Part shown: one piece after another, positions 1 to 48,484 of the stretch
Position numbering within the stretch: position 1 is the stretch's first letter
How the letters are laid out: every line of letters starts with the position of its first letter
NCBI GenBank assembly: GCA_964359735.1
Contig: CAYHTZ010000007.1
Coordinates: 1-48,484, forward strand
Length of the DNA stretch: 48,484 nucleotides
From: an uncultured Candidatus Saccharibacteria bacterium
Lineage (GTDB): Bacteria > Patescibacteriota > Andersenbacteria > UBA10190
Reading direction: 5' to 3'
Translations under genes and position numbers: made by a program
Notes under the pieces: model-generated
Told to the model about the DNA's origin: nothing
The model's input: only the letters and a program-made list of their open reading frames with translations
Databases searched by the model: none

Positions 1-1941
1 CACAACCGGTGGCGCGGGTGCATCGGAGGTGGCCACTTTCTGCAGCAGCAGCGTAGTAGTGTGGCCGAACTTATCGGTGGCCTTAAGATATATGTAGTAA
101 GTTGTATTGCGCCAAAGCCCCGTAATCGTGGTCTGCGATGTGCTAAACGTTGTCAGCTTACTGTCATTCGCCGTTGTCCATTTACCTGCCAGCAGCGCAG
201 GGCCTCGTCTCCGCGTCGTGCAACTTGCTGCCTCAGAAGTACTCCTGCCAAAACACAGCTCGTACTTATCAAAATTCTTCTCCGATTCCGGCGTCCAGGC
301 CGGGGTGAGGGAAGTCGAGGTGCGTGCTTTCAGATACAGTCCCGATACCACGGGTGCCTTCGTATCCAGCGCAAAAGACTCGGAAATCACCGTACTGCCT
401 ACATCCGTCCCATCGTACGGCGTCAGACGCAAATACACCGTACTCTCCTCACTACTGGCAAAGTTATCTTTCGCATTCCACGTCACGGTCAGCGTTATTT
501 TCCCGTTGTCTGTATCAATCGAGGCAATGGGGTAGGTGGCCGAGGCTGTGATCGTCGTGTCTCCCTGCGAGGCTACGACACTCTTAATACTTGCCTTCTT
601 CCAGTTTGATTGATCAGTGGAATATTCAACCAGGAGTTGCGTCTTGTCACCATTGGTATCGTTGATATCTGTCTTGAACTCGATCGTATCTGTCTTTTGC
701 GTAATCGAGCGGGGAGCGCTGGCCGTGGGTGCCGTGTTCCCGCTACTCCCTGTGGTGCTGCACGTTGTCCCCGAAAGCGTCCAGTTCGTGTTATTGCCCG
801 ACGAAGCACACCCTGTCGTACAGCTCACCGCGGTGCTATTCGTATTGTTTGAGTCCTTAACGTCAATGTAGGAAACCGTCCGTGTACCCTGAGGGTTGAT
901 GCTCCACTGACTACCGCTCGAGGAAGAACGCAACGACAGTATGTTACAATCAGCGCCGTTCATCGTGAGCGTATTGGTAACCGTTTGCGTAGCTGAGGCT
1001 TCCAGCGTGAGTGTATCCGCGCTCGTAACACTCTTCGTTAAGTTGTAAAAGGTATTGTCGTCATTTAGGGCTTGGCTGGTACCATCAAATGTCACTGTGC
1101 CTGAATTCGCGGTAAATGTTCCCGTATTGCTCCAGGTGCCTGAGACGGTGATGGAGGCGCTGGAGTCAGGCTTTAAAATTCCGTTTGTTGTAATGGAGAC
1201 CGTGGCAAAGTCTGAAGCCGTAGTCGGCTGGAATTGGCCATCGCTGACCGTTAAGGTGTTGACTACAGTCACGGCAGCAGAAGAGTCGACATCAGTATCA
1301 TCTCCAGGCGAAGGAGCTTGATTATTAATAGTGAGATTATAGAATGTTTCCCCGGTGAGGGTTTGGGCGAACGACCCGGCCGCATTATTGAAGGTAACAG
1401 TGCCGGAGTTGTGAGAAAACGTGCCGCCGGTTCGACTCAGGTTGCCAGAGATAGAAAGAGTGCCACTGGTACTGGTAAATGTGCCGCCGGTGATTGTTAG
1501 GTTGCACGAGGTTGCTCCCTGGATGGTAATAGCGCTGCTGCCACCCGCAAACGTACCGCCCGCTTGAGTAAAGTGAGAACAGCCTACCGAGAGCGCGGCG
1601 CTTTGAGTCACGGTACCTGTGTAACCGGATTGCATCGTGAGGCCAACGACATTAAGAGTAGAATCAATGGTGGCACCATTATCGCAGTCAGCGTCAAAAA
1701 TGACTTCATCGCTGCTCGTGGGAGTGACAGGGGAATTACCACTGCCGCACGTCGTCGGATCGGTGGTCTTCCAGTTCAAAGCAGTGTTAGTACTGGCCCC
1801 GTCGCTGCCCACCCAATAAAGAGTGATGGCGTAAGCTGGCCTGCTTGTAACCCAGCCAAAAATGAAGGCAGTTCCAATCAGAACAACAATTGTGGCCAAA
1901 ATCCTCACGGCCAAAGGAAAACCCGGTAGTGTGCCGTACAT
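1..1941 (-). CDS. Giant secreted surface protein, 5' part only (runs off the left edge); beta-rich repeats plus an FN3-like domain
   Basis: Not in the ORF track because there is no stop in the window. My translation of sampled segments from ATG 1941: MYGTLPGFPLAVRILATIVVLIGTAFIFGWVTSRPAYA|ITLYWVGSDGASTNTALNWKTT...SSDEVIFDADC...WSINPQGTRTVSYIDVKDSNNT...TITGLWRNTTYYIYLKATDKFGH. Signal peptide ends in AYA; Thr/Ser/Gly-rich; FN3-like GLxxNTTYYI motif. The frame is consistent in every segment I translated. Confidence 0.85.
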   Translation of the reverse strand, partial: MYGTLPGFPLAVRILATIVVLIGTAFIFGWVTSRPAYAITLYWVGSDGASTNTALNWKTTDPTTCGSGNSPVTPTSSDEVIFDADCDNGATIDSTLNVVGLTMQSGYTGTVTQSAALSVGCSHFTQAGGTFAGGSSAITIQGATSCNLTITGGTFTSTSGTLSISGNLSRTGGTFSHNSGTVTFNNAAGSFAQTLTGETFYNLTINNQAPSPGDDTDVDSSAAVTVVNTLTVSDGQFQPTTASDFATVSITTNGILKPDSSASITVSGTWSNTGTFTANSGTVTFDGTSQALNDDNTFYNLTKSVTSADTLTLEASATQTVTNTLTMNGADCNILSLRSSSSGSQWSINPQGTRTVSYIDVKDSNNTNSTAVSCTTGCASSGNNTNWTLSGTTCSTTGSSGNTAPTASAPRSITQKTDTIEFKTDINDTNGDKTQLLVEYSTDQSNWKKASIKSVVASQGDTTITASATYPIASIDTDNGKITLTVTWNAKDNFASSEESTVYLRLTPYDGTDVGSTVISESFALDTKAPVVSGLYLKARTSTSLTPAWTPESEKNFDKYELCFGRSTSEAASCTTRRRGPALLAGKWTTANDSKLTTFSTSQTTITGLWRNTTYYIYLKATDKFGHTTTLLLQKVATSDAPAPPVV

Positions 1942-2171
1942 TACTTAATTATATAATGTTTGCCTCCTGGACCCTAACCCCGAGAGTTTCAAGCTTGTGC
2001 CATGTGCCGCCGGGAAGCTACAGCATCTTTGTAGCCGATGACCTAGTTTATCAAGACGGGGAGTACTGCAACTTCTTTACCCACCCCAATTTAGACCCGT
2101 GCCCCGTCACGGTTGCTGCGTCCCCGGTTGAATTCAACCTCAGAATTGATCACGCCGCGCACTAAGCCAGT

Positions 2172-2612
2172 CTAAGGAGGCTTTACCCTGTCTTTTATAT
2201 TCTTTCCGAGAGCAATGAAAGCACCTGCCACTATACTCGCTGCGCCTCCTGCGGCTATCCAAGTCCCAGCCGCGTGCCCGACCCACGCTGTGAGCGTACC
2301 GGCCGGAACCAAGGCAACTCCAAGCATTTCGCATACTACGGAAATTTTGTACAAAAAAGCCATTCGAGCTTCCTCAGGAATACCGCTTGTTCTCACCAGG
2401 CGCTCCGCTTCGCTTCTCGGTAAAGCACGATTGCGCCAAGGATCATCGTGCCAACTTTCTTGCTCTAGCGGATTCGTCTCAAGGCGCTTGCGAAACTCGT
2501 CAAGCCAGCTTGTATAAATCTCAGCCTCCCAGCCAACCAGAAACCTGCGCCGAGAAAATTTCTTGGGCTGAGAAGGCAAATCAGGTGGGAGTTCAAAACG
2601 TCTTTTGCCCAT
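2172..2612 (-). CDS. Hypothetical protein with C-terminal hydrophobic helices
   Basis: 146-aa ATG ORF filling the gap; charged N-terminal part, Ala/Gly-rich hydrophobic C-terminal part; no family recognised. Confidence 0.6.
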   Translation of the reverse strand: MGKRRFELPPDLPSQPKKFSRRRFLVGWEAEIYTSWLDEFRKRLETNPLEQESWHDDPWRNRALPRSEAERLVRTSGIPEEARMAFLYKISVVCEMLGVALVPAGTLTAWVGHAAGTWIAAGGAASIVAGAFIALGKNIKDRVKPP

Positions 2613-2635
2613 GCTGTTTTGTATATTACATGGTT

Positions 2636-2972
2636 TTATGCTGCTAGCCCCTCCACCGCCATCGTTTGCGGTGCCTGTGGGGTTAGGGTGAAAGTCATAG
2701 AGAGTGCCTGCTGCTTTTCCGGCCGTATGATCAAATGGGATTCCCGATACGTTTCATAACCCGCCCGCGATACAATCGCCGCGTATACCCCTGGCGGAGG
2801 AAGGAGCACGAATTGACCCAGGCTCGTGGTTGCCTTCGTCCGTATACACTGTTCCCGAAATAGTGATGTGAGTCGCGCTGACTGGCTGGACAGGGAATAG
2901 TAAAAAAATCGCCCCGGCAAGAAGCCCGGCGCGCAGAAGAAAAGAAAAGCATTTTTGGCACTCTTTTTCCAT
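2636..2972 (-). pseudogene. Collapsed/frameshifted relic of a secreted surface protein (signal peptide fused to half of a carboxypeptidase-regulatory-like beta-sandwich)
   Basis: Frame 1 from ATG 2972: signal peptide (...LLFPVQPVSA) then THITISGTVYTDEG. Frame 2 from about 2830: TTSLGQFVLLPPPGVYAAIVSRAGYETY...TFTLTP to TAA 2636. The junction GAA GGC A ACC ACG has one extra A at 2830/2831. Confidence 0.6.
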
Positions 2973-2996
2973 AGGCTTTCCCTATACATCATGATA

Positions 2997-4040
2997 TCAG
3001 ATACGTGACGCGAGCTTATGCCCCAAACGCAGCATAGGTCTCTCATACCAGCGATATACGAGGAAAATAGCACTTCCGGTGATGACAGCCGTCATAAGCA
3101 GCGCTTTTGAGTAGCCCAGCGAAGGAAAGAAATGTTTCAGAACAATATCACCCACCGTGTCGTGCAGGAGATATATGGTATAGCTTGAATAGGCTAAGTA
3201 AGAAAAGAAACGGGGGACAAAGAGATGAGCATTGAGGAGTAAACCAATCAAAAAAAGAATGACTGCCCACCCGAAGGAAATCAGGTAGGAATTGTGAAGC
3301 GAAAGAAAACCTGTATGAATTTCGCGCAATCCTACTACAAGCACGAACAGGCATCCAGCCAGAAAAAGAAGAAAGTGAACTGGGTGCAACCGCTTGGTAT
3401 ACAATCCAAAGTAAAACAATTGACCGACAATTAAGTACGGCAGATATGCCACCGCCGCTGCCAGGAGAAAAAAGGAGTGGCCCAGGGAAGGGGAGAGAGC
3501 GATAATACCAAGCACAAAAGCCAGCTCCAACGTAACCAAAAGATCTGCCCGGCCGCGGAATGGATAAAGGCTTAGGAGTAATGCATAAAATAAAACTTCC
3601 ACCGCCAGTGTCCAAGCTACCTGAACAAAAGTGATTTGGGGGTAGAAAAAATAGTTTAATAAAAAGGCATTTGAGGCCACTGTCGAAACTGACACAGTAT
3701 TCCACGCCTCCGGCTGTAAGAGGATAGCGAGGAGTACTGCCAGCGCCAGTAACGGGTAAATCCGGAATACCCGCTTAATCAGAAATTCTTTTCGGCTCTC
3801 TCGCTGTGCTACATGGGTGATAATAAATCCACTGATTAAGAAAAAAAGGCACACTCCTAGCCAGCCGAAATCCTGGATAATACCTAAAGGATAATTAATC
3901 CACGCTCGCGCTTGTGACAACGCAGTTGGTGTAAAACCCAAACGGCTAGGAGCAAAGCCTATCCAATGGCTCCACACTACCAAGAGCGCCGCTGGCCCCC
4001 TCAGAATATCGAGGAAAGCAATAACCTGACTATTTCTCAC
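2997..4040 (-). CDS. Membrane O-acyltransferase, Acyl_transf_3 (OafA/WecH-like)
   Basis: FLDILRGPAALLVVWSH, GVCLFFLISGFII, FLIKRVFRIYP, WTLAVEVLFY, SYTIYLLH, YRWYERP; about 10 TM helices. Confidence 0.92.
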   Translation of the reverse strand: MRNSQVIAFLDILRGPAALLVVWSHWIGFAPSRLGFTPTALSQARAWINYPLGIIQDFGWLGVCLFFLISGFIITHVAQRESRKEFLIKRVFRIYPLLALAVLLAILLQPEAWNTVSVSTVASNAFLLNYFFYPQITFVQVAWTLAVEVLFYALLLSLYPFRGRADLLVTLELAFVLGIIALSPSLGHSFFLLAAAVAYLPYLIVGQLFYFGLYTKRLHPVHFLLFLAGCLFVLVVGLREIHTGFLSLHNSYLISFGWAVILFLIGLLLNAHLFVPRFFSYLAYSSYTIYLLHDTVGDIVLKHFFPSLGYSKALLMTAVITGSAIFLVYRWYERPMLRLGHKLASRI

Positions 4041-4771
4041 GCGGGTTCAAAACTGTAGTGAAGTACCAGGCTCAGTCTCCGTTTGCTTTTATTCAAAGCG
4101 GGTGAACCGGCGTGTGCCAAATCTCCATGCCAGAGTAAAACATCTCCTGGGTCAGCCAAGAATGTTTCGGCCTGTGATCCTTGAACCTGATTTTCTAGGT
4201 AGGGCCGAAAGCCATCATGAGTTGCTTCGCTGTAGTTATATCGAGGCATACGGTGAGATCCGGGGTAGTAAACCAAAGGGCCATTATCTACCTCAACTCG
4301 GTCAATTGCTACCCATACACCTGCGAGGTTGGGAACGTCAGGGGCACACGTAGTCACAAAACACCAATCTTGGTGCAGTGGTTGTTCACTAGGCCATTCA
4401 AACGTGAGTGACTGGCAGAAAACCGGCCTGCGCCCGAACAAAGAAACGAAGCCCTGGATAATGCTGGGGTGATTCACGATCGCGCGCGCGGAAGAAAGAT
4501 AATTCTGTATCTCAATAATTCGGTAATGGTGGTGAGAAAGGTCAAGTGTTTTTGCATGCTCCATTGTTGTCACCCCTACTCCTTCTACGGTAATTTGGCA
4601 GCCGCGGGGGTCACGCCAGAGTTCCTGCAACTGTCGTTCAAATTCTTGCAAAAGATTTTTTGGAAGGGCCCCCTTGACTAATGCATAGCCATCACGGTCC
4701 CAATCTGCTCGCGCCAGTTGAGTGGTTTCTACCTTTTCTTGAAGGGCCACCTGGTCCATTACTTCTACCAT
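4037..4771 (-). CDS. Phytanoyl-CoA dioxygenase family (PhyH) 2OG-Fe(II) oxygenase
   Basis: QPLHQD (HxD), VWVAIDRVEVDNGPLVYYPGSH, PGDVLLWHGDLAHAG, RxS (RRLSL). Start moved to ATG 4771 (or 4759) because the longer ORF overlaps the upstream gene. Confidence 0.87.
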   Translation of the reverse strand: MVEVMDQVALQEKVETTQLARADWDRDGYALVKGALPKNLLQEFERQLQELWRDPRGCQITVEGVGVTTMEHAKTLDLSHHHYRIIEIQNYLSSARAIVNHPSIIQGFVSLFGRRPVFCQSLTFEWPSEQPLHQDWCFVTTCAPDVPNLAGVWVAIDRVEVDNGPLVYYPGSHRMPRYNYSEATHDGFRPYLENQVQGSQAETFLADPGDVLLWHGDLAHAGSPALNKSKRRLSLVLHYSFEPA

Positions 4772-4775
4772 ACGC

Positions 4776-6728
4776 CTAATGAAGCTGCTCGAGTAGTCGC
4801 CTCGCCCCTTCACTGCGTGGTTCGCGCTCAAGCACGACCTCCGCTTGCTCTCGGGCCTTGTCATTCTCTCCGTTTGCCAAGTAGGCAACTGCCAAATTGA
4901 GCTTGGCATCGATGTATAAATCATCAGTGCCCACCGCCATTTCGAGGGGGGCTACGGCGTTTTCAGGTTGTCCTACCTTTAAGTACGCTACTCCCAGGTT
5001 GTTAAATGCATGAGTATATAAAGGTTCCAGCTCCGTGGCCTTTTTGAACAATTCCAGTGCGGTGTCATATTCCTCCTGCTGAGCTTTGAGCAAGCCTAAG
5101 TTATTATAAGCCTCAGCGTAGTTGGGGTTAAGGGAGATAGCTTCCCGAAACGTTCCCTCTGCCTGCTCTCCATCACCAATTCGCGTATAGGCAACCCCTA
5201 AATTATTCCACCCCCGAGCCTTTAAGGGCGATTTTTCAACAACATCGAGCCAAAGCCCCTGTTCACTTTGCCATGTTCCGTTTCGCGCTATTGTCGCGCC
5301 CGCAAAAATGACTACCACTGCCAGCCCCAGGGGTAGAAGAACTCGCCGGGGAAAGTAGACAGCTGCCACAGCAGACGCGGCCAGGAAAAACCCAAACGAT
5401 GGCAGATACAATCGGTGTTCATATATGACATCCCGAATGGGGATGAAGGAAGACTCCACTGAAAGGGCCAAAAAGAGGAAGAATATCCCGAATGACGCCA
5501 GCCGATTTCTTGGGTACAACCATGCTCCCAAACCCAGAATAGTGAGCAGTAAAACCAGCGACCCCAGCGTTCGCGCTTCCAGTAGAGAATGGGAAATCGG
5601 GTAATCGTAATCAAGGTTTTGATGTATAGGTAAAATCAAGAGCCGCAGATATGTCCGCACGACATTGATCTGAGTGAGTAAGTATTCACTGCGTGTAATG
5701 CTACTTGTTTCCGTAACAAGCGGCCGCCCGGGCTGAACTGCCGCATTTTCTACCAGAGGGTTATCCCTCTCCACCAGCGGCGGCCGATTTACCAAAAGTA
5801 TCAGAGGAATCACCAGAAGAAGTGATAAGTAAAGCAGAGCAACCCACCACATTACCTGCTCAGGTCGCGTCGAATCGCCCCGCGAGCGATTCGCGCTTTG
5901 GCTCAGCCAGCCACTGTCAAGTACTTGCCTTGACAACCCTTGCTGGCTCGGCTTCCGCAAGCCGTTCGCAGGTAACATGTCGGATTGCTCTGCAGCGTTA
6001 AGAGACGCGCCTGCCCCGCGAAGCTTTAGCGAAGTGGGGTGCTTGGAATGAAAAGGGGCGGGCGAAGGTGAGCCTTGAAAGAAAAACCACTCGATCATGA
6101 GGATCGCTATGGGCGCCGTGAACGCGATTTCCTTACTAAACATGGCCAAGAGAATCGCCAGCCAAGATAATAGATAGAGCCAATTCCAGCTGCTTACCCT
6201 GCCTGTCCGCCGAAGCTTTAGCGAAGGTGGGAGCCCTGTCGAAAGGCCTCTCTTCCTGGCTAAGACGTACAGTAAAAGCCCGGTGAGATAGAGAAGTGCG
6301 GTGAGGGAAGCCAGTCGCTGGATAATGTAGGTAACCGCTTGAGTTTGAACCGGGTGGCTTATAAAAAGTAAGGCAGTTGCGCCAGCGATTATGTGTGCCT
6401 GCTCCTTATACCTCGTTCTTGCACCGAGCTCCCTTACCAAGAAAAAAATTACGGTTGCCGACAGCAGGTGGGTAAGAATATTCACCGCGTGGTAGCTCAC
6501 AGTATTCTCACCGCTCAAAGCGTAGTTAGCTGCCAGTGTCAAGTACGGAATTATTCGAGTGGGGTATCGTTGTACGAGCGCAACCATGTCAAAGTCTCGC
6601 AAGGGAGCATTTCCGACAATTTCTACCAAGTCATCGAACACAAACGGTGAGGAAAGTGTGTTGGAGTAGGCAACTATGCCGACAATCCAAATAAGCAGCA
6701 GCCAGAACCAGCCTGATTTCCAATTCAT
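4776..6728 (-). CDS. TMTC-like GT-C fold membrane glycosyltransferase with C-terminal TPR repeats
   Basis: PFVFDD, SYHAVNILTH, HPVQTQAVTYIIQR, LAMFSKE, YEHRLYLPS, RNGTWQSEQGLW, then TPRs (NNLGVAY, EAYNNLG, AFNNLG). Contains two in-frame insertions. Confidence 0.85.
   Translation of the reverse strand: MNWKSGWFWLLLIWIVGIVAYSNTLSSPFVFDDLVEIVGNAPLRDFDMVALVQRYPTRIIPYLTLAANYALSGENTVSYHAVNILTHLLSATVIFFLVRELGARTRYKEQAHIIAGATALLFISHPVQTQAVTYIIQRLASLTALLYLTGLLLYVLARKRGLSTGLPPSLKLRRTGRVSSWNWLYLLSWLAILLAMFSKEIAFTAPIAILMIEWFFFQGSPSPAPFHSKHPTSLKLRGAGASLNAAEQSDMLPANGLRKPSQQGLSRQVLDSGWLSQSANRSRGDSTRPEQVMWWVALLYLSLLLVIPLILLVNRPPLVERDNPLVENAAVQPGRPLVTETSSITRSEYLLTQINVVRTYLRLLILPIHQNLDYDYPISHSLLEARTLGSLVLLLTILGLGAWLYPRNRLASFGIFFLFLALSVESSFIPIRDVIYEHRLYLPSFGFFLAASAVAAVYFPRRVLLPLGLAVVVIFAGATIARNGTWQSEQGLWLDVVEKSPLKARGWNNLGVAYTRIGDGEQAEGTFREAISLNPNYAEAYNNLGLLKAQQEEYDTALELFKKATELEPLYTHAFNNLGVAYLKVGQPENAVAPLEMAVGTDDLYIDAKLNLAVAYLANGENDKAREQAEVVLEREPRSEGARRLLEQLH
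5866..6009. other. 144-nt highly structured in-frame insertion bounded by a 6-bp inverted repeat
   Basis: CGCGTC (5866-71) and GACGCG (6004-09) enclose hairpins GAATCGC/GCGATTC (5872-92), AGCCAGC..TGTCAAG/CTTGACA..GCTGGCT (5905-48) and CGGCTT/AAGCCG (5949-64). Length is a multiple of 3. Confidence 0.55.
6010..6040 (+). repeat. CYTGCC-hairpin element (family A), in frame in the TMTC-like gene
   Basis: CCTGCCCCGCGAAGCTTTAGCGAAGTGGGGT; 30/31 identical to the reverse complement of 33407-33437. Confidence 0.9.
6198..6232 (+). repeat. CYTGCC-hairpin element (family A), in frame in the TMTC-like gene
   Basis: CCTGCCTGTCCGCCGAAGCTTTAGCGAAGGTGGGA; the gene reads it as PPSLKLRRTG. Confidence 0.88.
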
Positions 6729-6751
6729 CCTCTCAATCGTACACTACACAA
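6729..6751. promoter_or_regulatory. Bidirectional leaderless-type promoter spacer
   Basis: 23-bp spacer. TACACT + 6 nt + ATG 6752 on +; TACGAT + 7 nt + ATG 6728 on -. Confidence 0.6.
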
Positions 6752-7348
6752 ATGACTGTCTCTATCGTAATACCCGCCTACAACGAGGCAAAAAATCTCG
6801 GCCGTGTAATCAGCGATGTCCGCGCGGCCGGTTGGAACGATATCTTGGTGGTAGACGATGGCAGTACCGATGACACCAGTGAGGTAGCGAGGCAGCAAAA
6901 AGTCGACATAATTAGCCTGGAACATAACAGTGGCCAGGGAAAAGCGCTGCAAAGTGGTATTGAACACCTAAAAAACAATCAGAACCCTGATATCATTGTT
7001 ACCTTCGATGCGGACGGCCAACATCGGCCAGAAGACGTAAAAAGCCTTATTCAAGCCTTAGAAAAAGGAAATATCGACGCTGCACTGGGATCACGATTTT
7101 TGGAAAACTCTTCCCAAATCCCATTTTTTAAAAAAGCATTATTGAAATGTGCAGTTTTCTATACTCGCTGGACAACAGGATTAAACATCACCGACACCCA
7201 TAATGGCCTTCGCGCACTCACTCGGAAGGCTTACCAAACCATTAACCTCACCTGGCCCCGCCGCGCCCACGCCTCGCAAATTCTTCACCAAATTGCCCGC
7301 GCGAAACTTCGCTACGTCGAAGTGCCAGTCACAATTCTTTATAACTGA
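6752..7348 (+). CDS. Glycosyltransferase family 2 (DPM1-like), short C-terminus
   Basis: IVIPAYNE, VVDDGSTDDT, GQGKAL, TFDADGQH, ALGSRFL, TDTHNGLRA. Confidence 0.92.
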   Translation: MTVSIVIPAYNEAKNLGRVISDVRAAGWNDILVVDDGSTDDTSEVARQQKVDIISLEHNSGQGKALQSGIEHLKNNQNPDIIVTFDADGQHRPEDVKSLIQALEKGNIDAALGSRFLENSSQIPFFKKALLKCAVFYTRWTTGLNITDTHNGLRALTRKAYQTINLTWPRRAHASQILHQIARAKLRYVEVPVTILYN

Positions 7349-8162
7349 AGACTTTCGAGCGCTTCCGCCAGATTTTCGGCAATCCTTTCAACGCGTCATA
7401 CTTCGCTTTCCAAATAATTTTCCCATCGCCGCGGGCAGAGAGCCAGGCAAGCGAAGCGACTTGCCCCGCCACAATCGCTGGCCATTGATACCAATATTTC
7501 TTGGAAATGTTTTTGGCGATGTACCACACGTTATTCCGGTGGCCTAAATACATTGGCGCCGATGTATTAGATGCCGACGCCGAGCCCTCGTGAAAAACAA
7601 CTGCTTTCTCAGCAAGCACACACTGATACCCCAAGGCCCGTGCCTGCAGCCCTACGTCTGTGTCTTCGCCGTACATAAAAAAGTCCTCGTCAAAAAATTT
7701 ACCATCTCGGGAAACATCCTCGATTAGTTTTCGCGAATACAACGCTGCCGCTCCAGTGGGGCACAGCAGCTGTCCGTCAGAAGCAGATCGGCGGTTAAAT
7801 CCCAGCCGGGCAGAGTTTATTCGGAGCCCCATGCTTTCAATGGCATTGTTTGAAACTCGCCGCACAACTGGCGCCACCATTCCCGCGCCAGTTTCTTGTG
7901 GTGTCTTCATCATCTCGGTGAGCGCCGGAGGTTCAAGCTGCGCGTCGTTATTCAAAACCAAAACATAATCTACCGCAGAATCCTGAAGTACAGCCCGAAT
8001 TCCCACATTCGCCCCACCCGCAAACCCGCGATTTATTTTATCGTTATCTACTACTTGGGTACCAAAGTTCTTATACGTGCTTGCCTGCACGGAAGCCACG
8101 CATCTGCGTGTTACATCCCAATTTTTGTAGTGCACTACTACAACACCAACACGCGCTGCCAT
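7329..8162 (-). CDS. Glycosyltransferase family 2 (WbbL/rhamnosyltransferase-like)
   Basis: VVVVHYKN, NRGFAGGANVG, VLVLNNDA, FDEDFFMYGEDTDVG, VFHEGSAS. Confidence 0.92.
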   Translation of the reverse strand: MAARVGVVVVHYKNWDVTRRCVASVQASTYKNFGTQVVDNDKINRGFAGGANVGIRAVLQDSAVDYVLVLNNDAQLEPPALTEMMKTPQETGAGMVAPVVRRVSNNAIESMGLRINSARLGFNRRSASDGQLLCPTGAAALYSRKLIEDVSRDGKFFDEDFFMYGEDTDVGLQARALGYQCVLAEKAVVFHEGSASASNTSAPMYLGHRNNVWYIAKNISKKYWYQWPAIVAGQVASLAWLSARGDGKIIWKAKYDALKGLPKIWRKRSKVFSYKEL

Positions 8163-10393
8163 ACTTTTTCCTTGGTGAGTACCTGAAGCCGTTCCTGCAT
8201 CCGTTTGGCAAATGCAGCGAAGCCGTATCGCTCTTCAACATCCCGCGCCGCTCGCGCTCCCTTCTTTTGGGCTTCTTCTTGGTTATTCACTACGTCTCGC
8301 ATCGCTCGTGCCGCTGCCGCCACATCAGGGTCCGCCCATGTTCCACCGGCACGATATGGTCCGATATCGTGATTAAGTTTGATAAGCTGATAGGTAATGG
8401 GGTAACTATTTTCTTCATTCATATAATCCGTGTTTCCCGAATAGTTTGTGGCAATCGCCGGTTTGCTGTACATCATAGCCTCCGCCACAGTCACACCGAA
8501 CCCTTCTGACCGATGCAAGGAGACATAAGCATCGCAGTTCGCAATAAGCGCCTGCATGTCCGCGTGCTCCAACACGTCTTCAATCATTCTCCCTCCCACA
8601 CTCTCCAACTGCTCACGTAAGACGTGCCGCTGCTTAGGAAATGTGTGAGCATTCAGCACTTTCATCACAAGTATGGTGTCTGTTGAATTCATTCCAAATG
8701 CTTGTCGATACGCTTCAATAATTGCGTATGGATTTTTGCGCTCGATGTAACTGGCGAAATCAAATATAAACAAAAACATGAATTTGTCGGCAGGCAACCC
8801 TAGCCGCCTCCGAATAATGGTAGTAGGAAGTATCTTCTCAATGGGCGCACCTAATACCTTCACAGGAATATCGAGTTGAGATTGCACCGCCGCCTTTACG
8901 AACGAACTGCCCACCCAAACTTCATTGAGCAAGCTCTTGCGGTTCGCCCAATCCACCGGGAACTGCGGCAGCTCCCACGCCCAGTAGGCCACATTGATGG
9001 CGCCATTCCTCGCCACGCTCCCGTGCTGCGCCATTATTCCCGGTAAAATATCTGCGTTCACGTGCCACATGTTTAGTGCCAGTGTTTCTCTCAGCGGCTT
9101 CGGCAAATCTTCGACCACGACGCTGGCCCCGGGCGCTATCCCAAGATTCGTCCATGTTACCGGGGTATTTGTCTGTGCCAGTGCTCGCACGCTGCGCCGC
9201 GCTACTTCTCCCACACCGCCCGCATGGTCAAGAAAACCCACCACATTAATGCCGGGCGCCAAATGACCGATGGGCAGGGAGGAGACAACCCGTCCTGGCC
9301 GCAAAAACGCACGCTGCAAGGAGCCGATCGTTTTCCGTCCTAACAAAAATATCAGCGGCTTTTCCAGCCCGGCGGCGGCGAGGCCAGATGTCACCTGTCG
9401 ATACAACCACGGCGCCAGATCTTGCACTACCTGTTTACCTTGCCTGCCGGCCATAGCCTTGCCTGCCGGCCATAGCCTTGGCGTCGGCTGGGCGAAGGTG
9501 GGAGCCTGTATCTCTACGGACCACGACGACGTTTTTAAAAACCCCTTTTCCAAAAGACGCTTCCCATATTCATCGAAAATATTTTTAAGCTCCGGCAGCT
9601 TTTCAAACGTGAACCGATCCTGGTATTTCGAAATAACCTCGGGCTGCCGCGGGTCATAACCGCTGAAATGAAAGAATATGAGCGGCTGGCCGTTAACTCT
9701 ATACCCCTCTGGCGTCTCCGTTAGGCGCCGGTTACTGAAATCCCAATAGGCCATATTATGCCCGGGGTTGCGGTCTATCAAGACGCTTTCGTAAAACCCG
9801 GGTATCAAATCCATCCACTTCTGATCATAGTGTTCGTTCTTTTCCGGCGCGTTATGACTGTACGTAATGAGCCGTTCTTGCCACCAGGGCAGTAAGTGCT
9901 CGCTTTCTGCTCCGTGTGCCAGCCCCAAAAAACCTAAATTATAAATCCCTGCTTGAAACACGGTGAATTCATTCGGCCGCCTCTCTTCATCAAGCGGGCC
10001 CAAAATGTGCGGTGTCAGAATAATCGCGGATGTTTGCAATCGCTTCCAAATCGAATCAATGGGTCCGTAAAAATAAATATCCGGGTCGAAATAGCACACG
10101 TGCGCGAGACGTCGCTTCTCAAACAAATATTCCAACAAGAATGGTTTTACCGCTGTGCAAAGTTCGGCAACAGTGTACCGTTGTACCATCTCTGTGAGCC
10201 GTGGAATATCGAGGTCTCTAATCTGTACGGTTTCAAATTTTTCCCGCCGCGGGTCAAACTTCCCATTAATTTCATCCACAACCAGCACAAACACCTTCCC
10301 CTGAGGGTGAAATTTCAAAAACGACTCCGTCAGGCACCTCGCCTGCGCCAGGTAGTTCTTGGCAATAATCGTGCAGATGACAGGGTGCTCCAT
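8138..10393 (-). CDS. Two-domain glycosyltransferase: N-terminal GT-A (GT8-like) fused to C-terminal GT-B (GT4-like)
   Basis: N: CTIIAKNYLAQA, ELCTAVKP, YFDPDI, YNLGFLG, DQKWMD, FFHFSG. C: YWAWELP, FDFASYIERKNP, YVSLHRSEGFG, IATNYSGNTDY. Confidence 0.88.
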   Translation of the reverse strand: MEHPVICTIIAKNYLAQARCLTESFLKFHPQGKVFVLVVDEINGKFDPRREKFETVQIRDLDIPRLTEMVQRYTVAELCTAVKPFLLEYLFEKRRLAHVCYFDPDIYFYGPIDSIWKRLQTSAIILTPHILGPLDEERRPNEFTVFQAGIYNLGFLGLAHGAESEHLLPWWQERLITYSHNAPEKNEHYDQKWMDLIPGFYESVLIDRNPGHNMAYWDFSNRRLTETPEGYRVNGQPLIFFHFSGYDPRQPEVISKYQDRFTFEKLPELKNIFDEYGKRLLEKGFLKTSSWSVEIQAPTFAQPTPRLWPAGKAMAGRQGKQVVQDLAPWLYRQVTSGLAAAGLEKPLIFLLGRKTIGSLQRAFLRPGRVVSSLPIGHLAPGINVVGFLDHAGGVGEVARRSVRALAQTNTPVTWTNLGIAPGASVVVEDLPKPLRETLALNMWHVNADILPGIMAQHGSVARNGAINVAYWAWELPQFPVDWANRKSLLNEVWVGSSFVKAAVQSQLDIPVKVLGAPIEKILPTTIIRRRLGLPADKFMFLFIFDFASYIERKNPYAIIEAYRQAFGMNSTDTILVMKVLNAHTFPKQRHVLREQLESVGGRMIEDVLEHADMQALIANCDAYVSLHRSEGFGVTVAEAMMYSKPAIATNYSGNTDYMNEENSYPITYQLIKLNHDIGPYRAGGTWADPDVAAAARAMRDVVNNQEEAQKKGARAARDVEERYGFAAFAKRMQERLQVLTKEKVWQRVLVL
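9438..9503 (+). repeat. Composite CYTGCC-hairpin element with a 19-bp tandem duplication in the GT interdomain linker
   Basis: CCTTGCCTGCCGGCCATAG x2 (9438-56, 9457-75), then CCTTGGCGTCGGC, then tail GCGAAGGTGGGAG shared with 6221-6233. Confidence 0.85.
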
Positions 10394-10410
10394 AGCCGTA
10401 TAATCCTAGC

Positions 10411-11001
10411 ATGCTCCCGAGCCGCGTTTTTCAGAAGATCTACACCAAAAACCGCTGGCTGTTTGGGTCAGGGGAGGGGTCGCTACCAGAAATCACCCAA
10501 AAGTATCGGGAATTCCTACAGAAGTTCTTGCGCGAAAAGAACATTCGCACAGTCGTCGATATTGGCTGTGGGGATTGGCAATTTTCGCGGCTGATTGATT
10601 GGAGTAGTATCCAATACCTAGGCCTCGACGTTGTCCCCGAAATAATTAAGGAAAATCAACGCTTGTTTGGTTCCCAAAATATTTCTTTCGCCGTCAGCGA
10701 TGTTTCAAGAGAAGCTCCACCGCCCGCTGATCTTGTCCTAGTGAAAGACGTTTTTCAACATTGGCCGAACGCTGCCATTCAGAGATGGCTACCGAAGCTC
10801 AACAACTACCGCTACGGCCTTATTACCAACGATGCCGACGAGCGCACTAACGTTGACATTGCGTTCGGCGAGCACCGAGCTGTTGATATCACGTTGCCTC
10901 CCTTCAATACTGCTGTTGAAAAAGTTCTCGAGTACTCTGGCGTTGATGTTTCCGGCAAACCTTGGCGTAAAGTTACTTATTTGTGGGCCACGAGTGCATA
11001 G
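10411..11001 (+). CDS. Class I SAM-dependent methyltransferase
   Basis: SGEGS, VVDIGCGDWQF, YLGLDVV, DLVLVKDVFQHW. Confidence 0.88.
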   Translation: MLPSRVFQKIYTKNRWLFGSGEGSLPEITQKYREFLQKFLREKNIRTVVDIGCGDWQFSRLIDWSSIQYLGLDVVPEIIKENQRLFGSQNISFAVSDVSREAPPPADLVLVKDVFQHWPNAAIQRWLPKLNNYRYGLITNDADERTNVDIAFGEHRAVDITLPPFNTAVEKVLEYSGVDVSGKPWRKVTYLWATSA

Positions 11002-11801
11002 TTGCCATACCAGGGGCCGTGTGTGAGGGAGAAGCCGTCATCAGTTAAGTACAGAATTTCAACGTCGGTAAACCCACCCACCCGTGCTGCCCATTCCAAA
11101 AATTCCGGAAAGAGTGGCCGCACATGGGTGGGGTCGAGCCAGAATAGTTTAAATGCCGGCAAGCTATGAGGGTTCGGCGTTTCTACCACAAGCTTCCCTC
11201 CCGGGGCCAAAACTTTCCAAGCCAGCGGAAAAAACTCAATCACTTTGTCAATTAGCAGATGTTCCAGCACATGACAAGAAAAAATCCCGTCTTGAGAATT
11301 TTCCGCCAGGGAAGCGAGGTAGGCGGCAGCCTCGGCCCTCTGTACATTCTTCAATCCCTTTGCCTGACAAGCCTTAATCATTTCCGGTGAGCTATCTGTG
11401 CCAGACGCCGCCATGCCTTCTTTTTGCAAAAGCTCCAAAAATTCCCCTCGTCCGCACCCCACATCGAGCACGTTCCTCCCATCCTCAAAAAACTTGAGAT
11501 ACCGTTTGTTTCGGTTAGAAATGATCGATGAATCCCGGAAAATGTTTTCAAAATCTACATAATCATCTCCGCGCTTCACTCGATCTTGCCAGCCTGCCGG
11601 CAGAGCCGGTTGGAAATTCATTTGGGCTTGAATACGATCCTCGCCGGCAGCATCCGCCTCCGCAAATTCTTTTCGCAATGATTGCTGAAGATGTACATCC
11701 TTACGCTGTACCAGCGCCTCAACCTTGCCGTGCACAAAGCGCCAAAGAAACCCTTCTAGTTTTTTGCCTAACCAGGCCCTCATCCTTGATATCATACTCA
11801 C
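10977..11801 (-). CDS. SAM-dependent methyltransferase of Wzm/Wzt-type glycan clusters (possible chain terminator)
   Basis: DYVDFENIFR, VLDVGCGRGEFLELL, FSCHVLEHL, LAPGGKLVVETPNP, FWLDPTHVRP; directly downstream of wzt. Confidence 0.88.
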   Translation of the reverse strand: MSMISRMRAWLGKKLEGFLWRFVHGKVEALVQRKDVHLQQSLRKEFAEADAAGEDRIQAQMNFQPALPAGWQDRVKRGDDYVDFENIFRDSSIISNRNKRYLKFFEDGRNVLDVGCGRGEFLELLQKEGMAASGTDSSPEMIKACQAKGLKNVQRAEAAAYLASLAENSQDGIFSCHVLEHLLIDKVIEFFPLAWKVLAPGGKLVVETPNPHSLPAFKLFWLDPTHVRPLFPEFLEWAARVGGFTDVEILYLTDDGFSLTHGPWYGNYALVAHK

Positions 11802-11809
11802 AGCCTACC

Positions 11810-12544
11810 CTATACCAGACTCTGCTGATACCGCTCAACGACCGCCGCTGTCGGCCCGACCGTAACCAATCTACCTCGCTCTAAGTAGGCGGCTCTATCA
11901 CACCACTGTAAAATATTCGGCAGCGCATGGTTAATAAACACGACTGTACGGCCTTCGTGACGGAATCTCTTGAGCTCAATTTCACACTTACGGTGAAACT
12001 CCTCATCGCCTACGAGTAGAACTTCATCCAAAAGCATAATCGGTGCCGGAACTTGAGTTGCTAAAGCAAACCCAAGTCGCAGCTTCATGCCAGCCGAAAA
12101 ATGATTAAGCGGCGCGTCCATAAATTCTGCTAGCCCCGAAAACTCTACTATCTGCGGTAAACAATCCTCAACGGCTAATCGGGAAAGCCCTAACATCATC
12201 CCACCCACTACCACATTCTCCCGGGCAGTGAGGTCGCCTTGAAATCCAATCCCCAAGTCAAACAACGGCAAACATCGCCCGCTTGTCTCTACCCGGCCGC
12301 TGTCCGGAGTGTAAATACCCGCGATAATTTTGAGGAGTGTCGATTTCCCACTGCCATTCGGACCAATCAGCCCGAAGAATTCCCCTCTCTTAATGTCCAG
12401 CGAAATGTGGTCCAGCGCCGTAAGCGTTTCCCACCGCGGCCGCTGTCCTCGGAAAAAATCAAGAACACTTTCGCGCACTGTCCGCGGCCGGGCATAGCGG
12501 ATCTGAAATGTTTTAGTGATGTCCGAAAGCGAAATCGCACTCAT
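11810..12544 (-). CDS. wzt: Polysaccharide ABC exporter ATP-binding subunit
   Basis: GPNGSGKST (Walker A), FSAGMKLRLGF, LLDEVLLVGDEEF; no C-terminal carbohydrate-binding extension. Confidence 0.93.
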   Translation of the reverse strand: MSAISLSDITKTFQIRYARPRTVRESVLDFFRGQRPRWETLTALDHISLDIKRGEFFGLIGPNGSGKSTLLKIIAGIYTPDSGRVETSGRCLPLFDLGIGFQGDLTARENVVVGGMMLGLSRLAVEDCLPQIVEFSGLAEFMDAPLNHFSAGMKLRLGFALATQVPAPIMLLDEVLLVGDEEFHRKCEIELKRFRHEGRTVVFINHALPNILQWCDRAAYLERGRLVTVGPTAAVVERYQQSLV

Positions 12545-13317
12545 AAGTAGTCAACCATGCGAGCTTTAAGACGGGAATATATAAACATGCCTCCAAACAG
12601 AACTGCGAAGGTAATTGTGAGCAAGAGCACAAGTACTGCCGGCGAGGTGTACCGGTCAAACAGTAACGCTTCTCGTTGAAAATGAATAATATATCCCACC
12701 GGGTTCAGCCATAGTGCCGGCTGCCATTGGGGGGGAATTAATGTCAGGGAGTAAATAATGGGCGCACTGTAAAATCCCAGAGTTAGCACCACTTCCCAAA
12801 TTTGCCCCAAGTCTCGGAACAGCACGTGCAGAGGCGCAAGGGCGAGACTCGTACCAAGTATTAATAGAGTGAGACACACTAAAAAGAGGAGAGAGTACCC
12901 AATCGAAAAGAGACTTGGCACCATTCCTTGCGCCAAGTAAAACCCTGCCAAAATGACAAGATTAATCCCAAACGTGATAGTGACATGTACAATCGATGCA
13001 GAAAGTATCACGTAGCGCGGCAGAGAAATATTTTTGAGCAGATGGGCATTTGCCAGGAATGAATGCAGACCCGCCCGGGTACCTTCCGCAAAATAGGTCC
13101 ACACAATAATGCCGGTGAGCAGGTGGAGGGCATAGTGGGGAATAGATGCCCGGAAAACCAGAGAAAATACGAATAATAGAATCAGAAACAGAAGTAAGGG
13201 TTGCAGTATCGCCCATACGTACCCCAGAATGGACCCCGCATACCGCAGCTTGAATTGCGTCTTGGCCAGCTCCCACACCAGCGGCCAATTCCGTACTATG
13301 GTAGGTACATGCCCCAT
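12541..13317 (-). CDS. wzm: Polysaccharide ABC exporter permease
   Basis: LVWELAKTQFKLRYAGSILGYVWAILQP, FRDLGQIW, FYSAPIIY, LNP. Start set to ATG 13317; the track's extra 138 aa are antisense to the GT9 gene. Confidence 0.92.
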   Translation of the reverse strand: MGHVPTIVRNWPLVWELAKTQFKLRYAGSILGYVWAILQPLLLFLILLFVFSLVFRASIPHYALHLLTGIIVWTYFAEGTRAGLHSFLANAHLLKNISLPRYVILSASIVHVTITFGINLVILAGFYLAQGMVPSLFSIGYSLLFLVCLTLLILGTSLALAPLHVLFRDLGQIWEVVLTLGFYSAPIIYSLTLIPPQWQPALWLNPVGYIIHFQREALLFDRYTSPAVLVLLLTITFAVLFGGMFIYSRLKARMVDYL

Positions 13318-14397
13318 AACCTTCCTCAGCATATCGAACGTATTCTTGTCTTCAAAATCGGCGCCATTGGGGATGTCCTCTTGACCACACCCCTCATTCG
13401 CTCTCTGCGCTGTCGCTTCCCCGATGCGCGGATTGACTACCTGACCGGCGATCACTCTGCTCCCGCTCTCGCAAACAACCCGCATGTTAATGAAGCCATT
13501 CGCTTCAACGACGAAATTGTTCAAACGCGCAGCGTTCCTCGGCTCCTGGGGTTGGCTGTCAAAATCCGCCGCCGAAAGTACGACGTCATCTTGGTTCTCG
13601 ACCCCGGCTGGCAAGCCGGCCTTCTTGCCACTTTCTTTGGTGGCTTCCGCATCGGTTTCGATCGCGCGGGCGAAGGCAAGTTTCACTACCGCACTATTCC
13701 ATTTCATGCCACTCGGCATGATAGCAAACAATATCTCACCCTCGGAAAACTACTAGGTTACGAGACTGGTGATACGACGTTAGAACTCTTTCGCACTGCG
13801 GATGATGAATACAGAGCGGAAGAGCTTCTGAAAAATGTTTCCATTCCCCGCGTAGTGCTTTGCCCTGGCGGTGCCAAGAATCCCTACCAAGACATGCCCT
13901 CTCGTCGTTGGCCAGCGCACCAGTACCGCGAACTTGCCAATAAACTTGAAGCAGCCGGATTTTCTGCTGTGATACTAGGAAGCCAGACAGATGCAGACGT
14001 TGCCTGCGAAGTTGTTACACCGCGTAGCCTTAACCTGGTCGGTCGAACAACATTGGCCCAAGCAGCCGCTGTCATGGAAAGGTGCCAAGCAGTTGTTACA
14101 CACGACCAAGGACTCATGCATGTTGCCGCTACTAGTCGCACTCCCATAGCGGCCCTCTTTGGCCCCACTGATCCGCGTCGCAAAGGCCCTTTAGGAAAAA
14201 AGCATCACATCATCTGGCACGCCAGTGAGCCCTGTGAGCATAATGGAAAGCTTTTTCAGTGCGGACCTGCTCACGATATGCGGGCCATTTCTATCAACGA
14301 AGTTTTTGAAATTGTTTCTGACATCGTTTCTTCCTCAGTACGTAACATCTTGTCTGCAGTTGCTAGTACCTCTTCCACTGTTATAGCACGCACATAA
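13309..14397 (+). CDS. Glycosyltransferase family 9 (heptosyltransferase-like)
   Basis: ILVFKIGAIGDVLLTTP, VLCPGGA, RRWP, VTHDQGLMHVAA, ALFGPTDP. Start set to ATG 13309. Confidence 0.9.
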   Translation: MPHNLPQHIERILVFKIGAIGDVLLTTPLIRSLRCRFPDARIDYLTGDHSAPALANNPHVNEAIRFNDEIVQTRSVPRLLGLAVKIRRRKYDVILVLDPGWQAGLLATFFGGFRIGFDRAGEGKFHYRTIPFHATRHDSKQYLTLGKLLGYETGDTTLELFRTADDEYRAEELLKNVSIPRVVLCPGGAKNPYQDMPSRRWPAHQYRELANKLEAAGFSAVILGSQTDADVACEVVTPRSLNLVGRTTLAQAAAVMERCQAVVTHDQGLMHVAATSRTPIAALFGPTDPRRKGPLGKKHHIIWHASEPCEHNGKLFQCGPAHDMRAISINEVFEIVSDIVSSSVRNILSAVASTSSTVIART

Positions 14398-15488
14398 CGA
14401 GAGGGGTCACCGCTGATACGTAGCATTCCCGGCACTTCGCCGCGGCTCACATTGATAATGGGGTTATCTTCCAGCTGGTGATATAGTGCCTGATTTTTTG
14501 GGCCGTATGGTCCCAACCGTACCGGCGTCTCCGGGCCAAATAACCCCAGCGTTGGTGCTACCATCGCCGCTGATACATGCATGAGCCCGCCGTCGTTCGC
14601 AATAGTTAGTCGGCACTGGGAAAGAAGTTCCGCCACTTCCGGTAAACTCAAATCTGAAACTATTCGCGCGGAGTTTTTCATCTTCTTCTGCACATCGCGC
14701 AGGATTGGTTCGTCAGCTTCATCTCCCACCAACACTATTTCGCACCCATGTTTCCCAACCAAATAATCCGCCACTTGCGCAAATCGCTCCACCGGCCACC
14801 TACGAAAATCCACGCCGCCACCAGGCGCCAGAGCTATTGTTAAGTGTGTCGCGGGCCCCGCCTTCGCTAAAGCTTCGGCGGGCAGGCCTGCCTTTGTTCC
14901 AGCGCGCGGCGCCCCTCGTAGCCTTGGCGTAGTGGGGTCACCCGCGACAGCTATAAGATTCATCGGAACTTCTTCCTCAACCTCCACCGCCCGCACCAAA
15001 TCAAAATTTGTTTTTACCACGTGCTGGTCATCTTGATAGGGAACAGCCTTCGTGTACAGCTTGCCGCGTGTCAACGTATCAAACCCCAGCGAATATTTTC
15101 CGATCATCCGCGCCAGAAACGCCGACACATAAAAATACGGCTCGAAATCAATCGCGATATCAAATTTTTTCCTGTGCTGAAACACCCAATGTACACTTCG
15201 TAGGTGTAAGTTGGGTCGCAGGACCACAACTTCATCAATAAACGCTTGTCCCCGAAAAACATCTACCGCTCGCGGCGTTGTTACAACCGTGATTTTCGCC
15301 CCCGGCCATTGTGTTTTTAACGCCTGTATCGCCGGCAACGCCAACAAACTTTCCCCAATCGCCCACAGGCGGATGACTCCTAGGCTTTGAGGTGGTCTTG
15401 TGAGTGGGGCTTCTGCGAGAGGCATGAAAAACCGTGCCAGCTTTCCTAGGTATCGATCTATGTATAGTAGGTAACGCTTTTTTCCCAT
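14271..15488 (-). CDS. Glycosyltransferase family 9 (heptosyltransferase-like), second copy
   Basis: VIRLWAIGESLL, ALAPGGG, RRWPVERF, IANDGGLMHVSAA, LGLFGPETP; in-frame insertion between the two Rossmann domains. Confidence 0.9.
   Translation of the reverse strand: MGKKRYLLYIDRYLGKLARFFMPLAEAPLTRPPQSLGVIRLWAIGESLLALPAIQALKTQWPGAKITVVTTPRAVDVFRGQAFIDEVVVLRPNLHLRSVHWVFQHRKKFDIAIDFEPYFYVSAFLARMIGKYSLGFDTLTRGKLYTKAVPYQDDQHVVKTNFDLVRAVEVEEEVPMNLIAVAGDPTTPRLRGAPRAGTKAGLPAEALAKAGPATHLTIALAPGGGVDFRRWPVERFAQVADYLVGKHGCEIVLVGDEADEPILRDVQKKMKNSARIVSDLSLPEVAELLSQCRLTIANDGGLMHVSAAMVAPTLGLFGPETPVRLGPYGPKNQALYHQLEDNPIINVSRGEVPGMLRISGDPSRYVRAITVEEVLATADKMLRTEEETMSETISKTSLIEMARIS
14856..14892 (-). repeat. 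CYTGCC-hairpin element (family A), in frame in GT9
   Basis: Minus strand GGCAGGCCTGCCCGCCGAAGCTTTAGCGAAGGCGGGG, read as KAGLPAEALAKAG. Confidence 0.9.
14911..14939 (+). repeat. Family A hairpin variant, in frame in GT9
   Basis: GCCCCTCGTAGCCTTGGCGTAGTGGGGTC; inner stem GCC-TT-GGC replaces GCT-TT-AGC (compensatory change). Confidence 0.75.
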
Positions 15489-15546
15489 TGTAAAAATCGC
15501 ATTAATGAGCCAGAGTAATGGTATTAGCCTCTAAAAGTAATCTACT

Positions 15547-16164
15547 ATGAAGCAACCCGGGAATGAAGGTGAGCCGTCAAGAATATTTTGGGCAGCTGAC
15601 GGTGCCGGCGGTGGGGGACCAGTTGGGGATGCCGCTGCTACACAAAAAGCAGAATTGCTGCAAAGGTACGGGGCCCAACTTGGCACGCTCTATGAGTCTA
15701 TGCGCACGGACGCGCGAATGGTGCCAGTACTGGTCGAGTATAGGAAAGCTTTACTCGCTGGGGCTGGTGAGGAGGAAAGTCTAGATCAACATTGGAGTAC
15801 AGTGGAAGATTATTTAACAACTTCACCTGGCTTCCAAGATAATCTCAGAGAAACGCTGCCCGTTCTTCGCGAGTTCGTTGAGGGGAAACTCAGAGAGCCT
15901 ACGGTAGACGAAAGAATGGAGCCGTGGGCAAAAAGCCAACGCAAAGAGCTAATGAGAAGAGACGCTCGCAGCTTAATCGCGCTAAGCAAACAGGGGGGAG
16001 ACGCAGACTGGAAAGATGAGCTGCTGAAGATTTTACAAGAAGAAATTGCCAGAGATGCCGCTGCGCAAGCAGAAAGTGGAAGTGTGTTAGACGAAAGCCG
16101 TCCTGAAGATGAAGAACCATTGGATAGTTCTCACGTAAAAACGCGGCCTCCTGAAGATACGTGA
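15547..16164 (+). CDS. Hypothetical acidic helical protein
   Basis: 205-aa ATG ORF filling the gap; Gly-rich N-terminus (FWAADGAGGGG); no family recognised. Confidence 0.65.
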   Translation: MKQPGNEGEPSRIFWAADGAGGGGPVGDAAATQKAELLQRYGAQLGTLYESMRTDARMVPVLVEYRKALLAGAGEEESLDQHWSTVEDYLTTSPGFQDNLRETLPVLREFVEGKLREPTVDERMEPWAKSQRKELMRRDARSLIALSKQGGDADWKDELLKILQEEIARDAAAQAESGSVLDESRPEDEEPLDSSHVKTRPPEDT

Positions 16165-16252
16165 CCGTCGACAGATTTGAAATTAATGACAATCTAAAAC
16201 GGCGGGCGTCCTACATTAAGTAATTGCGGCTGTTTCGTTAGGACAAGGCTGC

Positions 16253-16281
16253 TTGCAATAAAGCGAAAAACGTGCTAAAAT
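16253..16281 (+). promoter_or_regulatory. Sigma70-type promoter, leaderless to GTG 16288
   Basis: TTGCAA-N17-TAAAAT with TGn extension; 6 nt to the start codon. Confidence 0.7.
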
Positions 16282-16287
16282 AGCGAA

Positions 16288-19125
16288 GTGAGAGTTTCCA
16301 CGCGGGTCGCAGTACTAAGCACCATTCTCCTTCTTCTTACCTCGTCAGTTCAAGCACAAACGGGGGACCCTTCGCCGTTTGGAAATCGCAACATGGATCG
16401 GCCGGGAGCTGAGGGTGATGTTTACCAGCCCCCAGCCATTTTCGTTACGGGCGCACACGTTGAGGTTATTGGTGACAACGTGCAGGGCTCGTTTGAAGCG
16501 TTCAACAATGATCAGGAAACGGTTGGTGATCTCAGCTACCGCATTGATCTTCTATCAGCTCCAGCTGCCGCTGCGGAAAACCAACTCGTTCAAGACGCCC
16601 CAGAAGTGTATGACCAAATGACGAGTACGGAGATATTTGCTCTCATTCCCGGCGAGAAGAAAACTGTTCCTGTAACCTACACTCCTCCACGTGTACCAAA
16701 AGGGGACTATCGCCTCCGCATTCAACTGGTGACCTCAAAAGGGCGAGAATTAGGCTGGTACGACAGCACCGTGAATATTGGTGCTGAGGGTGCCGTTTTC
16801 GTAAAAGTCATTCCCGGCACGATTGATCTTCCCGAATTTCCTGATCAAGTGATCGCGCCAGGCTCGGGTCCAAATGTTGCTCCTGGCTCGTCATTCACTT
16901 TAAATGCCACGCTCCAAAATCTCAGCAAAGAATCGGTTACCGTGCAACCCGTTCTTGAGCGCTACATATTCGATATTGCCCGCGGTCGGGAAGAAAAAAT
17001 TACGTTGGGAGAACCGGTCACACTAGCCACCGGCGAGAGTAAGGAGGTTTCCTTCTCTGTAACTGCGCCCGCCAAGCCTGAAGTGTATGTGGCCATGCTT
17101 TCTCTTGAGGACCCTACCACCAGTGCTCGTGTTTCCAATTGGGCGGAGTATCGCTACGTCGTACGGGGTCTCGATGCCGATATCGTCTCCGCGCGTATTG
17201 CTACGCTTCGAAAACTGAAAGGTGAAGTTACCGAGATACAAGTTGATATCGTGGGCCCAGCCGATGCCGAAACTACGCATAAGGGAACACTCGTCGTGGA
17301 ACTCACGGATTCCCAAGGCATAGTGGGTAGCATCCGAGAAGAGAATCTGGAACTTACCGATGCGCTCCAAGCCGGCATGGCGCGCATTACCTTAGAGCGA
17401 GATCTTACAGGGTCTCCGGGAATAAAAGTCGCCTTGTTTGACCAAGCGGGGAACGTGCTCGATACCTATGAAGTAGCTGCGTCCTTAAATGAAAACCAGA
17501 TCGCGGAATTACTGCGCCAGGCCGCCTCTGCTCCTAAGGCCGGTCTTCCCCTAGGCGTCTGGGCAGGTGGTGCGATTGCTGGGGTAGGAGTTATCGCCCT
17601 CCTCACGTGGTTAGTTATTCATGCTATCCGCAGGCGCCGCTTTCCATCTTTACCCGTACTGTTGCTGATAGTCGTCGGTCTCACTCTTGGTGGCGCCACC
17701 CTCGCCAGCAATGGCATTACGGCCTACATCAATCCCTATACCCTCTATCACTTCTGTGCGCAGTGGGGCGGGGAATGGTGCAATCTGGGCGGTGGCCACA
17801 TTGTGGAACTGTTTATCAATTCACCTGTTCACCAGGCCACGTACCCCAACAGAAATTCCGTACCGGTTTCGTTTCGGGTCACCTTTGTCTCCTGTCAGAA
17901 CCATATGTTCTATGCCCGAAACACGATTCGGTATTCACCGGAAGGAGTCACACATGATAGTTGGCGCCCGCCTGCTGGCACCTCCTGGCACAACATTGTT
18001 GATGCTTTATTTGGAGGAGGCTACGGTGAATGCGCCCGCTATTTCTGTAAAATCAGCCGCTACTACAGCGCCAATGTAAACTTGTCGCAGCTGCCGCCGA
18101 CTCGTGAAACCACCACGCTACAGATCATGAGTGTGCGCGGTGGGCACTACTTCGGCCCTCCACCAGCCTGGAATGAGAATTTGTATGACACTGTCTCAAC
18201 ATGGCCCTACTGGGCACATGCCGTAAACTTGTGGCTCAAGTTCCCGACACCTTTGCCAACGCCAACCGCACCGCCGACTGTCACAACTAACCCACCCCAG
18301 GCATGTAGCACCAGATCATTTGCCACCTCCATCATCGCTTCTTCCGGCAGTCGGAATGGCCAGCCGGAATCTACCCTCTTAGGTGCCCCGGACGGCGTTG
18401 GCCCTGAATTTGGCACTGCTGCCGATTTTGGGACTGGTTTTGTTACGGTAGGCTTCAATCCTGCCATCGCCAATATTCCTGGTCCTGACTTTGGTATCTA
18501 CCTGACTGATTTCTGGGCCGGAGAAGCTGGCCATCAACAAGGGGAAGGGGTTGTAGTCATCGTCACTGACGGCACCCGCTCCGCCTCCCTCGTTTCCCAA
18601 TTGGCCACGTCCACTACTCCCCACGTGGATGAACGGCGCGTCTTTGATATTGCCAGTACTGGCTTATCTCAGGTAACCCAAGTGACCATCCGCAACGTGG
18701 CTGTGGCTCCTGACTTAGATGCCTTTGAGAACATGAGTGTGTGTGGGGAGGGGAGCCCAACTCACACAATAACTCCTCCCGGCGGGCCAGCCGTCTGCTC
18801 CGATGGTCTTGACAATGACAGAGATAAACGCATCGATGCCGCCGACCCCGCCTGCCACCCCGAAGATCGCAAGGCCGAAAACGCTGCCAGCTACCGGCCA
18901 CAGCATACCAGTGAGGCAGATACCGAGTGCTCTGATGCTCAAGACAACCTTGATCCAGAAGATTCGCTTGCTGATGCCGCTGACCCAGGCTGTCACTTTG
19001 ACCGCAAACCCGGCAACGCCGCCTCCTATGTTCCTGCCGATGACAGTGAAATAGATTCTGCCCCTGATACCACGCCGGCTCCTACTGTTCCGATTAATTT
19101 TGAAAGAGCGCGGGAAGTCGACTAG
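16288..19125 (+). CDS. Large secreted/membrane protein: Ig-like N-module, TM, internal signal-like segment, Cys-rich module, beta-sandwich, two CSDGxDND repeats
   Basis: Signal SSVQA|QT; beta-sandwich-like motifs (GDYRLRIQLVT); TM about 17545-17628; RRRRF+hydrophobic+TLA ending 17706; PT linker; CSDGLDNDRDKRIDAADPAC and CSDAQDN...DAADPGC. Confidence 0.85.
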   Translation: MRVSTRVAVLSTILLLLTSSVQAQTGDPSPFGNRNMDRPGAEGDVYQPPAIFVTGAHVEVIGDNVQGSFEAFNNDQETVGDLSYRIDLLSAPAAAAENQLVQDAPEVYDQMTSTEIFALIPGEKKTVPVTYTPPRVPKGDYRLRIQLVTSKGRELGWYDSTVNIGAEGAVFVKVIPGTIDLPEFPDQVIAPGSGPNVAPGSSFTLNATLQNLSKESVTVQPVLERYIFDIARGREEKITLGEPVTLATGESKEVSFSVTAPAKPEVYVAMLSLEDPTTSARVSNWAEYRYVVRGLDADIVSARIATLRKLKGEVTEIQVDIVGPADAETTHKGTLVVELTDSQGIVGSIREENLELTDALQAGMARITLERDLTGSPGIKVALFDQAGNVLDTYEVAASLNENQIAELLRQAASAPKAGLPLGVWAGGAIAGVGVIALLTWLVIHAIRRRRFPSLPVLLLIVVGLTLGGATLASNGITAYINPYTLYHFCAQWGGEWCNLGGGHIVELFINSPVHQATYPNRNSVPVSFRVTFVSCQNHMFYARNTIRYSPEGVTHDSWRPPAGTSWHNIVDALFGGGYGECARYFCKISRYYSANVNLSQLPPTRETTTLQIMSVRGGHYFGPPPAWNENLYDTVSTWPYWAHAVNLWLKFPTPLPTPTAPPTVTTNPPQACSTRSFATSIIASSGSRNGQPESTLLGAPDGVGPEFGTAADFGTGFVTVGFNPAIANIPGPDFGIYLTDFWAGEAGHQQGEGVVVIVTDGTRSASLVSQLATSTTPHVDERRVFDIASTGLSQVTQVTIRNVAVAPDLDAFENMSVCGEGSPTHTITPPGGPAVCSDGLDNDRDKRIDAADPACHPEDRKAENAASYRPQHTSEADTECSDAQDNLDPEDSLADAADPGCHFDRKPGNAASYVPADDSEIDSAPDTTPAPTVPINFERAREVD

Positions 19126-19152
19126 AGGAACATTTTAGGCTAGCATAAAGAA

Positions 19153-21378
19153 GTGAAAACGCTGCCCAAGGTTGCTGCAGCCAGCGTAGTTTTCCTTCTC
19201 TTTGCCTCCTCAGTTCAGGCGCAGACGCAGGGTGCTTCGCCTTTTGGTAACCGTGGTTCAGCTCAAGGAGAAGCGTATTTGCCGCCGGCGGTGTTTGTGG
19301 ACCACGTCACGCTGGAAAACATTTCGACAGCGGGTGTAGCTGGAGCTTTTGTAGTTTCAAGCCAAAATCAAGACGCCGTTGGAGATCTGCGCTACCGTAT
19401 TGAAGTCTTAAGCCCCCTTCCCCCCGAATCAGCCACAACCGTAGTTGAGGATGCCCCGGATGTGTATGACATCCAGCTAGCTGAGGAAGTATTCGCCCTG
19501 GCGCCGAACATGGAAAAGAGAATGCGCTTTGAATATAAAGTGCCGCCGTTACCGGCCGGAGATTATCGGCTGCGGGTGCAGATTGTTACCTCTCAAGGCC
19601 GCAAGCTCGGCTGGCAAGATATTGCGGTTACGCTTCCGGGATCCCAAGTTCAGTTTTTGAGGTTGCTGCCGGGCACGATTTCCTTACCAGAATTTCCCGG
19701 CGAAATTATTCCCGCCACGAGCGGCCCCAATGTAGCTCCCGGAGGGTCTCTCACACTGCGAGCCACCGTGCGCAATCCGCACGCTGTACCTATCACGGTA
19801 GTACCCGTACTGAATACGTATGAATTTGCGCTTGAGAGAGGAGGAGACACCCCTCAGCGATTTGATGCTATCGTTCTCAATGCTGGCGAAGAGAAAGCTG
19901 TAGCCTTGCCACTCCAGGCAGCTACCCAACCTGCGGTGTATGAGTCGTGGCTCATGCTAGAGAAAGACGGTCTTCGCGTCTCACCCATGGTGGAATATCG
20001 CTGGGTTGTGAAAGGGGAGGATGCGCATATTGTCTCGGCTCGAATTGCGGAAATGGCCCGTGAAAAGGGCCAATCCATGACAATTCAAGTGGAATACGCC
20101 GGTCCGGGTGATGCAGAAACGAATCTCCTGGGCATTCTTGAGGTGACCGTGCGGGATCAGCAGGGCGATGTCGGTACTACAGCTGTCCCTGATTTGTCTC
20201 TGTCTGACCGAATCGAATCCGGCTTGGCCCGCGTGGAGTTAACGCGGCCACTCGTTGGCGCACCTGGACTGCGGGTTGTGTTGAAGGATTCAAGCGGGGA
20301 AGTACTCAATACCTATGACATCTCCATTCCATTAACTGAGGCGGAGTTGGCAACACTGCCAGCTGCCACCGCAGTGCAGCCACTGTCAGCGTACTGGCGA
20401 GTGGCAATCGCTGCCCTCGCCGGCTCTGCCCTCGCGGGAATTTTCCTGCTGGTCTGGTACCTCTTGCGCCGCCGGTCTCAACCTCCCGCCACCCCGCCAG
20501 CTACTCCCACTCTCCTGCTCATCGGAGTCATACTAAGTATCGTAGGCCTAGGAGGAGCCAGCACCGTCTGGGCACTAGGGAACGGAAACGGGATCAACGT
20601 GTTTGTGCCCCCCACCGGATGCCAATTTCACGGCAGCTGGTGTGAGTTGCCCGGCTATGTCATTGAAATTTTTGTGAACCAGCCTCGGCATAACCGTGCC
20701 GAGCCGTATAATCGCACACAGGTGCCGGTATCGTTTCGGGCCACCTGGGGAGTATGTGAAAATCGCACGGGATATTCCCAAAACATTCTAGCCAACTTGC
20801 CCCGCGGGGGGAAATACAGCGCCTGGGAAAATCAACCTGGGAACCCCTGGCAGGAGTTAGCCTACATGGTCTTCGCCGCGAATAGGTGCGGCGCCGATCT
20901 CTGTAAAGCCTCTCGCGATTTTGCCGGTACCTTGAACATGGGTAACGTTATCCCCGAAGCGGATGACACCACACTCAACATCACCTCAAGTTGGAACTGG
21001 AGTTATTATCCCGAGCGGCTCACACCGGCTCATTACACCCCCGAGGTGCGAGCTATTTTTCAGCGGTATGGCGCCATTCACGCCGTAAACGTATGGCTGA
21101 ACCTCATACCTATCGCTACCCCAGCTCCAACGATTACTCCCACAGGGTCACCCACAAACACCCCTCCCAGCGCCTCGAGTGCGGTCTGCTCCGACGGCGT
21201 TGATAACGATAATGATGAACGGACTGATGCTGCGGACCCCGCCTGCCATTCTGACCGCAACCCTAACAACCCTGCTTCCTACCAGCCTGCTGATAATGAT
21301 GAGCAAGATTCATCTCCTGACATAACGCTTACTCCTACCCCTGCCACACAGCCTGGCAAGATCATAGAGATCGATTAA
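19153..21378 (+). CDS. Paralog of 16288-19125 (no extra beta-sandwich; one CSDGxDND repeat)
   Basis: SSVQAQT, GDLRYRIEVLS, GDYRLRVQIVTSQGRKLGW, SGPNVAPG, VPVSFRATW and CSDGVDNDNDERTDAADPAC all match the upstream gene. Confidence 0.85.
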   Translation: MKTLPKVAAASVVFLLFASSVQAQTQGASPFGNRGSAQGEAYLPPAVFVDHVTLENISTAGVAGAFVVSSQNQDAVGDLRYRIEVLSPLPPESATTVVEDAPDVYDIQLAEEVFALAPNMEKRMRFEYKVPPLPAGDYRLRVQIVTSQGRKLGWQDIAVTLPGSQVQFLRLLPGTISLPEFPGEIIPATSGPNVAPGGSLTLRATVRNPHAVPITVVPVLNTYEFALERGGDTPQRFDAIVLNAGEEKAVALPLQAATQPAVYESWLMLEKDGLRVSPMVEYRWVVKGEDAHIVSARIAEMAREKGQSMTIQVEYAGPGDAETNLLGILEVTVRDQQGDVGTTAVPDLSLSDRIESGLARVELTRPLVGAPGLRVVLKDSSGEVLNTYDISIPLTEAELATLPAATAVQPLSAYWRVAIAALAGSALAGIFLLVWYLLRRRSQPPATPPATPTLLLIGVILSIVGLGGASTVWALGNGNGINVFVPPTGCQFHGSWCELPGYVIEIFVNQPRHNRAEPYNRTQVPVSFRATWGVCENRTGYSQNILANLPRGGKYSAWENQPGNPWQELAYMVFAANRCGADLCKASRDFAGTLNMGNVIPEADDTTLNITSSWNWSYYPERLTPAHYTPEVRAIFQRYGAIHAVNVWLNLIPIATPAPTITPTGSPTNTPPSASSAVCSDGVDNDNDERTDAADPACHSDRNPNNPASYQPADNDEQDSSPDITLTPTPATQPGKIIEID

Positions 21379-21438
21379 TTTCTGTTACCTGGGGAAAACT
21401 GTTTACACTGAGCGCAGTCGAAGTGGTAAACTAGACCG

Positions 21439-21957
21439 ATGGCAAATGATACTCCTTCCGGCAGCACAGTTTCCGCTCCAGGCAGGCGCGGCCGCCGCGG
21501 CATGGGGCTTCTTTTGCTGGTCGTAGTCTTAATTGCCATTGGCTTATTTATTTGGGCCGAGCAACAGCGGCGTACCGTTTCCAGCAAGCTTGAGCAAACG
21601 GAAGCCGAATTGGAAGAAATCCGTAAATCCACCCAGCGGGGTGGGGAAGAAGTAGCGAAAGAAGTGTTGACGAAAGTGCGTTCTCACATGATAGTGCCTG
21701 AAGAGCCGCAACCTACTGTCGCCACTATTATTGACATCAACCGTCTCAAGGAGGCTAGCGAATTCTACGCGGTAGCCGATAATGGCGATCACTTAATCAT
21801 TACCGAAAAGCGCGCCATTCTTTACGACCCTGACCGCGACATTATTCTCGATGTGGTCCCCGTTCGGATTAACAAGACCTCAGCGAGTCCCGGAGTTTCG
21901 CCAGGTCGTACTAGCCCATCACCGACTTCAACACCTTCTCCGACTCCAACGAAATAA
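21439..21957 (+). CDS. Single-TM membrane-anchored protein of unknown function
   Basis: N-terminal TM, coiled coil, PTVATIIDINRL...DNGDHLII...AILYDP...ILDVVPV, PT-rich tail. I recall this pattern from CPR hypothetical proteins but have not verified it. Confidence 0.8.
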   Translation: MANDTPSGSTVSAPGRRGRRGMGLLLLVVVLIAIGLFIWAEQQRRTVSSKLEQTEAELEEIRKSTQRGGEEVAKEVLTKVRSHMIVPEEPQPTVATIIDINRLKEASEFYAVADNGDHLIITEKRAILYDPDRDIILDVVPVRINKTSASPGVSPGRTSPSPTSTPSPTPTK

Positions 21958-21961
21958 ATCT

Positions 21962-23500
21962 GTGCCTGCGCGGATAGAGACAGCTGCACTGAAGGGGATT
22001 GAAGCCACTTCGGTGGAAGTTGAGGTTGATGTATTACCCGGCCTACCCAGCTTTACCGTCGTTGGCCTAACCGATAAAGCTATTCAAGAATCACGGGAAC
22101 GGTTAACCGCAGCGCTTTCATTTCTGGGCTACGAGCCACCCCGCCGCAAAACCATTGTCTCTCTCGCACCAGCGAGTCTCAAGAAAGAAGGTTCAATGTA
22201 CGATCTACCCATTACGCTCGGCTTCCTTGTTGCCAGTCGACAATTGAAAGGGCTTGCCCCGAGCGCAGTCGAGGGGTGGTTCGCGGGCGAACTCGGCCTC
22301 GACGGCGCGCTGCGCGCCGTGCGCGGTGTTCTTCCCATTACCTTGGCCGCCGTAAAATCCGGCATCAAATCACTGTATATTCCCGCGGGCAATGAACCTG
22401 AAGCCGCTGTCTTTGCTGATCAAATCGAAATCTTGGCCGTCCACTCTTTACAAGAATTAGTCGACCACCTCACGAAAAAACATGAGATCAAACCGAGCAA
22501 ACTTCATAAAGTAAATGTTGCGGATGTTCCCCCGGAAGTCGATTTCGCTGATATCAAAGGGCAGGATTACGCTAAGCGCGCGCTTACCATTGCCGCCGCT
22601 GGCCACCACCATGTCTTAATGGCCGGCCCACCGGGTGCGGGGAAAACTCTTCTGGCTCGGGCGATGGCAGGGATTTTGCCACCCATGACACGCGAAGAAC
22701 AGTATGTTGTCTCTTCCTTATATTCTGTCGCTGGGCTTTTGCCGGATAACCACGGCTTGGTGCAACATCGCCCGGTGCGCTCACCTCACCATGGCGCCAG
22801 CAGTGTCGCGCTTGTCGGCGGGGGAACGAACCCGCGTCCGGGGGAAGTGAGCCTGGCTCACCACGGGGTTTTATTTCTCGACGAGCTTCCCGAATTTCCA
22901 CGGCAAACGCTGGATCAGTTGCGTCAACCTATCGAAGACGGTTTTGTCACCGTTTCCCGCGCCGCGCAAACGATCCGCTACCCCGCGCGCTCGATGGTCA
23001 TCGGCGCCATGAACCCATGTAAATGCGGCTATCTTGGCAGCGACACCCGCGAGTGCCGCTGCACGCCGGGGGACGTCACCCGCTATCAACGCAAATTGTC
23101 AGGTCCCTTCCTCGATCGCTTTGATCTGCACGTGATGGTCCGTGATGTGCCGTTAGAAGAACTGCTCGATGAAAGCCACTCGAGCGGCACGCCTTCAGCA
23201 ACACTGCGCGAGAAAGTAACTGCTGCGCGGGAGCGCCAACTCGCGCGACAAGGGAAACCTAACAGCGAACTTTCCGCCCGGGAACTCAAAAAACACTGTG
23301 CTATCGACGCCCGCTCGAAATCCCTCCTTTCCGCCGCTGAGCGCCGCTTCCACATTTCCTCCCGCGGTGTGCACCGCATCCTCAAAGTTGCCCGCACCAT
23401 TGCCGACTTGGCCGGCGAGGATTCCATCTCCGCCGCTCACGTGGCTGAGGCTTTGCAATACCGCGAACAACTCCAACAAGCCATACCCACATTTGTTTAG
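21962..23500 (+). CDS. comM: YifB/ComM Mg-chelatase-like AAA+ helicase
   Basis: VEVEVDVLPGLPSFTVVGL, KEGSMYDLPI, GELGLDG, GPPGAGKT, PGEVSLAHHGVLFLDELPEF, AMNPCKCGY, LSGPFLDRFD, ARTIADL. Start set to GTG 21962. Confidence 0.95.
   Translation: MPARIETAALKGIEATSVEVEVDVLPGLPSFTVVGLTDKAIQESRERLTAALSFLGYEPPRRKTIVSLAPASLKKEGSMYDLPITLGFLVASRQLKGLAPSAVEGWFAGELGLDGALRAVRGVLPITLAAVKSGIKSLYIPAGNEPEAAVFADQIEILAVHSLQELVDHLTKKHEIKPSKLHKVNVADVPPEVDFADIKGQDYAKRALTIAAAGHHHVLMAGPPGAGKTLLARAMAGILPPMTREEQYVVSSLYSVAGLLPDNHGLVQHRPVRSPHHGASSVALVGGGTNPRPGEVSLAHHGVLFLDELPEFPRQTLDQLRQPIEDGFVTVSRAAQTIRYPARSMVIGAMNPCKCGYLGSDTRECRCTPGDVTRYQRKLSGPFLDRFDLHVMVRDVPLEELLDESHSSGTPSATLREKVTAARERQLARQGKPNSELSARELKKHCAIDARSKSLLSAAERRFHISSRGVHRILKVARTIADLAGEDSISAAHVAEALQYREQLQQAIPTFV
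22253..22276 (+). repeat. Short CYTGCC-hairpin element, in frame in comM
   Basis: CTTGCCCCGAGCGCAGTCGAGGGG (LAPSAVEG); CCCC/GGGG stem with GA/GA tandem. Confidence 0.6.
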
Positions 23501-23514
23501 GCTATAATCATTGC

Positions 23515-24402
23515 ATGACATCCCCGGCTACGATATGGAGGGCATTTTTGTATGGCGGCGCGTCCGCCCTGCTCCTCTTCAATATTGTCTTCATGGGCCA
23601 AGCCGTGCTAGCGGGGAACCTTGTGCCAATCGTGCCCATCGTAGCGGGCATTCTTACCGCGGCCGGCCTGCTTGTGATTGTCTACACAGAACACCGGGCG
23701 CGGTTGGCAGATAAGCGCGACCATCGCCGCATTTCCCGCGTGGCCAACCAGCTGGAAAATCCGCTGCGCTCACTGCAGGAGGACCTCACTAATGTCACCG
23801 CCGCCTCTGACGCTCTCCCCGGGGAAGCGCGTTTCGTTTTGAAACGCATGGAAACCAAGAGCAAAATCCTGCTCGAAAATATCCGCGATGTCTTCCTAAC
23901 ACTCCAGGCTCAGGAAGGAAAGTTAGCGCAGGATGTGCGCACGTATGATCTTTGCGCCCTTGTACAAGAAGCCATCCAGCGTCTGCAGCCCGTGGCCTCT
24001 GCTCGCAATGTCGAACTTGATGCAAAAAAGTATTGCCAGGATGCCGCCGTCAAAGTTGACAAGCGACTCTTCTTAATTGCACTCATTCACCTGATGGAAA
24101 ATGGGATTTTGTATACCTTGAAACCCGGCAAGGTAAATGTCTCGGTAACTCGGGGGGCAAAGGCCGCGCGCGTCTTGGTGGAAGACAGGGGAGTGGGCAT
24201 TAAAGAAGAAGATATCAATGTTGTCTTCCAGCCCTTCGCGCGCGGACACGCGGCGCACCAGTTCGACCCCGATGGCATTGGCGTCGGGCTTACGCTCTCT
24301 CGTTTAATTATTCGGGAATTTGGTGGCAACCTTTCCTGGCAGCCTCGTCGCGATTCCGCCGGCAGTGAATTTGAAGTTACGCTGCCGCTCGTGCGCGTCT
24401 AG
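23515..24402 (+). CDS. Membrane sensor histidine kinase-like protein lacking the H-box histidine
   Basis: Two TMs; H-box ISRVANQLENPL; N box HLMENGILYT; G1 EDRGVGI; F box VFQPF; G2 GIGVGL. Confidence 0.85.
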   Translation: MTSPATIWRAFLYGGASALLLFNIVFMGQAVLAGNLVPIVPIVAGILTAAGLLVIVYTEHRARLADKRDHRRISRVANQLENPLRSLQEDLTNVTAASDALPGEARFVLKRMETKSKILLENIRDVFLTLQAQEGKLAQDVRTYDLCALVQEAIQRLQPVASARNVELDAKKYCQDAAVKVDKRLFLIALIHLMENGILYTLKPGKVNVSVTRGAKAARVLVEDRGVGIKEEDINVVFQPFARGHAAHQFDPDGIGVGLTLSRLIIREFGGNLSWQPRRDSAGSEFEVTLPLVRV

Positions 24403-25036
24403 CCCTCCGATGCCGGTGGGGCTTACCTCGCAAATGTGATCGAATAAAGTAGATCAAAACTGTACCGACGATTCCGAGGAAAGAAGCCATCACAATCAGC
24501 GGCCGGAACCCTATGGTGTCCGCGAGAATTCCCCCCGCGGTCGCGGCCAGTGCCGCCGCGAGGTCGGTCGCCGTAAAGTACACTCCCCAGGCTACCCCTT
24601 CTTTATTGCGGCTGATATGCCGCGTGTAAATAGCCATGAAGGAGGGAAACGCCATAGCCATCATGGCGCCGTAGACAAATTGCACGGCGTAGAGTTGCAG
24701 TGGCGTTTTTATAACCAAGTACGCCAGCGGCACAATCGCGGCCACCAGGGAACCTAAAAGAAGAAACCAGTAATCATCTCGCTCTCCCTTGATGCGATCC
24801 ATGAGTGAAGCCAAAGGGATTTGCAAAAGACTCTTGGTAAGTAAGTAGATAGCGGCTGCCAGCCCTGCTACTGCGGCGCTTCCCCCCTCAATAAAATCCA
24901 CCACGAACAAGGCAAAAATCGGGCCCAAAAGCCCGACACCCGTCAGAAATATAACGTCGGAAACAATCAGCACCCGCACCACGACGCTGACGTCCAGAAG
25001 AAAATAATTCCTCCAAGTCCCTCCTCGTTTTTCCAT
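24377..25036 (-). CDS. Half-size (about 6-TM) MFS transporter
   Basis: LLGPIFALFV, QIPLASLMDRIKG (motif A-like), AFPSFMAIYTRH, EGVAWG, GGILADTIGF; 219 aa only. Confidence 0.82.
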   Translation of the reverse strand: MEKRGGTWRNYFLLDVSVVVRVLIVSDVIFLTGVGLLGPIFALFVVDFIEGGSAAVAGLAAAIYLLTKSLLQIPLASLMDRIKGERDDYWFLLLGSLVAAIVPLAYLVIKTPLQLYAVQFVYGAMMAMAFPSFMAIYTRHISRNKEGVAWGVYFTATDLAAALAATAGGILADTIGFRPLIVMASFLGIVGTVLIYFIRSHLRGKPHRHRRARRARAAA

Positions 25037-25055
25037 CTTTCTATTGTATCAAATC

Positions 25056-25130
25056 TGGGGCGATCGATGGGAATCGGACCCACATCGCCGGGACCACAAC
25101 CCGGTGCTTTACCACTAAGCTACGATCGCC
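25056..25130 (-). tRNA. tRNA-His(GTG)
   Basis: G-1 + GCGATCG acceptor stem, CCGGG-TT-GTG-GT-CCCGG anticodon arm, encoded CCA; T-loop reads TCCGATT. Confidence 0.93.
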
Positions 25131-25175
25131 ATGTTATGGCAATTTACCACGTTTTTTGATATTAACAAGACACGC

Positions 25176-25252
25176 GCGCCCGTAGCTCAACTGGATAGAG
25201 CAGGAGCGTTCTAAGCTCAAGGTTGGGAGTTCGAGTCTCTCCGGGCGCACCA
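25176..25252 (+). tRNA. tRNA-Arg(TCT)
   Basis: GCGCCCG/CGGGCGC acceptor stem, loop GT-TCT-AA, TTCGAGT T-loop, encoded CCA. Confidence 0.9.
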
Positions 25253-25326
25253 AATATTTTTTCGGGAAGTTAGTTCGTAAATTTTTGCAGTGCGTTTCTG
25301 TTCGCGTGTTCAAGCCCATGCTCACT

Positions 25327-25355
25327 TTGACTAAGCTCGAAGAAAAGAGTATAAT
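25327..25355 (+). promoter_or_regulatory. Near-consensus sigma70 promoter for the DMT gene and probably the gene after it
   Basis: TTGACT-N17-TATAAT. Confidence 0.75.
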
Positions 25356-25385
25356 ATAAGATATCCTAAAACAAACACAAAAACC

Positions 25386-25727
25386 ATGAGCTGGTCGACA
25401 CTCTTTCCGCTGCTCAGCGTTGTTTTGTTGAGCCTTGTGGGGGTTACCGCTGACTCTTTTATTAAGACAGCCGGCGCCGGCCCAAAATATCTGAGCCTAC
25501 AGTATTTGCTGATCGGTATGGCCATCTATGCCATTACCGGCCTGGGTTGGTTTGCCGTGATGAAGCAAGTCGACCTAAGCACGCTAGGTGTCTTCTACGC
25601 CGTAAGTACTAGCCTGGCGCTTACCGCTGTAGGAATTTTTGTCTTCAAGGAGAATGTCAATGCTACAGAAGGCCTCGGTATCGCCATGGCCCTGTCCTCG
25701 CTCTTCCTCCTAGCCCGGTTCGCGTGA
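25386..25727 (+). CDS. Small 4-TM DMT/SMR-type transporter
   Basis: 113 aa, four hydrophobic helices, DLSTLGVFYA, GIFVFKE...GLGIA. Confidence 0.82.
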   Translation: MSWSTLFPLLSVVLLSLVGVTADSFIKTAGAGPKYLSLQYLLIGMAIYAITGLGWFAVMKQVDLSTLGVFYAVSTSLALTAVGIFVFKENVNATEGLGIAMALSSLFLLARFA

Positions 25728-25728
25728 T

Positions 25729-27279
25729 ATGAATTTTCGAGAAACAGGTGGAAGTCTTGTTACTCCTTCGCTCGGAAGTGGAGAAGAAGACTCCTCGAGC
25801 AGTCATCGCCAGGAGCATGGCGCAGCGACGCAGCGTGGGCCAGAAGCTGGAGAGAAAGATCCGAGATTTAAAGTGGTCGGACTCAAAGACCAAGAAGCAG
25901 TACTCGCCCGCCGCAGGCGCCTGCTAGCGACCTTTATAATGGAGCGGAAAGGATTAAGTCCGAGAGATAATCTTAAGCAGGCGCTTGCCGGGGAAACGTT
26001 TAATGAAACCCAGGAGGCTATAATTAAGCAAGCCATTGCAAACCACTACGAGCGGAAGTATCTATTCTCACAACCATTACCCGAATTACCCGAAGACCAG
26101 GAAACTATACCTTTTGGTAAAATAGTAAAAAGAGTTATAGGCCAGGGATATGCCCCTACCGACCCTTTCGTGCTGTGGTTATACAATGTGTACGGGGAGG
26201 AATGGAACAAATGGGATTGGTTTGAGGATATGAAAGAATCCATGTCCGACGTCGATGAGCAACGCATTGGCGAGGAAATGCGATTATGTGGCGAGTTTGA
26301 ACTCCCAGATGACCTGTTACTTTACTATGCTACCTCTGGTTTGGAGAGTATAAAGCCTAAACCGGGCAAGACTCTTCACGATACGATTAATGAGATGTTT
26401 GCCGCTCAGGCTGGCGATGAGACGTTTAAGCAGTTAGATATAGTTGGATATTTCCTTGACCATTACGGCCGCGGTCTTGACCGGTTAGATGAGACTATTT
26501 CGGTGACACTTTTTGAACACCTGCGTAACATTGCTCCGAATCTGCCCGAGGTCTGCACCGTGCTCGGTATTGGTATCGGGCCTGGTACCTGGGAAGGACA
26601 AATCGCGGTAGCAGCAATACCACAGCTTTTGAATGAGGGCAGCCAATTAATTTTAGGTGAGTTTGACAAGCGGTTCCGTATGTTTTTGGAGCGCTTCGTC
26701 GGCAAGAAGAATCCTAAATACTCCGAAAAACCCGTGGCAGACGAAGCGCATGCCGATCTCGTCTACGACTCGCTGCAGGAGGAAACCGGGCAAAGATCCT
26801 ATTTACATATAATGAGGGAGGCTCTCGCAGTCACAGGAATCGTGGCTGCCATTAATGTGAAAAAGAAGCATCCCCTCGACCATCGCGAGAATTCAGCAGA
26901 GATTAGAGAAAGGGGTAGAAAGGGACAAATCCACGTGGGGATAGCATCATTTTGTCATGAATCAATCACCGACAACTGGGATGAGTACGAACAGTCTCTC
27001 GCCAACACGGCCGACTTGATTGCCCCGGGCGGATACTTGGTCGTCCTTGCGCTTAAAGAAGCTGAATTTTATTTGTCCGGCGGGAAAAAAGTAGAAGACG
27101 TAGTGCCAACTAACGAAGATCGTCTGGTTGCAATAATGACAAAACTTGGTTTCGAATTAGTTGAAATGACAACCATCAAGACTCCCAGGGATCCCAACGA
27201 AGATGGCTATTTGGATCGCAAGAAACATGGCTATCAGGACAACATTGTCGGCACATTTCGCAAAAAGGAGAAGGGTTAA
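25729..27279 (+). CDS. Unknown N-terminal region fused to an NNMT/PNMT/TEMT-like methyltransferase domain
   Basis: VLGIGIGPG (motif I), ILGEF, ASFCHESITDNWDEYEQSLANTADLIAPGGYLVVLALKEAEFYLSGGKK parallels the C-terminal half of NNMT-family enzymes. Confidence 0.7.
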   Translation: MNFRETGGSLVTPSLGSGEEDSSSSHRQEHGAATQRGPEAGEKDPRFKVVGLKDQEAVLARRRRLLATFIMERKGLSPRDNLKQALAGETFNETQEAIIKQAIANHYERKYLFSQPLPELPEDQETIPFGKIVKRVIGQGYAPTDPFVLWLYNVYGEEWNKWDWFEDMKESMSDVDEQRIGEEMRLCGEFELPDDLLLYYATSGLESIKPKPGKTLHDTINEMFAAQAGDETFKQLDIVGYFLDHYGRGLDRLDETISVTLFEHLRNIAPNLPEVCTVLGIGIGPGTWEGQIAVAAIPQLLNEGSQLILGEFDKRFRMFLERFVGKKNPKYSEKPVADEAHADLVYDSLQEETGQRSYLHIMREALAVTGIVAAINVKKKHPLDHRENSAEIRERGRKGQIHVGIASFCHESITDNWDEYEQSLANTADLIAPGGYLVVLALKEAEFYLSGGKKVEDVVPTNEDRLVAIMTKLGFELVEMTTIKTPRDPNEDGYLDRKKHGYQDNIVGTFRKKEKG

Positions 27280-27319
27280 GTTCACTCACGCCCCTGAGGT
27301 GTTTGCCTAAAAAAAATTC

Positions 27320-27916
27320 TTGCGGCAAACTTTTTTAGTGATTCACAAAAAATCCACCCAAGACCTTGTCAGCGAGCGGCCCAAGCCCGAAGAGCTGGCG
27401 AAGTTGCCGCGCACGCCGATTACCGTTATTGCCGACAATATCCGGAGTCTCGACAATGTGGGGCTGCTCTTTCGCCTGTGCGAACTCGCGCGTGTTGAGA
27501 AATTGTATCTCACCGGCTACACTGGCTACCCCAAAACGGGAGACGACTCTCGTCCCAAACAAATTATTGAGCGCCACCAAAAACGGATCGAGAAAACCGC
27601 CGTCTATGCCATCCCGCATCAGCCCTGGGAATATGTTGAGAATCCCGTGCCGCTCGTCAAAAAGCTAAAAGAACAAGGCAACCAAATCATCGCCCTAGAA
27701 CAAACAGACAAAAGTCTTGCTTACAACTTAGGCACTTACAACTTACCTGCTGTTCTTCTTCTCGGTCACGAAAGGCAAGGTGTGCGTCAAGAACTTCTTG
27801 ATCTAGCTGATACCGTTATCGACATTCCCATCCTCGGCCTGGGCAATTCCCACAACGTGGCCACAGCCTGTGGAATTGTTTTGTACAAAATCTTGGAAAC
27901 GACAAAGGGTATATAG
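27320..27916 (+). CDS. TrmH/SpoU family RNA 2'-O-methyltransferase
   Basis: DNIRSLDNVGLLFR, IEKTA, ALEQ, LLLGHERQGV, IDIPILGLGNSHNVATA. Start may be GTG 27338. Confidence 0.9.
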   Translation: MRQTFLVIHKKSTQDLVSERPKPEELAKLPRTPITVIADNIRSLDNVGLLFRLCELARVEKLYLTGYTGYPKTGDDSRPKQIIERHQKRIEKTAVYAIPHQPWEYVENPVPLVKKLKEQGNQIIALEQTDKSLAYNLGTYNLPAVLLLGHERQGVRQELLDLADTVIDIPILGLGNSHNVATACGIVLYKILETTKGI

Positions 27917-27957
27917 AAGCATTACACTCATTCCTGAATCAGGTGTAGGATGGATAC

Positions 27958-28824
27958 ATGAAAAACCTAAGGTCAGTATTCCTTCTCGTTCTGACAGTTT
28001 TCATCTTTTGGTTTTTAAAATTCTATATTGGCTTTCCTGCTGCTGACGTTAGCTTCGTAGGAGTTGTTCTAACTATTGCGAGCATCCTTTTCGGGTTCCT
28101 AGCAAGCTTTTTCATTTCCGAACTTTGGACGCGGTATACGGAAATACGAACTCTGCAGAGTATACGGTCGACAGAGGGTCTGAACATGATCCAGTACGCT
28201 AGTAACTTCTTCAAGAATAAAGAGTTCGAGATCGAATTCAGAAAGTTGGTCGAAAAGACTGCCATCGTCGATGAAACCGTCGAGTGGGATGAAGTCCAAC
28301 TGGAGATACCCTTTCATCGAGAAATTGAAAAGTCGTTTCGCCTTGTTCAGATAGAAAATCGGAAACAAGAAGTGTACTTTGAGAAGCTTTTAGACAGCTA
28401 TAATGCCTTCGTTGAAGCAATCGTAAGACTTGATACTTTAGGTAAGGAGAAATTGTTTACTTCTGAGTGGATAACGCTCATCTTGCTTTCGTCGATGATT
28501 GCTTTGTCAATATTGTTCTTAGATATTACTCACGTGTTCTATCAGATTATCGTTTTGGCGTTCCCTGCCGTGCTCTTTTTAGCCATAAACCTTATTTATA
28601 ATCTTAACACGCTCTCTTGGAGCAAAGAGGCAATTTCTCTCGAACCCAATGCGCGTCTTTTCGACGCCCTCGATGTCTCGCGCTTCTACCTGAAGAAAAA
28701 GCGGAAGTTCATTAGTCCTAGCATCAAGAATTACCGCACGGAAGATGACCTGACGGGTGAGTTAAAAGAAATTTACTCAAGTATTCAAGCCCAGAGAAAA
28801 ACCATCAGCTCAGGCAGATCTTGA
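27958..28824 (+). CDS. Membrane protein, possibly DUF4239/bestrophin-like
   Basis: Two TM pairs flanking a soluble helical region; ILFGFLASFFISELWTRYTEI; visibly AT-rich. Confidence 0.7.
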   Translation: MKNLRSVFLLVLTVFIFWFLKFYIGFPAADVSFVGVVLTIASILFGFLASFFISELWTRYTEIRTLQSIRSTEGLNMIQYASNFFKNKEFEIEFRKLVEKTAIVDETVEWDEVQLEIPFHREIEKSFRLVQIENRKQEVYFEKLLDSYNAFVEAIVRLDTLGKEKLFTSEWITLILLSSMIALSILFLDITHVFYQIIVLAFPAVLFLAINLIYNLNTLSWSKEAISLEPNARLFDALDVSRFYLKKKRKFISPSIKNYRTEDDLTGELKEIYSSIQAQRKTISSGRS

Positions 28825-28884
28825 CAAACATCTGACGCCCTGCAGCATCGTTTTATACAAAATCCTGGAAAAACCCGGAAGAAT

Positions 28885-30474
28885 CTAAGCAGCCATTGCT
28901 GCCCGGGCCAGCCTAATCCTTTCATCCATATGGCGCTGAAGCACTTGGGGAGTGCTATCTTCGGGTTGAGTGTCTTCTCGATAAAACAGCAGAGCCTGTT
29001 CCCGATTATGCTTAAGTGACTCAGTGGTCAAATTTGCAGAGCCAACCAAAATATATTTGTCGTCCACAACCATGAGCTTGGTATGTAAAACCTCATCAGC
29101 CTTCCAGATTTGGAGCTGCCCGTTCGCGATAAAATCTGCCGCCAGCGCTTCTAAGATTTGAAAATATTCCTCATTTGCCGCTTCTATACTTGGCATCTCC
29201 GGCTGACTTCTTAAGATAGTCACGTGTACCCCACGCTTGAGCGCTCTCATGATGGCATTAATGACAAGCATGCTCATAAGGTACGCGTGCTCGAATTTAA
29301 TACTGTTCTCAGCACCATTAATTAGCGTTACAACCGCAGAGGTTATTTGGAAACGCTCAGCGCCCTTTTCTCTCCCGTCTTCCGCTGAGTAATTGCGCAA
29401 GCACCAGACCGGTACCTGTTCATCTGATTCGCGCCTGCGGTTTTCACGCTCTGACGCGTCAACATCAGGCTCAAAGTTCATTTGCCGGCTAATATCTTCT
29501 GTTGCATCTCCCGTGAGCATGATCATGTAATCGCGCCACCCCTTTCTTCCGTTCGTGCCGAAATAGTCCAAACCGAAATTCGCGCCGCCGCAAATAACTG
29601 TTCTATCCACTCGAATGGTTTTGCCGTGATCCATCGTTTCTAAGTCATCATTACTAATGACCACGTTCACACCTATTCGACGTAACATCTTGAGCCAGGG
29701 ATTATACGCCAGCACTGTTTTTTCGCTAATCAGCCGGCTAATAAGTTTTGAGACAGCTTTTTGTTTCTTATATTTCATTCGGTAGAACTCGCGTACATTA
29801 GAGAAAAGCATTTTCGCTCCCTGGACGATCGTCTTTGGGCCAATGAAGAGTCGAAGGCATTCAAACAAGAAGCGAGGTAACTTCTTAATACCAAACCAAA
29901 ACCTTCTGATAGTGCTCATATGAACTAAACTCCCCACAGCCATCGTGCCAATACGGTCAACGGTTGCACGGACCTCCACTTGTTTTCCTGGTTTCTGGAT
30001 GAGATCAGTGAGTGCCTGAGCCACTTCGCCTCCCACCTCATCATCCCCCCAGCTATACATGTGAATATCAACTACTTCTTGTGCGTTTCTAATGAGGTCT
30101 GCGACTTCGGCTACCGTCTGCCGATCAGTGACAAGAACTTTGGTTACATTGAAACTGCCAGGTGCCTTAGTCTTTTTTACAATTTTACCGATCATTGGGT
30201 CCGCTGCTTCAATCTCGCGAATCGTGGAGGCAGGAGGAGGCTGAGTAGGCAGAGCCTCACGCATGGTTTCCCGGGGCGCATCTCGTTCCAAGGACTTTGC
30301 ACCTGGTAAAGGAAGAGATACCTGCTCCTGGCTCGCCAGGAGATTCGACTCCTCTGAAACGGGGGGCGGTAGGGGAGGAGTTTCGCCCTGAGCCCAAGAG
30401 TTTACGCCTGCTCCTTCACCTAGGTTCTCGCCCATATTCCTCAAAGTATCGGAAATACTGGAAAAACCAAACAA
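28885..30474 (-). CDS. Phospholipase D superfamily (cardiolipin synthase-like) with long Pro/Glu-rich N-terminal extension
   Basis: Two HKD motifs: HGKTIRVD..GGANFG and HTKLMVVD..VGSANL. Confidence 0.85.
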   Translation of the reverse strand: MFGFSSISDTLRNMGENLGEGAGVNSWAQGETPPLPPPVSEESNLLASQEQVSLPLPGAKSLERDAPRETMREALPTQPPPASTIREIEAADPMIGKIVKKTKAPGSFNVTKVLVTDRQTVAEVADLIRNAQEVVDIHMYSWGDDEVGGEVAQALTDLIQKPGKQVEVRATVDRIGTMAVGSLVHMSTIRRFWFGIKKLPRFLFECLRLFIGPKTIVQGAKMLFSNVREFYRMKYKKQKAVSKLISRLISEKTVLAYNPWLKMLRRIGVNVVISNDDLETMDHGKTIRVDRTVICGGANFGLDYFGTNGRKGWRDYMIMLTGDATEDISRQMNFEPDVDASERENRRRESDEQVPVWCLRNYSAEDGREKGAERFQITSAVVTLINGAENSIKFEHAYLMSMLVINAIMRALKRGVHVTILRSQPEMPSIEAANEEYFQILEALAADFIANGQLQIWKADEVLHTKLMVVDDKYILVGSANLTTESLKHNREQALLFYREDTQPEDSTPQVLQRHMDERIRLARAAMAA

Positions 30475-30495
30475 AACTCAGTAGTTTAAGTACAC

Positions 30496-30530
30496 GCGCC
30501 CGTAGCTCAGCGGATTAGAGCGCTTGGCTT
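30496..30530 (+). pseudogene. 5' half of a tRNA-Arg-like gene, broken in the anticodon loop
   Basis: GCGCCCG-TA-GCTC-AGCGGATTA-GAGC-G-CTTGG-CTT, then unrelated palindromes; no 3' half (CCAAG...TTCGA...CGGGCGC) follows. Confidence 0.75.
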
Positions 30531-30568
30531 TCCGCCAGCACGGCGGACCCGCTGAACTAGCGGGCGGA
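30531..30568. repeat. Double-hairpin element interrupting the tRNA half
   Basis: TCCGCC-agcac-GGCGGA and CCCGCT-gaact-AGCGGG, followed by CGGA. Confidence 0.7.
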
Positions 30569-30581
30569 CTGTACCTTATCT

Positions 30582-30653
30582 GCTCTCGTGGTGAAATGGA
30601 TATCACACCAGGCTTCGGACCTGGCGTTGGGAGTTCGAATCTCTCCGAGAGCA
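30582..30653 (+). tRNA. tRNA-Arg(TCG), CCA not encoded
   Basis: GCTCTCG/CGAGAGC acceptor stem, CCAGG-CT-TCG-GA-CCTGG, TTCGAAT. Confidence 0.93.
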
Positions 30654-30656
30654 CTC

Positions 30657-31829
30657 ATGATCAATACCATTCTCAACAAATTACAATCGCGCTGGCAGGG
30701 GCCACCCATTACGGTGGAAATAAAGGGCAAATCCTACCAGCTAGGGCAGGGAACTCCCAAGACCCGGCTGATCATCAAGAACCCAAGCGTATTGCCCCGT
30801 TTCCTCTTTAGCACCTCCCTTGCTTTCGGCGAAGCCTACATGAATGGTGGTATAGAAGTTCAAGGCGATCTCTTGGATATTCTTGAAGGTTATCATTCCT
30901 CCCGCGTCGCGTTCCCACCGTTGGCGCGTCCAATGAGTAACACGGTAGGCAACCTTCCTATCTCCGTGAAACGCGCCGCCAAGAACGCCCAACACCATTA
31001 CGACATCGGCAACGATTTTTACAAATTGTGGCTAGGCAAAGAACGGGTTTACTCTTGTGCCTACTTCTTGAATAAAAAAGATGACATTGATACTGCCCAA
31101 GAACAAAAGCTCGAACTCGTTTGTCGCAAAGCCCGCTTACAACCTGGTCATACCTTACTTGATATTGGTTGCGGTTGGGGAGGTCTTATGTTTCATGCCG
31201 TGAGAAGCTACGGTGTGCATGCGACTGGTATAACCCCTGCCAACGAACAAGCCAATTTTATTGAAGCCAAAGCGAAGGAAGAAGGTCTCCAAAACAAAAT
31301 CAATGTCATTCGCGACGATTGGCGCTCCTTGAAAGGAAAATACGACAGAGTGGTTAGCATTGGCATGTTCGAGCATGTAGGGAAGCGCCAATACTCCGCC
31401 TTCATTAAAAAGTGGCGCGAGCTTTTACAAGAAGACGGCGTCTCGCTGCTGCACACCATCGGTCGCATGTCGCCCTCTGGTTCCGACCCCTGGGTCACAA
31501 AGTATATTTTCCCCGGCGGGTATTTGCCCACGCTTTCTCACATGACAGACCCTATCGCCAAGCACGATATGCTGGTCGCTGACATCGAAAATCTCTGGCA
31601 GCACTACGATTTAACACTCCAGCATTGGCTGAAGAATTTTGAAGAACATGTCCCTGAAATCACGAAGATGTTCGATGAAAAGTTTGTCCGCATGTGGCGC
31701 CTGTACCTGGCCGGCTCAATCAGTATGTTCCGTTGGGGTAGCATCCATCTCTGGCAAGCCGTGATTTTACCTTCCAAAAAATCCCCCTGGCCGTTAAATA
31801 GGGAAGTAAATGCCGCGCAGCGATCTTAA
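30657..31829 (+). CDS. cfa: Cyclopropane-fatty-acyl-phospholipid synthase family methyltransferase
   Basis: LAFGEAYMNG, HHYDIGNDFYKLWL, YSCAYF, LLDIGCGWGG, SIGMFEHVG, KYIFPGGYLP, RMWRLYL. Start set to ATG 30657 because the track start lies inside the tRNA. Confidence 0.93.
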   Translation: MINTILNKLQSRWQGPPITVEIKGKSYQLGQGTPKTRLIIKNPSVLPRFLFSTSLAFGEAYMNGGIEVQGDLLDILEGYHSSRVAFPPLARPMSNTVGNLPISVKRAAKNAQHHYDIGNDFYKLWLGKERVYSCAYFLNKKDDIDTAQEQKLELVCRKARLQPGHTLLDIGCGWGGLMFHAVRSYGVHATGITPANEQANFIEAKAKEEGLQNKINVIRDDWRSLKGKYDRVVSIGMFEHVGKRQYSAFIKKWRELLQEDGVSLLHTIGRMSPSGSDPWVTKYIFPGGYLPTLSHMTDPIAKHDMLVADIENLWQHYDLTLQHWLKNFEEHVPEITKMFDEKFVRMWRLYLAGSISMFRWGSIHLWQAVILPSKKSPWPLNREVNAAQRS

Positions 31830-34029
31830 ACTTTCTTCCCTGATCACCGAGGTACCCAGAGTTGGGCCGGCGAAGGCGAAGTTCCTGAAGAAACTGGGCA
31901 TTACGCACGTGCGGGATATACTCTACACCTTCCCGCGCCGGTATGACGACTTCTCCCGCGTGACGCCGATTGCGGAGCTCAAGGTTGGTGAGAAAATGAC
32001 GGTCAAAGGCAAAGTGAAAAAAGTTGAAAGCAAGTGGGGCTTCTACGGCCGCCGGCGTCTCTTGCGCATTTTCGTCGATGTTGAAGACGACACGGGGGTG
32101 CTTCACATTACCTGGTTCAACTTACGTTTCCTCCCCAAGCAGTTACCAGTGGAAAGGGAAATTCTCGTGGCGGGGGAGGTAGAAGAATATAGACCTCATC
32201 CGCCTCGCCACGAGTCGGCTTCTCCTTCTCAAGGAGAAGCACCTCTCCTTACGAAGGAGAGGTCGGCGAACGGGCCGGGTGAGGTGCATTTCCGCATGCG
32301 CTCTCCCGTACTGGAGTATGTTCACCCTGAGGAAGAGGGAGGACCGACCCACACCGCGCGCATCACGCCTGTTTACCCTGAAACGTATGGGGTGACCTCA
32401 CGCTTTATTCGCTACCAAGTGAAAAGTCTCCTACCGCTCATCCAAGCTCTTCCCGAGTATATTCCGGCAGAAATCCTGGAGCGGCATCATTTGCCAGGTA
32501 TTCGCGAAGCTATTCGCGCCACTCATTTCCCTGAAAACCAAGAAGAGCTTGAACCTGCCCAGCGGCGTCTCAGATTCGACGAATTATTTTTCCTGCAACT
32601 CGCCGCGCTTGTCCGCCGCCGTCTCATTCAACAAGAGCCTGCTTATCCGATACCCATTGAAAAACTCTCCATAGATCGATTTATGGAGAGGTTGCCATTC
32701 AAACTTACCAATGCACAGCAGGGAGCCCTCAAGGAAATTCTGGCTGATCTCAAAAAACCTGTGCCTATGAATCGCTTATTACAAGGCGACGTCGGCTCGG
32801 GCAAGAGCGCCTTGGCGCTCATTGCCACCCAAGTCGTGGTTGCGGCCGGCTATAAGGCTCTGTACCTCGCCCCTACCGAAATCCTTGCCCGCCAGCAAGC
32901 GGAGGTTTTTTCAAAAGCTTTGCTCCCCCTTACGAAGGGGGAGTCCCGAGGCAACCGAGGGGAAGGGGTCGAACTGCTCATCGGTGCCCTACCACCCTCC
33001 GAAAAACAGCGCATCAAAAAGCGTCTTTTGAGTGAGGAATCCCTTTGTGTGGTTGGCACTCATGCGCTTCTCCAAGAAGACGTCCATACGCATCGCGTGG
33101 CGCTCGCCATTGTCGACGAGCAGCACCGCTTTGGCGTTGAACAGAGGAAAGCGTTACAACACGCCAACGAAGGGGAAGTCCCGCACTTACTCTCTATGAC
33201 AGCCACACCTATCCCGCGTACGCTGAATCTTACTGTCTACGGCGATTTGGATGTTTCTGTCTTAAACGAGCTCCCCGCCGGCCGAAAACCGATTCAAACT
33301 AGGATTGTTGCTCCGGAAAACCGCGATGAGGCCGCAATCCACACCCTCGAGCAGCTTCACGCTGGCCGCCAAGCCTATGTGATTGCACCGCGAATAGCGG
33401 AATCAGACCCCACTTCGCTGAAGCTTCGCGGGGCAGGAAAACTAGAAGTAAAATCTGCTACTCAAACATTTGAAGAAATGAAGCATCTTTTCCCCGGTAT
33501 TGCGGTGGGGTTGGTGCACGGGCAAATGAAGTCGGAGGAAAAAGAACGTGTCATGCGGCATTTCGGTGCGGGCGCTATCCAGCTCCTCGTCTCAACTGCC
33601 GTAGTAGAAGTCGGCGTGAATGTTCCCAACGCCACTGTCATGATCATTGAAGGCGCCGAGCGCTTTGGCTTGGCTCAGCTGCACCAGCTGCGGGGGAGGG
33701 TAGGCAGAGCCGAGCACCAATCGTATTGCTACCTTTTCCCGACTACAAACGAAGCTGCCGAAGGTGAGCGTTTGCAAATTCTCGAACGAACTACTGATGG
33801 TTTCGTCATTGCTGAGAAAGATCTAGAGCTGCGCGGCCCGGGGGAAATCTACGGTGTGCAACAGTCCGGCTTCAGCGACCTCAAAGTTGCCTCACTCTTA
33901 GATTACGCCACTATCAAAATCGCCCGCGAAGAAGCCGAACGTATTCTTACAAAAGATCCTGATCTCAGAAATCATGACATTCTAAGAAGGAAAGTGGAAC
34001 AAAAGAATGTCCAAACACACTTCGAATAG
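31810..34029 (+). CDS. recG: ATP-dependent DNA helicase RecG with three in-frame palindromic insertions
   Basis: FPRRYDD, LLQGDVGSGKS, APTEILARQ, VDEQHRFGV, MTATPIPRTL, VHGQMK, EVGVNVPNA, RFGLAQLHQLRGRVGR, DLELRGPG. Confidence 0.97.
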   Translation: MPRSDLKLSSLITEVPRVGPAKAKFLKKLGITHVRDILYTFPRRYDDFSRVTPIAELKVGEKMTVKGKVKKVESKWGFYGRRRLLRIFVDVEDDTGVLHITWFNLRFLPKQLPVEREILVAGEVEEYRPHPPRHESASPSQGEAPLLTKERSANGPGEVHFRMRSPVLEYVHPEEEGGPTHTARITPVYPETYGVTSRFIRYQVKSLLPLIQALPEYIPAEILERHHLPGIREAIRATHFPENQEELEPAQRRLRFDELFFLQLAALVRRRLIQQEPAYPIPIEKLSIDRFMERLPFKLTNAQQGALKEILADLKKPVPMNRLLQGDVGSGKSALALIATQVVVAAGYKALYLAPTEILARQQAEVFSKALLPLTKGESRGNRGEGVELLIGALPPSEKQRIKKRLLSEESLCVVGTHALLQEDVHTHRVALAIVDEQHRFGVEQRKALQHANEGEVPHLLSMTATPIPRTLNLTVYGDLDVSVLNELPAGRKPIQTRIVAPENRDEAAIHTLEQLHAGRQAYVIAPRIAESDPTSLKLRGAGKLEVKSATQTFEEMKHLFPGIAVGLVHGQMKSEEKERVMRHFGAGAIQLLVSTAVVEVGVNVPNATVMIIEGAERFGLAQLHQLRGRVGRAEHQSYCYLFPTTNEAAEGERLQILERTTDGFVIAEKDLELRGPGEIYGVQQSGFSDLKVASLLDYATIKIAREEAERILTKDPDLRNHDILRRKVEQKNVQTHFE
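32218..32263. repeat. Two adjacent perfect hairpins (family B), in frame in recG
   Basis: GCTTCTCCTT-ctc-AAGGAGAAGC and ACCTCTCCTT-acg-AAGGAGAGGT. Confidence 0.85.
32923..32963. repeat. Family B hairpin pair, in frame in recG
   Basis: CTCCCCCTT-acg-AAGGGGGAG followed by TCCC-GA-GG-caa-CC-GA-GGGGA; shares CCTT-ACG-AAGG with 32241-63. Confidence 0.85.
33407..33437 (-). repeat. CYTGCC-hairpin element (family A), in frame in recG
   Basis: Plus strand ACCCCACTTCGCTGAAGCTTCGCGGGGCAGG, read as PTSLKLRGAG, the same peptide as in the TMTC-like protein. Confidence 0.92.
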
Positions 34030-34104
34030 CTAAGGCCTGCCCCGTACCGAACTTGTTCTGGTGCTGGGGTCGAGCAGAAAAATTTACAGACCCATTTTGA
34101 GTAG
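34030..34104 (+). pseudogene. Orphan, synonymously diverged second copy of the recG C-terminus carrying its own hairpin insert
   Basis: CTA AGG [33-nt CCTGCCCCGTACCGAACTTGTTCTGGTGCTGGG] GTC GAG CAG AAA AAT TTA CAG ACC CAT TTT GAG TAG = LR..VEQKNLQTHFE*, versus recG LRRKVEQKNVQTHFE*. Confidence 0.85.
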
Positions 34105-34608
34105 GTAGTATCGCCAGGGCAGCTTCGCGTGCTCACCGGCGTAGGGAATACCGATGCGGGGAGATGTTTTGGTATTTTGCTTCGATACCCGAAATCCGTC
34201 ATCTGCTAGATACAGCCGCTTGCTCGTTATTAGATCCTCGCCGTTGAGTTTGCGTGTGATGTGCATTGCCCGTGTTAATTTTCCCGGCCCGTTCCATTTG
34301 CCTGCCGCTCGCACCAGCACGGCCGCTGGGAATTCTTTTTTGTCTGTCACAATGTTGAGCATGTTGTACATACCGTAAATGAAATACACGTACGCGTGTC
34401 CCGCTTCGCCGTACATCACTGCATTGCGCTGCGTTTTTCCAAACCGTGCGTGGCTGGCGAGATCATCTTCACCTATGTACGCTTCTGTTTCCATGATACG
34501 TGCCATTATCTTCTGACCACGATAGTTGCGCACTAACAGCTTGCCGAGCAATTCCTTCGCAACCACATGTGTGTCGCGCGCAAAAAATGAACGTGGTAAT
34601 CTTTTCAT
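34084..34608 (-). CDS. mpg: DNA-3-methyladenine glycosylase (MPG/AAG family)
   Basis: LPRSFFAR, VAKELLGK, IMETEAY, ASHA, YVYFIYGMY, NGPGKL, PRIGI, PWRYY. Confidence 0.93.
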   Translation of the reverse strand: MKRLPRSFFARDTHVVAKELLGKLLVRNYRGQKIMARIMETEAYIGEDDLASHARFGKTQRNAVMYGEAGHAYVYFIYGMYNMLNIVTDKKEFPAAVLVRAAGKWNGPGKLTRAMHITRKLNGEDLITSKRLYLADDGFRVSKQNTKTSPRIGIPYAGEHAKLPWRYYLLKMGL

Positions 34609-35148
34609 ATGAGTCAGCTGGTGCAGATTATTCTAGAAACAATTTGGCTCCTTTTACCAGCGGGCGTGGCCAACACCGCCCCAGTGTTCGCAGCCCGGTA
34701 TAGCTGGCTGCCTGCTCTCTCCACCCCCATCCACGCTCCTCTTTTAGGCACACATAAAACGGTTCGCGGTCTTATTGTTGGCACAGTTTTTGGCTCTGTT
34801 ACGGGTATGATTCAGTTCGGTGTCCAGGCGTTTCCAGCGATAAAGGACATTTCACTCCTTCCGCTTACGACTCTGGTTCTTGCCGTTCTCTTCGGGGGGC
34901 TCTTAGGCTTCGGTGCGCTGCTCGCGGATACTGCGAAAAGTTTTTTTAAACGCCGGTTACGCATTGATCCTGGAAAAAGTTTGCCCATTGTCGACCAAGT
35001 TGATTCCACCATCGGTGCTCTTGTGGTCGCGTGGTTCTTTGTTCCCTTAACACTGGCACACATTGTCACCGCCATAATTCTTTTTGGACCAATTTCATTT
35101 CTGGTGAGTTACGTTGGAGTGAAATTGAAAATAAAGTCATCATTGTAA
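34609..35148 (+). CDS. carS: CDP-archaeol synthase (CarS/DUF46) family cytidylyltransferase
   Basis: LPAGVANTAP, GTHKTVRG, DTAKSFFKRRL, PG, DQVD; multiple TMs. Confidence 0.85.
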   Translation: MSQLVQIILETIWLLLPAGVANTAPVFAARYSWLPALSTPIHAPLLGTHKTVRGLIVGTVFGSVTGMIQFGVQAFPAIKDISLLPLTTLVLAVLFGGLLGFGALLADTAKSFFKRRLRIDPGKSLPIVDQVDSTIGALVVAWFFVPLTLAHIVTAIILFGPISFLVSYVGVKLKIKSSL

Positions 35149-35174
35149 GGGTGTGTATAACTCGCGCAAAAACA

Positions 35175-35204
35175 TTGCGCACAAATATTTATTTTCTGTA
35201 CAAT
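35175..35204 (+). promoter_or_regulatory. Candidate sigma70 promoter for the basic sORF
   Basis: TTGCGC-N18-TACAAT; SD GGAGGT at 35223-35228, 7 nt before ATG 35236. Confidence 0.55.
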
Positions 35205-35235
35205 GGTAATATGAACTCGGAGGGAGGTGAGTAGT

Positions 35236-35334
35236 ATGCCAAAGCGTCGCAAGAAAGTTGCGAAGAAGCGAAAGACTGCTCGCCGAAAGAAAGGTGGCAA
35301 GAAAAAGAAATCTTCTCGCCGCAAGCGAAGATAA
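35236..35334 (+). CDS. 32-aa protamine/histone-H1-like ultra-basic protein
   Basis: MPKRRKKVAKKRKTARRKKGGKKKKSSRRKRR*; 22/32 K+R, no acidic residues; strong SD, promoter and terminator. Below the ORF-track length cutoff. Confidence 0.8.
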   Translation: MPKRRKKVAKKRKTARRKKGGKKKKSSRRKRR

Positions 35335-35347
35335 CGTTATTCGCAAC

Positions 35348-35379
35348 AAAAATCTCACTCACCCGAGTGAGATTTTTTT
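35348..35379. terminator. Bidirectional intrinsic terminator
   Basis: AAAAATCTCACTC-accc-GAGTGAGATTTTTTT between convergent genes. Confidence 0.9.
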
Positions 35380-35381
35380 GT

Positions 35382-35999
35382 TCAAACCAGCAATTGTTCT
35401 AAGTGCAAGTGAAACTTTTCTACTAGCTGCTGTGTGAGTTTGTTCTCTCGCAGCTGCTCTACAACGCCATTTACCTCCTCTGCGCTGCTCTGAGACAGGC
35501 CTATATCTAAAGATAGCTGCTGGCGTGAAGCCGCATCAGGCCGCCGCTTAAAGTAGCGCTGCAAGGTGTCGTGCCAGCGCTGTATTCCTTCGCGCGAGCT
35601 CACGTAGTATAGCTCCTCCTCGTAGATGGCAGAGAGCGAGCGCTGCACCAGATTCCAATCAGCAAAGAGATCATAGATGAGCTCGTCCTCGAGCAGCTTG
35701 ACCGCGTGGGGGACAAAGGGGTGCCAGGGGAGAGATTCTTTCATGTTCGCCTCCTGCCAAAATTTCTCGCGCGTAGCATCAATCCAGGCATGTACGCGCA
35801 TACCCGTGTCGAAATCATTTTTACCGACCAGCGAAGTAAGTCCCACGTTCTGCGGGTGAGTGCGGTGGCGGCTGATTAAACCCAGATGACGGATATCAGG
35901 AAATAGCGTGCCTGCCCAGTACCGGGAGTCAGAGACCTTACCCTCCAGGTGTTTGAGTAGCCGCGCCGCATATACGACATGCGCCACCTCCCCGGCCAT
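35382..35999 (-). CDS. Putative metal-dependent hydrolase (Zn-dependent phospholipase C-like)
   Basis: MAGEVAH, GTLFPDIRH, RTH, GMRVHAWID spacing. Start set to ATG 35999. Confidence 0.65.
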   Translation of the reverse strand: MAGEVAHVVYAARLLKHLEGKVSDSRYWAGTLFPDIRHLGLISRHRTHPQNVGLTSLVGKNDFDTGMRVHAWIDATREKFWQEANMKESLPWHPFVPHAVKLLEDELIYDLFADWNLVQRSLSAIYEEELYYVSSREGIQRWHDTLQRYFKRRPDAASRQQLSLDIGLSQSSAEEVNGVVEQLRENKLTQQLVEKFHLHLEQLLV

Positions 36000-36016
36000 A
36001 ATGCTAGAATACACCC
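36000..36016. promoter_or_regulatory. 17-bp bidirectional leaderless-type promoter
   Basis: TGc-TAGAAT + 6 nt + ATG 36017 (+); TATTCT + 6 nt + ATG 35999 (-). Confidence 0.65.
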
Positions 36017-36583
36017 ATGATGAGCAGCACGCATCAGTTGATGGCCCTCCTGTCTGCCTTCTGGGTGCTAACACAGTACCCCGTATCAGTTGGGCCGGTG
36101 ATGGCGGTCTTAGCAATTGTGGCTGTCATGGTTGGTGCGCTTACCCCGGATCTCGACCAACCCACTGCCAATGTGTGGCGGCGAGTGCTGGGAGCACGAG
36201 CATTAGGAAACATTTTTCAGTCCTTTTCGGGTGGTCATCGGCATTTTACCCACTCCGTTATAGGTATTCTGGTTGTCGGCTACGCCCTGCGGTGGGGGAT
36301 CCACCATTTTTTGCGTCCTGAGCTTATCGATGAGGCCATGATCATTTGGCGCGCGTATATGATTGGCTATATCTCTCACCCAATTGCCGATACGCTTACC
36401 GATAACGGCGTACCTTGGCTCTGGCCTCTCCATATTCAAATAAAAGTTCCCCCTGGACCCGAAGAGCTGCGGGTAACTACTGATAGCATTGTGGAACGAG
36501 TCGTGGTTCGTGGAGGTGTTATAATTAGTATTGTTCTTATCGTCCGCAGCCACTGGGACATTTTTCTAAATCTCTTCCGATGA
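36017..36583 (+). CDS. YdjM-like inner-membrane metal-dependent hydrolase
   Basis: STH, GALTPDLD, GHRHFTHS, GYISHPIADTLT, GVPWLWP. Confidence 0.87.
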   Translation: MMSSTHQLMALLSAFWVLTQYPVSVGPVMAVLAIVAVMVGALTPDLDQPTANVWRRVLGARALGNIFQSFSGGHRHFTHSVIGILVVGYALRWGIHHFLRPELIDEAMIIWRAYMIGYISHPIADTLTDNGVPWLWPLHIQIKVPPGPEELRVTTDSIVERVVVRGGVIISIVLIVRSHWDIFLNLFR

Positions 36584-37290
36584 AACGGCTTATCCTATCT
36601 ATCGTAGTGATTACTGCCGCCCTCGCCGTGTTTGCGCTGCTGCGCTGGCCGCTTCCGCCCGAGAGAGAAAACCTCCAAAATCTGACCCGTGCTAGCGTCA
36701 CAATCAACCTCTCCGGAGAATTTGAGCCCAAAACAACCGGTGGCATACTGTCCTGGCTTGGGATTCGCGGTCCCTCAGCCCAGCGCCGCCCGGAAGTCGG
36801 TACCAAGTTTGCCAGCGTGACGACCACCGGCTTCGCCTCCTCTCCGTACCAGACGGACGCCTCGCCTTGCCGTACCGCCTCGGGCGAGTGGGTGCGCCCG
36901 GGGACCTTAGCCGCGAACTTCCTGCCTTTGGGGACCCTCGTAAAGATCTTTATGGATGGCGTTGAAATACCTGGGCTATTTATTGTGGAAGACCGTACCG
37001 CGGACAAATTCGGAAATCGGGTTGATATCTGGTTTGCTCAAACCAGCCAGGCGCTCGACTTTGGCAAACGCAAAGTAGAAATTGTGGTGGTAGGCTATGG
37101 TAAGCCCGGGCAGGCGCTCGCTCAGGTTAGTGAAGATGAAGAAAGTATCCAGGAAACTGAGCGCACCGCCCTGGAGACGATTAAGCTCCGCCTTCGCTCT
37201 ATTGCCGAATTTATCACTACCCGGGGCCAAGATGTCAACCGCTTCGATGTGAACTGCTTGGACTTCCAAAAGGAGCAGTTAAAGCTCTAG
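36580..37290 (+). CDS. 3D-domain (MltA-like) cell-wall protein
   Basis: TGFASSPYQTD, TASG, AANFLPLGT, VEDR, VDIWF, FGKRKV; N-terminal signal/anchor. Confidence 0.85.
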   Translation: MKRLILSIVVITAALAVFALLRWPLPPERENLQNLTRASVTINLSGEFEPKTTGGILSWLGIRGPSAQRRPEVGTKFASVTTTGFASSPYQTDASPCRTASGEWVRPGTLAANFLPLGTLVKIFMDGVEIPGLFIVEDRTADKFGNRVDIWFAQTSQALDFGKRKVEIVVVGYGKPGQALAQVSEDEESIQETERTALETIKLRLRSIAEFITTRGQDVNRFDVNCLDFQKEQLKL

Positions 37291-37377
37291 GCGACTTTTG
37301 CACAGGCATCACTCGCTAAATGAGTGGAAAGTTTCCCCTAGACGAGCCCAGGTCGGGAAGCGTACCGTAGGTACACC

Positions 37378-38385
37378 ATGCTTGCCGTCCTTAAAGAGAA
37401 GCCAGCCCCAGGGGTTACCATTAAAGATGTTCCCGTCCCCAAACCGAAAAAAGACGAGGTATTAGTAAAAGTCTTGATCGCCTCTATTTGTGGCACCGAT
37501 ATCGGCATTTACGACTGGATCCCCTGGGCTGCGGCTCATATTAAGCCTCCTACCATTGTCGGCCATGAAATGGTCGGCGAAGTAGTCAAAGTGAATTCTT
37601 CGCAAAAGACGTCTCTGAAAGTAGGGGATAAAGTATCGTCTGAAACTCATATTTTCTGCCTCAACTGCTACCAGTGTCAGATCAAGAACTACCACGTGTG
37701 TGAAAATATGGAATTGTTTGGCATAGGCCGTGACGGCGCCTTTGCCGAGTATGCCACTATTCCCGTCAAGACTACGTGGAAGAATGACCCCAGCATTGAT
37801 GTTGAGCTCATGTCTGTGCAAGAACCCCTTGGCAATGCCGTGAACGCTGTCACCAAGGCTGATGTCAAAGGCAAAAAAGTACTCATCATGGGCTTGGGAC
37901 CAACCGGGCTCTGCGCCGGCGCAGTTGCCAAGGTGTACGAGGCCAAAAAGGTAGTTGGCATTAACAATACAGAGTACCGTCGCCAAATTGCTCGGAAGAT
38001 GGGGTACTTCGACCGCGTCACAGACAAGTTAAACCCCAAAGAGTACAACACGTTCGACGTGGTGATTGAAATGAGTGGTAACCGTCTGGGCATTAATATC
38101 GCGCTCGATGCCGTGCGGATTGCCGGGAAATTCATCGCCTTTGGTATTCCTCATGAGCAAGTCACTATCGATTGGGGGAAGTATCTCATTAATAAGGAAC
38201 TCACAATTGAGTCAGTATTTGGCAGAAGTATTTGGGACACATGGAAGAAAACAAATGAACTTCTTGTCTCCAAAAAACTCGATTTAAAAGGCCTCATTAC
38301 CCATCGCTTTAAGCTCTCCGATTTTGAAAAAGCTATGAAGGTTATGAAGAGTAAGAAATGTGGTAAAGTTCTCCTCCTACCATGA
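37378..38385 (+). CDS. tdh: L-threonine 3-dehydrogenase
   Basis: SICGTD, GHEMVG, ETHIFCLNCYQC, GAFAEY, QEPLGNAV, TIESVFGR; ATGA overlap with kbl. Confidence 0.9.
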   Translation: MLAVLKEKPAPGVTIKDVPVPKPKKDEVLVKVLIASICGTDIGIYDWIPWAAAHIKPPTIVGHEMVGEVVKVNSSQKTSLKVGDKVSSETHIFCLNCYQCQIKNYHVCENMELFGIGRDGAFAEYATIPVKTTWKNDPSIDVELMSVQEPLGNAVNAVTKADVKGKKVLIMGLGPTGLCAGAVAKVYEAKKVVGINNTEYRRQIARKMGYFDRVTDKLNPKEYNTFDVVIEMSGNRLGINIALDAVRIAGKFIAFGIPHEQVTIDWGKYLINKELTIESVFGRSIWDTWKKTNELLVSKKLDLKGLITHRFKLSDFEKAMKVMKSKKCGKVLLLP

Positions 38386-39569
38386 AAGAGTTTTACCAAA
38401 AGTTAGCCGCCGAGCCTCGGAAAAATATTCCCGTCGTGGAATCTCCGCAAGGTGCCTACCTCGCCATCGCTGGCAAGAAAGTGCTCAATTTCTGCTCCAA
38501 TAATTACTTGGGCTTAGCGAACCACCCGAGGGTGAGGCGCGCCGCCGCCGCCGCTATTCGGCGCTTCGGCGTGGGCACAGGCTCAGTACGGTTCCTTTCG
38601 GGCACCAATCAGCTTCACATAGAACTCGAGAGTCGTCTCGCAGAGTTCAAAGGAGCCGGAGGAGCTATTGCTTTAACAAGCGGCTACATGGTTAACCTCG
38701 CAGCCATTCAAACGTTCTTGGGGAAAGAAGATATTGTGGTCTCAGACGAGCTCAACCACGCTTCTATTATTGACGCTATCCGCCTCGCCCAAATAAAAAA
38801 CAAATTTATTTACAAACATAAAGATGTTGCCGACTTAGAGGAAAAGCTGAAAGCGGCTCAAGAGGTGAGAAAATCTCCTAAAGAAGACGGCAGCGAGCCG
38901 CTCATGCTCATTGTTACCGACGGCGTTTTCTCAATGGACGGGGATTTAGCTCCGCTGCCGGACATAGTTAGGCTTGCTAAAAAATATCGCGCACTCACCA
39001 TGGTAGATGATGCTCATGGCGAAGGCATATTAGGCAAAGGCGGCCGCGGTATTGTGGATCATTTCAAACTCCACGGGAAAATTGATATTGAAGTAGGCAC
39101 GCTGTCGAAAGCATTCGGTGTCGTGGGCGGGTTCATTACCGGGAAAAAAGAACTCACTGACTACCTTCACGCCAAAGGCCGTCAATTCCTCTTCTCCAAT
39201 GGCTTATCGGTGCCAGATACGGCGGCGCTCATCGAGGCTACCAAAATGCTTGAGGAAAGCGATAGCCTGGTCAAGAAACTTTGGAAGAACACGGCCTATC
39301 TTAAAGGCCAGCTGCAAAAGACTGGCTTTGATACTGGCTCGAGCGAAACTCCCATTACTCCCGTGATGGTTGGTGCCGAAGAATTGGCAGGCAAGTTCAG
39401 CGAAGAGCTTTTAAAGAAAGGAGTGTTCGCGACCGCGATACGGTTTCCGATGGTGCCCGCCGGGAAGGCGCGTCTTAGAATCATGCCTTCGGCTACTCAC
39501 TCCAAAAAAGATCTAGACTTTGGTATTAAAATGCTCACTCAGGTAGCCAGAGAGCTCAGCATATTGTAG
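38382..39569 (+). CDS. kbl: Glycine C-acetyltransferase (2-amino-3-ketobutyrate CoA ligase)
   Basis: NFCSNNYLGL, SVRFLSGT, SDELNHASIID, TDGVFSMDGD, VDDAHG, GTLSKA, ARLR. Confidence 0.92.
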   Translation: MKEFYQKLAAEPRKNIPVVESPQGAYLAIAGKKVLNFCSNNYLGLANHPRVRRAAAAAIRRFGVGTGSVRFLSGTNQLHIELESRLAEFKGAGGAIALTSGYMVNLAAIQTFLGKEDIVVSDELNHASIIDAIRLAQIKNKFIYKHKDVADLEEKLKAAQEVRKSPKEDGSEPLMLIVTDGVFSMDGDLAPLPDIVRLAKKYRALTMVDDAHGEGILGKGGRGIVDHFKLHGKIDIEVGTLSKAFGVVGGFITGKKELTDYLHAKGRQFLFSNGLSVPDTAALIEATKMLEESDSLVKKLWKNTAYLKGQLQKTGFDTGSSETPITPVMVGAEELAGKFSEELLKKGVFATAIRFPMVPAGKARLRIMPSATHSKKDLDFGIKMLTQVARELSIL

Positions 39570-39578
39570 GTTAGTAAC

Positions 39579-40712
39579 ATGAGCAAATACGGCCTACTCG
39601 CGGCCCTGGCGGCGATCTTCTTGAGTGTGCCGGGAAGTGTTTCTGCTAGTACCGCTCTCCTTAAAGAGGTAGGCGTTGATACCGCACGAGCAAACCAAGC
39701 CAAAACAAAACCGTTTACCTTAGTCTCAGGAAACAAGAGGTACACAGCGAGCGCCGGCCAGGCTAGCCTCTGGTTTAAAACCCGCACTGCTGACGGTCAA
39801 ACCTTGCTGCAGCTGCGCCCCGGCGCGATCTATGATTATCTCAATGTTCACGTCTCCCCGTTTGCCAACGAGCTGGGAGAAAACAGCCGCTTCATTCGGG
39901 TGGATGGCAAAGTTCGGCTGGTAGAAGGCGGCCGCAAAGGGAAAATCGTGGACGGCGTAAAAACTTCGCTGGCCATTCGCGATGCGCTTGTCGCCGGCAA
40001 AGACTCGGCCACGCTGTATATGAAAGAGCACCGCCCAACGCTCTTTTCTGCTAGTGATTTTGAGGGGTTAAAATTCCCTGACCTTCTTGCGAAAGGGGAG
40101 AGCAACTTCGCCGGCAGCCCTCGAAATCGCATCCACAACATTAATGTCGGTATGAAAAAATTCGATGGACTTGTCTTACAACCGGGGGAGCAGTTTTCTT
40201 TCAACCAATATTTGGGGAACGTAGACGCGGCCGAAGGGTACCTGCCTGAGCTCGTCATCAAAGACAACGTCACCACTCCCGAGTTTGGCGGGGGGCTGTG
40301 CCAAGTTTCCACGACCGCTTTTCGCGCGGCCATGCAGGCTGGGCTTAAAATCGACCAACGCCGCAACCACGCCTACCCAGTGGCCTACTACGGATATCCT
40401 CCTGGCTACGACGCCACTATTTATCCGCCCAATCCCGACCTTAAATTCACGAACGACACCGGTAGCCCCATCTATTTACGTACCAGTATTGTCGGCACCA
40501 AAGCCGCCTTCGAAGTCTGGGGGAAATCCGATGGCCGTAAAGTAAAAATCAACGGCCCATTTGTTACGGAGAAATTGCCTAAAGGAGGTTTAAAAGCTGC
40601 CGTAGCCCAAATCGTTACCAAGAACGGCAAATCCATCCGCGAAGAAAACTTTGTTTCGGTCTATCAGTCACCCGACAAGTTTCCTACGATTAGAAAAGCC
40701 AATGGGGAGTAA
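39579..40712 (+). CDS. VanW family protein
   Basis: Signal peptide; RIHNI, FSFNQYLG, GGGLCQVSTTAF, RRNHAY, GYDATIY, DLKFTN. Confidence 0.92.
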   Translation: MSKYGLLAALAAIFLSVPGSVSASTALLKEVGVDTARANQAKTKPFTLVSGNKRYTASAGQASLWFKTRTADGQTLLQLRPGAIYDYLNVHVSPFANELGENSRFIRVDGKVRLVEGGRKGKIVDGVKTSLAIRDALVAGKDSATLYMKEHRPTLFSASDFEGLKFPDLLAKGESNFAGSPRNRIHNINVGMKKFDGLVLQPGEQFSFNQYLGNVDAAEGYLPELVIKDNVTTPEFGGGLCQVSTTAFRAAMQAGLKIDQRRNHAYPVAYYGYPPGYDATIYPPNPDLKFTNDTGSPIYLRTSIVGTKAAFEVWGKSDGRKVKINGPFVTEKLPKGGLKAAVAQIVTKNGKSIREENFVSVYQSPDKFPTIRKANGE

Positions 40713-41178
40713 AGAGAGTGGGCTTGCGTCACCCCGTCGCCGACCGCTGAGTGGAGAAGAATTCCGAAGCACCTATTCCAAAGTTCCTCGCTTGTGCGTG
40801 GAAGTGGTTGTGAAAACTGATGCCGGCGTGGTTCTGCTTGTGCGCAAAGAAGCCTCTTGGAAAGGGCAGTGGCATATTCCCGGGGGAACAGTGTTTTACC
40901 AAGAGCCGCTCGAGACGGCTGTGGAAAGAGTTGCTCAAGAAGAACTCGGTATTGAAGTTAACATCGAAAAATTACTTGGCTATATCGAGTACCCCAGCGA
41001 AGTGAAAGAACGCGGCTTCGGCTGGGCCGTGGGCATTGCCTTCCTCTGCACCCCTGCCTCAGATGTCGACTCCGCCGCCTGGGAAAAAGCCGATATTAAA
41101 GTCTTCCAGGAATTACCCGACAACCTCATTGAAGAGCAACGGCCAATCCTCGAACAAGCGCTCGCCGCTGCAGTCTGA
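40702..41178 (+). CDS. Nudix hydrolase (GDP-mannose mannosyl hydrolase-like)
   Basis: VPRLCVE, WHIPGG..E....AVERVAQEELG. Start set to ATG 40702. Confidence 0.87.
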   Translation: MGSKESGLASPRRRPLSGEEFRSTYSKVPRLCVEVVVKTDAGVVLLVRKEASWKGQWHIPGGTVFYQEPLETAVERVAQEELGIEVNIEKLLGYIEYPSEVKERGFGWAVGIAFLCTPASDVDSAAWEKADIKVFQELPDNLIEEQRPILEQALAAAV

Positions 41179-41215
41179 CCTTGCTTTTTTCAGAGAAGAT
41201 GGTATAACATTTCTA

Positions 41216-43012
41216 ATGAATGAAAGACCAAAAAGACGATCAGTAGAAGTAGAAGCCCTAGGAAGGCAAGAAAGAGGTGACTTAAAAGAAGGGTTTGAGA
41301 GATTGGCTGGCATCCCGGCTCCCACGGGAGAAGAAGAAAAGAGACGGGAATACATCAAGCGCTTAGTTGAGGAATGGAATGAGAAAATAGCAGATCCCGA
41401 GCGAAAGTTTGAGGTTCATGAAGACAAAGCCGGAAATATCTCCGTGCGCGTCCCAGATTCGAAAGGTTCCAAAGATAGGCCGGTCGCTGTAGTTCAAGCT
41501 CACTTAGACATGGTTACTGAGGGGGGTAATGACAAAGCAGGGACACAATGTGTTATTGATAGACGAGACGGATACCTCAAGTCACTAGATCAGAAAACCA
41601 CACTGGGGGCTGATAATGGAGCTGGAGTCACGTCAATGCTGCAGCTCATGGATGATATCGCGAACGGACGAATACAAGACCATGTCGAATTTGTCTTTCT
41701 CTTCACGGTGGGAGAAGAAGCTGCAGAACCCACTCTACAAGAAGATGACGTAACGTACGATAGTCGTGGCGGTCTTTATGGCGCCCGCCATCTAGATGCC
41801 AAGGAACACTTCGGGCACTTGGGGGATAGAGACGTAGTCTACATCAATACCGATTCCGAAGACGGAATCCAATTCTATACTGTGGACAGTGCTGCTGGCT
41901 CGAACATGCTTATTCAGGTTAATACTCGTGACCAGCGCGACGAAATTAACCGGGATCTTGAGACCATCATTGTTGTTGACATGAAGGGATTCAAATCGGG
42001 CCACTCTGCACTTGCAATCGCGGAGGGGCACGGCAACGCCATCGCGGCTACGGGTCACGCTCTGAAGTGGCTCGTAGACAATGGTATAGAAGTGCGCCCC
42101 GTCGAAATTGAGGGCGGTACCCAACCTAACGCCATTGCGAGTGAGAGCCATTGCACCTTCGCGATTCCTACTGAACAACTTACTAAAGCTCAGTACCTTC
42201 TTGATCAACTCAAGAAGGGAACATCGACAGAGTGGCGAGGCGTTCTAGCAGCCACTGGCCACAGAGAGTCAAAAGATCCAGATAATCACCCTCAGCTCGA
42301 GTGGGAGCTAGCACTAGAGGGCCGCTTTACTACCAAACTGAACCAAGAAGCTAGCCAGGATTTAATTACTCTTCTCACCGAGTTGCCCACAGGCCCGATC
42401 ACGTTAAAGCCAACTAAAAAGACACCGACAGAGAAAGACGAAGCGACGTCCTCGAATAATATAGGAAAGATCCGGACAACTAAAAACGGTGAAGTAGTAA
42501 TGAGCTTACTGCCGCGGGCACAGGAGGGGAGTGCCCAAGACAAAGCAAGAGGGTCGGTACCAAAAGGTTCACCCAAACTCGGAACTCTTGCTTATGTTCT
42601 AAGGGAAATTCGAGCCGCGCTTAATCAAACGCATAATAGTGAAATCGTATACGAAGCTCCCTGGGACAGTTGGAAGGAGCTCGGATCACCTGCAGCGGTG
42701 CAAGCCTGGGAAGAAGCATGTTCCGTGTTTCTTGGGATTACCCCCAAGTCAAAGCCAACTCAAGGTGGACTTGAGGCAGCCCTGGTGCTAGCAGCGCTGC
42801 GGGATCCCGCAATAGGGGCAAACAGTGTCTCCGGCATCTCGGTTGGTCCTCCCGTTAAAGAGGGTCATTCGCGAACAGAGAGGATGAAATGGCGCCTCTT
42901 TGTATTATTTGACTTAATGCTGCGCTACAAGTTGCTTCGCCTAGCGAAGCCAGATGCACACCCAGATGATCTTGTGAGAGAAGTACAAGAATCATTAGCA
43001 CCCGCAGCGTAA
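41216..43012 (+). CDS. M20C (PepD-like) aminoacyl-histidine dipeptidase homolog
   Basis: QAHLDMV, TTLGADNGAG, FTVGEE, INTDSED, SGHS, GHGNA, GGTQPNAI, GLE, GHSRTER. Start set to ATG 41216. Confidence 0.82.
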   Translation: MNERPKRRSVEVEALGRQERGDLKEGFERLAGIPAPTGEEEKRREYIKRLVEEWNEKIADPERKFEVHEDKAGNISVRVPDSKGSKDRPVAVVQAHLDMVTEGGNDKAGTQCVIDRRDGYLKSLDQKTTLGADNGAGVTSMLQLMDDIANGRIQDHVEFVFLFTVGEEAAEPTLQEDDVTYDSRGGLYGARHLDAKEHFGHLGDRDVVYINTDSEDGIQFYTVDSAAGSNMLIQVNTRDQRDEINRDLETIIVVDMKGFKSGHSALAIAEGHGNAIAATGHALKWLVDNGIEVRPVEIEGGTQPNAIASESHCTFAIPTEQLTKAQYLLDQLKKGTSTEWRGVLAATGHRESKDPDNHPQLEWELALEGRFTTKLNQEASQDLITLLTELPTGPITLKPTKKTPTEKDEATSSNNIGKIRTTKNGEVVMSLLPRAQEGSAQDKARGSVPKGSPKLGTLAYVLREIRAALNQTHNSEIVYEAPWDSWKELGSPAAVQAWEEACSVFLGITPKSKPTQGGLEAALVLAALRDPAIGANSVSGISVGPPVKEGHSRTERMKWRLFVLFDLMLRYKLLRLAKPDAHPDDLVREVQESLAPAA

Positions 43013-43025
43013 TTTGATTTCAAAC

Positions 43026-43835
43026 ATGTCCGCACCCACACCAGAGAACGCAAGACCAAAACAGCCGGGAGTGCCTTCTGCTGAGGATTTATTGCGTCAA
43101 GCTGCTATCTCTGAGGCTTTGACGGAAGCATTTCCCGCCTTACGCAGCGACAAATTAAAAGGCGAGGCGCCATATCTTGTTTCTAAACTCATTGCTGTAC
43201 CCGGTCTTTCCGCTGATAAAGCACCCCTGCAAGAATACATGAGGCATCTTCACGAAGTAGCAAACGTTTTTGCAAGGTCTTCTCTTCAGGCTGGTCTAGA
43301 TGGAGAGCAAGATGTAACTGTAAACGATTTTGACCGTGCCCTACGTGGTGCGCTTGAGCTATGTCCAAATCCGGACTCCATGGTGTGGTGGGGGTCAGCT
43401 ATCTCGAGCTGGAGGGCTCGGCATGGTGAGGAGGCAGATCGCATGCGCCGGTTGAGACAGGTTGCGCGGTTAGCACGTGGGAAACCGTATACCGAACAAG
43501 ACGTCCAGGCAAGAATGGATCGTCTCCAGCTCGCCTTTGACCTCTTTCCGAGCGACGCAGGAAAGCGGATGATTTTCTTGGATGGCGTGGTAACTTCCTC
43601 CTCGGCCGATTTTGAAGCCCAGTGCGCGGTTGTCAGAGTGAGTCCGGCAACTCTCAGCGAACTGGTGCAGTTGCATCCGGGTCGAAGCGAAGAAGCAGAG
43701 TCAGACAGAGCTAGCAAACATACTCAATTGAGAAAAGACGCGATTGCTTTAGGAGTACACTTCTCAAACGCATTTCGGGAGCTGGTCCATCGTAATCCCC
43801 TAGCGTATATGCTCCTCTGGTTGCGGCAATGGTAA
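43026..43835 (+). CDS. Hypothetical protein
   Basis: Long ORF tiling the gap after pepD; no family recognised. Confidence 0.6.
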   Translation: MSAPTPENARPKQPGVPSAEDLLRQAAISEALTEAFPALRSDKLKGEAPYLVSKLIAVPGLSADKAPLQEYMRHLHEVANVFARSSLQAGLDGEQDVTVNDFDRALRGALELCPNPDSMVWWGSAISSWRARHGEEADRMRRLRQVARLARGKPYTEQDVQARMDRLQLAFDLFPSDAGKRMIFLDGVVTSSSADFEAQCAVVRVSPATLSELVQLHPGRSEEAESDRASKHTQLRKDAIALGVHFSNAFRELVHRNPLAYMLLWLRQW

Positions 43836-44740
43836 CGTTTTACGAAAATGGCGAGAGATCTCCTTTAGAGGAAGCCTTGGACGAGTTACGTAAGATATCT
43901 AACAGAAGTCTCGCTGCTGTTGGTATGTACGACTTTAGAGAATTGGAGACTGCGGTCTTTGATCGGTCGAACTACGAGGGATCTGTAAAACCAGATCCAG
44001 GCAGAGAAAAAGGCGATTTACCCCCGAGCCCAGCGCTACCAGTGTTATCTGTCCTCAAGCGTCTCGCCCTGAACGCAGCATTTCTCGCTGATCCGCGCTC
44101 TGATCCTGTTCCCCAATCAGGAGATCAGTCTCTTCAGCAGAAGCTGAGGCAAGTTGGCGAGCAATCCATGGGCGGGTCTGTTTCCGAAAAGACGTTGGGT
44201 GAGACGGTGGATCAGATGAACCGCATGTTAATCGACATGATGCAGCGGGAGCAGGTTGGAATAGATCCCAGGACAGTGGGAGCCATCGCTTGGCTTTCAC
44301 GGCGGTGTTTTGAGCTTCTTAGAAGCCTCACGTATGAGCGAGCGAGCGGTGCGAGACGGCAGGCATGGTTTCACTCCATCCTTTTGTTTCAAGAACTCAC
44401 AGGCTCTACTCGTGACTTTAATCAGGGTGAGTTTGAAGAATTTCTGCAGACACTCCAAAGGGCTGGTTCTCCTGAATTGGCTTTGCAGCTCGTTGGCCAA
44501 AGGACTGCCTCACATGTTGATAGCCTCACGAGGCGATTGAGCCTTGTCACGGGGCAGAAAAGTCTTATTGGTGGCCTGTTGGATGCGAACGTAGCGGCAG
44601 GACTCACTTTTGATCCACTGACCACGTTGCCTACTGAGAGTCTAATTGGAGAGCGGTATCGACAGGAGGCTTTACGGGAAGCTGCAGAGCGTCTGACTAG
44701 CTATGACGCACAGACCGGCAAGCCAGTAAAGAAAGAATAG
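43829..44740 (+). CDS. Hypothetical helical protein
   Basis: 303-aa ORF overlapping the previous stop; no family recognised. Confidence 0.6.
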   Translation: MVTFYENGERSPLEEALDELRKISNRSLAAVGMYDFRELETAVFDRSNYEGSVKPDPGREKGDLPPSPALPVLSVLKRLALNAAFLADPRSDPVPQSGDQSLQQKLRQVGEQSMGGSVSEKTLGETVDQMNRMLIDMMQREQVGIDPRTVGAIAWLSRRCFELLRSLTYERASGARRQAWFHSILLFQELTGSTRDFNQGEFEEFLQTLQRAGSPELALQLVGQRTASHVDSLTRRLSLVTGQKSLIGGLLDANVAAGLTFDPLTTLPTESLIGERYRQEALREAAERLTSYDAQTGKPVKKE

Positions 44741-44755
44741 GTCTGCAAGTTGTAC

Positions 44756-45217
44756 TTACCGAATCTGCTTGGCGAGCTTCAAGGCCTTTTTGAACTGGGA
44801 GGGCCTTACCGCCACATAGAATACGGCTTTTTCCCCTCTGCCCGTTGAAGCATGGAAGGCGTTTTCTATGTTGACGCGCCCGTTCGCGAGTTTGCGCGCA
44901 ATGGCTGCAATGACACCCGGGCGATCATCTGCGCAGTAAAATTTTAAGATTTCGGAAGTCGCAATTCTTTTACCCCGAGACGAGAGTACCTTTTTAGCCT
45001 TTGGAACGTTATCCACCACCAAATTATCGATGACAGTTTTCCCTCCCGAATGAGTTACTCCCACGCCATCAATGCTCACATCGGCAGCTGCCAGCGCCTC
45101 AGCAATATTGGCTAGCTCTCCTGGCTTATCAGTAAGCTTTACGCTGATTTGGGTCACTGGCTTCACCGTGACTTTGACCCCTCGCTTCGTTTTGGTTTTC
45201 GCTTTGGCTTTAGCCAT
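44756..45217 (-). CDS. Stand-alone tandem-ACT-domain protein with basic N-terminal tail
   Basis: QISVKLTDKPGELANIAEALAAADVSI; DRPGVIAAIARKLANGRVNIE. Confidence 0.87.
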   Translation of the reverse strand: MAKAKAKTKTKRGVKVTVKPVTQISVKLTDKPGELANIAEALAAADVSIDGVGVTHSGGKTVIDNLVVDNVPKAKKVLSSRGKRIATSEILKFYCADDRPGVIAAIARKLANGRVNIENAFHASTGRGEKAVFYVAVRPSQFKKALKLAKQIR

Positions 45218-45246
45218 ATCGAATATGCTTATGAATTAATGGGTAT

Positions 45247-45690
45247 TCAAACTTCCTGCGCAAGCTTTAGTGCCTTCTCAAAGCTCTCCTTGGCAACCGC
45301 AACGTAAACTACCGCGGCTTTCCCTCGGCCGGTGGAGGCGTAGTACATATTCTCTATATTAATTCCGTCGTCTCCAAGCTTACGAGCAATGGCCGCGATT
45401 ACGCCTGGTCGGTCATTGGAATAGTAAAAGTGCAACACTTCATCCGTGGATACTTTTTTGCCCATCGCCTCAATCGCCTTTATTGCCGCGGCCACGTTAT
45501 CAACTACCAAGTTTTCTTTTACCTTGCTCTCTGATACCGTGCGGCCAATACCCTCAATGTTGACGCCTGCCTCAGCAAGAGCCGCGGCAATTTTTGCCAG
45601 CTCCCCCGGAATATTATCAAGCGTGACGCTGATTTGGGTGGCAGCTTTAACACTGACCTCGCCCGTTTGTTTTGCTCCTTCTTCAGCCAT
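45247..45690 (-). CDS. Stand-alone tandem-ACT-domain protein (paralog)
   Basis: QISVTLDNIPGELAKIAAALAEAGVNIE; DRPGVIAAIARKLGDDGINIE. Confidence 0.87.
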   Translation of the reverse strand: MAEEGAKQTGEVSVKAATQISVTLDNIPGELAKIAAALAEAGVNIEGIGRTVSESKVKENLVVDNVAAAIKAIEAMGKKVSTDEVLHFYYSNDRPGVIAAIARKLGDDGINIENMYYASTGRGKAAVVYVAVAKESFEKALKLAQEV

Positions 45691-45772
45691 AGTAAATAAG
45701 ATTACGGATTAACCATGTAACCGTAGATTACGTTAGCTGGAAATGCAAGGCTCACGCTGATAGAATGTCTGA

Positions 45773-46516
45773 ATGGCTTCGATCCCCAAGCATGACGCTT
45801 TCTTTAAAAACTTACTGGATCGATTTTCTGTTCGCGAGGCGGACTTTGAGGCCTTCTCTTCTTTCTACACGGGTGACTACGAAAACTACGACAATAAAGT
45901 CTACGATGATTTGAAAGTATGCCTCGTCCACTTACGAGAATTTCTGAATGACAGCTGGTGGAACAATCGCTTTCACTTCCTGTGGAAATATTTTAGTCGC
46001 TACGAGCAAATTATCGACCTTGGCTTCAGTGTTCCATACTTGCCGGTTCGCTTGGCGCTACAAAATCAACTCAGCGAGCTTCCTTCCTTATTGTATGTTG
46101 AAAATAACCCATACTCAGAAAAATTTGCTCGTGAAATTTTGGAACTCCTTGGAGCTTCAGCTAGTTTTGTTACCGGCAACCTAGAGGAGAAAAACACCTG
46201 GGAAAACATTGCTAAATACACTCGTGAAGGGAAAAAACTCTTTTCAGCTTTTGAAGTTATTGAACATTTAAACAATCGAGAGGTGTTCTGGGTAAACCTT
46301 CAGTCCTTTTCTGGCTCGGATATGATGCTGAGTTTGCCCATTGGACCAAAGATCCCGTCCCATCATCTAGCGTTGAGCCGCGCCGCCGAGGCGGAGAAGT
46401 ATGTATCGCAGTACCTCGAAGTCGCGGAGAAAACGATTTTTGATGGCTCAAGCCAGGGGAGCAAGTTTAGTATCTTTACCGCCGTCGGAGCTATTAAGCC
46501 TACTGCCGCGGTGTAA
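45773..46516 (+). CDS. Putative class I methyltransferase-fold protein
   Basis: IIDLGFS (degenerate motif I), YVENNP, FVTGNLE, FEVIEHL. Confidence 0.6.
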   Translation: MASIPKHDAFFKNLLDRFSVREADFEAFSSFYTGDYENYDNKVYDDLKVCLVHLREFLNDSWWNNRFHFLWKYFSRYEQIIDLGFSVPYLPVRLALQNQLSELPSLLYVENNPYSEKFAREILELLGASASFVTGNLEEKNTWENIAKYTREGKKLFSAFEVIEHLNNREVFWVNLQSFSGSDMMLSLPIGPKIPSHHLALSRAAEAEKYVSQYLEVAEKTIFDGSSQGSKFSIFTAVGAIKPTAAV

Positions 46517-46523
46517 AACCTTC

Positions 46524-48464
46524 CTACACGATAAGCACCCTGGTCTGCAGAAGGTGCAAGTCTGCATTTCTGTCGATTGTCCACTCGACATCCTGCGGCG
46601 CATCAAATTCCTCCTCGAGGCTCATGTACATTGCGAAGAGGGCCTGGCACTGTTCGTCAGTGATGCCAGTTTTTTCCTGCGCTCCGGCCACATGGAGGCG
46701 CCGCCGCGTCTTTTTATCGAAAATCACTTTGGTCACCTCTGCCGTTCCATCGACAACACCTGCAGCTAGGCCGCGCGTGATTTCAATGACAACCTGATTC
46801 TTGTCCTTCATCTCAAGATTGCCGCCGAATATCACGCCGGAAAACTGTGGCGGTATCATCTCCTGTATCACCACCGCCATTTTCGCACTTTGCATCCCTA
46901 GGTCGCGCAGGAGGCTCACGACTGTCTCGCGGTGAGCCGATCGCCACACCAGCTGAACCGCACGCGGAATGTCCGGCATGGCTACGTTGATCTCAGTGTG
47001 AAATTGTCCCGCGAAGGCATTGACCTCACCGTCTTCGACATTAGCGCTGGAGCGTACGGAGTAGCGCTTGGCTGAGTCAAGTGTCCCGAGAAAAGTGGTG
47101 AATTCCTGGCTCGTAAGAAACCTCTCAGCATCAGCCTGCCGGGTGGTGACCACCGCACCAGGGGGAACCCGGTAGCCAAGAGCCATTAGTTTCCCCAGGT
47201 GGTATGCTTTACTGCCAACCAGCTCTGGTGAGTAAAGGCTAGCTTCTACCAGCGGCACGACGTTCCGCTTTTCGTCAATTGCTGGTGAGAGTTCCTCAAT
47301 CGTGGCGTGCCCTGCTTTCGCCGAGATTCGAACGTGACTCCCGTTCTTGAATTCCTTTGTTCCCACCACAAATGCATGGTGGCCTGCATCAACGAGCACG
47401 CGCATAGCGTGAGCCGTTGCACTCGTGCCAGGGTAGAGAATGTTCAGGTTCTCCTTCACTGACGCAATGGCATTGAGAGTGCCGTAGTCACGTTTTTGCA
47501 CCACCTTGCGGCCCACGAAGAGGATTTGGTTTGAGTTCCCCCGCTCAACGAAGCGAAGATCTTGTGGGCCATTGATAACAAGTACCTCACCCTCGCGATA
47601 GATCTCTTCGACCTGAGTATCATCGATCTCATAGCGAAATAGTTCGTTATAGTACATTTCATGCCCGTCGAAGGCGAACTCAACCCGCTGTGGATGCCGC
47701 ATCAACTCTGAAGTTTCTCGTACCACTAGTGCCGCCTCCAAGATTTCCAGATCACTAAGCACCTGTTCGAATTGAAATCGGAGGGGCAGCTTAAGCTTCT
47801 CAGCGTCAGAAAGGTGTGTGGTACAGATAGCGAACTCTTTTTGTGGGACAGATTTATCGGTGATAATAAGTCGCTCAATGTCAACTGTATATTCATCACT
47901 TCCAGGCAGCGATTGAACCCCTTCGTTGTTGCCGAAGACAGCGATGATGCGCACTGACCTGGCCTGGGCATCATTGGGAACTGCGTAGCCGCCGCGGGGC
48001 AGGATTGCGCTTTCAGGAATCTCGGCACCAAACTTGACGGTGGCGATAAATGGGTGGAAGAATGCCTCAATCGTGCTGCCTGTTTCCCGGTCATAGCCCT
48101 GGGTAACGGCAAACGTAAACACATTTTCTATTGCGGATATCACCTGTTCTGGAGTCTTAAGCCCGAGGTGCCTTGGACCTGGTGGATTTTCGAGGCTCGG
48201 CACATAGAAAGCCCGGCGTACAGCAATGAGTCCCGTAGCTGCGAGGGCTACCAATCGGGGAACCTCAGTGTGAATGCGTACTTTATCTTCAGGAGACAGC
48301 GTACTGTGGTCACGGAAATAGTGGAATGAATCGTGCGTTACAACGCAGGTATCAACTGTTTTGCCTACGGTGCGGCTCAGTCGTTTCTGGATTACGCCAA
48401 GTACTCGCAGCCCCCCAATTCTCTCACTATCTCCCTGATATTTTTCTATTGCTGTAATTGCCAT
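46524..48464 (-). CDS. Dikinase-like protein: degenerate PPDK_N ATP-grasp, phospho-His swivel, intact PPDK_N ATP-grasp
   Basis: C-terminal: GSKAYHL, VPPG, VRSSANVED..AFAGQF, VVIQEM, DVEW, LLQTR. Middle: GTSATAHAMRVL (His codon 47409-11). N-terminal: AVRRA, FGNNEGVQS, PQRVEFAFDG. Confidence 0.8.
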   Translation of the reverse strand: MAITAIEKYQGDSERIGGLRVLGVIQKRLSRTVGKTVDTCVVTHDSFHYFRDHSTLSPEDKVRIHTEVPRLVALAATGLIAVRRAFYVPSLENPPGPRHLGLKTPEQVISAIENVFTFAVTQGYDRETGSTIEAFFHPFIATVKFGAEIPESAILPRGGYAVPNDAQARSVRIIAVFGNNEGVQSLPGSDEYTVDIERLIITDKSVPQKEFAICTTHLSDAEKLKLPLRFQFEQVLSDLEILEAALVVRETSELMRHPQRVEFAFDGHEMYYNELFRYEIDDTQVEEIYREGEVLVINGPQDLRFVERGNSNQILFVGRKVVQKRDYGTLNAIASVKENLNILYPGTSATAHAMRVLVDAGHHAFVVGTKEFKNGSHVRISAKAGHATIEELSPAIDEKRNVVPLVEASLYSPELVGSKAYHLGKLMALGYRVPPGAVVTTRQADAERFLTSQEFTTFLGTLDSAKRYSVRSSANVEDGEVNAFAGQFHTEINVAMPDIPRAVQLVWRSAHRETVVSLLRDLGMQSAKMAVVIQEMIPPQFSGVIFGGNLEMKDKNQVVIEITRGLAAGVVDGTAEVTKVIFDKKTRRRLHVAGAQEKTGITDEQCQALFAMYMSLEEEFDAPQDVEWTIDRNADLHLLQTRVLIV

Positions 48465-48484
48465 GATGATATCTCACTTAGGTG

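What the first reader, a model, noticed from the sequence alone, without database searches (positions are those of the whole stretch)
6010..34068. Family of short CYTGCC-led hairpin elements living in frame inside conserved genes
Seen: at least 8 related elements share a C(C/T)TGCC leader and/or an outer stem, G(A/T)A internal loop and short inner stem: 6010, 6198, 9438, 14856, 14911, 22253, 33407, 34036. Copies 27 kb apart are 30/31 identical, and PTSLKLRGAG appears in both RecG and the TMTC-like protein. The inner stem covaries (GCT-TT-AGC vs GCC-TT-GGC), which points to selection on ssDNA/RNA structure rather than on protein. Both orientations occur, yet every host ORF stays open and the inserts fall in loops or linkers. 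Established: REP elements mobilised by RAYT/HUH nucleases and Rickettsia palindromic elements behave similarly, but REPs are normally extragenic. Inference: in this genome with almost no intergenic space, a non-autonomous hairpin element has colonised coding DNA and generates novel peptide loops. The mobiliser is not in the window.
Basis: partly seen in the sequence, partly recalled or inferred. Interest (0 to 1): 0.78.

Follow-up and report, generated by a model that had tools for sequence, protein, structure and literature searches.

The report
In-frame hairpin repeat tied to GIY-YIG nuclease
A 30-base hairpin-forming DNA repeat sits, read through in frame, inside working genes such as RecG, UvrA, DNA ligase and LeuRS of this ultra-small Patescibacteria (CPR) genome and of about 40% of sampled relatives; its most likely partner is a tiny stand-alone GIY-YIG nuclease whose gene carries the same hairpin just upstream, not a REP-type transposase.

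Summary
Six of the eight listed copies are firm members (6010, 6201, 9458, 14857, 14907, 33407). The copy at 34036 is borderline, and 22253 is chance resemblance inside conserved ComM sequence.

- **Element:** GCCTG leader, 6-bp outer stem, G-N-A/G-A-A internal loop and a free inner hairpin, about 30 nt.
- **Copy number and placement:** 66-81 copies in this 1.12-Mb Andersenbacteria genome. 82% lie inside long ORFs (random positions: 89%), in five of six frame/orientation classes.
- **Insertion evidence:** RecG orthologues from eight genera lack exactly the 10 codons.
- **Distribution:** present in 128 of 301 sampled Patescibacteria genomes and absent from 17 of 20 genomes of other phyla.
- **Partner gene:** a RAYT-like gene exists but is not flanked by the hairpin. 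Three 78-82-aa GIY-YIG nuclease genes in this genome carry a hairpin of this architecture just upstream, two of them the family itself. So do about 22 of 30 orthologous loci across the phylum, usually right after a tRNA gene. Co-occurrence has odds ratio 20 (p = 9e-27).
- **Orientation:** the hairpin's strand is biased against GC skew (51 of 66 copies), and this repeats in a distant genome.

The closest parallels are Rickettsia palindromic elements and Ssn/NTS nuclease-hairpin pairs. How copies spread is unknown.

The parts
6009..6040 (+). Hairpin element copy (GCCTGCCCCGC GAA GCT TT AGC GAA GTGGGG T) inside the TPR/TMTC-like ORF 4776-6728(-). It is read antisense as PTSLKLRGAG.
   Evidence: R1 54.4 bits. 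It lies in a 60-80-aa stretch that is absent from three homologues (A3).
6200..6232 (+). Hairpin element copy (TCCGCC/GGTGGG stem variant) in the same ORF, read as LPPSLKLRRTG.
   Evidence: R1 44.3 bits. It lies in a ~14-aa insertion relative to three homologues.
9438..9495 (+). Diverged copy (CCGGCC ATA GCC TT GGC GTC GGCTGG) preceded by a 22-nt partial tandem duplication of its own 5' half. It lies inside the GT4 glycosyltransferase ORF 8138-10393(-).
   Evidence: R1 28.4 bits, E=5e-5. Sequence read. Pfam domains of the host.
14853..14890 (-). Hairpin element copy (CCCGCC/GGCGGG perfect stem) inside the GT9 heptosyltransferase ORF 14271-15488(-), read as LPAEALAKAG. It forms a head-to-head doublet with the next copy.
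   Evidence: R1 54.5 bits. Alignment A6 shows a net +9 to +12 aa in this region relative to homologues of ~28% identity.
14904..14941 (+). Hairpin element copy of the GTA/GTA, GCC/GGC subtype, read as DPTTPRLRGA.
   Evidence: R1 36.4 bits. A 12-aa gap in all seven homologues at this position.
33407..33437 (-). Hairpin element copy inside RecG (31810-34029 +). It is an exact 10-codon insertion, PTSLKLRGAG, between ...IAESD and KLEVKSA.
   Evidence: R1 50.2 bits. The insertion is absent from all eight same-family RecG orthologues (57-66% identity; A1).
34032..34073 (+). Borderline relative: same leader and outer stem, different 20-nt interior. It is intergenic, just after the RecG stop codon.
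   Evidence: R1 14.4 bits, E=0.18.
22249..22280 (+). It is conserved ComM coding sequence.
   Evidence: R1 10.5 bits, E=1.8. The Pfam ChlI domain is contiguous across it.
32200..32290 (+). Copy of a different ~90-nt multi-hairpin repeat, in frame in RecG (about aa 128-157). It is not part of the CCTGCC family but shows the same behaviour.
   Evidence: One search found 8 further matches to this RecG stretch in the genome. One search gives the alignment of 9 copies. The stretch is absent from orthologues.

Best explanation
**What it is.** The CCTGCC-led hairpin is a roughly 30-nt, strand-oriented, single-strand-folding DNA repeat. It is the companion motif of a clade of tiny stand-alone GIY-YIG nucleases (78-82 aa, catalytic domain only) found across Patescibacteria.

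**The cassette.** The nuclease gene sits in a conserved arrangement:
1. the 3' end of a tRNA gene;
2. a hairpin in reverse orientation, whose first arm is the tRNA's own ...CCACCA end and which finishes with TGGCAGGCC;
3. a spacer of about 50 nt;
4. a hairpin in forward orientation;
5. 5-25 nt further on, the ATG of the nuclease gene.

**Solo copies.** Single hairpins of the same family are scattered through the chromosome almost without regard to genes.

**How it most likely works (inferred by analogy with Ssn nucleases).** The nuclease would recognise the folded hairpin on one DNA strand only. New copies would arise through nuclease-dependent nicking or breakage followed by copying from another hairpin. 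The copying step itself is unknown.

**Why copies survive inside genes.**
- The unit is 30 nt, which is 10 codons.
- The copy must land in a stop-free frame. Four of six frames are open in the consensus, and the GCC/GGC or TC-loop variants open a fifth.
- The site must be a tolerant surface loop or linker.

**Orientation bias.** The leader-bearing strand lies on the C-rich strand. This fits an enzyme acting on single-stranded DNA exposed at replication: either insertion is strand-specific, or copies that are cleavable on the exposed strand are purged.

**Shown:** the repeat family, its structure and covariation, in-frame insertion, phylum-wide spread, linkage to the nuclease gene, and the orientation bias.

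**Inferred:** that the nuclease binds or cuts the hairpin, and that it drives the spread.
For: **Family and structure**
- Covariation is: pair 20-23 is UA 25 / CG 23, pair 12-31 is CG 22 / GC 18, and pair 13-30 is CG 25 / GU 20.
- Variants keep the outer stem and the G-N-A loops around inner hairpins of different length.
- The leader-bearing strand folds at -14.8 kcal/mol as RNA (z = -2.5) against -8.2 for the complement, and at -4.3 against -2.3 as DNA.

**In genes**
- 54 of 66 copies lie inside ORFs of at least 150 aa, in 5 of 6 frame/orientation classes. Random positions do so 89% of the time.
- Hosts include UvrA (1514 bits), LigA (802 bits), LeuRS (986 bits) and an S1-domain protein whose best matches are 30S ribosomal protein S1 models (about 260 bits, below their curated cut-offs). 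The first three score above their curated cut-offs.

**Insertion**
- RecG has an exact 10-aa gap in 8 of 8 orthologues.
- The TPR protein and GT9 also show insertions at the element sites.

**Distribution**
- 23 of 31 relatives carry it, patchily, with 0 to 81 copies.
- 128 of 301 phylum genomes carry it.
- 17 of 20 genomes of other phyla have none.

**Nuclease link**
- Own genome: C2:839-1084 and C26:6261-6494 (PF01541, 66 and 55 bits) have the hairpin 10-15 nt upstream and a tRNA before it.
- A third paralogue, C11:5997-6230, has its own variant hairpins upstream.
- About 22 of 30 orthologous loci from many families have an R1 hit 5-70 nt upstream on the same strand. Many have a second, inverted hairpin 50-90 nt further upstream.
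- Alignment A5 shows the conserved cassette.
- Co-occurrence has odds ratio 20, p = 9e-27. For genomes with at least 4 copies it is odds ratio 14, p = 9e-19.

**Orientation**
- 51 of 66 copies have the leader strand on the strand with negative GC skew (p = 1e-5). This holds whichever strand the host gene is on.
- In genome G073, from another family, 28 of 30 hits are on '+', and the '+' strand has negative skew in 8 of 9 sampled 20-kb windows.

**Precedent**
- SsnA is a 94-aa single-domain GIY-YIG. It binds its hairpin only as ssDNA, on one strand, and cuts upstream of it. Its gene is flanked by the repeats (PMC11893778).
Against: - No biochemical or read-level evidence exists.
- Co-occurrence statistics are not corrected for phylogeny, GC content or genome size. 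They are partly circular, because the cassette itself contributes one or two hairpins.
- Three genomes with at least 7 copies show no GIY-YIG hit, and 16 genomes have the nuclease (E<=1e-15) without the hairpin.
- GIY-YIG enzymes are nucleases, not transposases, so they do not by themselves explain how a 30-nt unit gets written into new sites.
- No target-site duplication or target consensus was found in the flanks.
- The published Ssn-related motif pattern matches 0 of 66 copies.
- The nearest solved relatives of the nuclease are UPF0213 (1zg2) and SLX1, so membership of the Ssn clade proper is unproven.
- Empty sites are known only from orthologues 34-66% identical at protein level, so exact junctions are unknown.
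- In GT9 the second copy aligns over native sequence rather than a gap.
Confidence: 0.6

Rival explanations
1. REP/REPIN-type element mobilised in trans by a RAYT (HUH Y1 transposase). It would simply be tolerated inside genes because the genome has little intergenic space.
For: - The element has REP-like size, GC-rich stem and a conserved 5' tag.
- Head-to-head doublets and clustering occur: 7 pairs closer than 300 bp against 1.2 expected.
- A RAYT-like gene exists in the genome at C12:2-530. Its best NCBIfam hit is REP_Tyr_transpos, 55 bits.
- Y1_Tnp presence correlates with element presence (odds ratio 2.7-3.9, p = 1e-5 to 1e-6).
- Orientation bias relative to replication is also a hallmark of single-strand HUH transposition.
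Against: - The RAYT-like gene scores below the family cut-off (55 against 80 bits). It is followed by a different hairpin, CTGATTCCACAC-CCC-GTGTGGAATCAG.
- The loci of six Y1-transposase genes in relatives (two IS200-type, four RAYT-like) give no significant R1 hit (best 11.4 bits). Four of them scanned for inverted repeats share no flanking hairpin of any kind.
- Sixteen genomes with at least 7 copies, including closed ones, have no Y1_Tnp at all.
- The association is far weaker than for the GIY-YIG clade.
- No GTAG tag stands at the foot of the hairpin.
Confidence: 0.1
2. A host-serving signal rather than selfish DNA. The hairpins would be oriented marks read by the nuclease or another conserved factor, to control recombination of incoming single-stranded DNA during natural transformation (as NTS does in Neisseria) or to act as replication- or segregation-polar signals. 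They would spread by biased uptake, gene conversion and selection.
For: - The 30-nt sequence is conserved across more than 100 genera, which is unusual for selfish repeats.
- The strand polarity relative to GC skew resembles polar motifs such as Chi and KOPS.
- The Ssn/NTS precedent shows modulation of transformation (PMC11893778).
- ComM and other competence-type genes are present.
Against: - Distribution is patchy even within one family, from 0 to 81 copies. Whole complete genomes lack it, so it is not an essential signal.
- Clean 10-codon insertions into essential genes are costly for a mere signal.
- No regular spacing or enrichment near particular gene classes was seen.
- Uptake sequences normally arise by point mutation, not insertion.
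Confidence: 0.2
3. An RNA-level element: a structured motif in transcripts acting as stabiliser, terminator or protein-binding site, whose DNA copies are secondary.
For: - G-U wobble pairs occur on one strand only (GU 20 against GC 1 at pair 13-30).
- The leader-bearing strand folds well as RNA (-14.8 kcal/mol, z = -2.5).
- Some intergenic copies are followed by T-rich sequence.
Against: - Orientation relative to host genes is mixed and leans antisense (20 sense, 34 antisense), whereas orientation tracks GC skew regardless of gene strand.
- No Rfam family matches.
- SsnA-type enzymes do not touch RNA.
Confidence: 0.05

Closest known systems
Rickettsia palindromic elements (RPE; Ogata et al. 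2000, Science, from my own knowledge)
   Same: - Hairpin-forming repeats are inserted in frame into protein-coding genes, including housekeeping genes.
- They are translated as extra surface segments.
- Both orientations occur.
- They are found in small genomes of host-dependent bacteria.
- Orthologues provide empty sites.
   Different: - RPEs are about 100-150 bp and restricted to one genus, and no partner enzyme has been established.
- Here the unit is 30 nt (10 codons).
- It is conserved almost unchanged across a whole phylum-level radiation.
- It is linked to a nuclease gene and to tRNA genes.
- It shows a replication-related strand bias.
Ssn single-strand-specific GIY-YIG nucleases with NTS/SRM hairpin repeats (Chenal et al. 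2025, PMC11893778)
   Same: - The nuclease is a tiny single-domain GIY-YIG protein (94 aa there, 78-82 aa here).
- Its gene is flanked by copies of a dispersed 20-50-nt hairpin.
- The hairpin has a non-palindromic upstream tag that gives it an orientation.
- Genomes with many repeats usually encode the nuclease.
- The repeat family is enriched in symbionts.
   Different: - The published SRM search pattern matches none of the 66 copies, and the genome is not enriched for it (9 hits against 8.2 in shuffles).
- The leader is GCCTG, not CGTC.
- The hairpin has a G-N-A/G-A-A internal loop plus an inner hairpin.
- The nearest solved relatives of the nuclease are UPF0213 and SLX1, and cd10448 membership was not testable.
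- NTS is 2% intragenic, whereas about 80% of copies here are inside ORFs.
- The cassette abuts a tRNA 3' end.
REP/REPIN elements with RAYT transposases (Nunvar 2010; Bertels & Rainey 2011; Ton-Hoang 2012, from my own knowledge; PMC3337134 and PMC3733652 seen)
   Same: - The repeats are short GC-rich hairpins with a conserved tag.
- Inverted doublets occur.
- Copy numbers run from tens to hundreds.
- A single-strand mode of action is expected.
   Different: - REPs are extragenic and lineage-specific, and their RAYT gene is flanked by them.
- Here most copies are intragenic.
- The RAYT-like gene is not flanked by the element.
- A GIY-YIG gene is.
DNA uptake sequences (DUS/USS) of Neisseriaceae and Pasteurellaceae
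   Same: - They are short, abundant, oriented motifs.
- They are common inside coding regions, in several frames, and preferentially in tolerant protein segments.
   Different: - Uptake sequences are 10-12-nt words arising by point substitution, without covarying stems.
- Here whole 30-nt hairpins are inserted.

Membership tests
Rickettsia palindromic elements (RPE-like in-frame palindromic repeats) | A repeated palindromic element is present in many copies in the genome. | tested here: met
   66 nhmmer copies and 81 R1 copies.
Rickettsia palindromic elements (RPE-like in-frame palindromic repeats) | Copies are inserted in frame in otherwise intact conserved genes, and orthologues lack the insert. 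| tested here: met
   RecG has a 10-aa gap in 8 of 8 orthologues. UvrA, LigA and LeuRS score above their curated cut-offs with the element inside.
Rickettsia palindromic elements (RPE-like in-frame palindromic repeats) | Sequence homology to RPE-1 to RPE-10, length about 100-150 bp, genus Rickettsia. | tested here: not met
   The element is 30 nt and occurs in Patescibacteria. There is no Rfam or other match. It is an analogue, not a member.
REP/REPIN-RAYT | A RAYT (Y1 HUH transposase) gene is present and flanked by the same REP. | tested here: not met
   The RAYT-like gene at C12 is followed by a different hairpin. No significant R1 hit occurs in the loci of six Y1-transposase genes of relatives, two IS200-type and four RAYT-like.
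REP/REPIN-RAYT | Extragenic location. | tested here: not met
   82% of copies lie inside ORFs of at least 150 aa.
REP/REPIN-RAYT | A conserved GTAG (or CGTC) tetranucleotide at the foot of the hairpin. | tested here: not met
   The leader consensus is G-C-C-T-G. GTAG occurs only inside the internal loop of the GTA subtype.
Ssn nuclease / SRM hairpin pairs | A stand-alone single-domain GIY-YIG protein of about 90-100 aa. | tested here: met
   The proteins are 78-82 aa, and PF01541 covers nearly the whole protein.
Ssn nuclease / SRM hairpin pairs | The nuclease gene is flanked by copies of the dispersed hairpin, and the two co-occur across genomes. | tested here: met
   About 22 of 30 loci have the hairpin 5-70 nt upstream. 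Odds ratio 20, p = 9e-27. Flanking is upstream only, rarely on both sides.
Ssn nuclease / SRM hairpin pairs | The hairpin matches the published SRM pattern HGTCWY..YYVSBRH..WNVSBRG..RNCYNB. | tested here: not met
   0 of 66 copies match. The genome has 9 hits against 8.2 in shuffles.
Ssn nuclease / SRM hairpin pairs | The protein belongs to CDD family cd10448. | not testable with these tools
   No CDD library is available. The nearest PDB sequences are UPF0213 BH0048 (E = 7e-10) and SLX1.
Ssn nuclease / SRM hairpin pairs | Strand-specific binding and cleavage of the hairpin as ssDNA only. | not testable with these tools
   This needs purified protein. The only indirect hints are wobble pairs confined to one strand and the orientation bias.

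The most novel reading that the evidence does not exclude
The tRNA-end/hairpin/hairpin/GIY-YIG cassette may be a previously undescribed kind of minimal mobile element of Patescibacteria. Its structure-specific single-strand nuclease would seed 30-nt solo hairpins, exactly 10 codons long, into replicating DNA in one strand orientation. It would thereby keep writing new 10-residue loops into essential proteins across a whole bacterial radiation. The element's reverse strand begins like a tRNA 3' end, which suggests the system originated from, and still targets, tRNA gene ends.
Probability: 0.3. Interest if true: 0.88.

Novelty: new variant of a known kind. Interest (0 to 1): 0.72.

Why it matters
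- **A rare phenomenon made common.** Selfish or semi-selfish DNA living inside working genes is known mainly from Rickettsia. Here it would be a general feature of Patescibacteria, one of the largest and least understood bacterial radiations.
- **A testable partner.** The work points to a concrete enzyme: an 80-aa nuclease that can be expressed and assayed on a 30-nt oligonucleotide.
- **Annotation.** It explains recurrent odd peptides in CPR protein annotations, such as PTSLKLRGAG, LPAEALAKAG, APRSFSEVG, FAKASAGR and RLRRGFGGQA. It also gives a marker for alignment and annotation artefacts.
- **Replication biology.** It offers a natural probe of replication-strand biology in organisms that cannot be grown alone.
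- **Tools.** Strand- and structure-specific ssDNA nucleases are also wanted as molecular tools (PMC11893778).

Tried and rejected
- **RAYT as partner.** I found the gene, but the hairpin beside it is a different family. Relatives' Y1-transposase genes (two IS200-type, four RAYT-like) lack the element.
- **Rfam.** Only three tRNAs were found in the window, and no family covers the element.
- **Published SRM pattern.** No match.
- **Empty-site allele in metagenome contigs.** I searched for the two RecG flanks joined by N{1,31} and got 0 hits.
- **Locating the origin to fix which strand is leading.**
  - dnaA lies on contig C2 at about 33.7 kb, but GC skew does not switch there.
  - The skew minimum in the window (about 36-38 kb) is not an origin region by gene content.
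  - The statement that the G-rich strand is the leading strand therefore rests on the general rule and on 61% of crude genes being on that strand.
- **AlphaFold model of RecG.** Built from a 9-sequence alignment, it has mean pLDDT 56.8, too poor for firm statements. The three inserted stretches are modelled as coil.
- **Target-site duplication or target consensus.** None is evident in the flanks. TTTAC follows the element in about 5 copies only.
- **Twin mini-hairpin reading (two GCGAAGC-type hairpins).** It is not conserved in the CCCGCC/GGCGGG subtype, whereas the long hairpin covaries.
- **ComM copy at 22253.** Rejected.


Full report
**1. What is in the window**

The sequences at 6010, 6198/6201, 14856, 14911 and 33407 are plainly related.
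- The 31-nt arms 6010-6040 and 33407-37 are 97% complementary.
- The arms 6201-31 and 14857-87 are 94% complementary.

I built a covariance model (R1) from 48 genome copies. Run over the window with filters off, it gives six firm members:

| Position | Strand | Bits |
|---|---|---|
| 14853-90 | - | 54.5 |
| 6006-43 | + | 54.4 |
| 33404-41 | - | 50.2 |
| 6198-6235 | + | 44.3 |
| 14904-41 | + | 36.4 |
| 9458-95 | + | 28.4 |

- The copy listed at 34036 is borderline (14.4 bits, E=0.18). It has the same leader and outer stem but a different interior, and it is intergenic.
- The copy listed at 22253 is not a member (E=1.8). It is the conserved ComM motif GLAPSAVEGWFAGELGLDG, and the Pfam ChlI domain runs through it without a gap.

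**2. Anatomy**

The conserved span is 30-31 nt: G-C-C-T-G, then a 6-bp outer stem, G-N-A, an inner stem-loop, G-A-A, and the second arm of the outer stem.
- Outer-stem variants are CCCCGC/GTGGGG, CCCGCC/GGCGGG, CCGGCC/GGCTGG and TCCGCC/GGTGGA.
- The usual inner stem-loop is GCT-TT-AGC or GCC-TT-GGC.

Pair counts:
- 96.5% of cells are paired, against 80.7% in shuffles and at most 49% when partners are slid.
- The inner pair is U-A in 25 copies and C-G in 23, never broken.
- Pair 12-31 is C-G 22 / G-C 18.
- Pair 13-30 is C-G 25 / G-U 20 / G-C 1.

Caveat: that set was chosen for pairing. The unselected core search shows the same alternations.

nhmmer finds further copies in which the inner hairpin is longer or different (GCTC-TTT-GAGC, GCTCC-AAA-GGAGC, GCCC-GTTA-GGGC, GCTTC-7 nt-GAAGC), while the outer stem and the G-N-A loops stay. 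The fold, not the peptide, is therefore what is kept.

The wobble pairs work on the leader-bearing strand only. That strand folds better than its complement:
- as RNA, -14.8 against -8.2 kcal/mol;
- as DNA, -4.3 against -2.3 kcal/mol.

No Rfam family matches.

**3. The genome and the copies in it**

- The window is contig C7 of a 1.12-Mb, 41-contig genome rated 100% complete.
- RecG neighbours name it as Candidatus Andersenbacteria, a member of Patescibacteria/CPR.
- nhmmer gives 66 copies at E<0.01, and R1 gives 81.
- 54 of 66 lie wholly inside stop-to-stop ORFs of at least 150 aa, against 89% for random 34-nt positions. The element is therefore not kept out of genes.
- Copies occupy five of the six frame/orientation classes. 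They give PTSLKLRGAG, LP(A/R)EALAK(A/W)G, APRSFSEVG, (H/A)FAKAS(R/A)GR and RLR(R/Q)GFGGQA.
- The class that would read TAG is empty. The class that would read TAA holds only variants without that stop.
- Hosts include UvrA, NAD-dependent DNA ligase and LeuRS (two copies), which all still score far above curated family cut-offs, and an S1-domain protein (two copies in its tail) whose best hits are 30S ribosomal protein S1 models at about 260 bits, below their cut-offs.
- Copies cluster: 7 neighbour pairs lie closer than 300 bp, against 1.2 expected.

**4. Are they insertions?**

- **RecG.** Aligned with eight orthologues from other genera of the family (57-66% identity), RecG shows a clean 10-residue gap exactly at PTSLKLRGAG, between ...IAESD and KLEVKSA. 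Several of those genomes carry dozens of copies elsewhere, so the RecG copy is a lineage-specific gain.
- **TPR/TMTC-like protein.** Both copies lie in segments absent from three homologues.
- **GT9.** One copy of the doublet falls in a 12-residue gap of all homologues. The other aligns over native sequence, but the homologues are only about 28% identical.
- **RecG structure model.** The model is poor (pLDDT 56.8). It places all inserted stretches in coil, which is weak support for a loop location.

**5. Distribution**

- Among 31 relatives the element is patchy. Four complete genomes of the same family have none, while others have 76, 68 or 54 copies.
- In an even sample of the phylum, 128 of 301 genomes in more than 100 genera have it, with near-consensus copies above 50 bits in distant families.
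- In 20 genomes of other phyla, 17 (about 75 Mb) have no hit. One Ignavibacterium MAG has a local cluster of copies. A 0.8-Mb MAG labelled Gammaproteobacteria and a Bacteroidota MAG have two or three weak hits each.

**6. Who is the partner?**

*RAYT.*
- One truncated RAYT-like gene sits at the start of contig C12. Its best NCBIfam hit is REP_Tyr_transpos at 55 bits, below the cut-off of 80.
- The hairpin after it, CTGATTCCACAC-CCC-GTGTGGAATCAG, is another family with 7-8 copies.
- Six Y1-transposase loci of relatives (two IS200-type, four RAYT-like) give no significant R1 hit, and the four scanned for inverted repeats share no flanking hairpin.
- Co-occurrence is modest: odds ratio 2.7-3.9. 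Sixteen multi-copy genomes have no Y1 transposase.

- The genome encodes five catalytic-domain-only GIY-YIG proteins.
- Two of them are C2:839-1084 (82 aa) and C26:6261-6494 (78 aa), which are 46% identical to each other (A4). Each has an element copy 10-15 nt before its start codon and a tRNA gene just upstream: tRNA-Gly(UCC) and tRNA-Ala(UGC).
- A further paralogue, found only by the profile search (C11:5997-6230), has three hairpins of the same architecture upstream but of different sequence.
- A profile of the two proteins finds relatives in 178 of 301 phylum genomes.
- In the 30 best loci, about 22 have an R1 hit 5-70 nt upstream on the coding strand. Many have a second, inverted hit 50-90 nt further up.
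- The alignment of 19 such loci from different families shows one cassette:
  1. the tRNA T-arm and ...CCACCA end;
  2. running straight into a reverse-oriented hairpin that ends TGGCA(A/G)GCC, the complement of the GGCYTGCC leader;
  3. a spacer;
  4. GAAGnGTGCCCTnC-GAA-GCTnnAGC-GAA-GnAGGGC;
  5. ATGTATTACG, the start of the nuclease gene.
- Presence of the nuclease (E<=1e-15) and of the hairpin go together. The counts are 86 with both, 42 hairpin only, 16 nuclease only and 157 with neither (odds ratio 20, p = 9e-27). For genomes with at least 4 copies the odds ratio is 14, p = 9e-19.
- These tests are not phylogenetically corrected, and the cassette itself contributes one or two hits.

**7. 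Orientation**

- The leader-bearing strand lies on the strand with negative GC skew in 51 of 66 copies (p = 1e-5). The result is stable for windows of 5-40 kb.
- It holds whether the host gene is on the G-rich strand (32 against 8), on the C-rich strand (11 against 4), or absent (8 against 3). It therefore follows replication or whatever else makes the skew, not transcription.
- In G073, a 0.74-Mb genome of another family, 28 of 30 hits are on '+'. The '+' strand has negative skew in 8 of 9 sampled 20-kb windows, five of them between -0.17 and -0.26.
- I could not fix the origin. That the G-rich strand is the leading strand is inferred from the general rule and from 61% of crude genes lying on it.
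- If that inference holds, the better-folding strand is mostly on the leading-strand template. This is what one would expect if copies whose recognisable strand is exposed on the lagging-strand template are cut and lost, or if insertion is strand-specific. This step is inference.

**8. Comparison with what is known**

- **Rickettsia palindromic elements.** In behaviour inside genes, this is the closest analogue. In size, range and sequence it is not a member.
- **Ssn/NTS pairs (PMC11893778).** In partner and logic, this is the closest system. It has a 94-aa single-domain GIY-YIG nuclease that binds its oriented hairpin only as ssDNA on one strand and cuts just upstream. Its gene is flanked by the repeats, and it is enriched in symbionts.
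- **Differences from Ssn/NTS.**
  - The published SRM pattern matches none of the copies.
  - The nearest solved relatives of the nuclease are UPF0213 and SLX1.
  - NTS is 2% intragenic, against about 80% here.
  - The cassette is welded to a tRNA end.
- **Literature.** Searches of the paper library for Patescibacteria/CPR together with REP, RAYT, MITE or palindromic-element terms found no description.
- **Earlier notes of this scan.** They describe the same family in this genome and similar ones elsewhere. They are unchecked AI notes. I used them as leads and re-tested what I cite.

**9. Verdict**

- The reading as a non-autonomous hairpin element colonising coding DNA stands.
- The REP/RAYT mechanism does not stand. 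An Ssn-like GIY-YIG/hairpin/tRNA cassette is the best-supported partner.
- How copies are made is unknown.
- It is a new variant of a known kind (REP/RPE/SRM-type hairpin repeats). There is a fair chance that the cassette is a new type of mobile element.

Noticed in passing
window 32200-32290 (RecG aa ~128-157); also contigs C23:4145, C11:23614, C2:25350, C21:11596, C10:27900, C34:2462, C9:10493, C22:13806: A second repeat family of about 90 nt. An outer stem ACCTCA/TGAGGT encloses four short hairpins in a cloverleaf-like arrangement; two of them are CTTCTCCTT-CTCA-AGGAGAAG and CCTCTCCTT-ACGA-AGGAGAGG. It is in frame in RecG as ...HESASPSQGEAPLLTKERSANGPGEV... and absent from orthologues.
   Followed up: partly
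window ~32925-32960 (RecG aa ~372-385): A third in-frame RecG insert, PLTKGESRGNRGE, built on a CTCCCCCTT-ACGA-AGGGGGAG hairpin. It appears as an 11-residue gap in all eight orthologues.
   Followed up: partly
genome contig C12:536-562; C6:39403 and 40637; C4:27316; C12:16684; C1:112434: A hairpin family (C)TGATTCCACAC-CCC-GTGTGGAATCA(G), shaped like dRS3/NTS. One copy stands directly after the truncated RAYT-like gene. Two inverted copies bracket a 382-aa secreted-looking gene on C6.
   Followed up: partly
genome contig C26:10567-10833: A stand-alone GIY-YIG ORF (88 aa) sits inside 23S rRNA sequence. It is probably an rRNA insertion-encoded homing endonuclease of the kind common in CPR.
   Followed up: no
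genome contig C21:16950-17385: A GIY-YIG gene (C21:17064-17294) lies between a partial tRNA 5'-half copy, which carries a hairpin (CCGCCAGTTCGGCGGG) in its D-loop position, and an intact tRNA-Glu(UUC).
   Followed up: no
genome contig C8:26041-26231: tRNA-Leu(UAG) is bracketed by two element copies in inverted orientation, one 24 nt upstream and one 9 nt downstream. No nuclease gene is nearby.
   Followed up: no
window 9438-9476: A 22-nt direct tandem duplication (CCTTGCCTGCCGGCCATAG x2) of the 5' half of the element copy in the GT4 gene. It suggests slippage or a repair event at the hairpin.
   Followed up: no
relative G330 (Ignavibacterium album MAG) contig C54:213.7-218.5 kb: Six R1 hits are clustered within 5 kb of a non-CPR genome, two of them overlapping in tandem. 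This could be a transferred region or mis-binned CPR DNA.
   Followed up: no
relative G073, both contigs: GC skew of the '+' strand is negative in 8 of 9 sampled windows on both contigs of a 0.74-Mb genome, reaching -0.26. That is unusual for a bidirectionally replicated chromosome unless the contig breaks fall at origin and terminus.
   Followed up: no

Follow-up and report, generated by a model that had tools for sequence, protein, structure and literature searches.

The recG gene of an uncultured Candidatus Saccharibacteria bacterium is followed immediately by a second copy of its own last codons, which encodes nearly the same peptide in almost entirely different codons and is preceded by a short hairpin. 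The best explanation of this arrangement, in our view, is that two diverged recG alleles were joined illegitimately and out of register, in an event linked to the hairpin, and we would put the probability of this reading at roughly 0.55. The locus lies in a stretch of 48,484 nucleotides, which we refer to as the window.

The recG ORF (31810..34029, forward strand) is a functional gene of 739 aa, whose product carries the RecG_wedge, DEAD, Helicase_C and RecG_dom3_C domains (Pfam) and shares 81-85% amino acid identity with genus-level relatives. Its final 15 codons and TAG (33982..34029, forward strand), which we call copy 1 or the 'new' copy, read CTA AGA AGG AAA GTG GAA CAA AAG AAT GTC CAA ACA CAC TTC GAA TAG. 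The encoded peptide, LRRKVEQKNVQTHFE*, is the same as in the relatives L185, L233 and L234, and copy 1 is uninterrupted and contiguous with the recG body. Directly after it come CTAAGG (34030..34035, forward strand), an imperfect hairpin of 33 nt that we call type B (CCTGCCCCGTACCGAACTTGTTCTGGTGCTGGG; 34036..34068, forward strand) and copy 2, the 'old' copy (34069..34104, forward strand), with the codons GTC GAG CAG AAA AAT TTA CAG ACC CAT TTT GAG TAG and the peptide VEQKNLQTHFE*. Copy 2 is in the recG frame, which is open between the two TAGs in this genome (G000), and no in-frame start codon was found 5′ of it. Only 39 nt separate the two copies, with no ORF and hence no integrase or endonuclease gene. 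The layout is that of a duplicated gene end flanking an insert, where the upstream copy is used and the downstream copy is displaced and detached from the gene.

When the 11 sense codons of the copies are compared, 9 differ silently, one is identical (AAT) and one exchanges Val for Leu. Just one of the 10 codons for identical residues is common to both, and 11 of the 36 nt differ. The two units abut exactly, head to tail (the first occupies 48 nt, CTA to TAG, and the next letters are again CTA), and both begin with CTAAG (at 33982 and 34030). Simple tandem slippage predicts high nucleotide identity, which these head-to-tail copies do not have (25/36 nt, 1/10 codons). The recoded second tail directly after recG, the silent change in 9 of 11 sense codons and the shared CTAAG had all been described in the initial annotation, and the sequence, ORFs and codon comparison confirm them. 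CTAAG may be the microhomology of the joint; CTAAGG could represent the Leu-Arg codons with which the displaced copy began, or else flank the hairpin element on its 5′ side.

Among 4358 ORF ends genome-wide, a downstream tail match of 10/11 is found at recG only, the runner-up reaching 8/11, and in controls that compared each tail with the downstream DNA of another gene 8 matches were almost never reached. When 11 substitutions were placed at random, the peptide stayed within 1 residue of the original in none of 200,000 trials. The genome is metagenome-derived and the coverage of the independent contigs is low (2.4-3x), which would speak for an assembly chimera of two strains. This is scarcely credible, however, given that the identical junction is present in two independent ENA assemblies of other samples, one (L183) matching window positions 32992-35632 with 1 mismatch in 2641 nt and the other (L184) matching 33980-34851 at 100% (872 nt, 0 mismatches), and that a comparable structure exists in another genome, G004.

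The gene for 3-methyladenine DNA glycosylase, mpg (34084..34608, reverse strand; Pfam Pur_DNA_glyco, 1.4e-54), is convergent with recG and helps to establish which copy is native. In this genome mpg overlaps copy 2, as had been noticed initially, and the overlap measures 21 nt. Its stop codon, TAA, corresponds on the opposite strand to the Leu codon TTA of copy 2, and its final 6 codons and stop (LLKMGL*) are read from copy 2 antisense; in relatives mpg ends ...WRYYYSK*. One extra base (34105) follows the copy 2 stop, and a T>C change abolishes the old mpg stop. The single recG tail of L185, L187, L189 and L234 overlaps mpg by 13 nt and is followed by TAGTATCGCC, and copy 2 is followed by the counterpart of this sequence, GTAGTATCGCC. 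Judged by its position, copy 2 is the native recG end, orthologous to the single tail of the closest relatives, and this bears out the earlier proposal that it is a stranded old C-terminus. Its nucleotide matches are 29/36 with the L185 tail and 33/36 with that of L235, the latter with a P of about 0.02 as a single test that is not significant after about 10 comparisons; L235 is not close to G000 in recG or mpg. L235 carries TTAAGGAGGAAGGTCGAG at the place homologous to CTAAGG, and in L188 CTAAC stands immediately 3′ of the recG stop. The convergent arrangement of recG and mpg is ancestral in the family, and mpg is deleted in L232 and a pseudogene in L233, which is loss in some relatives and not gain. 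For these reasons we reject, as the main reading, the suggestion that mpg arrived with a donor recG tail.

The two copies appear to have had separate histories, as had been supposed. Silent sites are saturated in all genus-level relatives (same-codon fraction 0.33-0.52), and copy 2 retains the family consensus peptide and stop; unselected DNA would stay so intact only as long as K remained below about 0.15 substitutions per site. The silent saturation between the copies, together with the intact state of copy 2, therefore implies that they separated long before copy 2 was stranded. On codon comparison, the copies cannot have diverged neutrally in place, and one of them evidently originates from another lineage or was selected elsewhere. 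Set against 26 tails of relatives, the two copies are equally close (mean 25.3 versus 25.6 of 36 nt), which the initial annotation would have counted against a scar, but the test is without power because every available relative is saturated at silent sites. The proposal of a xenologous replacement is supported as regards the separate histories and fails to gain a donor or a breakpoint: nothing near-identical that could have supplied copy 1 was found, the closest sequence agreeing at 30/36 nt, which is ordinary for saturated relatives, and a sliding-window scan of recG located no break in silent divergence, since no relative is close enough. The sole peaks of codon identity along recG coincide with shared inserted elements and are therefore unusable as breakpoints.

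Two further properties of recG are relevant to how such a replacement might come about. The in-frame inserts of recG show a four-gamete pattern, which suggests recombination among these lineages. One of them, a type A hairpin (CCCCGCGAAGCTTCAGCGAAGTGGGG; 33409..33438, reverse strand), lies in frame at recG residues 534-543 (PTSLKLRGAG) and is present in L185 and L233 and absent from L186 and L232. The RecG tail, on the other hand, is intolerant of insertions: it is uninterrupted and of constant length in all of the best 120 recG homologues, and none of these is a functional allele with a hairpin in its tail.

The hairpin in the old tail belongs to a dispersed repeat family, for which 23 copies of type A and about 4 of type B were counted. 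It substitutes for 6 nt (AGGAAG, two codons) and is open in frame (PAPYRTCSGAG), though no longer translated there. We accept it as real because of this membership and not because of its fold energy, as a 91-nt fold around it is no stabler than shuffles (z = 0.04). An Rfam search of the hairpin gave no match, a strict type B pattern search returned the query itself as its sole match, and an intrinsic-terminator scan did not call it, because no T run follows. Type B relatives occur at C13:29649, C9:26449, G004:C42 and G030:C5. The first of these, behind a 5S rRNA gene, is identical in 23 of 24 core positions, and the second is preceded by ATAGTTAAGG. The recG and C9 copies have the 5′ flank ATAGYTAAGG in common, including the TAG used as the recG stop, so that this stop codon and CTAAGG might be part of the element instead of the gene copies. 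For the GCCTGCCCC head, 34 occurrences were counted where 12.5 were expected. Most type A copies lie in frame inside long ORFs, at least 12 of them open in frame within ORFs of 290-1006 aa, and their hosts include recG, polA and a TPR protein. Most of the 23 have no duplicated flank.

A similar layout recurs, which the initial annotation missed along with the family membership of the insert. At the start of polA in this genome (C2:59066), an old start (MAKTPKLALID) is followed by an in-frame type A hairpin, AHAI and then a clean new start, MARNPKLALIDAHALIH, that runs on into the 908-aa gene. The start copies are 67% identical at the nucleotide level, the upstream region of polA itself lies with the displaced copy, and the duplication was found in none of 34 other family genomes. 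In G004, from another genus, recG has a first tail, 81 nt with two hairpins and a second tail, and the hairpin adjoins the same Val codon of the old tail as in G000. A decayed partial second tail, with 10 nt identical to the first, follows recG in G003. Pattern scans of 35 family and 42 class genomes found double recG tails only in G000 and G004; broad metagenome and genome-collection locus sets, mostly of distant recG genes, held none further. Recoded duplicates are rare elsewhere, with 2 weak matches in 0.9 Mb of other loci. A family hairpin lies in or next to the displaced copy in all three intact cases, and the recurrence at polA and at the G004 recG therefore argues for an event bound up with the hairpins and against a single accident. 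Taken together, the copies at the two G000 loci have 3 of 21 codons in common where genome codon usage predicts 8.2 (P about 0.01).

From this anatomy we infer the following course of events. DNA from a related lineage would have been taken up and would have paired with the recG body through homology, strand exchange would have stalled at the short, diverged and hairpin-interrupted end, and the free end would have been attached by an illegitimate join, for which the CTAAG microhomology may have served. An uninterrupted copy of the tail (15 codons and stop), which would earlier have diverged to silent saturation in that other lineage, would thereby have been placed ahead of the native end at 34029/34030, leaving the hairpin within the old copy, 6 nt from the joint. 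The product may have been favoured, as an uninterrupted RecG tail of invariant length would have been restored. Copy 1 is now the end in use by recG, and copy 2 may have survived because the event is young and because mpg now takes its C-terminus and stop from the final 21 nt of this copy. The genome encodes ComEC (PF03772, 2.6e-45) and DprA (PF02481, 1.2e-73), and a ComM-like gene lies at 21851-23500, making a route of uptake and recombination plausible. A scar like those of homology-facilitated illegitimate recombination (HFIR), the likeness drawn in the initial annotation, is thus reasonable as a mechanism, although no donor was found.

There are observations that count against such a join. 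The joint falls exactly at the copy 1 stop, where a random illegitimate join usually carries donor flank, and the hairpin sits at the same codon in G000 and G004, which two independent accidents would not predict. The copies share fewer codons than codon usage predicts, so that an extra filter is needed, for example one by which only dissimilar repeats survive. The absence of a donor for copy 1 and of a breakpoint in recG, and the flank ATAGYTAAGG shared with the C9 hairpin, also weigh on this side.

Several of these observations would fit a different process, in which the hairpin element itself causes the duplication by inserting and rescuing the gene. Either a break at the element's target is repaired from the hairpin-bearing copy of another lineage, with co-conversion of the gene end in the manner of the mobile ORFs in fungal mitochondria, or the element carries or templates a spare end. 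The family hairpin inside or beside every intact displaced copy, the Val codon adjoined in both genera, the recG TAG within the C9 flank and copies that differ more than random codon choice predicts all favour this, as does a G004-type hairpin that lies in G003 between tRNA-Thr and a tRNA 3′-end fragment. Yet the locus has no enzyme gene and just 39 nt between the copies, the hairpins and first tails of G000 and G004 are so unlike (27/36 nt) that no shared cassette is visible, and the duplicated flank is missing from most type A copies. Furthermore, we know of no mechanism that writes silent changes. We regard this process as possible, if doubtful. In the same tentative spirit, the CPR hairpins might belong to a self-rescuing insertion process, where a hairpin that lands in or is copied into a conserved end of an essential gene is accompanied by a silently different spare end, which would keep the gene intact, and the recG, G004 recG and polA cases might be footprints of this single, so far undescribed mechanism; the spare end would then be co-converted from another lineage or otherwise templated. 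A reversed direction of transfer seems unlikely. Here the recG body and copy 1 would be resident, and the mpg side with a donor tail (copy 2 and hairpin) would have been imported; homology in mpg or CarS would have anchored this piece, and an illegitimate join would have attached it after the resident stop. The anatomy is symmetrical, with copy 1 contiguous with the body and copy 2 with mpg, and mpg is a dispensable gene whose state varies across the genus (deletion in L232, pseudogene in L233), so its re-acquisition is conceivable. However, the gene order is ancestral across the family, the G000 mpg does not stand out as foreign among the genes around it (76-80% aa identity to the relatives that were compared for recG), and a displaced polA copy with its own upstream region fits a resident old copy better.

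An in-place tandem duplication of the last 16 codons, uncoupling the recG and mpg ends, could have been followed by fast silent divergence of the translated copy and by a later hairpin insertion. This would account for the exact head-to-tail units, for the ancestral look of copy 2 (33/36 nt to L235, 29/36 to L185), for a copy 1 that differs at nearly all silent sites as if driven apart, and for the G003 partial tail with its 10 identical nt. We nevertheless consider it decidedly unlikely, as copy 2 ought to have decayed in the time that copy 1 took to change at 9 silent sites, which would require silent change at no less than 7 times the neutral rate, and chance landing of a hairpin in a relic of 26-45 nt, in 2 of 2 cases, is very unlikely. 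It is very improbable that copy 2 is translated and selected as part of a functional double C-terminus, reached by ribosome bypass or by the TAG readthrough suggested in the initial annotation. Copy 2 is in frame, the G000 frame is open between the TAGs, and the second copies of G000 and G004 differ mostly silently. Against this, there is no suppressor tRNA among 44 tRNAs, TAG is a common stop that ends 291 of 907 long ORFs, the G004 spacer has in-frame TAG, TAA and TGA, and all of the best 120 homologues end at HFE.

The arrangement at recG has parallels in known systems. HFIR is documented in naturally transformable bacteria (de Vries & Wackernagel 2002; Prudhomme 2002; Meier & Wackernagel 2003, summarised in PMC6382021), and RecA strand exchange comes to a halt at a heterologous block (PMC6382021). 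As in HFIR, one side of the recG scar is contiguous with the homologous gene body, the other is an out-of-register joint with possibly 5 nt of microhomology, and uptake genes are present; the hairpin and the diverged 36-nt end would be expected to block RecA strand exchange. Unlike in HFIR, what was acquired is an allele of that very gene end and not foreign cargo, no donor was found here, the joint falls exactly at the stop codon, and the scars recur and accompany a repeat-family hairpin. Integrative elements such as phages and ICEs use att sites in the 3′ ends of genes, which they restore on insertion. They likewise join a replacement end to the gene and displace the old end to the far side, but the recG locus lacks an integrase, shows no identical core repeat apart from CTAAG, and has an 'element' of 39 nt. 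In fungal mitochondria, partial C-terminal duplications of atp6 and cob lie beside mobile endonuclease ORFs (PMC6279837). There too the complete gene end is kept and a displaced, diverged partial copy stands just 3′ of the insert, although that insert is an endonuclease gene of hundreds of bases and the recG insert is 39 nt without an ORF, in a bacterial chromosome. Allomyces atp6 offers another C-terminal duplication beside a mobile endonuclease ORF. The Rickettsia palindromic elements are intragenic palindromic repeats of about 150 bp (PMC10969869). Like our hairpins, they are small, dispersed, multi-copy, hairpin-forming palindromes that are often in frame in protein genes; the hairpins here are shorter (26-33 nt), and no recoded spare copy of an interrupted gene end is reported for the Rickettsia elements.

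If our reading is right, these ultra-small bacteria of groundwater use the DNA of relatives, already saturated at silent sites, to repair their gene ends or to write over them. The datable scars that remain would be direct evidence, in an uncultured group, of recombination far past the usual species limit. The link to hairpin repeats of 26-33 nt suggests that these elements influence where such joins are located; they may block strand exchange, make an interrupted end worth replacing, or drive the event. Displaced and silently diverged gene ends would be a trap for gene callers and assembly-chimera filters, and they would also be markers of recent exchange between lineages.

The recG gene (31810-34029, + strand) encodes a complete 739-aa RecG with wedge, DEAD, Helicase_C and RecG_dom3_C domains. 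Its last 16 codons, here called copy 1 (33982-34029, +), read CTA AGA AGG AAA GTG GAA CAA AAG AAT GTC CAA ACA CAC TTC GAA TAG. Directly 3' of these lie CTA AGG and a 33-nt hairpin insert (34036-34068, +), then, in the recG frame, a second tail, copy 2 (34069-34104, +), GTC GAG CAG AAA AAT TTA CAG ACC CAT TTT GAG TAG. Between Val and Glu the 11 sense codons of the two copies show 9 silent differences, one identical codon and one Val/Leu exchange, and the sequence of both ends is as the initial annotation had described it. The convergent mpg gene (34084-34608, - strand; Pur_DNA_glyco) overlaps copy 2 by 21 nt. At its other end, mpg and a CarS-like gene on the + strand start back to back at 34608/34609, as they do in the relatives' loci L185, L186 and L189. 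With zero bases between the two starts, both promoters must lie in neighbouring coding sequence.

A downstream match of 10/11 is unique to recG among the 4358 ORF ends of this 1.12 Mb, 41-contig genome (300 nt searched after each), controls almost never reach at least 8/11, and eleven random substitutions kept the peptide in 0 of 200,000 trials, so chance is no explanation for the match. The only other tail-like match in the downstream scan is a tandem repeat of 270-nt period inside an ORF (C2:84000-85000), with units up to 100% identical. Two further contigs, from different samples of this groundwater site, have an identical junction, L183 (32992-35632, 1 mismatch) and L184 (33980-34851, 0 mismatches), which rules out an assembly chimera.

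The relatives of this genome are annotated as Candidatus Andersenbacteria (CPR/Patescibacteria). The convergent order of recG and mpg is conserved family-wide, and the recG tail is uninterrupted and constant in length in all 120 best homologues. The closest fetched relatives, 76-80% identical in mpg and 81-85% in recG, have one recG tail each. In four of them (L185, L187, L189 and L234) the tail and the mpg end overlap by 13 nt, and TAGTATCGCC comes after the tail; L188, L233 and L235 have a short spacer between the two genes. Here, the site adjoining GTAGTATCGCC is occupied by copy 2. As this is the place of the relatives' tail, copy 2 is the positional orthologue of the native recG tail. Relative to that arrangement, copy 1 with its TAG, CTAAGG and the hairpin are additional. 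The L235 tail (TTA AGG AGG AAG GTC GAG CAG AAA AAT TTA CAG ACA CAT TTT GAA TAA) is identical to copy 2 at 33/36 positions, and suggests that the old copy was built of CTAAGG, the hairpin in place of AGGAAG, and GTCGAG onward. The C-terminus of mpg has been altered since the event, from ...YYYSK* to ...YYLLKMGL* (34084-34108; lineage-specific LLKMGL* vs YSK*). A T>C change and an extra G following the stop of copy 2 (GTAGGTAG) brought this about, and the TAA that now ends mpg is read antisense to copy 2's Leu codon, the only non-silent codon in that copy.

The recG-mpg junction is a hot spot for insertions. A 203-aa ORF with no Pfam hits lies between the two genes in L186 (2929-3540, recG orientation) and overlaps the mpg end, and in genome G006 (L009) a ribbon-helix-helix-like gene is inserted there. 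In two genus-level relatives mpg has been lost: in L233 about 213 nt of it are left (5753-5965), both ends having survived the deletion of the middle, and in L232 CarS follows recG across 52 AT-rich nt (2346-2397). In L012 (G023:C81) recG is seemingly truncated (...KKYPNAF*) with the usual end, NILTHFE*, out of frame, as might result if the DNA between two AAAAATATCCT repeats within the tail had been deleted. In two unrelated lineages, L235 (3424-3460) and L012 (downstream of recG), the spacer is filled by a heptamer-like repeat (CATTGGT/TTGGTCA), whose translation gives mpg its C-terminus (…PMPNDQ*, …MTNDQFPMTND*).

Silent sites are saturated in every genus-level pair of relatives, with the same codon at identical residues in 0.33-0.52 of cases, and alike in recG, mpg, CarS and cyclopropane synthase. 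Copies 1 and 2 share 1/10 codons at identical residues, yet copy 2 retains the family consensus peptide and stop, which, if it is untranslated, is likely only at a drift below about 0.15 substitutions per site. The copies therefore parted long before copy 2 was stranded, and we think the proposal holds that they diverged under selection as working tails in separate genomes. It had also been suggested that the relatives' affinity to each tail be compared. Over 26 tails the mean identity is 25.3/36 to copy 1 and 25.6/36 to copy 2; as saturation predicts, this does not discriminate between them, and neither supports nor refutes the proposal.

The anatomy is found again elsewhere. A whole-genome scan for neighbouring segments that are alike as peptides yet of low nucleotide identity gave, besides ordinary protein repeats, one other gene-end case, the duplicated start of polA (C2:59066-59190, outside the window). 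The old start, ATG GCC AAA ACC CCC AAA CTC GCC TTG ATC GAC (MAKTPKLALID), is followed by an in-frame type A hairpin (PTSLKLRGAG), four old codons (AHAI) and a clean start, MARNPKLALIDAHALIH..., continuous with the 908-aa gene; the start copies are 67% identical at the nucleotide level. The duplication is absent from 34/34 other family genomes. With recG and polA, this genome thus has two instances of one layout: the displaced copy contains the hairpin, the gene body is joined to a clean copy with silent differences, and a few codons separate the joint from the hairpin. Together, the old polA start, its hairpin and AHAI make up a 28-aa stub ORF, which overlaps the new Pol I start by 11 nt. As no Shine-Dalgarno sequence is seen, translation of Pol I may depend on coupling to the stub.

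In a genome of a different genus, G004, the recG end, ...VERKNVQAHFE*, is separated from VEQKNLTAHFE* by 81 nt that contain two hairpins, and the second hairpin adjoins the same Val codon as the hairpin studied here. A perfect 14-nt inverted repeat, AAGAAATCCGAAAC ... GTTTCGGATTTCTT, lies 100 nt after the second tail of G004 (L010, G004:C15); the roughly 60 nt that it frames are situated between the displaced tail and the mpg stop, and it is probably a further small insertion at this junction. Genome G003 has a decayed second recG tail beside the mpg stop. It also carries (L238, C94:2866-3030) a tRNA-Thr(CGT), then a hairpin 83% identical to that of the G004 recG spacer, whose 3' neighbour is a fragment resembling a tRNA T-arm and acceptor 3' strand. 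This is the same layout of gene, hairpin and displaced gene end, at a tRNA. Run over 0.9 Mb of other fetched loci, the scan that picked out polA gave a background of two weak matches only.

The head of the recG insert, GCCTGCCCC, occurs 34 times in the genome vs 12.5 expected. Its core is found, 23/24 identical, behind a 5S rRNA gene on contig C13, and further copies of this type B hairpin are found on contig C9, in G004 and in one genome of another family. The copies at C9:26415-26460 (-) and at 34026-34069 have a common 5' flank beyond the stem, ATAGYTAAGG, perhaps a motif that marks the target or sequence copied along with the hairpin; on C9 it is intergenic, 38 nt past the stop of a pilin-like gene, and at the other site its TAG serves as the stop of recG. 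Of the sister family, type A (CCCCGCGAAGCTTTAGCGAAGTGGGG), there are 23 copies, the majority open in frame within long ORFs, e.g. in recG itself (33409-33438; PTSLKLRGAG, residues 534-543) and in a TPR protein (4776-6728). This in-frame position within genes is shared with the palindromic elements of Rickettsia (PMC10969869). Relative to L186, recG has three in-frame inserts, the other two being 28 aa (PRHESASPSQGEAPLLTKERSANGPGEV, 32203-32286) and about 15 aa (LPLTKGESRGNRGEG, 32923-32967). The 28-aa insert is found here and in L232, the type A copy here and in L185 and L233, and neither in L186. Among relatives all four combinations of presence and absence occur, so that either recG has recombined internally or the inserts have been gained and lost more than once.

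The explanation with the best support is that two diverged recG alleles were joined illegitimately and out of register, and the locus acts like a scar of homology-facilitated illegitimate recombination (HFIR), or a 'C-terminal displacement'. HFIR is documented in transformable bacteria, and RecA strand exchange is stopped by a short stretch of heterology (PMC6382021); this genome encodes ComEC, DprA and a ComM-like protein. The resident allele would have had the tail overlapping mpg, in which a hairpin now lies, and the incoming allele a clean tail. Exchange would stop at the 36-nt end, about 30% diverged and interrupted by the 33-nt heterology, and the end would be joined illegitimately there; the product was possibly favoured by restoring the invariant tail. 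Both copies begin CTAAG, which may be the microhomology of the joint, as spacer-type relatives have CTAA directly after the recG stop. The initial annotation called the locus a scar of xenologous replacement. The separate histories of the copies and the native position of copy 2 support this in part; as the imported side we favour recG, because the displaced polA copy keeps the gene's own upstream region.

An HFIR-type join leaves some features unexplained. The joint coincides exactly with the copy 1 stop codon, the hairpin adjoins the same old-copy codon here and in G004, and the C9 hairpin has the common flank that includes the recG TAG. These points leave some room for a rival in which the hairpin itself causes the break, or is copied along with a neighbouring gene end from another lineage, much as the mobile ORFs described beside atp6 and cob in fungal mitochondria (PMC6279837); we regard it as unlikely. 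Codon sharing in the two cases of this genome is also unexplained by such a join, at 3/21 vs 8.2 expected from random codon choice (P about 0.01), and could arise if only dissimilar repeats survive, as similar copies would be deleted. In-place tandem duplication of the recG end is less likely than the allelic join, for it would require silent change at several times the neutral rate with copy 2 left unaltered throughout. Also less likely, and lacking any support, is readthrough or bypass of the recG TAG; the tandem C-terminus once envisaged is made improbable by the lack of a suppressor tRNA, by TAG being a normal stop and by three stops in the G004 spacer.

The literature searched offered no account of such small hairpin repeats being associated, in bacteria, with spare gene ends that differ silently. 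The recG locus is real and probably a recombination scar that can be dated, left in an uncultured lineage, and it belongs to a recurrent pattern linked to hairpins.

What the first reader, a model, noticed from the sequence alone, without database searches (positions are those of the whole stretch)
35175..35379. Unannotated stand-alone transcription unit for a 32-aa protamine-like protein
Seen: promoter-like TTGCGC-N18-TACAAT, the clearest SD in the window (GGAGGT, 7-nt spacing), MPKRRKKVAKKRKTARRKKGGKKKKSSRRKRR (69% K+R, zero acidic) and a strong terminator. Most other first-in-unit genes here look leaderless, so this full SD architecture suggests selection for very high expression. Inference: a DNA-condensing nucleoid protein for an ultra-small cell, analogous to protamines or chlamydial histone-like proteins; alternatively an RNA-binding or ribosome-associated peptide.
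Basis: partly seen in the sequence, partly recalled or inferred. Interest (0 to 1): 0.66.

Follow-up and report, generated by a model that had tools for sequence, protein, structure and literature searches.

The report
Conserved tiny polybasic protein gene
The 32-codon lysine/arginine-rich reading frame is a real, unannotated gene with strong expression signals. It is kept at the same chromosomal spot in at least 27 of 35 related ultra-small (Candidatus Andersenbacteria, CPR) genomes. It most likely makes a histone-H1-tail or protamine-like polycation that coats nucleic acids, but nobody has tested this.

Summary
The promoter-like hexamers, an 8-nt SD, the ORF at 35236-35334 (22 of 32 residues K/R, no acidic residues) and a strong terminator are all present.

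The refutation test fails: the gene is conserved. A K/R/T/A-rich ORF of 32-98 aa lies between mpg/carS and a convergent 205-aa gene in at least 27 of 35 family genomes. It has no acidic, aromatic or Cys residues, usually starts MP(A)KK and ends ..RRKRR/KKK. Every copy inspected has an extended SD, and all 22 units whose 3' flank I read have a hairpin terminator. Length changes by in-frame 66/69-nt tandem repeats.

It belongs to no Pfam or NCBIfam family. Hits to Hc2 and H1-like models are sub-threshold and compositional. It is absent from a 15-billion-protein collection.

It is not a diverged HU, bL34, bL36, bL35, bL32 or bS21, which are all encoded elsewhere in the genome.

Best reading (about 0.55): a domain-less nucleic-acid-binding polycation, most likely nucleoid-associated. 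A ribosome- or RNA-associated role is not excluded (about 0.2).

New regulatory anatomy:
- A DnaA-box-consensus 9-mer sits upstream of the -35.
- Most relatives have a translated leader uORF that reads through the SD and stops just inside the polybasic ORF.
- Those relatives also carry a conserved CCACCUC complementary to the SD.
- The window has a collapsed 7-codon version of the uORF.

The parts
35152..35160 (.). DnaA-box-consensus 9-mer TGTGTATAA (reverse complement TTATACACA, which fits TTATNCACA), 14 nt upstream of the -35
   Evidence: this is the only perfect box in the 48-kb window, and the 1.12-Mb genome holds 42 (0.037 per kb); relatives carry TGTGCATAA 4-5 nt upstream of the -35 in L002, L003, L005, L014 and L017. 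One-mismatch versions occur in L011, L144 and L145. dnaA and its own boxes lie on another contig.
35164..35180 (+). Inverted repeat GCGCAA-N5-TTGCGC. Its 3' arm is the -35-like hexamer TTGCGC (35175-35180).
   Evidence: Read directly. The -35 position is conserved as TTGCGC, TTGCAC, TTGCAT or TTGCGT in seven relatives.
35199..35204 (+). -10-like hexamer TACAAT, 18 nt after the -35
   Evidence: The equivalent TTTAAT, TTCAAT, TGTAAT or TTAACT lies 16-17 nt after the -35 in relatives. The generic scan did not call it.
35211..35234 (+). 7-codon mini-uORF ATG AAC TCG GAG GGA GGT GAG TAG (MNSEGGE). It starts 6 nt after the -10, covers the SD and ends 1 nt before the main ATG.
   Evidence: Read directly. 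It resembles the start of the 27-57-codon leader uORF of relatives (MNEMFxGGET..). It looks like a deletion that fused the leader GGAGGGG element to the SD (inference).
35223..35230 (+). Extended Shine-Dalgarno GGAGGTGA
   Evidence: Relatives have GAGAGGAGGTGGTA 5-8 nt before the ATG.
35236..35334 (+). Polybasic micro-gene, 32 codons plus TAA
   Evidence: There are 28 distinct homologues of 32-98 aa.
35275..35284 (+). ACTGCTCGCC, predicted to pair with GGTGAGTAGT (35226-35235: the 3' half of the SD plus the spacer)
   Evidence: Seen in the MFE and centroid fold. The duplex energy is -17.3 kcal/mol, p = 0.007 against codon shuffles. It is not significant in the synonymous-recoding test, so this part is tentative.
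35348..35379 (.). Intrinsic terminator: an A-tract, a 13-bp hairpin and a T-run. It is usable from both strands, because the convergent gene ends at 35382.
   Evidence: All 22 homologous units whose 3' flank was inspected have a strong hairpin with a T-run right after the stop.

Best explanation
Window 35236-35334 is a genuine protein-coding micro-gene of a Candidatus Andersenbacteria (CPR/Patescibacteria) genome. It is transcribed from its own promoter (-35 at 35175, -10 at 35199), which has a DnaA-box-consensus site just upstream. It is translated from one of the strongest ribosome-binding sites in the genome and ends at a strong bidirectional terminator.

The product is a 32-residue, domain-less, intrinsically disordered polycation of about +22 net charge. 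Across the family it is built from only K, R, T, A, S, P, V, G and Q.

It most likely acts through charge. It would bind the phosphate backbone of nucleic acids, most probably chromosomal DNA, as a counter-ion and compaction factor. This is how the C-terminal tail of histone H1, chlamydial Hc2 and protamines work.

Shown here: the gene is real, conserved, positionally stable, repeat-length-variable and carries signals of strong expression.

Inferred: translation, nucleic-acid binding, the choice of DNA over RNA, and any control by DnaA or by the upstream ORF.
For: Conservation:
- K/R-rich ORFs of 32-98 aa lie on the same strand between mpg/carS and the convergent 205-aa gene in at least 27 of 35 family genomes.
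- No such ORF lies next to carS in the carS loci whose records or peptides place them outside this group, among 80 examined.

Coding signature:
- All copies keep the ATG, an 8-11-nt SD 5-8 nt upstream, an N-terminus MP(A)KK or MAKK, and a stop just before a terminator.
- Length changes by in-frame tandem repeats of 66 and 69 nt.

Composition:
- 28 distinct peptides are 53-70% K+R, with no D, E, aromatic residue, Cys or His.
- It is unique in its own genome.

Signals of strong expression: the type IV pilin gene of relatives carries the same GAGGAGGTG extended SD.

Resemblance to known DNA-binding polycations: the only family-model hits, all sub-threshold, are Hc2 (PF07382, NF038052) and the Burkholderia histone-H1-like model NF038053.

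A replication-linked cue: a perfect TTATNCACA box sits next to the promoter in the window and in six relatives. Background is 0.037 boxes per kb.

Not a known small ribosomal protein or HU: these are encoded elsewhere in the genome.

Similar MPAKKK.. micro-genes exist in three other CPR families.
Against:
- The resemblance to H1, Hc2 and protamine is compositional only, and no family threshold is met.
- Polycations bind RNA and ribosomes as readily as DNA.
- HU is present as a canonical nucleoid protein.
- Eight of 35 family genomes gave no copy with my patterns. Some are fragmented MAGs, so this is not evidence of absence.
- The DnaA-box variant (TTATACACA or TTATGCACA) is not the variant that dominates this genome's boxes (TTATCCACA). 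It is also missing from the largest genus of the family.
Confidence: 0.55

Rival explanations
1. It is a ribosome- or RNA-associated polycation: either a lineage-specific tiny ribosomal protein in the manner of bS22, bL37, bTHX or eL41, or an RNA chaperone or condensate factor. It would neutralise rRNA or mRNA rather than DNA.
For: It is tiny, extremely basic and has expression signals comparable to those expected of ribosomal protein genes. One similar micro-gene in another CPR family lies beside bL25 and alaS. From general knowledge, CPR ribosomes lack some universal ribosomal proteins.
Against: Length varies threefold (32-98 aa) through tandem repeats, and mean column identity is only 29%. 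There are no hydrophobic or aromatic anchor residues. It has no similarity to bS22, bL37 or THX, or to any PDB chain including ribosomal proteins. It is not in a ribosomal operon. Its neighbours are recG, mpg and carS.
Confidence: 0.2
2. The frame is not translated. The conserved element would be a purine-rich small RNA, or a gene on the opposite strand, and the K/R ORF would be a by-product of composition.
For: Antisense frames are open as well, as expected for a frame lacking TTA, CTA and TCA. In one relative the deposited annotation called the antisense ORF. All HMM searches fail.
Against: An extended SD with an ATG at fixed spacing is present in every copy. The N-terminus is conserved, and every inspected copy stops just before the terminator. 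Repeat periods are multiples of 3. The antisense ORFs start inside the terminator and have no SD. No Rfam family matches.
Confidence: 0.05
3. It is an exported cationic peptide (antimicrobial, cell-penetrating or host-interaction), or a binder of anionic lipid or polyphosphate linked to the neighbouring CarS-like lipid enzyme.
For: Polycationic peptides can be membrane-active. CPR bacteria are often episymbionts. The gene lies next to carS in most of the family.
Against: There is no signal peptide, no hydrophobic residue and no adjacent transporter or maturation gene. The gene has its own promoter. It keeps its place when carS leaves the locus in one genus. Similar genes in other CPR families have unrelated neighbours.
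Confidence: 0.05
4. It is a Lys/Arg-sensing leader peptide of a transcription attenuator.
For: The arrangement of a short ORF rich in two amino acids followed directly by a terminator resembles his- or trp-type leaders.
Against: Nothing lies downstream on the same strand. The next gene is convergent and shares the terminator. ORF length varies from 32 to 98 codons. No anti-terminator alternative is evident.
Confidence: 0.02

Closest known systems
Chlamydial histone H1-like protein Hc2 (HctB; Pfam PF07382, NCBIfam NF038052), and Hc1 (HctA)
   Same: Both are Lys/Arg/Ala/Thr-rich low-complexity polycations without acidic residues. Length polymorphism arises from in-frame tandem repeats (Hc2: PMC2848022; here). 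Translation of Hc1 is controlled post-transcriptionally (the IhtA sRNA on hctA, PMC3469542). Here a leader uORF and an SD-complementary segment suggest translational control.
   Different: Hc2 is 165-237 aa, whereas this protein is 32-98 aa. No model threshold is met: the best E-value is 0.047 for 4 of 15 homologues, and there is no hit for the window's peptide. There is no developmental cycle here. DNA binding is untested.
C-terminal tail of eukaryotic linker histone H1, and sperm protamines
   Same: This is a free-standing or tail-like disordered polycation. Its size (about 30-60 aa) and basic content (53-70%) are in the protamine range. Ser and Thr are interspersed among the basic residues. 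If the DnaA box works, synthesis would be tied to replication, as it is for replication-dependent histones.
   Different: The resemblance is analogy, not homology. Lys (40%) exceeds Arg (20%). There is no Cys and no globular domain.
Other bacterial H1-like repeat proteins: Bordetella BpH1, Pseudomonas AlgP, the Burkholderia family NF038053, and the lysine-rich repeat tails of mycobacterial HupB/MDP1 and Ku
   Same: They share K/A/P/T repeat composition and a presumed electrostatic mode of DNA binding.
   Different: Those proteins are longer or are tails on folded domains. NF038053 matched only 1 of 15 homologues at E = 0.004, below its cut-off.
Tiny polybasic ribosomal proteins (bS22, bL37, bTHX, eL41)
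   Same: They share the 24-33-aa size class, extreme basicity and strong expression.
   Different: Those proteins have fixed lengths and conserved sequences. Here there is no similarity to them, and length and sequence are highly variable.
Translational coupling with long-range masking of a ribosome-binding site (for example phage MS2 coat-replicase), and DnaA acting as a transcription factor at single boxes near promoters
   Same: In relatives, an upstream ORF reads through the SD and ends 6-9 nt into the main ORF. A conserved CCACCUC inside the main ORF is complementary to the SD. A consensus DnaA box sits just upstream of the -35.
   Different: The masking segment lies downstream, within the regulated ORF itself. 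None of this has been tested experimentally. The window carries only a 7-codon remnant of the uORF and lacks CCACCUC.

Membership tests
Hc2 / HctB (PF07382, NF038052) | Score at or above the curated cut-off of the family model | tested here: not met
   The window peptide has no hit. Among 15 homologues the best is E = 0.047 (PF07382, 4 members) and E = 0.31 (NF038052, 2 members), below the cut-offs.
Hc2 / HctB (PF07382, NF038052) | Lys-rich low-complexity repeats whose copy number changes protein length | tested here: met
   In-frame repeats of 66 nt x 2.9 copies and 69 nt x 2.3 copies. Lengths range from 32 to 98 aa.
Hc2 / HctB (PF07382, NF038052) | Binds and condenses DNA | not testable with these tools
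   This needs EMSA, AFM or expression in E. coli K-12.
Histone H1-like DNA-binding protein, Burkholderia type (NF038053) | Score at or above the curated cut-off | tested here: not met
   One of 15 homologues matched at E = 0.0043. The window peptide had no hit.
Tiny polybasic ribosomal proteins (bS22, bL37, bTHX) | Recognisable sequence similarity and a fixed length | tested here: not met
   tblastn with bS22, bL37 and THX did not hit the locus. No PDB chain matched the peptide, and only sigma-factor low-complexity tails matched the profile. Length varies threefold.
Tiny polybasic ribosomal proteins (bS22, bL37, bTHX) | Stoichiometric component of the ribosome | not testable with these tools
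   This needs ribosome purification or cryo-EM from a CPR bacterium.
Protamines (analogy only) | Small, free-standing, more than 50% basic, Arg-dominated, often with Cys | tested here: inconclusive
   Size and basicity fit (32 aa, 69% K+R). However, Lys exceeds Arg and there is no Cys. Homology is not expected.
Sigma-70-type promoter plus intrinsic terminator (stand-alone unit) | -35 and -10 hexamers at 16-18 nt spacing, and a G+C-containing hairpin followed by a T-run | tested here: met
   The terminator was called by the scan and folds at z = -7.4. The promoter falls below the scan's threshold, but its hexamer positions are conserved in seven relatives.
DnaA-regulated promoter | A TTATNCACA box at a fixed position next to the promoter | tested here: met
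   A perfect box lies at 35152-35160. Perfect boxes lie in the same orientation just upstream of the -35 in five relatives. A sixth relative has one further upstream in the other orientation. Three more relatives have one-mismatch boxes. Background is 42 boxes per 1.12 Mb. The box is absent from genus g2.
DnaA-regulated promoter | DnaA binds and changes transcription | not testable with these tools
   This needs EMSA or footprinting with DnaA domain IV, plus reporter assays.
Translationally coupled leader uORF | An upstream frame kept open across variable sequence, with indels in multiples of 3 and a stop overlapping the main start | tested here: met
   This holds for relatives. Nineteen of 25 units have the uORF. 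The ten distinct uATG-to-ATG distances are all 1 mod 3. The uORF frame has 0 stops against 34 and 20 in the other frames. The stop lies at +6 or +9, and at +18 in one unit. In the window itself only a 7-codon uORF ending 1 nt before the ATG remains, so its significance there is inconclusive.
Amino-acid-sensing leader peptide / attenuator | A regulated co-directional gene downstream of the terminator | tested here: not met
   The next gene is convergent and ends at 35382.

The most novel reading that the evidence does not exclude
Patescibacteria carry a phylum-wide, database-invisible class of genetically encoded, length-tunable polycations ('bacterial protamines'). These would be major counter-ions of the nucleoid in cells too small and metabolically poor to rely on polyamines. 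In Andersenbacteria their supply would be gated at two levels. A DnaA box at the promoter would tie synthesis to replication, as for replication-dependent histones. A translated leader uORF would have to melt an SD/anti-SD clamp before the polycation can be made.
Probability: 0.2. Interest if true: 0.8.

Novelty: new variant of a known kind. Interest (0 to 1): 0.62.

Why it matters
If the peptide is made at the level its signals suggest, it would be one of the most abundant molecules in a cell of about 0.01 cubic micrometres. Each molecule carries about +22 charges, so about 10,000 copies would neutralise roughly 10% of the phosphates of a 1.12-Mb chromosome (my arithmetic, not measured).

Such genes are invisible to gene callers, HMM searches and tryptic proteomics. 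Nucleoid or ribosome inventories of CPR bacteria may therefore be missing a major component.

The family also offers a compact, testable model of translational control. It combines a leader uORF that reads through a near-perfect SD, an SD-complementary segment conserved at synonymous sites, and a DnaA-box promoter. All of these can be assayed with reporters in E. coli K-12 and with a synthetic 32-mer peptide.

Tried and rejected
**Searches and structure tests that gave nothing**
- **Profile and word-based homology searches.** They return nothing, or find only 5 of the known copies, because of low complexity. I switched to synteny and DNA-pattern searches.
- **Exact look-ups of 10 peptides and their start variants.** None is on record. 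Only one antisense ORF of a relative is on record. The look-up of encoding contigs on CarS found nothing.
- **Rfam, at gathering and E-value thresholds, on the window and 17 loci.** No family matches the unit. Weak RsmY hits are below threshold.
- **RNAalifold on the leader alignment.** It gave no meaningful consensus. The ATGTTT..GGAGGGG..AAAC hairpin is compatible with the sequences but shows almost no covariation.
- **SD masking.** The duplex test against codon shuffles is significant in many units. The stricter synonymous-recoding MFE test is not: per-unit p ranges from 0.04 to 1.0. I therefore treat masking as suggestive only.
- **First attempt at search for related loci.** The alignment was too divergent. 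I repeated it with five sequences.

**Hypotheses ruled out**
- **CsrA/RsmA control**, suggested by the GGA-rich hairpin and SD. Rejected because the genome has no CsrA or Hfq.
- **Diverged copy of HU, bL34, bL36, bL35, bL32 or bS21.** Rejected because all of these are present elsewhere.
- **Attenuator leader peptide.** Rejected because there is no downstream co-directional gene.
- **Origin of replication as the explanation for the DnaA box.** Rejected because dnaA, rpmH and their boxes are on contig C2.

**Not possible or not run**
- **Structure prediction of the peptide.** Not run, because it would not be informative for a polycation with no hydrophobic residues.

Full report
**1. The observation**

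- Promoter-like hexamers: TTGCGC (35175-35180), 18 nt, TACAAT (35199-35204).
- SD: GGAGGTGA (35223-35230), then 5 nt.
- ORF: ATG at 35236 to TAA at 35332-35334. It encodes MPKRRKKVAKKRKTARRKKGGKKKKSSRRKRR, with 22 of 32 residues K or R and no acidic residue.
- Terminator: a 13-bp hairpin (35348-35377) that runs into a T-run. It folds at -18.7 kcal/mol, z = -7.4 against shuffles.

This is not a chance ORF.

- In all six frames of the 1.12-Mb genome it is the only ORF of at least 20 aa with K+R >= 0.6.
- In the window it is the only place where an SD match of at least 8 nt is followed at proper spacing by a start codon and an ORF of at least 20 aa.
- Genome-wide that SD is in the top ~1%.

The generic promoter scan did not call the promoter because the -35 matches only 3 of 6. 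Conservation supports it instead (section 4).

**2. Conservation and distribution**

The genome is a 1.12-Mb, 41-contig CPR assembly. Record titles of its relatives name Candidatus Andersenbacteria.

Profile searches are blind to this sequence, so I used synteny and DNA patterns.

- Downstream of the CarS-like gene (PF01864), on the same strand, 15 relatives carry an acid-free K/R-rich ORF.
- A carS-anchored scan of public genomes added three more, all from this group judging by record title or peptide. It found none beside the remaining carS loci of 80 examined.
- Pattern searches for the SD-ATG signature and for a leader element added the rest.

In total at least 27 of 35 family genomes have the gene, giving 28 distinct peptides of 32-98 aa.

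The wider neighbourhood recG - mpg - (carS) - small gene - convergent 205-aa gene is conserved. In one genus carS has left the locus while the small gene stays, so carS is a positional neighbour, not a partner.

The peptides use only K (40%), R (20%), T, A, S, P, V, G and Q. They start MP(A)KK or MAKK and usually end ..TTSRRKRR or ..KKK.

Length changes by in-frame tandem repeats: 66 nt x 2.9 copies and 69 nt x 2.3 copies.

Every copy inspected has an extended SD, usually GAGAGGAGGTGGTA. All 22 units whose 3' flank I read have a strong hairpin terminator right after the stop.

These are coding signatures on the + strand. The open antisense frames are a by-product of a frame without TTA, CTA or TCA, and they start inside the terminator.

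None of ten peptides or their start variants is in a 15-billion-protein collection. In one relative the deposited annotation called the antisense ORF instead. 'Unannotated' therefore holds as far as it can be checked.

**3. What it is not**

- No Pfam or NCBIfam family matches the window peptide.
- Among 15 homologues the only hits are sub-threshold and compositional: Hc2 (PF07382, E = 0.047; NF038052, E = 0.31) and a Burkholderia H1-like model (E = 0.004).
- No PDB chain matches the peptide. The profile touches only the disordered K/A/T tails of actinobacterial sigma factors.
- The genome encodes HU, bL34, bL36, bL35, bL32, bS21 and IF1 elsewhere. bS22, bL37 and THX queries find nothing at the locus.
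- It is not an attenuator leader, because the next gene is convergent.
- No Rfam family covers it.

**4. Regulatory anatomy**

*Promoter.*

- Seven relatives share the layout -35 (TTGCGC, TTGCAC, TTGCAT or TTGCGT), 16-17 nt, -10 (TTTAAT, TTCAAT, TGTAAT or TTAACT).
- Five have TGTGCATAA 4-5 nt upstream of the -35. That is the reverse complement of TTATGCACA, a perfect TTATNCACA DnaA box.
- Three more have a one-mismatch version at that position.
- The window has a perfect TGTGTATAA at 35152-35160, 14 nt upstream of the -35. It is the only such box in the 48 kb, and the genome has 42 in all.
- dnaA, rpmH and their own boxes are on another contig, so this is not the origin of replication.
- The box variant is not the genome's dominant TTATCCACA. 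The largest genus lacks the box altogether. DnaA control is therefore a lead, not a finding.

*Leader uORF (relatives).*

- In 19 of 25 units an upstream ORF of 27-57 codons starts at a conserved ATG.
- Its N-terminus is typically M-[NKRD]-E-[MV]-F-x-G-G-[EK]-T.
- It reads through the SD as ..RGGG.. and stops at +6 or +9 of the polybasic ORF (+18 in one unit). The TAA lies inside ATGCCnGCTAAG.
- The ten different distances from the uATG to the main ATG (76 to 160 nt) are all 1 mod 3.
- The uORF frame has no stop, against 34 and 20 stops in the other two frames.

This is a clear signature that the leader is translated. The uATG has no SD. In some units a -10-like box lies 7-13 nt upstream, so it may be leaderless, but I could not fix the transcription start.

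The conserved ATGTTTnnnGGAGGGGAAAC element inside the uORF can also form a hairpin. Its substitutions keep the purines rather than the amino acids. An RNA-level role is therefore also likely.

*SD-complementary segment.*

- All 18 units whose SD continues GGTGGTA have CCACCTC 13-29 nt before the stop. None of the seven other units has it.
- In that motif the Thr codons are ACC in 17 of 19 cases, against 24 of 147 elsewhere. The third base of the following Ser codon varies freely.
- One lineage nested among carriers lost both halves together and has GTGGAAC/GTTCCAC instead.
- Duplex energies are -15 to -19 kcal/mol.
- The stricter synonymous-recoding fold test is not significant.

I rate SD masking as suggestive.

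*Proposed sequence of events (inference).* The SD is clamped by the CCACCUC segment. A ribosome translating the uORF melts the clamp and terminates a few bases past the main AUG. This allows initiation or re-initiation on the polycation frame.

*The window's own version is collapsed.* TACAAT, 6 nt, then ATG(35211) AAC TCG GAG GGA GGT GAG TAG(35232-35234), 1 nt, then the main ATG. The 7-codon uORF (MNSEGGE) resembles the start of the long uORFs. The odd double SD GGAGGGAGGTG looks like a deletion between the leader GGAGGGG and the SD GGAGG (inference).

The window lacks CCACCTC. Its fold pairs GGUGAGUAGU (35226-35235) with ACUGCUCGCC (35275-35284). That pairing is not significant in the recoding test.

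**5. Function**

*For a DNA-bound role:*
- the H1/Hc2/protamine-like composition;
- tolerance of threefold length change, which fits a charge-only mechanism and is the way Hc2 varies (PMC2848022);
- strong expression signals: the type IV pilin gene of relatives carries the same GAGGAGGTG extended SD;
- the DnaA-box cue;
- a stable position among DNA-repair genes (recG, mpg).

*Against, or undecided:*
- HU is present;
- polycations bind RNA as well as DNA.

I put about 0.55 on a nucleoid-directed polycation, about 0.2 on a ribosome or RNA role, and about 0.9 on the gene being real and translated.

**6. Known or new**

I found no paper on such a protein in CPR bacteria in the held library.

Earlier notes of this scan report similar polybasic micro-genes in other CPR lineages, some with DnaA-box promoters and structured leaders. 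Those are unchecked AI notes.

I tested them in part. A narrow pattern search over 301 genomes of the phylum found MPAKKK.. micro-genes of 15, 34 and 71 aa in three other families. One lies tail-to-tail with a gene whose N-terminal sequence motif looks like a PHP domain of the EndoQ type; I did not run a domain search on it.

Whether these are one family or convergent cannot be decided from such sequences.

I class the finding as a new variant of a known kind (bacterial H1/Hc2-like polycations). The uORF/anti-SD arrangement is the least precedented part.

Noticed in passing
Relatives: for example L015 (uATG at -109 from the main ATG), L005 (-97), L004 (-160), L144/L145 (-100). Window remnant: 35211-35234.: A translated leader uORF of 27-57 codons reads through the SD of the polybasic gene and stops 6-9 nt into it (18 nt in one unit). 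All uATG-to-ATG distances are 1 mod 3. The uORF frame has no stops, against 34 and 20 in the other frames.
   Followed up: partly
Relatives: 13-29 nt before the stop of the polybasic ORF in 18 units (for example L004, L005, L144). Not present in the window.: CCACCTC, the exact complement of the SD core GAGGTGG, is invariant including synonymous positions. It co-occurs perfectly with the SD variant GGTGGTA (18 of 18 against 0 of 7). The fold-based test of SD masking was inconclusive.
   Followed up: partly
Relatives: about 91 nt upstream of the main ATG in genera g2 and g3 (L127-L145). One copy per genome, and only in this family.: An invariant element ATGTT(T/C)nnnGGAGGGGAAAC can form a hairpin with a purine-rich, SD-like loop. 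Its substitutions preserve the purines rather than the amino acids. It has no Rfam match and almost no covariation.
   Followed up: partly
window 35385-35999 (- strand); homologues in 17 loci: The convergent neighbour that shares the terminator is a conserved 205-aa all-helical protein with invariant His, Asp and Trp residues. The model is confident (pLDDT 93, pTM 0.89). It has no Pfam hit, no PDB sequence hit and no PDB fold match (best E = 0.78).
   Followed up: partly
L011 (G004:C15), antisense to the 89-aa polybasic ORF: The only sequence from this locus type found in the public protein collection is a 107-aa antisense ORF (P0001, source NCBI). The wrong strand was annotated there.
   Followed up: yes
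G000 contig C2: 83669 and 83684 (L116), outside the window: Two perfect TTATCCACA/TGTGGATAA boxes lie about 230 nt upstream of another gene with a top-strength SD. That gene encodes a 375-aa secreted-looking protein. A second pair lies between rpmH and dnaA at C2:33143 and C2:33179.
   Followed up: no
L117, L121, L123 (relatives): A type IV pilin-like gene (N-terminus ..KGFTLIELLVVIAIIGILAA) carries an equally extended SD, GAGGAGGTGAGG(G/A)T... This SD signature recurs in many genomes of the family.
   Followed up: no
L170, L171, L172 (other Patescibacteria families): SD-led MPAKKK.. polybasic ORFs of 34, 71 and 15 aa, each followed by a hairpin. L171 is built of AAKKP repeats and lies tail-to-tail with a gene whose N-terminal motif looks like a PHP domain of the EndoQ type (not checked by domain search). 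L170 lies between bL25 and alaS.
   Followed up: partly
L144, L145 (genus g3): carS is encoded elsewhere in these genomes, but the polybasic gene keeps its place between mpg and the 205-aa gene. It keeps its promoter, leader, uORF and CCACCTC intact.
   Followed up: yes

What the first reader, a model, noticed from the sequence alone, without database searches (positions are those of the whole stretch)
46524..48464. Dikinase-like protein with a phospho-His swivel between two PPDK_N ATP-grasp domains
Seen: the C-terminal ~280 aa are a recognisable PEP-synthase/PPDK nucleotide-binding domain, preceded by a swivel-like motif that retains His (GTSATAHAMRVL vs canonical GGxTSHAA). The N-terminal ~290 aa track the same ATP-grasp fold with altered catalytic motifs (VRRA for VRSS, FGNNEGVQS for WGxGExVVSG, QRVEFAFDG for QDIEW). 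Established: PEP synthase and rifampin phosphotransferase put the ATP-grasp first; glucan-water dikinases put substrate domain, His, then a C-terminal ATP-grasp. There is no PEP/pyruvate TIM barrel here. Inference: an uncharacterised dikinase whose duplicated, degenerate ATP-grasp serves as acceptor site, possibly for a nucleotide-like or small-molecule substrate.
Basis: partly seen in the sequence, partly recalled or inferred. Interest (0 to 1): 0.7.

Follow-up and report, generated by a model that had tools for sequence, protein, structure and literature searches.

The report
Swivel-histidine kinase with two ATP-grasp domains
This gene from a tiny uncultured bacterium encodes an uncharacterised relative of PEP synthase and rifampin phosphotransferase in which an invariant, probably phosphate-carrying histidine sits between an intact ATP-binding domain and a strongly conserved, remodelled copy of that domain, so it most likely moves phosphate from ATP to an unknown acceptor and is not a PEP synthase.

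Summary
Window 46524-48464 (-) is a complete 646-aa ORF with three modules.

- **C-terminal domain (aa 398-646):** a PPDK_N ATP-grasp with every tested ATP-site residue kept in 42/42 homologs.
- **Middle segment (aa 284-397):** His352 is invariant. The model's strand/helix order and its colinearity with PEP synthase and PPDK fit a phospho-His swivel domain, but no sequence profile detects one.
- **N-terminal domain (aa 1-283):** a true but remodelled PPDK_N ATP-grasp (Pfam 29 bits alone; family profile against PEP synthase E 1.8e-10; TM 0.65 to the RPH ATP-grasp). It is the most conserved part of the protein, so it is repurposed rather than decayed.

No TIM barrel, rifampin-binding domain or CBM is present.

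New here:
- The same modules occur split into two overlapping genes in two loci, one of them a DPANN (Aenigmarchaeota) MAG.
- They also occur permuted (ATP-grasp, then N-domain, then His).
- 24 of 42 homologs carry an N-terminal extension that scores as a ribbon-helix-helix domain in the three of four examples tested.

The family is small (55-100 representative clusters among 1.84 billion). It is sporadic (absent from 34 same-family and 6 same-order genomes) and has no conserved neighbourhood.

Best reading: ATP charges His352 at the C-domain, and the His segment carries the phosphate to an acceptor held by the N-domain. The acceptor is unknown, probably anionic. This is a new variant of a known enzyme kind, of moderate interest.

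The parts
46524..48464 (-). Complete ORF, 646 aa plus stop codon (P0001): three-module swivel-His phosphotransferase candidate
   Evidence: ORF list and translation. In-frame TGA four codons upstream of the ATG. About 43 near-full-length homologs at 32-52% identity. AlphaFold model pLDDT 87, pTM 0.77.
47616..48464 (-). N-terminal remodelled ATP-grasp (aa 1-283), proposed acceptor-binding module
   Evidence: PPDK_N 29 bits alone. N+His profile against PEP synthase and RPH ATP-grasp, E 1.8e-10 and 2e-9. Foldseek TM 0.65 to 5hv6_B and 0.57 to HpeI. Colinear hhalign with the protein's own C-domain. Invariant or near-invariant: R84, N93-P-P-G-P-R98, G178-NNEGVQS, K204, K209, Q234, D238, E240, R260, E262, N273, E274. 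Mean pairwise identity 0.49, the highest of the three modules.
47274..47615 (-). His-carrying swivel-like segment (aa 284-397), with low-confidence stretches at both ends in the models
   Evidence: Model strand/helix order (beta, alpha, beta, alpha, beta, His helix, beta, beta, beta), with pLDDT dips at aa 281-290 and 391-400. Foldseek alignments to PEP synthase 2ols (469 columns) and PPDK (about 580 columns) are longer than an ATP-grasp alone. hhalign to canonical swivels is colinear with His on His but weak, E 0.12. No Pfam PEP-utilizers hit.
47409..47411 (-). Codon of His352, the proposed phospho-carrier histidine
   Evidence: H in 42/42 homologs, within the motif Y-P-G-x-S-A-T-A-H-A-M-R-V-L-x-D-x-G-H-x-A-x-V-V-G. 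Also kept in the archaeal split form P0046, the permuted form P0078 and the divergent paralog in L032.
46527..47273 (-). C-terminal intact PPDK_N ATP-grasp (aa 398-646), proposed ATP site
   Evidence: PPDK_N 124.8 bits. phmmer to RPH and PEP synthase structures at E 7e-16 and weaker. Counterparts of RPH Lys22, Arg117, Thr136 and Glu297 are K419, R471, T/S490 and E627; these, plus Q640 and R642 of the LQTR motif, are kept in 42/42. Aligns end-to-end with the stand-alone archaeal ATP-grasp partner, E 1e-35.

Best explanation
The protein is a three-module, swivelling-histidine phosphotransferase of the PEP synthase / PPDK / rifampin-phosphotransferase superfamily.

Proposed cycle:
1. The intact C-terminal ATP-grasp binds Mg-ATP and pyrophosphorylates or phosphorylates His352, releasing AMP and Pi (or PPi).
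2. The small His segment, which has low-confidence stretches at both ends in the models, moves to the N-terminal domain.
3. The N-terminal domain, an ATP-grasp remodelled into a basic pocket, holds the acceptor that receives the phosphoryl group.

The acceptor is unknown. The extra conserved arginines (R83, R98, R260), together with the retained R84 and E262, suggest an anionic ligand, possibly one that carries a phosphate or resembles a nucleotide.

Shown here: the domain identities, the intact ATP site, the invariant His, and the modular split and permuted relatives.

Inferred: His phosphorylation, swivelling, the acceptor role of the N-domain and the nature of the acceptor.
For: - **C-domain.** PPDK_N at 124.8 bits. 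All counterparts of the mutationally defined RPH ATP-site residues are invariant in 42 homologs.
- **His352.** Invariant. It lies in the first turn of a helix, in a segment whose strand/helix order and colinearity with PEP synthase and PPDK fit the central His domain.
- **N-domain.** A genuine ATP-grasp homolog. It lacks the Lys22 counterpart, has Thr136 replaced by Arg98 and the QD of QDIEW replaced by (R/Q)R. It is nevertheless the most conserved module.
- **Modularity.** An Aenigmarchaeota MAG (L007) and L032 encode N+His and the ATP-grasp as two overlapping genes. P0078, P0181 and P0200 have the order ATP-grasp, N-domain, His, which is RPH's module order.
- **Characterised precedent.** In HpeHI the swivel travels with the acceptor domain and the ATP-grasp is a separate subunit. 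Mutating its conserved His abolishes activity (PMC12167813).
- **Model flexibility.** pLDDT dips on both sides of the His segment.
Against: - There is no biochemical evidence of any kind.
- The His segment is not recognised by the PEP-utilizers profile, and profile-profile support is weak (E 0.12).
- No ligand or conserved operon points to a substrate.
- The N-domain could be regulatory rather than catalytic.
- I could not read the model coordinates, so the geometry of His352 relative to the two pockets was not examined.
- The gene is sporadic, absent from 34 same-family and 6 same-order genomes, so it is not tied to any core pathway that might identify the acceptor.
Confidence: 0.6

Rival explanations
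1. Signalling or regulatory kinase. The C-domain autophosphorylates His352, but the N-domain is a ligand-sensing or scaffolding pseudo-enzyme domain rather than an acceptor site. The phospho-His state, or transfer to a partner protein, is the output. In the RHH-fused relatives it would control DNA binding, giving an ATP- or metabolite-responsive repressor.
For: - VadK (Rv1127c) is a PPDK-derived protein without a TIM barrel. It autophosphorylates its His and acts through protein interactions (PMC13400623).
- 24 of 42 homologs carry an N-terminal extension of 52-79 aa that scores as RHH_1 above the gathering score where tested.
- ACT-domain genes lie next to the window's gene and next to P0078.
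- The distribution is sporadic and accessory.
Against: - The window's protein and its closest relatives have no RHH domain.
- The N-domain keeps phosphate- and metal-ligand counterparts (R84, E181, E262) and a very strongly conserved pocket-like motif set. That is more than a scaffold would need.
- No partner gene is conserved.
Confidence: 0.2
2. Nucleotide-to-nucleotide phosphotransferase. Both ATP-grasp domains bind nucleotides, and His352 shuttles a phosphoryl or pyrophosphoryl group from ATP to an NMP, NDP or other nucleotide held in the N-domain. This is a special case of the main explanation with a defined acceptor class.
For: - The N-domain is homologous to a nucleotide-binding domain and keeps R84 (Arg117 counterpart), E262 (Glu297 counterpart) and E181.
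- An archaeal-type UMP kinase gene lies next to the N+His gene in L029 (170 bits, above the cut-off). A UMP-kinase-like gene lies next to it in L007.
- An NT5C-like gene is present in L029.
- NUDIX genes lie near the gene in 4 loci, directly upstream on the same strand in L012 and L013.
Against: - The Lys22 counterpart is deleted, and the adenine-hinge QEM motif is replaced by YPFxDP.
- The two UMP-kinase adjacencies are in proteins 50% identical to each other, so they may be one inherited arrangement.
- NUDIX genes are probably frequent in small genomes like these (my expectation, not tested here).
- NDK is present in the window's genome, in 40 of 41 relatives and in 7 of 11 carriers, so the gene fills no NDP-kinase gap.
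Confidence: 0.12
3. Reverse-direction, energy-conserving enzyme. As PPDK does in anaerobes, it takes phosphate from a high-energy phospho-donor bound at the N-domain, passes it to His352, and makes ATP from AMP plus PPi or Pi at the C-domain.
For: PPDK-family chemistry is reversible, which is established knowledge for PPDK. The host has a very small (1.12 Mb) genome, and I presume it is fermentative. The ATP site is fully intact.
Against: A central energy enzyme should be widespread in the lineage, but it is absent from all 34 same-family and 6 same-order genomes. No donor-producing pathway genes are linked to it.
Confidence: 0.06

Closest known systems
Rifampin phosphotransferase (RPH-Lm; PDB 5HV1, 5FBS, 5HV6)
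   Same: Best sequence and fold match for both ATP-grasp domains. Three-module logic of ATP-grasp, acceptor domain and His swivel, with no TIM barrel. The ATP-site residues Lys22, Arg117, Thr136 and Glu297 are conserved in the C-domain. The permuted relatives P0078, P0181 and P0200 have RPH's module order.
   Different: The acceptor module is a remodelled ATP-grasp, not the rifampin-binding domain. PF27448, which the RPH-like hits carry, is not hit. In the window's protein the His segment is central and the ATP-grasp C-terminal. NCBIfam RPH model: 92 bits against a cut-off of 999.
Two-component small-molecule dikinases (HpeHI; phenylphosphate-synthase-like)
   Same: The ATP-grasp can be a separate polypeptide while the swivel His stays fused to the acceptor domain (PMC12167813). 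That arrangement is found in L007 and L032. HpeI (9goj) is a top fold hit. The window's own genome also has a conventional pair of this kind (L002).
   Different: The acceptor domain of HpeH resembles the rifampin-binding domain, whereas here it is ATP-grasp-derived. The swivel sequence here is highly divergent (TAHAM instead of GGxTSHAA). The window's version is a single fused chain.
PEP synthase / pyruvate phosphate dikinase
   Same: The N+His part is colinear with the ATP-grasp plus central His domain of PEP synthase 2ols and PPDK 1kbl. It belongs to the same superfamily and would share the swivelling-His chemistry.
   Different: There is no PEP/pyruvate TIM barrel, and a second, intact ATP-grasp takes its place. 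The first ATP-grasp has lost the Lys22 counterpart. NCBIfam PEP synthase models score about 80-99 bits against cut-offs of about 600-980.
Glucan, water dikinase (GWD/PWD) of plants
   Same: Same order along the chain: acceptor module, His domain, C-terminal PPDK_N ATP-grasp.
   Different: No CBM45 or CBM20 carbohydrate-binding module was found in Pfam. The lineage is prokaryotic (Patescibacteria and DPANN-type MAGs). No direct sequence or fold hit to a GWD was obtained.
VadK (Rv1127c) of Mycobacterium tuberculosis
   Same: A PPDK-derived ATP-grasp plus phospho-His protein without a TIM barrel that autophosphorylates on His (PMC13400623).
   Different: VadK has only two modules and no second ATP-grasp-like domain. 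It is described as regulatory.

Membership tests
PEP synthase / PPDK (EC 2.7.9.2 / 2.7.9.1) | C-terminal PEP/pyruvate-binding TIM barrel (PEP-utilizers_C) | tested here: not met
   Pfam scan at E <= 1 finds only PPDK_N. The C-terminal third is an ATP-grasp.
PEP synthase / PPDK (EC 2.7.9.2 / 2.7.9.1) | Score above the curated equivalog cut-offs | tested here: not met
   NCBIfam PEP synthase models score 80-99 bits against cut-offs of 598-976. The PPDK model scores 17.7 bits against 843.
Rifampin phosphotransferase | Rifampin-binding domain between the ATP-grasp and a C-terminal swivel | tested here: not met
   No PF27448 hit, a domain the RPH-like hits carry. NF041857 scores 92 bits against a cut-off of 999. 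The module between or beside the other two is ATP-grasp-like.
Swivelling-His dikinase superfamily (general) | PPDK_N ATP-grasp with intact nucleotide and phosphate ligands | tested here: met
   K419, R471, T/S490, E627, Q640 and R642 are kept in 42/42 homologs. Mapping to RPH residues.
Swivelling-His dikinase superfamily (general) | Conserved catalytic His at the start of a helix in a small swivel domain | tested here: met
   H352 is kept in 42/42 homologs. The model's helix 348-359 and strand order fit a swivel domain. hhalign puts His on His.
Swivelling-His dikinase superfamily (general) | Swivel domain recognisable as PEP-utilizers (PF00391) by sequence | tested here: not met
   No PF00391 hit at E <= 10 on aa 282-400. 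hhalign against canonical swivels gives E 0.12. The A2 profile gives no significant swivel match in the PDB.
Swivelling-His dikinase superfamily (general) | ATP-dependent phosphorylation of the His and transfer to an acceptor, with AMP and Pi as products | not testable with these tools
   Needs biochemistry.
Two-component dikinases (HpeHI type) | Separate ATP-grasp subunit, plus a subunit that carries the swivel and the acceptor domain | tested here: inconclusive
   The window's protein is a single chain. Its relatives in L007 and L032 are split in exactly this way, but their acceptor domain is of a different fold class from that of HpeH.
Glucan, water dikinase | N-terminal starch-binding CBM45 or CBM20 | tested here: not met
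   No CBM hit in Pfam. The N-domain is ATP-grasp-like.

The most novel reading that the evidence does not exclude
The remodelled N-terminal ATP-grasp is a second nucleotide (or nucleotide-like cofactor) site. The enzyme would then be a single-chain ATP:nucleotide phospho- or pyrophosphotransferase that uses a swivelling phospho-His, a chemistry not known for this superfamily. In the RHH-fused majority of the family, the same ligand-dependent cycle would gate DNA binding, making those proteins enzyme-repressors comparable to PutA or NadR.
Probability: 0.12. Interest if true: 0.75.

Novelty: new variant of a known kind. Interest (0 to 1): 0.5.

Why it matters
Swivelling-His dikinases are a small set of mechanistically striking enzymes: PPDK, PEP synthase, glucan water dikinase, RPH, PigC/RedH and HpeHI. 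Each new acceptor module has so far revealed new biology, such as antibiotic resistance, starch turnover or aromatic catabolism.

This family adds an acceptor module built from a duplicated and repurposed ATP-grasp. It occurs fused, split and permuted, and it is confined, as far as sampled, to ultra-small Patescibacteria and DPANN-type MAGs, whose metabolism is poorly known. Where sources name these proteins at all, the names seen were 'hypothetical protein', 'PEP/pyruvate-binding domain-containing protein' and 'pyruvate, water dikinase'. The last is wrong and can distort metabolic reconstructions of these organisms.

Finding the acceptor would define a new enzyme activity. The RHH fusions hint at an enzyme coupled to transcription control.

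The limits are that the family is small and sporadic, and no substrate clue emerged.

Tried and rejected
1. **Terminal repeat or circular overlap.** The ORF at 1-1941 (-) has the same length as the target, but it is an unrelated Thr/Ser-rich repeat protein, and no long direct repeat exists.
2. **Conserved operon.** All-against-all BLAST of the flanking ORFs in the fetched loci found no widely shared neighbour, only a NUDIX-like ORF in 4 loci. The 247-aa and 251-aa neighbours in the window and in L003 are unrelated.
3. **Defence-system or phage protein.** PADLOC and PHROGs gave nothing meaningful.
4. **Substitute for a missing nucleoside-diphosphate kinase.** NDK is present in the window's own genome, in 40 of 41 relatives and in 7 of 11 carriers.
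5. **Core metabolic enzyme of the lineage.** The gene is absent from all 34 same-family and 6 same-order genomes.
6. **Detecting the swivel by sequence.** Pfam PEP-utilizers gave no hit, the A2 profile gave no significant swivel match in the PDB, and hhalign gave E 0.12.
7. **Internal duplication by profile-profile comparison.** The N- and C-halves align colinearly, but only at E 0.028. The external evidence is what carries the claim.
8. **EGFR-kinase hits to the N+His profile.** Judged spurious.
9. **Model geometry.** The coordinates are not readable in the Python box, so distances from His352 to the two pockets were not measured.
10. **Literature.** No paper describing this architecture was found.
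Full report
**1. The observation**

Window 46524-48464 (-) holds a 646-aa ORF. The window is a whole contig (C7) of a 1.12-Mb, 41-contig genome, and the gene abuts the contig end. An in-frame TGA four codons upstream of the ATG shows that the ORF is complete. A same-length ORF at the other end of the contig is unrelated.

Pfam finds only PPDK_N, at 146.5 bits in 4 stretches. The three parts were also scanned separately:

| Part | Result |
|---|---|
| C-terminal part, aa 390-646 | PPDK_N, 124.8 bits |
| N-terminal part, aa 1-282 | PPDK_N on its own, 29.0 bits, E 8.5e-7 (gathering score 27) |
| Middle, aa 282-400 | no match to PEP-utilizers |

NCBIfam equivalogs for PEP synthase, PPDK, RPH and PigC/RedH all score far below their cut-offs, for example 98.7 against 866 and 92 against 999.

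**2. The family**

A word-indexed search found about 43 near-full-length homologs at 32-52% identity. Where a source names an organism, it is Dojkabacteria or 'Patescibacteria group'.

In the 42-sequence alignment:
- His352 is invariant, inside the motif Y-P-G-x-S-A-T-A-H-A-M-R-V-L-x-D-x-G-H-x-A-x-V-V-G.
- The RPH paper defines Lys22, Arg117, Thr136 and Glu297 as the ATP-site residues (PMC4844700). Through the alignment these map to K419, R471, T490 and E627. All are kept in 42/42 homologs (T or S at 490).
- Q640 and R642 of the LQTR motif are also kept in 42/42.

The C-domain is therefore a competent ATP site by every sequence criterion I could test.

**3. The N-domain is a real ATP-grasp that has been remodelled**

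- A profile of the N+His part alone (A2) hits the ATP-grasp of PEP synthase 8a8e at E 1.8e-10 and of RPH 5hv6 at E 2e-9.
- An AlphaFold model of aa 1-395 (pLDDT 87) matches the isolated RPH ATP-binding domain (5hv6_B, TM 0.65, E 3e-13) and HpeI (TM 0.57).
The score is weak, E 0.028.

In that alignment the Lys22 counterpart is deleted. Thr136 becomes the near-invariant R98. The QD of QDIEW becomes (R/Q)R260. The Arg117 and Glu297 counterparts (R84, E262) are invariant.

The domain is not decaying. Its mean pairwise identity is 0.49, against 0.44 for each of the other two modules, and it has the largest share of columns conserved at 90% or more. Several added arginines around the retained phosphate and metal ligands suggest an anionic ligand. 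This last point is inference.

**4. The His segment**

No sequence method recognises it as PEP-utilizers. hhalign against five canonical swivel domains gives only E 0.12. That alignment is nonetheless colinear over the whole domain and puts H352 on the catalytic His.

Both models give the strand/helix order beta, alpha, beta, alpha, beta, His helix, beta, beta, beta, with His352 in the first turn of helix 348-359. pLDDT dips on both sides, at aa 281-290 and 391-400.

Foldseek alignments of the N+His model to PEP synthase 2ols (469 columns) and PPDK (about 580 columns) are longer than an ATP-grasp alone. This suggests that N+His is colinear with the ATP-grasp plus central His domain. I rate the swivel assignment as well supported but not proven.

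**5. Modular relatives, the strongest new evidence**

- **Split form.** In an Aenigmarchaeota MAG (L007), a 368-aa N+His gene overlaps a 290-aa ATP-grasp gene by 8 nt. That ATP-grasp aligns end-to-end with the window's C-domain, E 1e-35. The same split pair recurs in L032, followed by a divergent fused paralog.
- **Exhaustive search.** A profile search over 1.84 billion representatives finds 55 clusters at E <= 1e-30 and 100 at E <= 1e-10. Many are N+His-only proteins of 360-410 aa.
- **Permuted form.** P0078, P0181 and P0200 have the order ATP-grasp, N-domain, His, which is RPH's module order.
- **Association.** In the split and permuted forms seen, the N-domain stays joined to the His segment, while the ATP-grasp may be a separate gene. 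That is the arrangement of the characterised two-component dikinase HpeHI. There the swivel is fused to the acceptor domain, and mutating the conserved His abolishes activity (PMC12167813).

This is the main support for reading the N-domain as the second reaction site.

**6. RHH fusions**

24 of the 42 homologs carry an N-terminal extension of 52-79 aa. Of four examples scanned, two of three excised extensions scored as RHH_1 (28.1 bits, above the 20.5 cut-off, and 14.9, below it). The full-length P0031 scored 23.6, and the fourth extension gave no hit at the threshold used. The window's protein and its closest relatives lack the extension.

**7. Distribution and context**

- Pattern-based scanning of species-representative genomes gave 16 loci. 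They come from Patescibacteria lineages and from MAGs labelled Woesearchaeota, Aenigmatarchaeota and Bathyarchaeia. Some labels, such as 'Gammaproteobacteria', look doubtful to me for genomes of 0.7-1.8 Mb.
- Among 60 relatives of the window's genome, none of the 34 same-family or 6 same-order genomes has the gene. It is a sporadic accessory gene.
- Neighbourhoods are not conserved.
- The recurring hints are weak. NUDIX genes occur in 4 loci. An archaeal-type UMP kinase lies next to the N+His gene in L029 (above the cut-off) and a UMP-kinase-like gene next to it in L007 (below it). Those two N+His proteins are 50% identical, so this may be one inherited arrangement. ACT-domain genes lie next to the window's gene and next to P0078.
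- PADLOC and PHROGs give nothing.
- NDK is present in the window's genome, in 40 of 41 relatives and in 7 of 11 carriers. The gene does not fill an NDP-kinase gap.

**8. Mechanism and rivals**

| Reading | My odds |
|---|---|
| ATP at the C-domain charges His352 (AMP plus Pi or PPi released), and the His segment carries the phosphate to an acceptor in the N-domain pocket | 0.6 |
| Signalling or pseudo-enzyme reading modelled on VadK (PMC13400623), favoured by the RHH fusions | 0.2 |
| Nucleotide acceptor, a special case of the main reading | 0.12 |
| Reverse, ATP-forming direction | 0.06 |

**9. Comparison and novelty**

The protein works like RPH or HpeHI but fails the membership tests for PEP synthase/PPDK (no TIM barrel), RPH (no rifampin-binding domain) and GWD (no CBM). 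The acceptor module, an ATP-grasp-derived domain, is to my knowledge undescribed. Three literature searches found no paper on it.

It is an unchecked AI note and does not count as independent evidence.

Verdict: a new variant of a known kind, of moderate interest. The missing substrate and the small, sporadic family limit its interest.

Noticed in passing
G000 contig C6, about 52.6-54.8 kb (locus L002, 2-2184): The same genome has a conventional two-component dikinase. One gene of at least 392 aa (open at the locus end) encodes a helical domain plus a textbook swivel (EQGGVTSHAAIVAREMNTPCVIGT). A 333-aa PPDK_N ATP-grasp gene follows it 3 nt later, much as in HpeHI.
   Followed up: partly
G000:C1:106978-107496 (-) and the equivalent genes in relatives: Nucleoside-diphosphate kinase matches its Pfam profile in two pieces (1-52 and about 58-135) inside one open frame of about 200 aa. 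This holds in the window's genome and in nearly all same-family, same-order and same-class relatives, and implies an insertion of roughly 30 aa. Four of the more distant phylum members have the uninterrupted form in 165-185 aa.
   Followed up: no
window 44756-45690 (-): Two tandem genes each encode a protein made of a pair of ACT domains (153 and 147 aa), about 1 kb from the target gene. An ACT_7 gene also lies next to the permuted family member P0078 in L031.
   Followed up: partly
window 45773-46516 (+): A 247-aa ORF converges on the target gene, ending 8 nt from its stop codon. It has no hit in Pfam or NCBIfam. To my eye its sequence (IIDLGFSVPYLP ... FEVIEHL) resembles a SAM-dependent methyltransferase.
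   Followed up: partly
window 1-1941 (-): An open-ended protein of at least 647 aa, rich in Thr, Ser, Gly and Asn repeats, with an N-terminal hydrophobic segment. It looks like a large surface or secreted protein that runs off the contig.
   Followed up: no
window 18790-18857 and 21181-21248: A 68-nt direct repeat at 78% identity lies inside two adjacent large ORFs (16288-19125 and 19153-21378). It probably reflects paralogous Cys/Asp-rich repeat modules.
   Followed up: no
L032 5001-9258: A split pair (377-aa N+His and 287-aa ATP-grasp, 4-nt overlap) is followed in tandem by a divergent fused paralog of 710 aa, 27% identical to the window's protein.
   Followed up: partly
L033 5001-6390 and L034 3927-5316: Here the N+His gene (375 aa) is overlapped by an 89-aa gene with a faint HTH_45 hit, and no ATP-grasp gene is adjacent. 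The partner may be encoded elsewhere.
   Followed up: no
A2 profile positions 26-126 (window protein aa about 26-126): The N+His profile gives E-values of 0.02 to 2e-6 against EGFR kinase-domain chains in the PDB. This is probably a chance word match (ENPPGPRFLG against DNPHVCRLLG).
   Followed up: no
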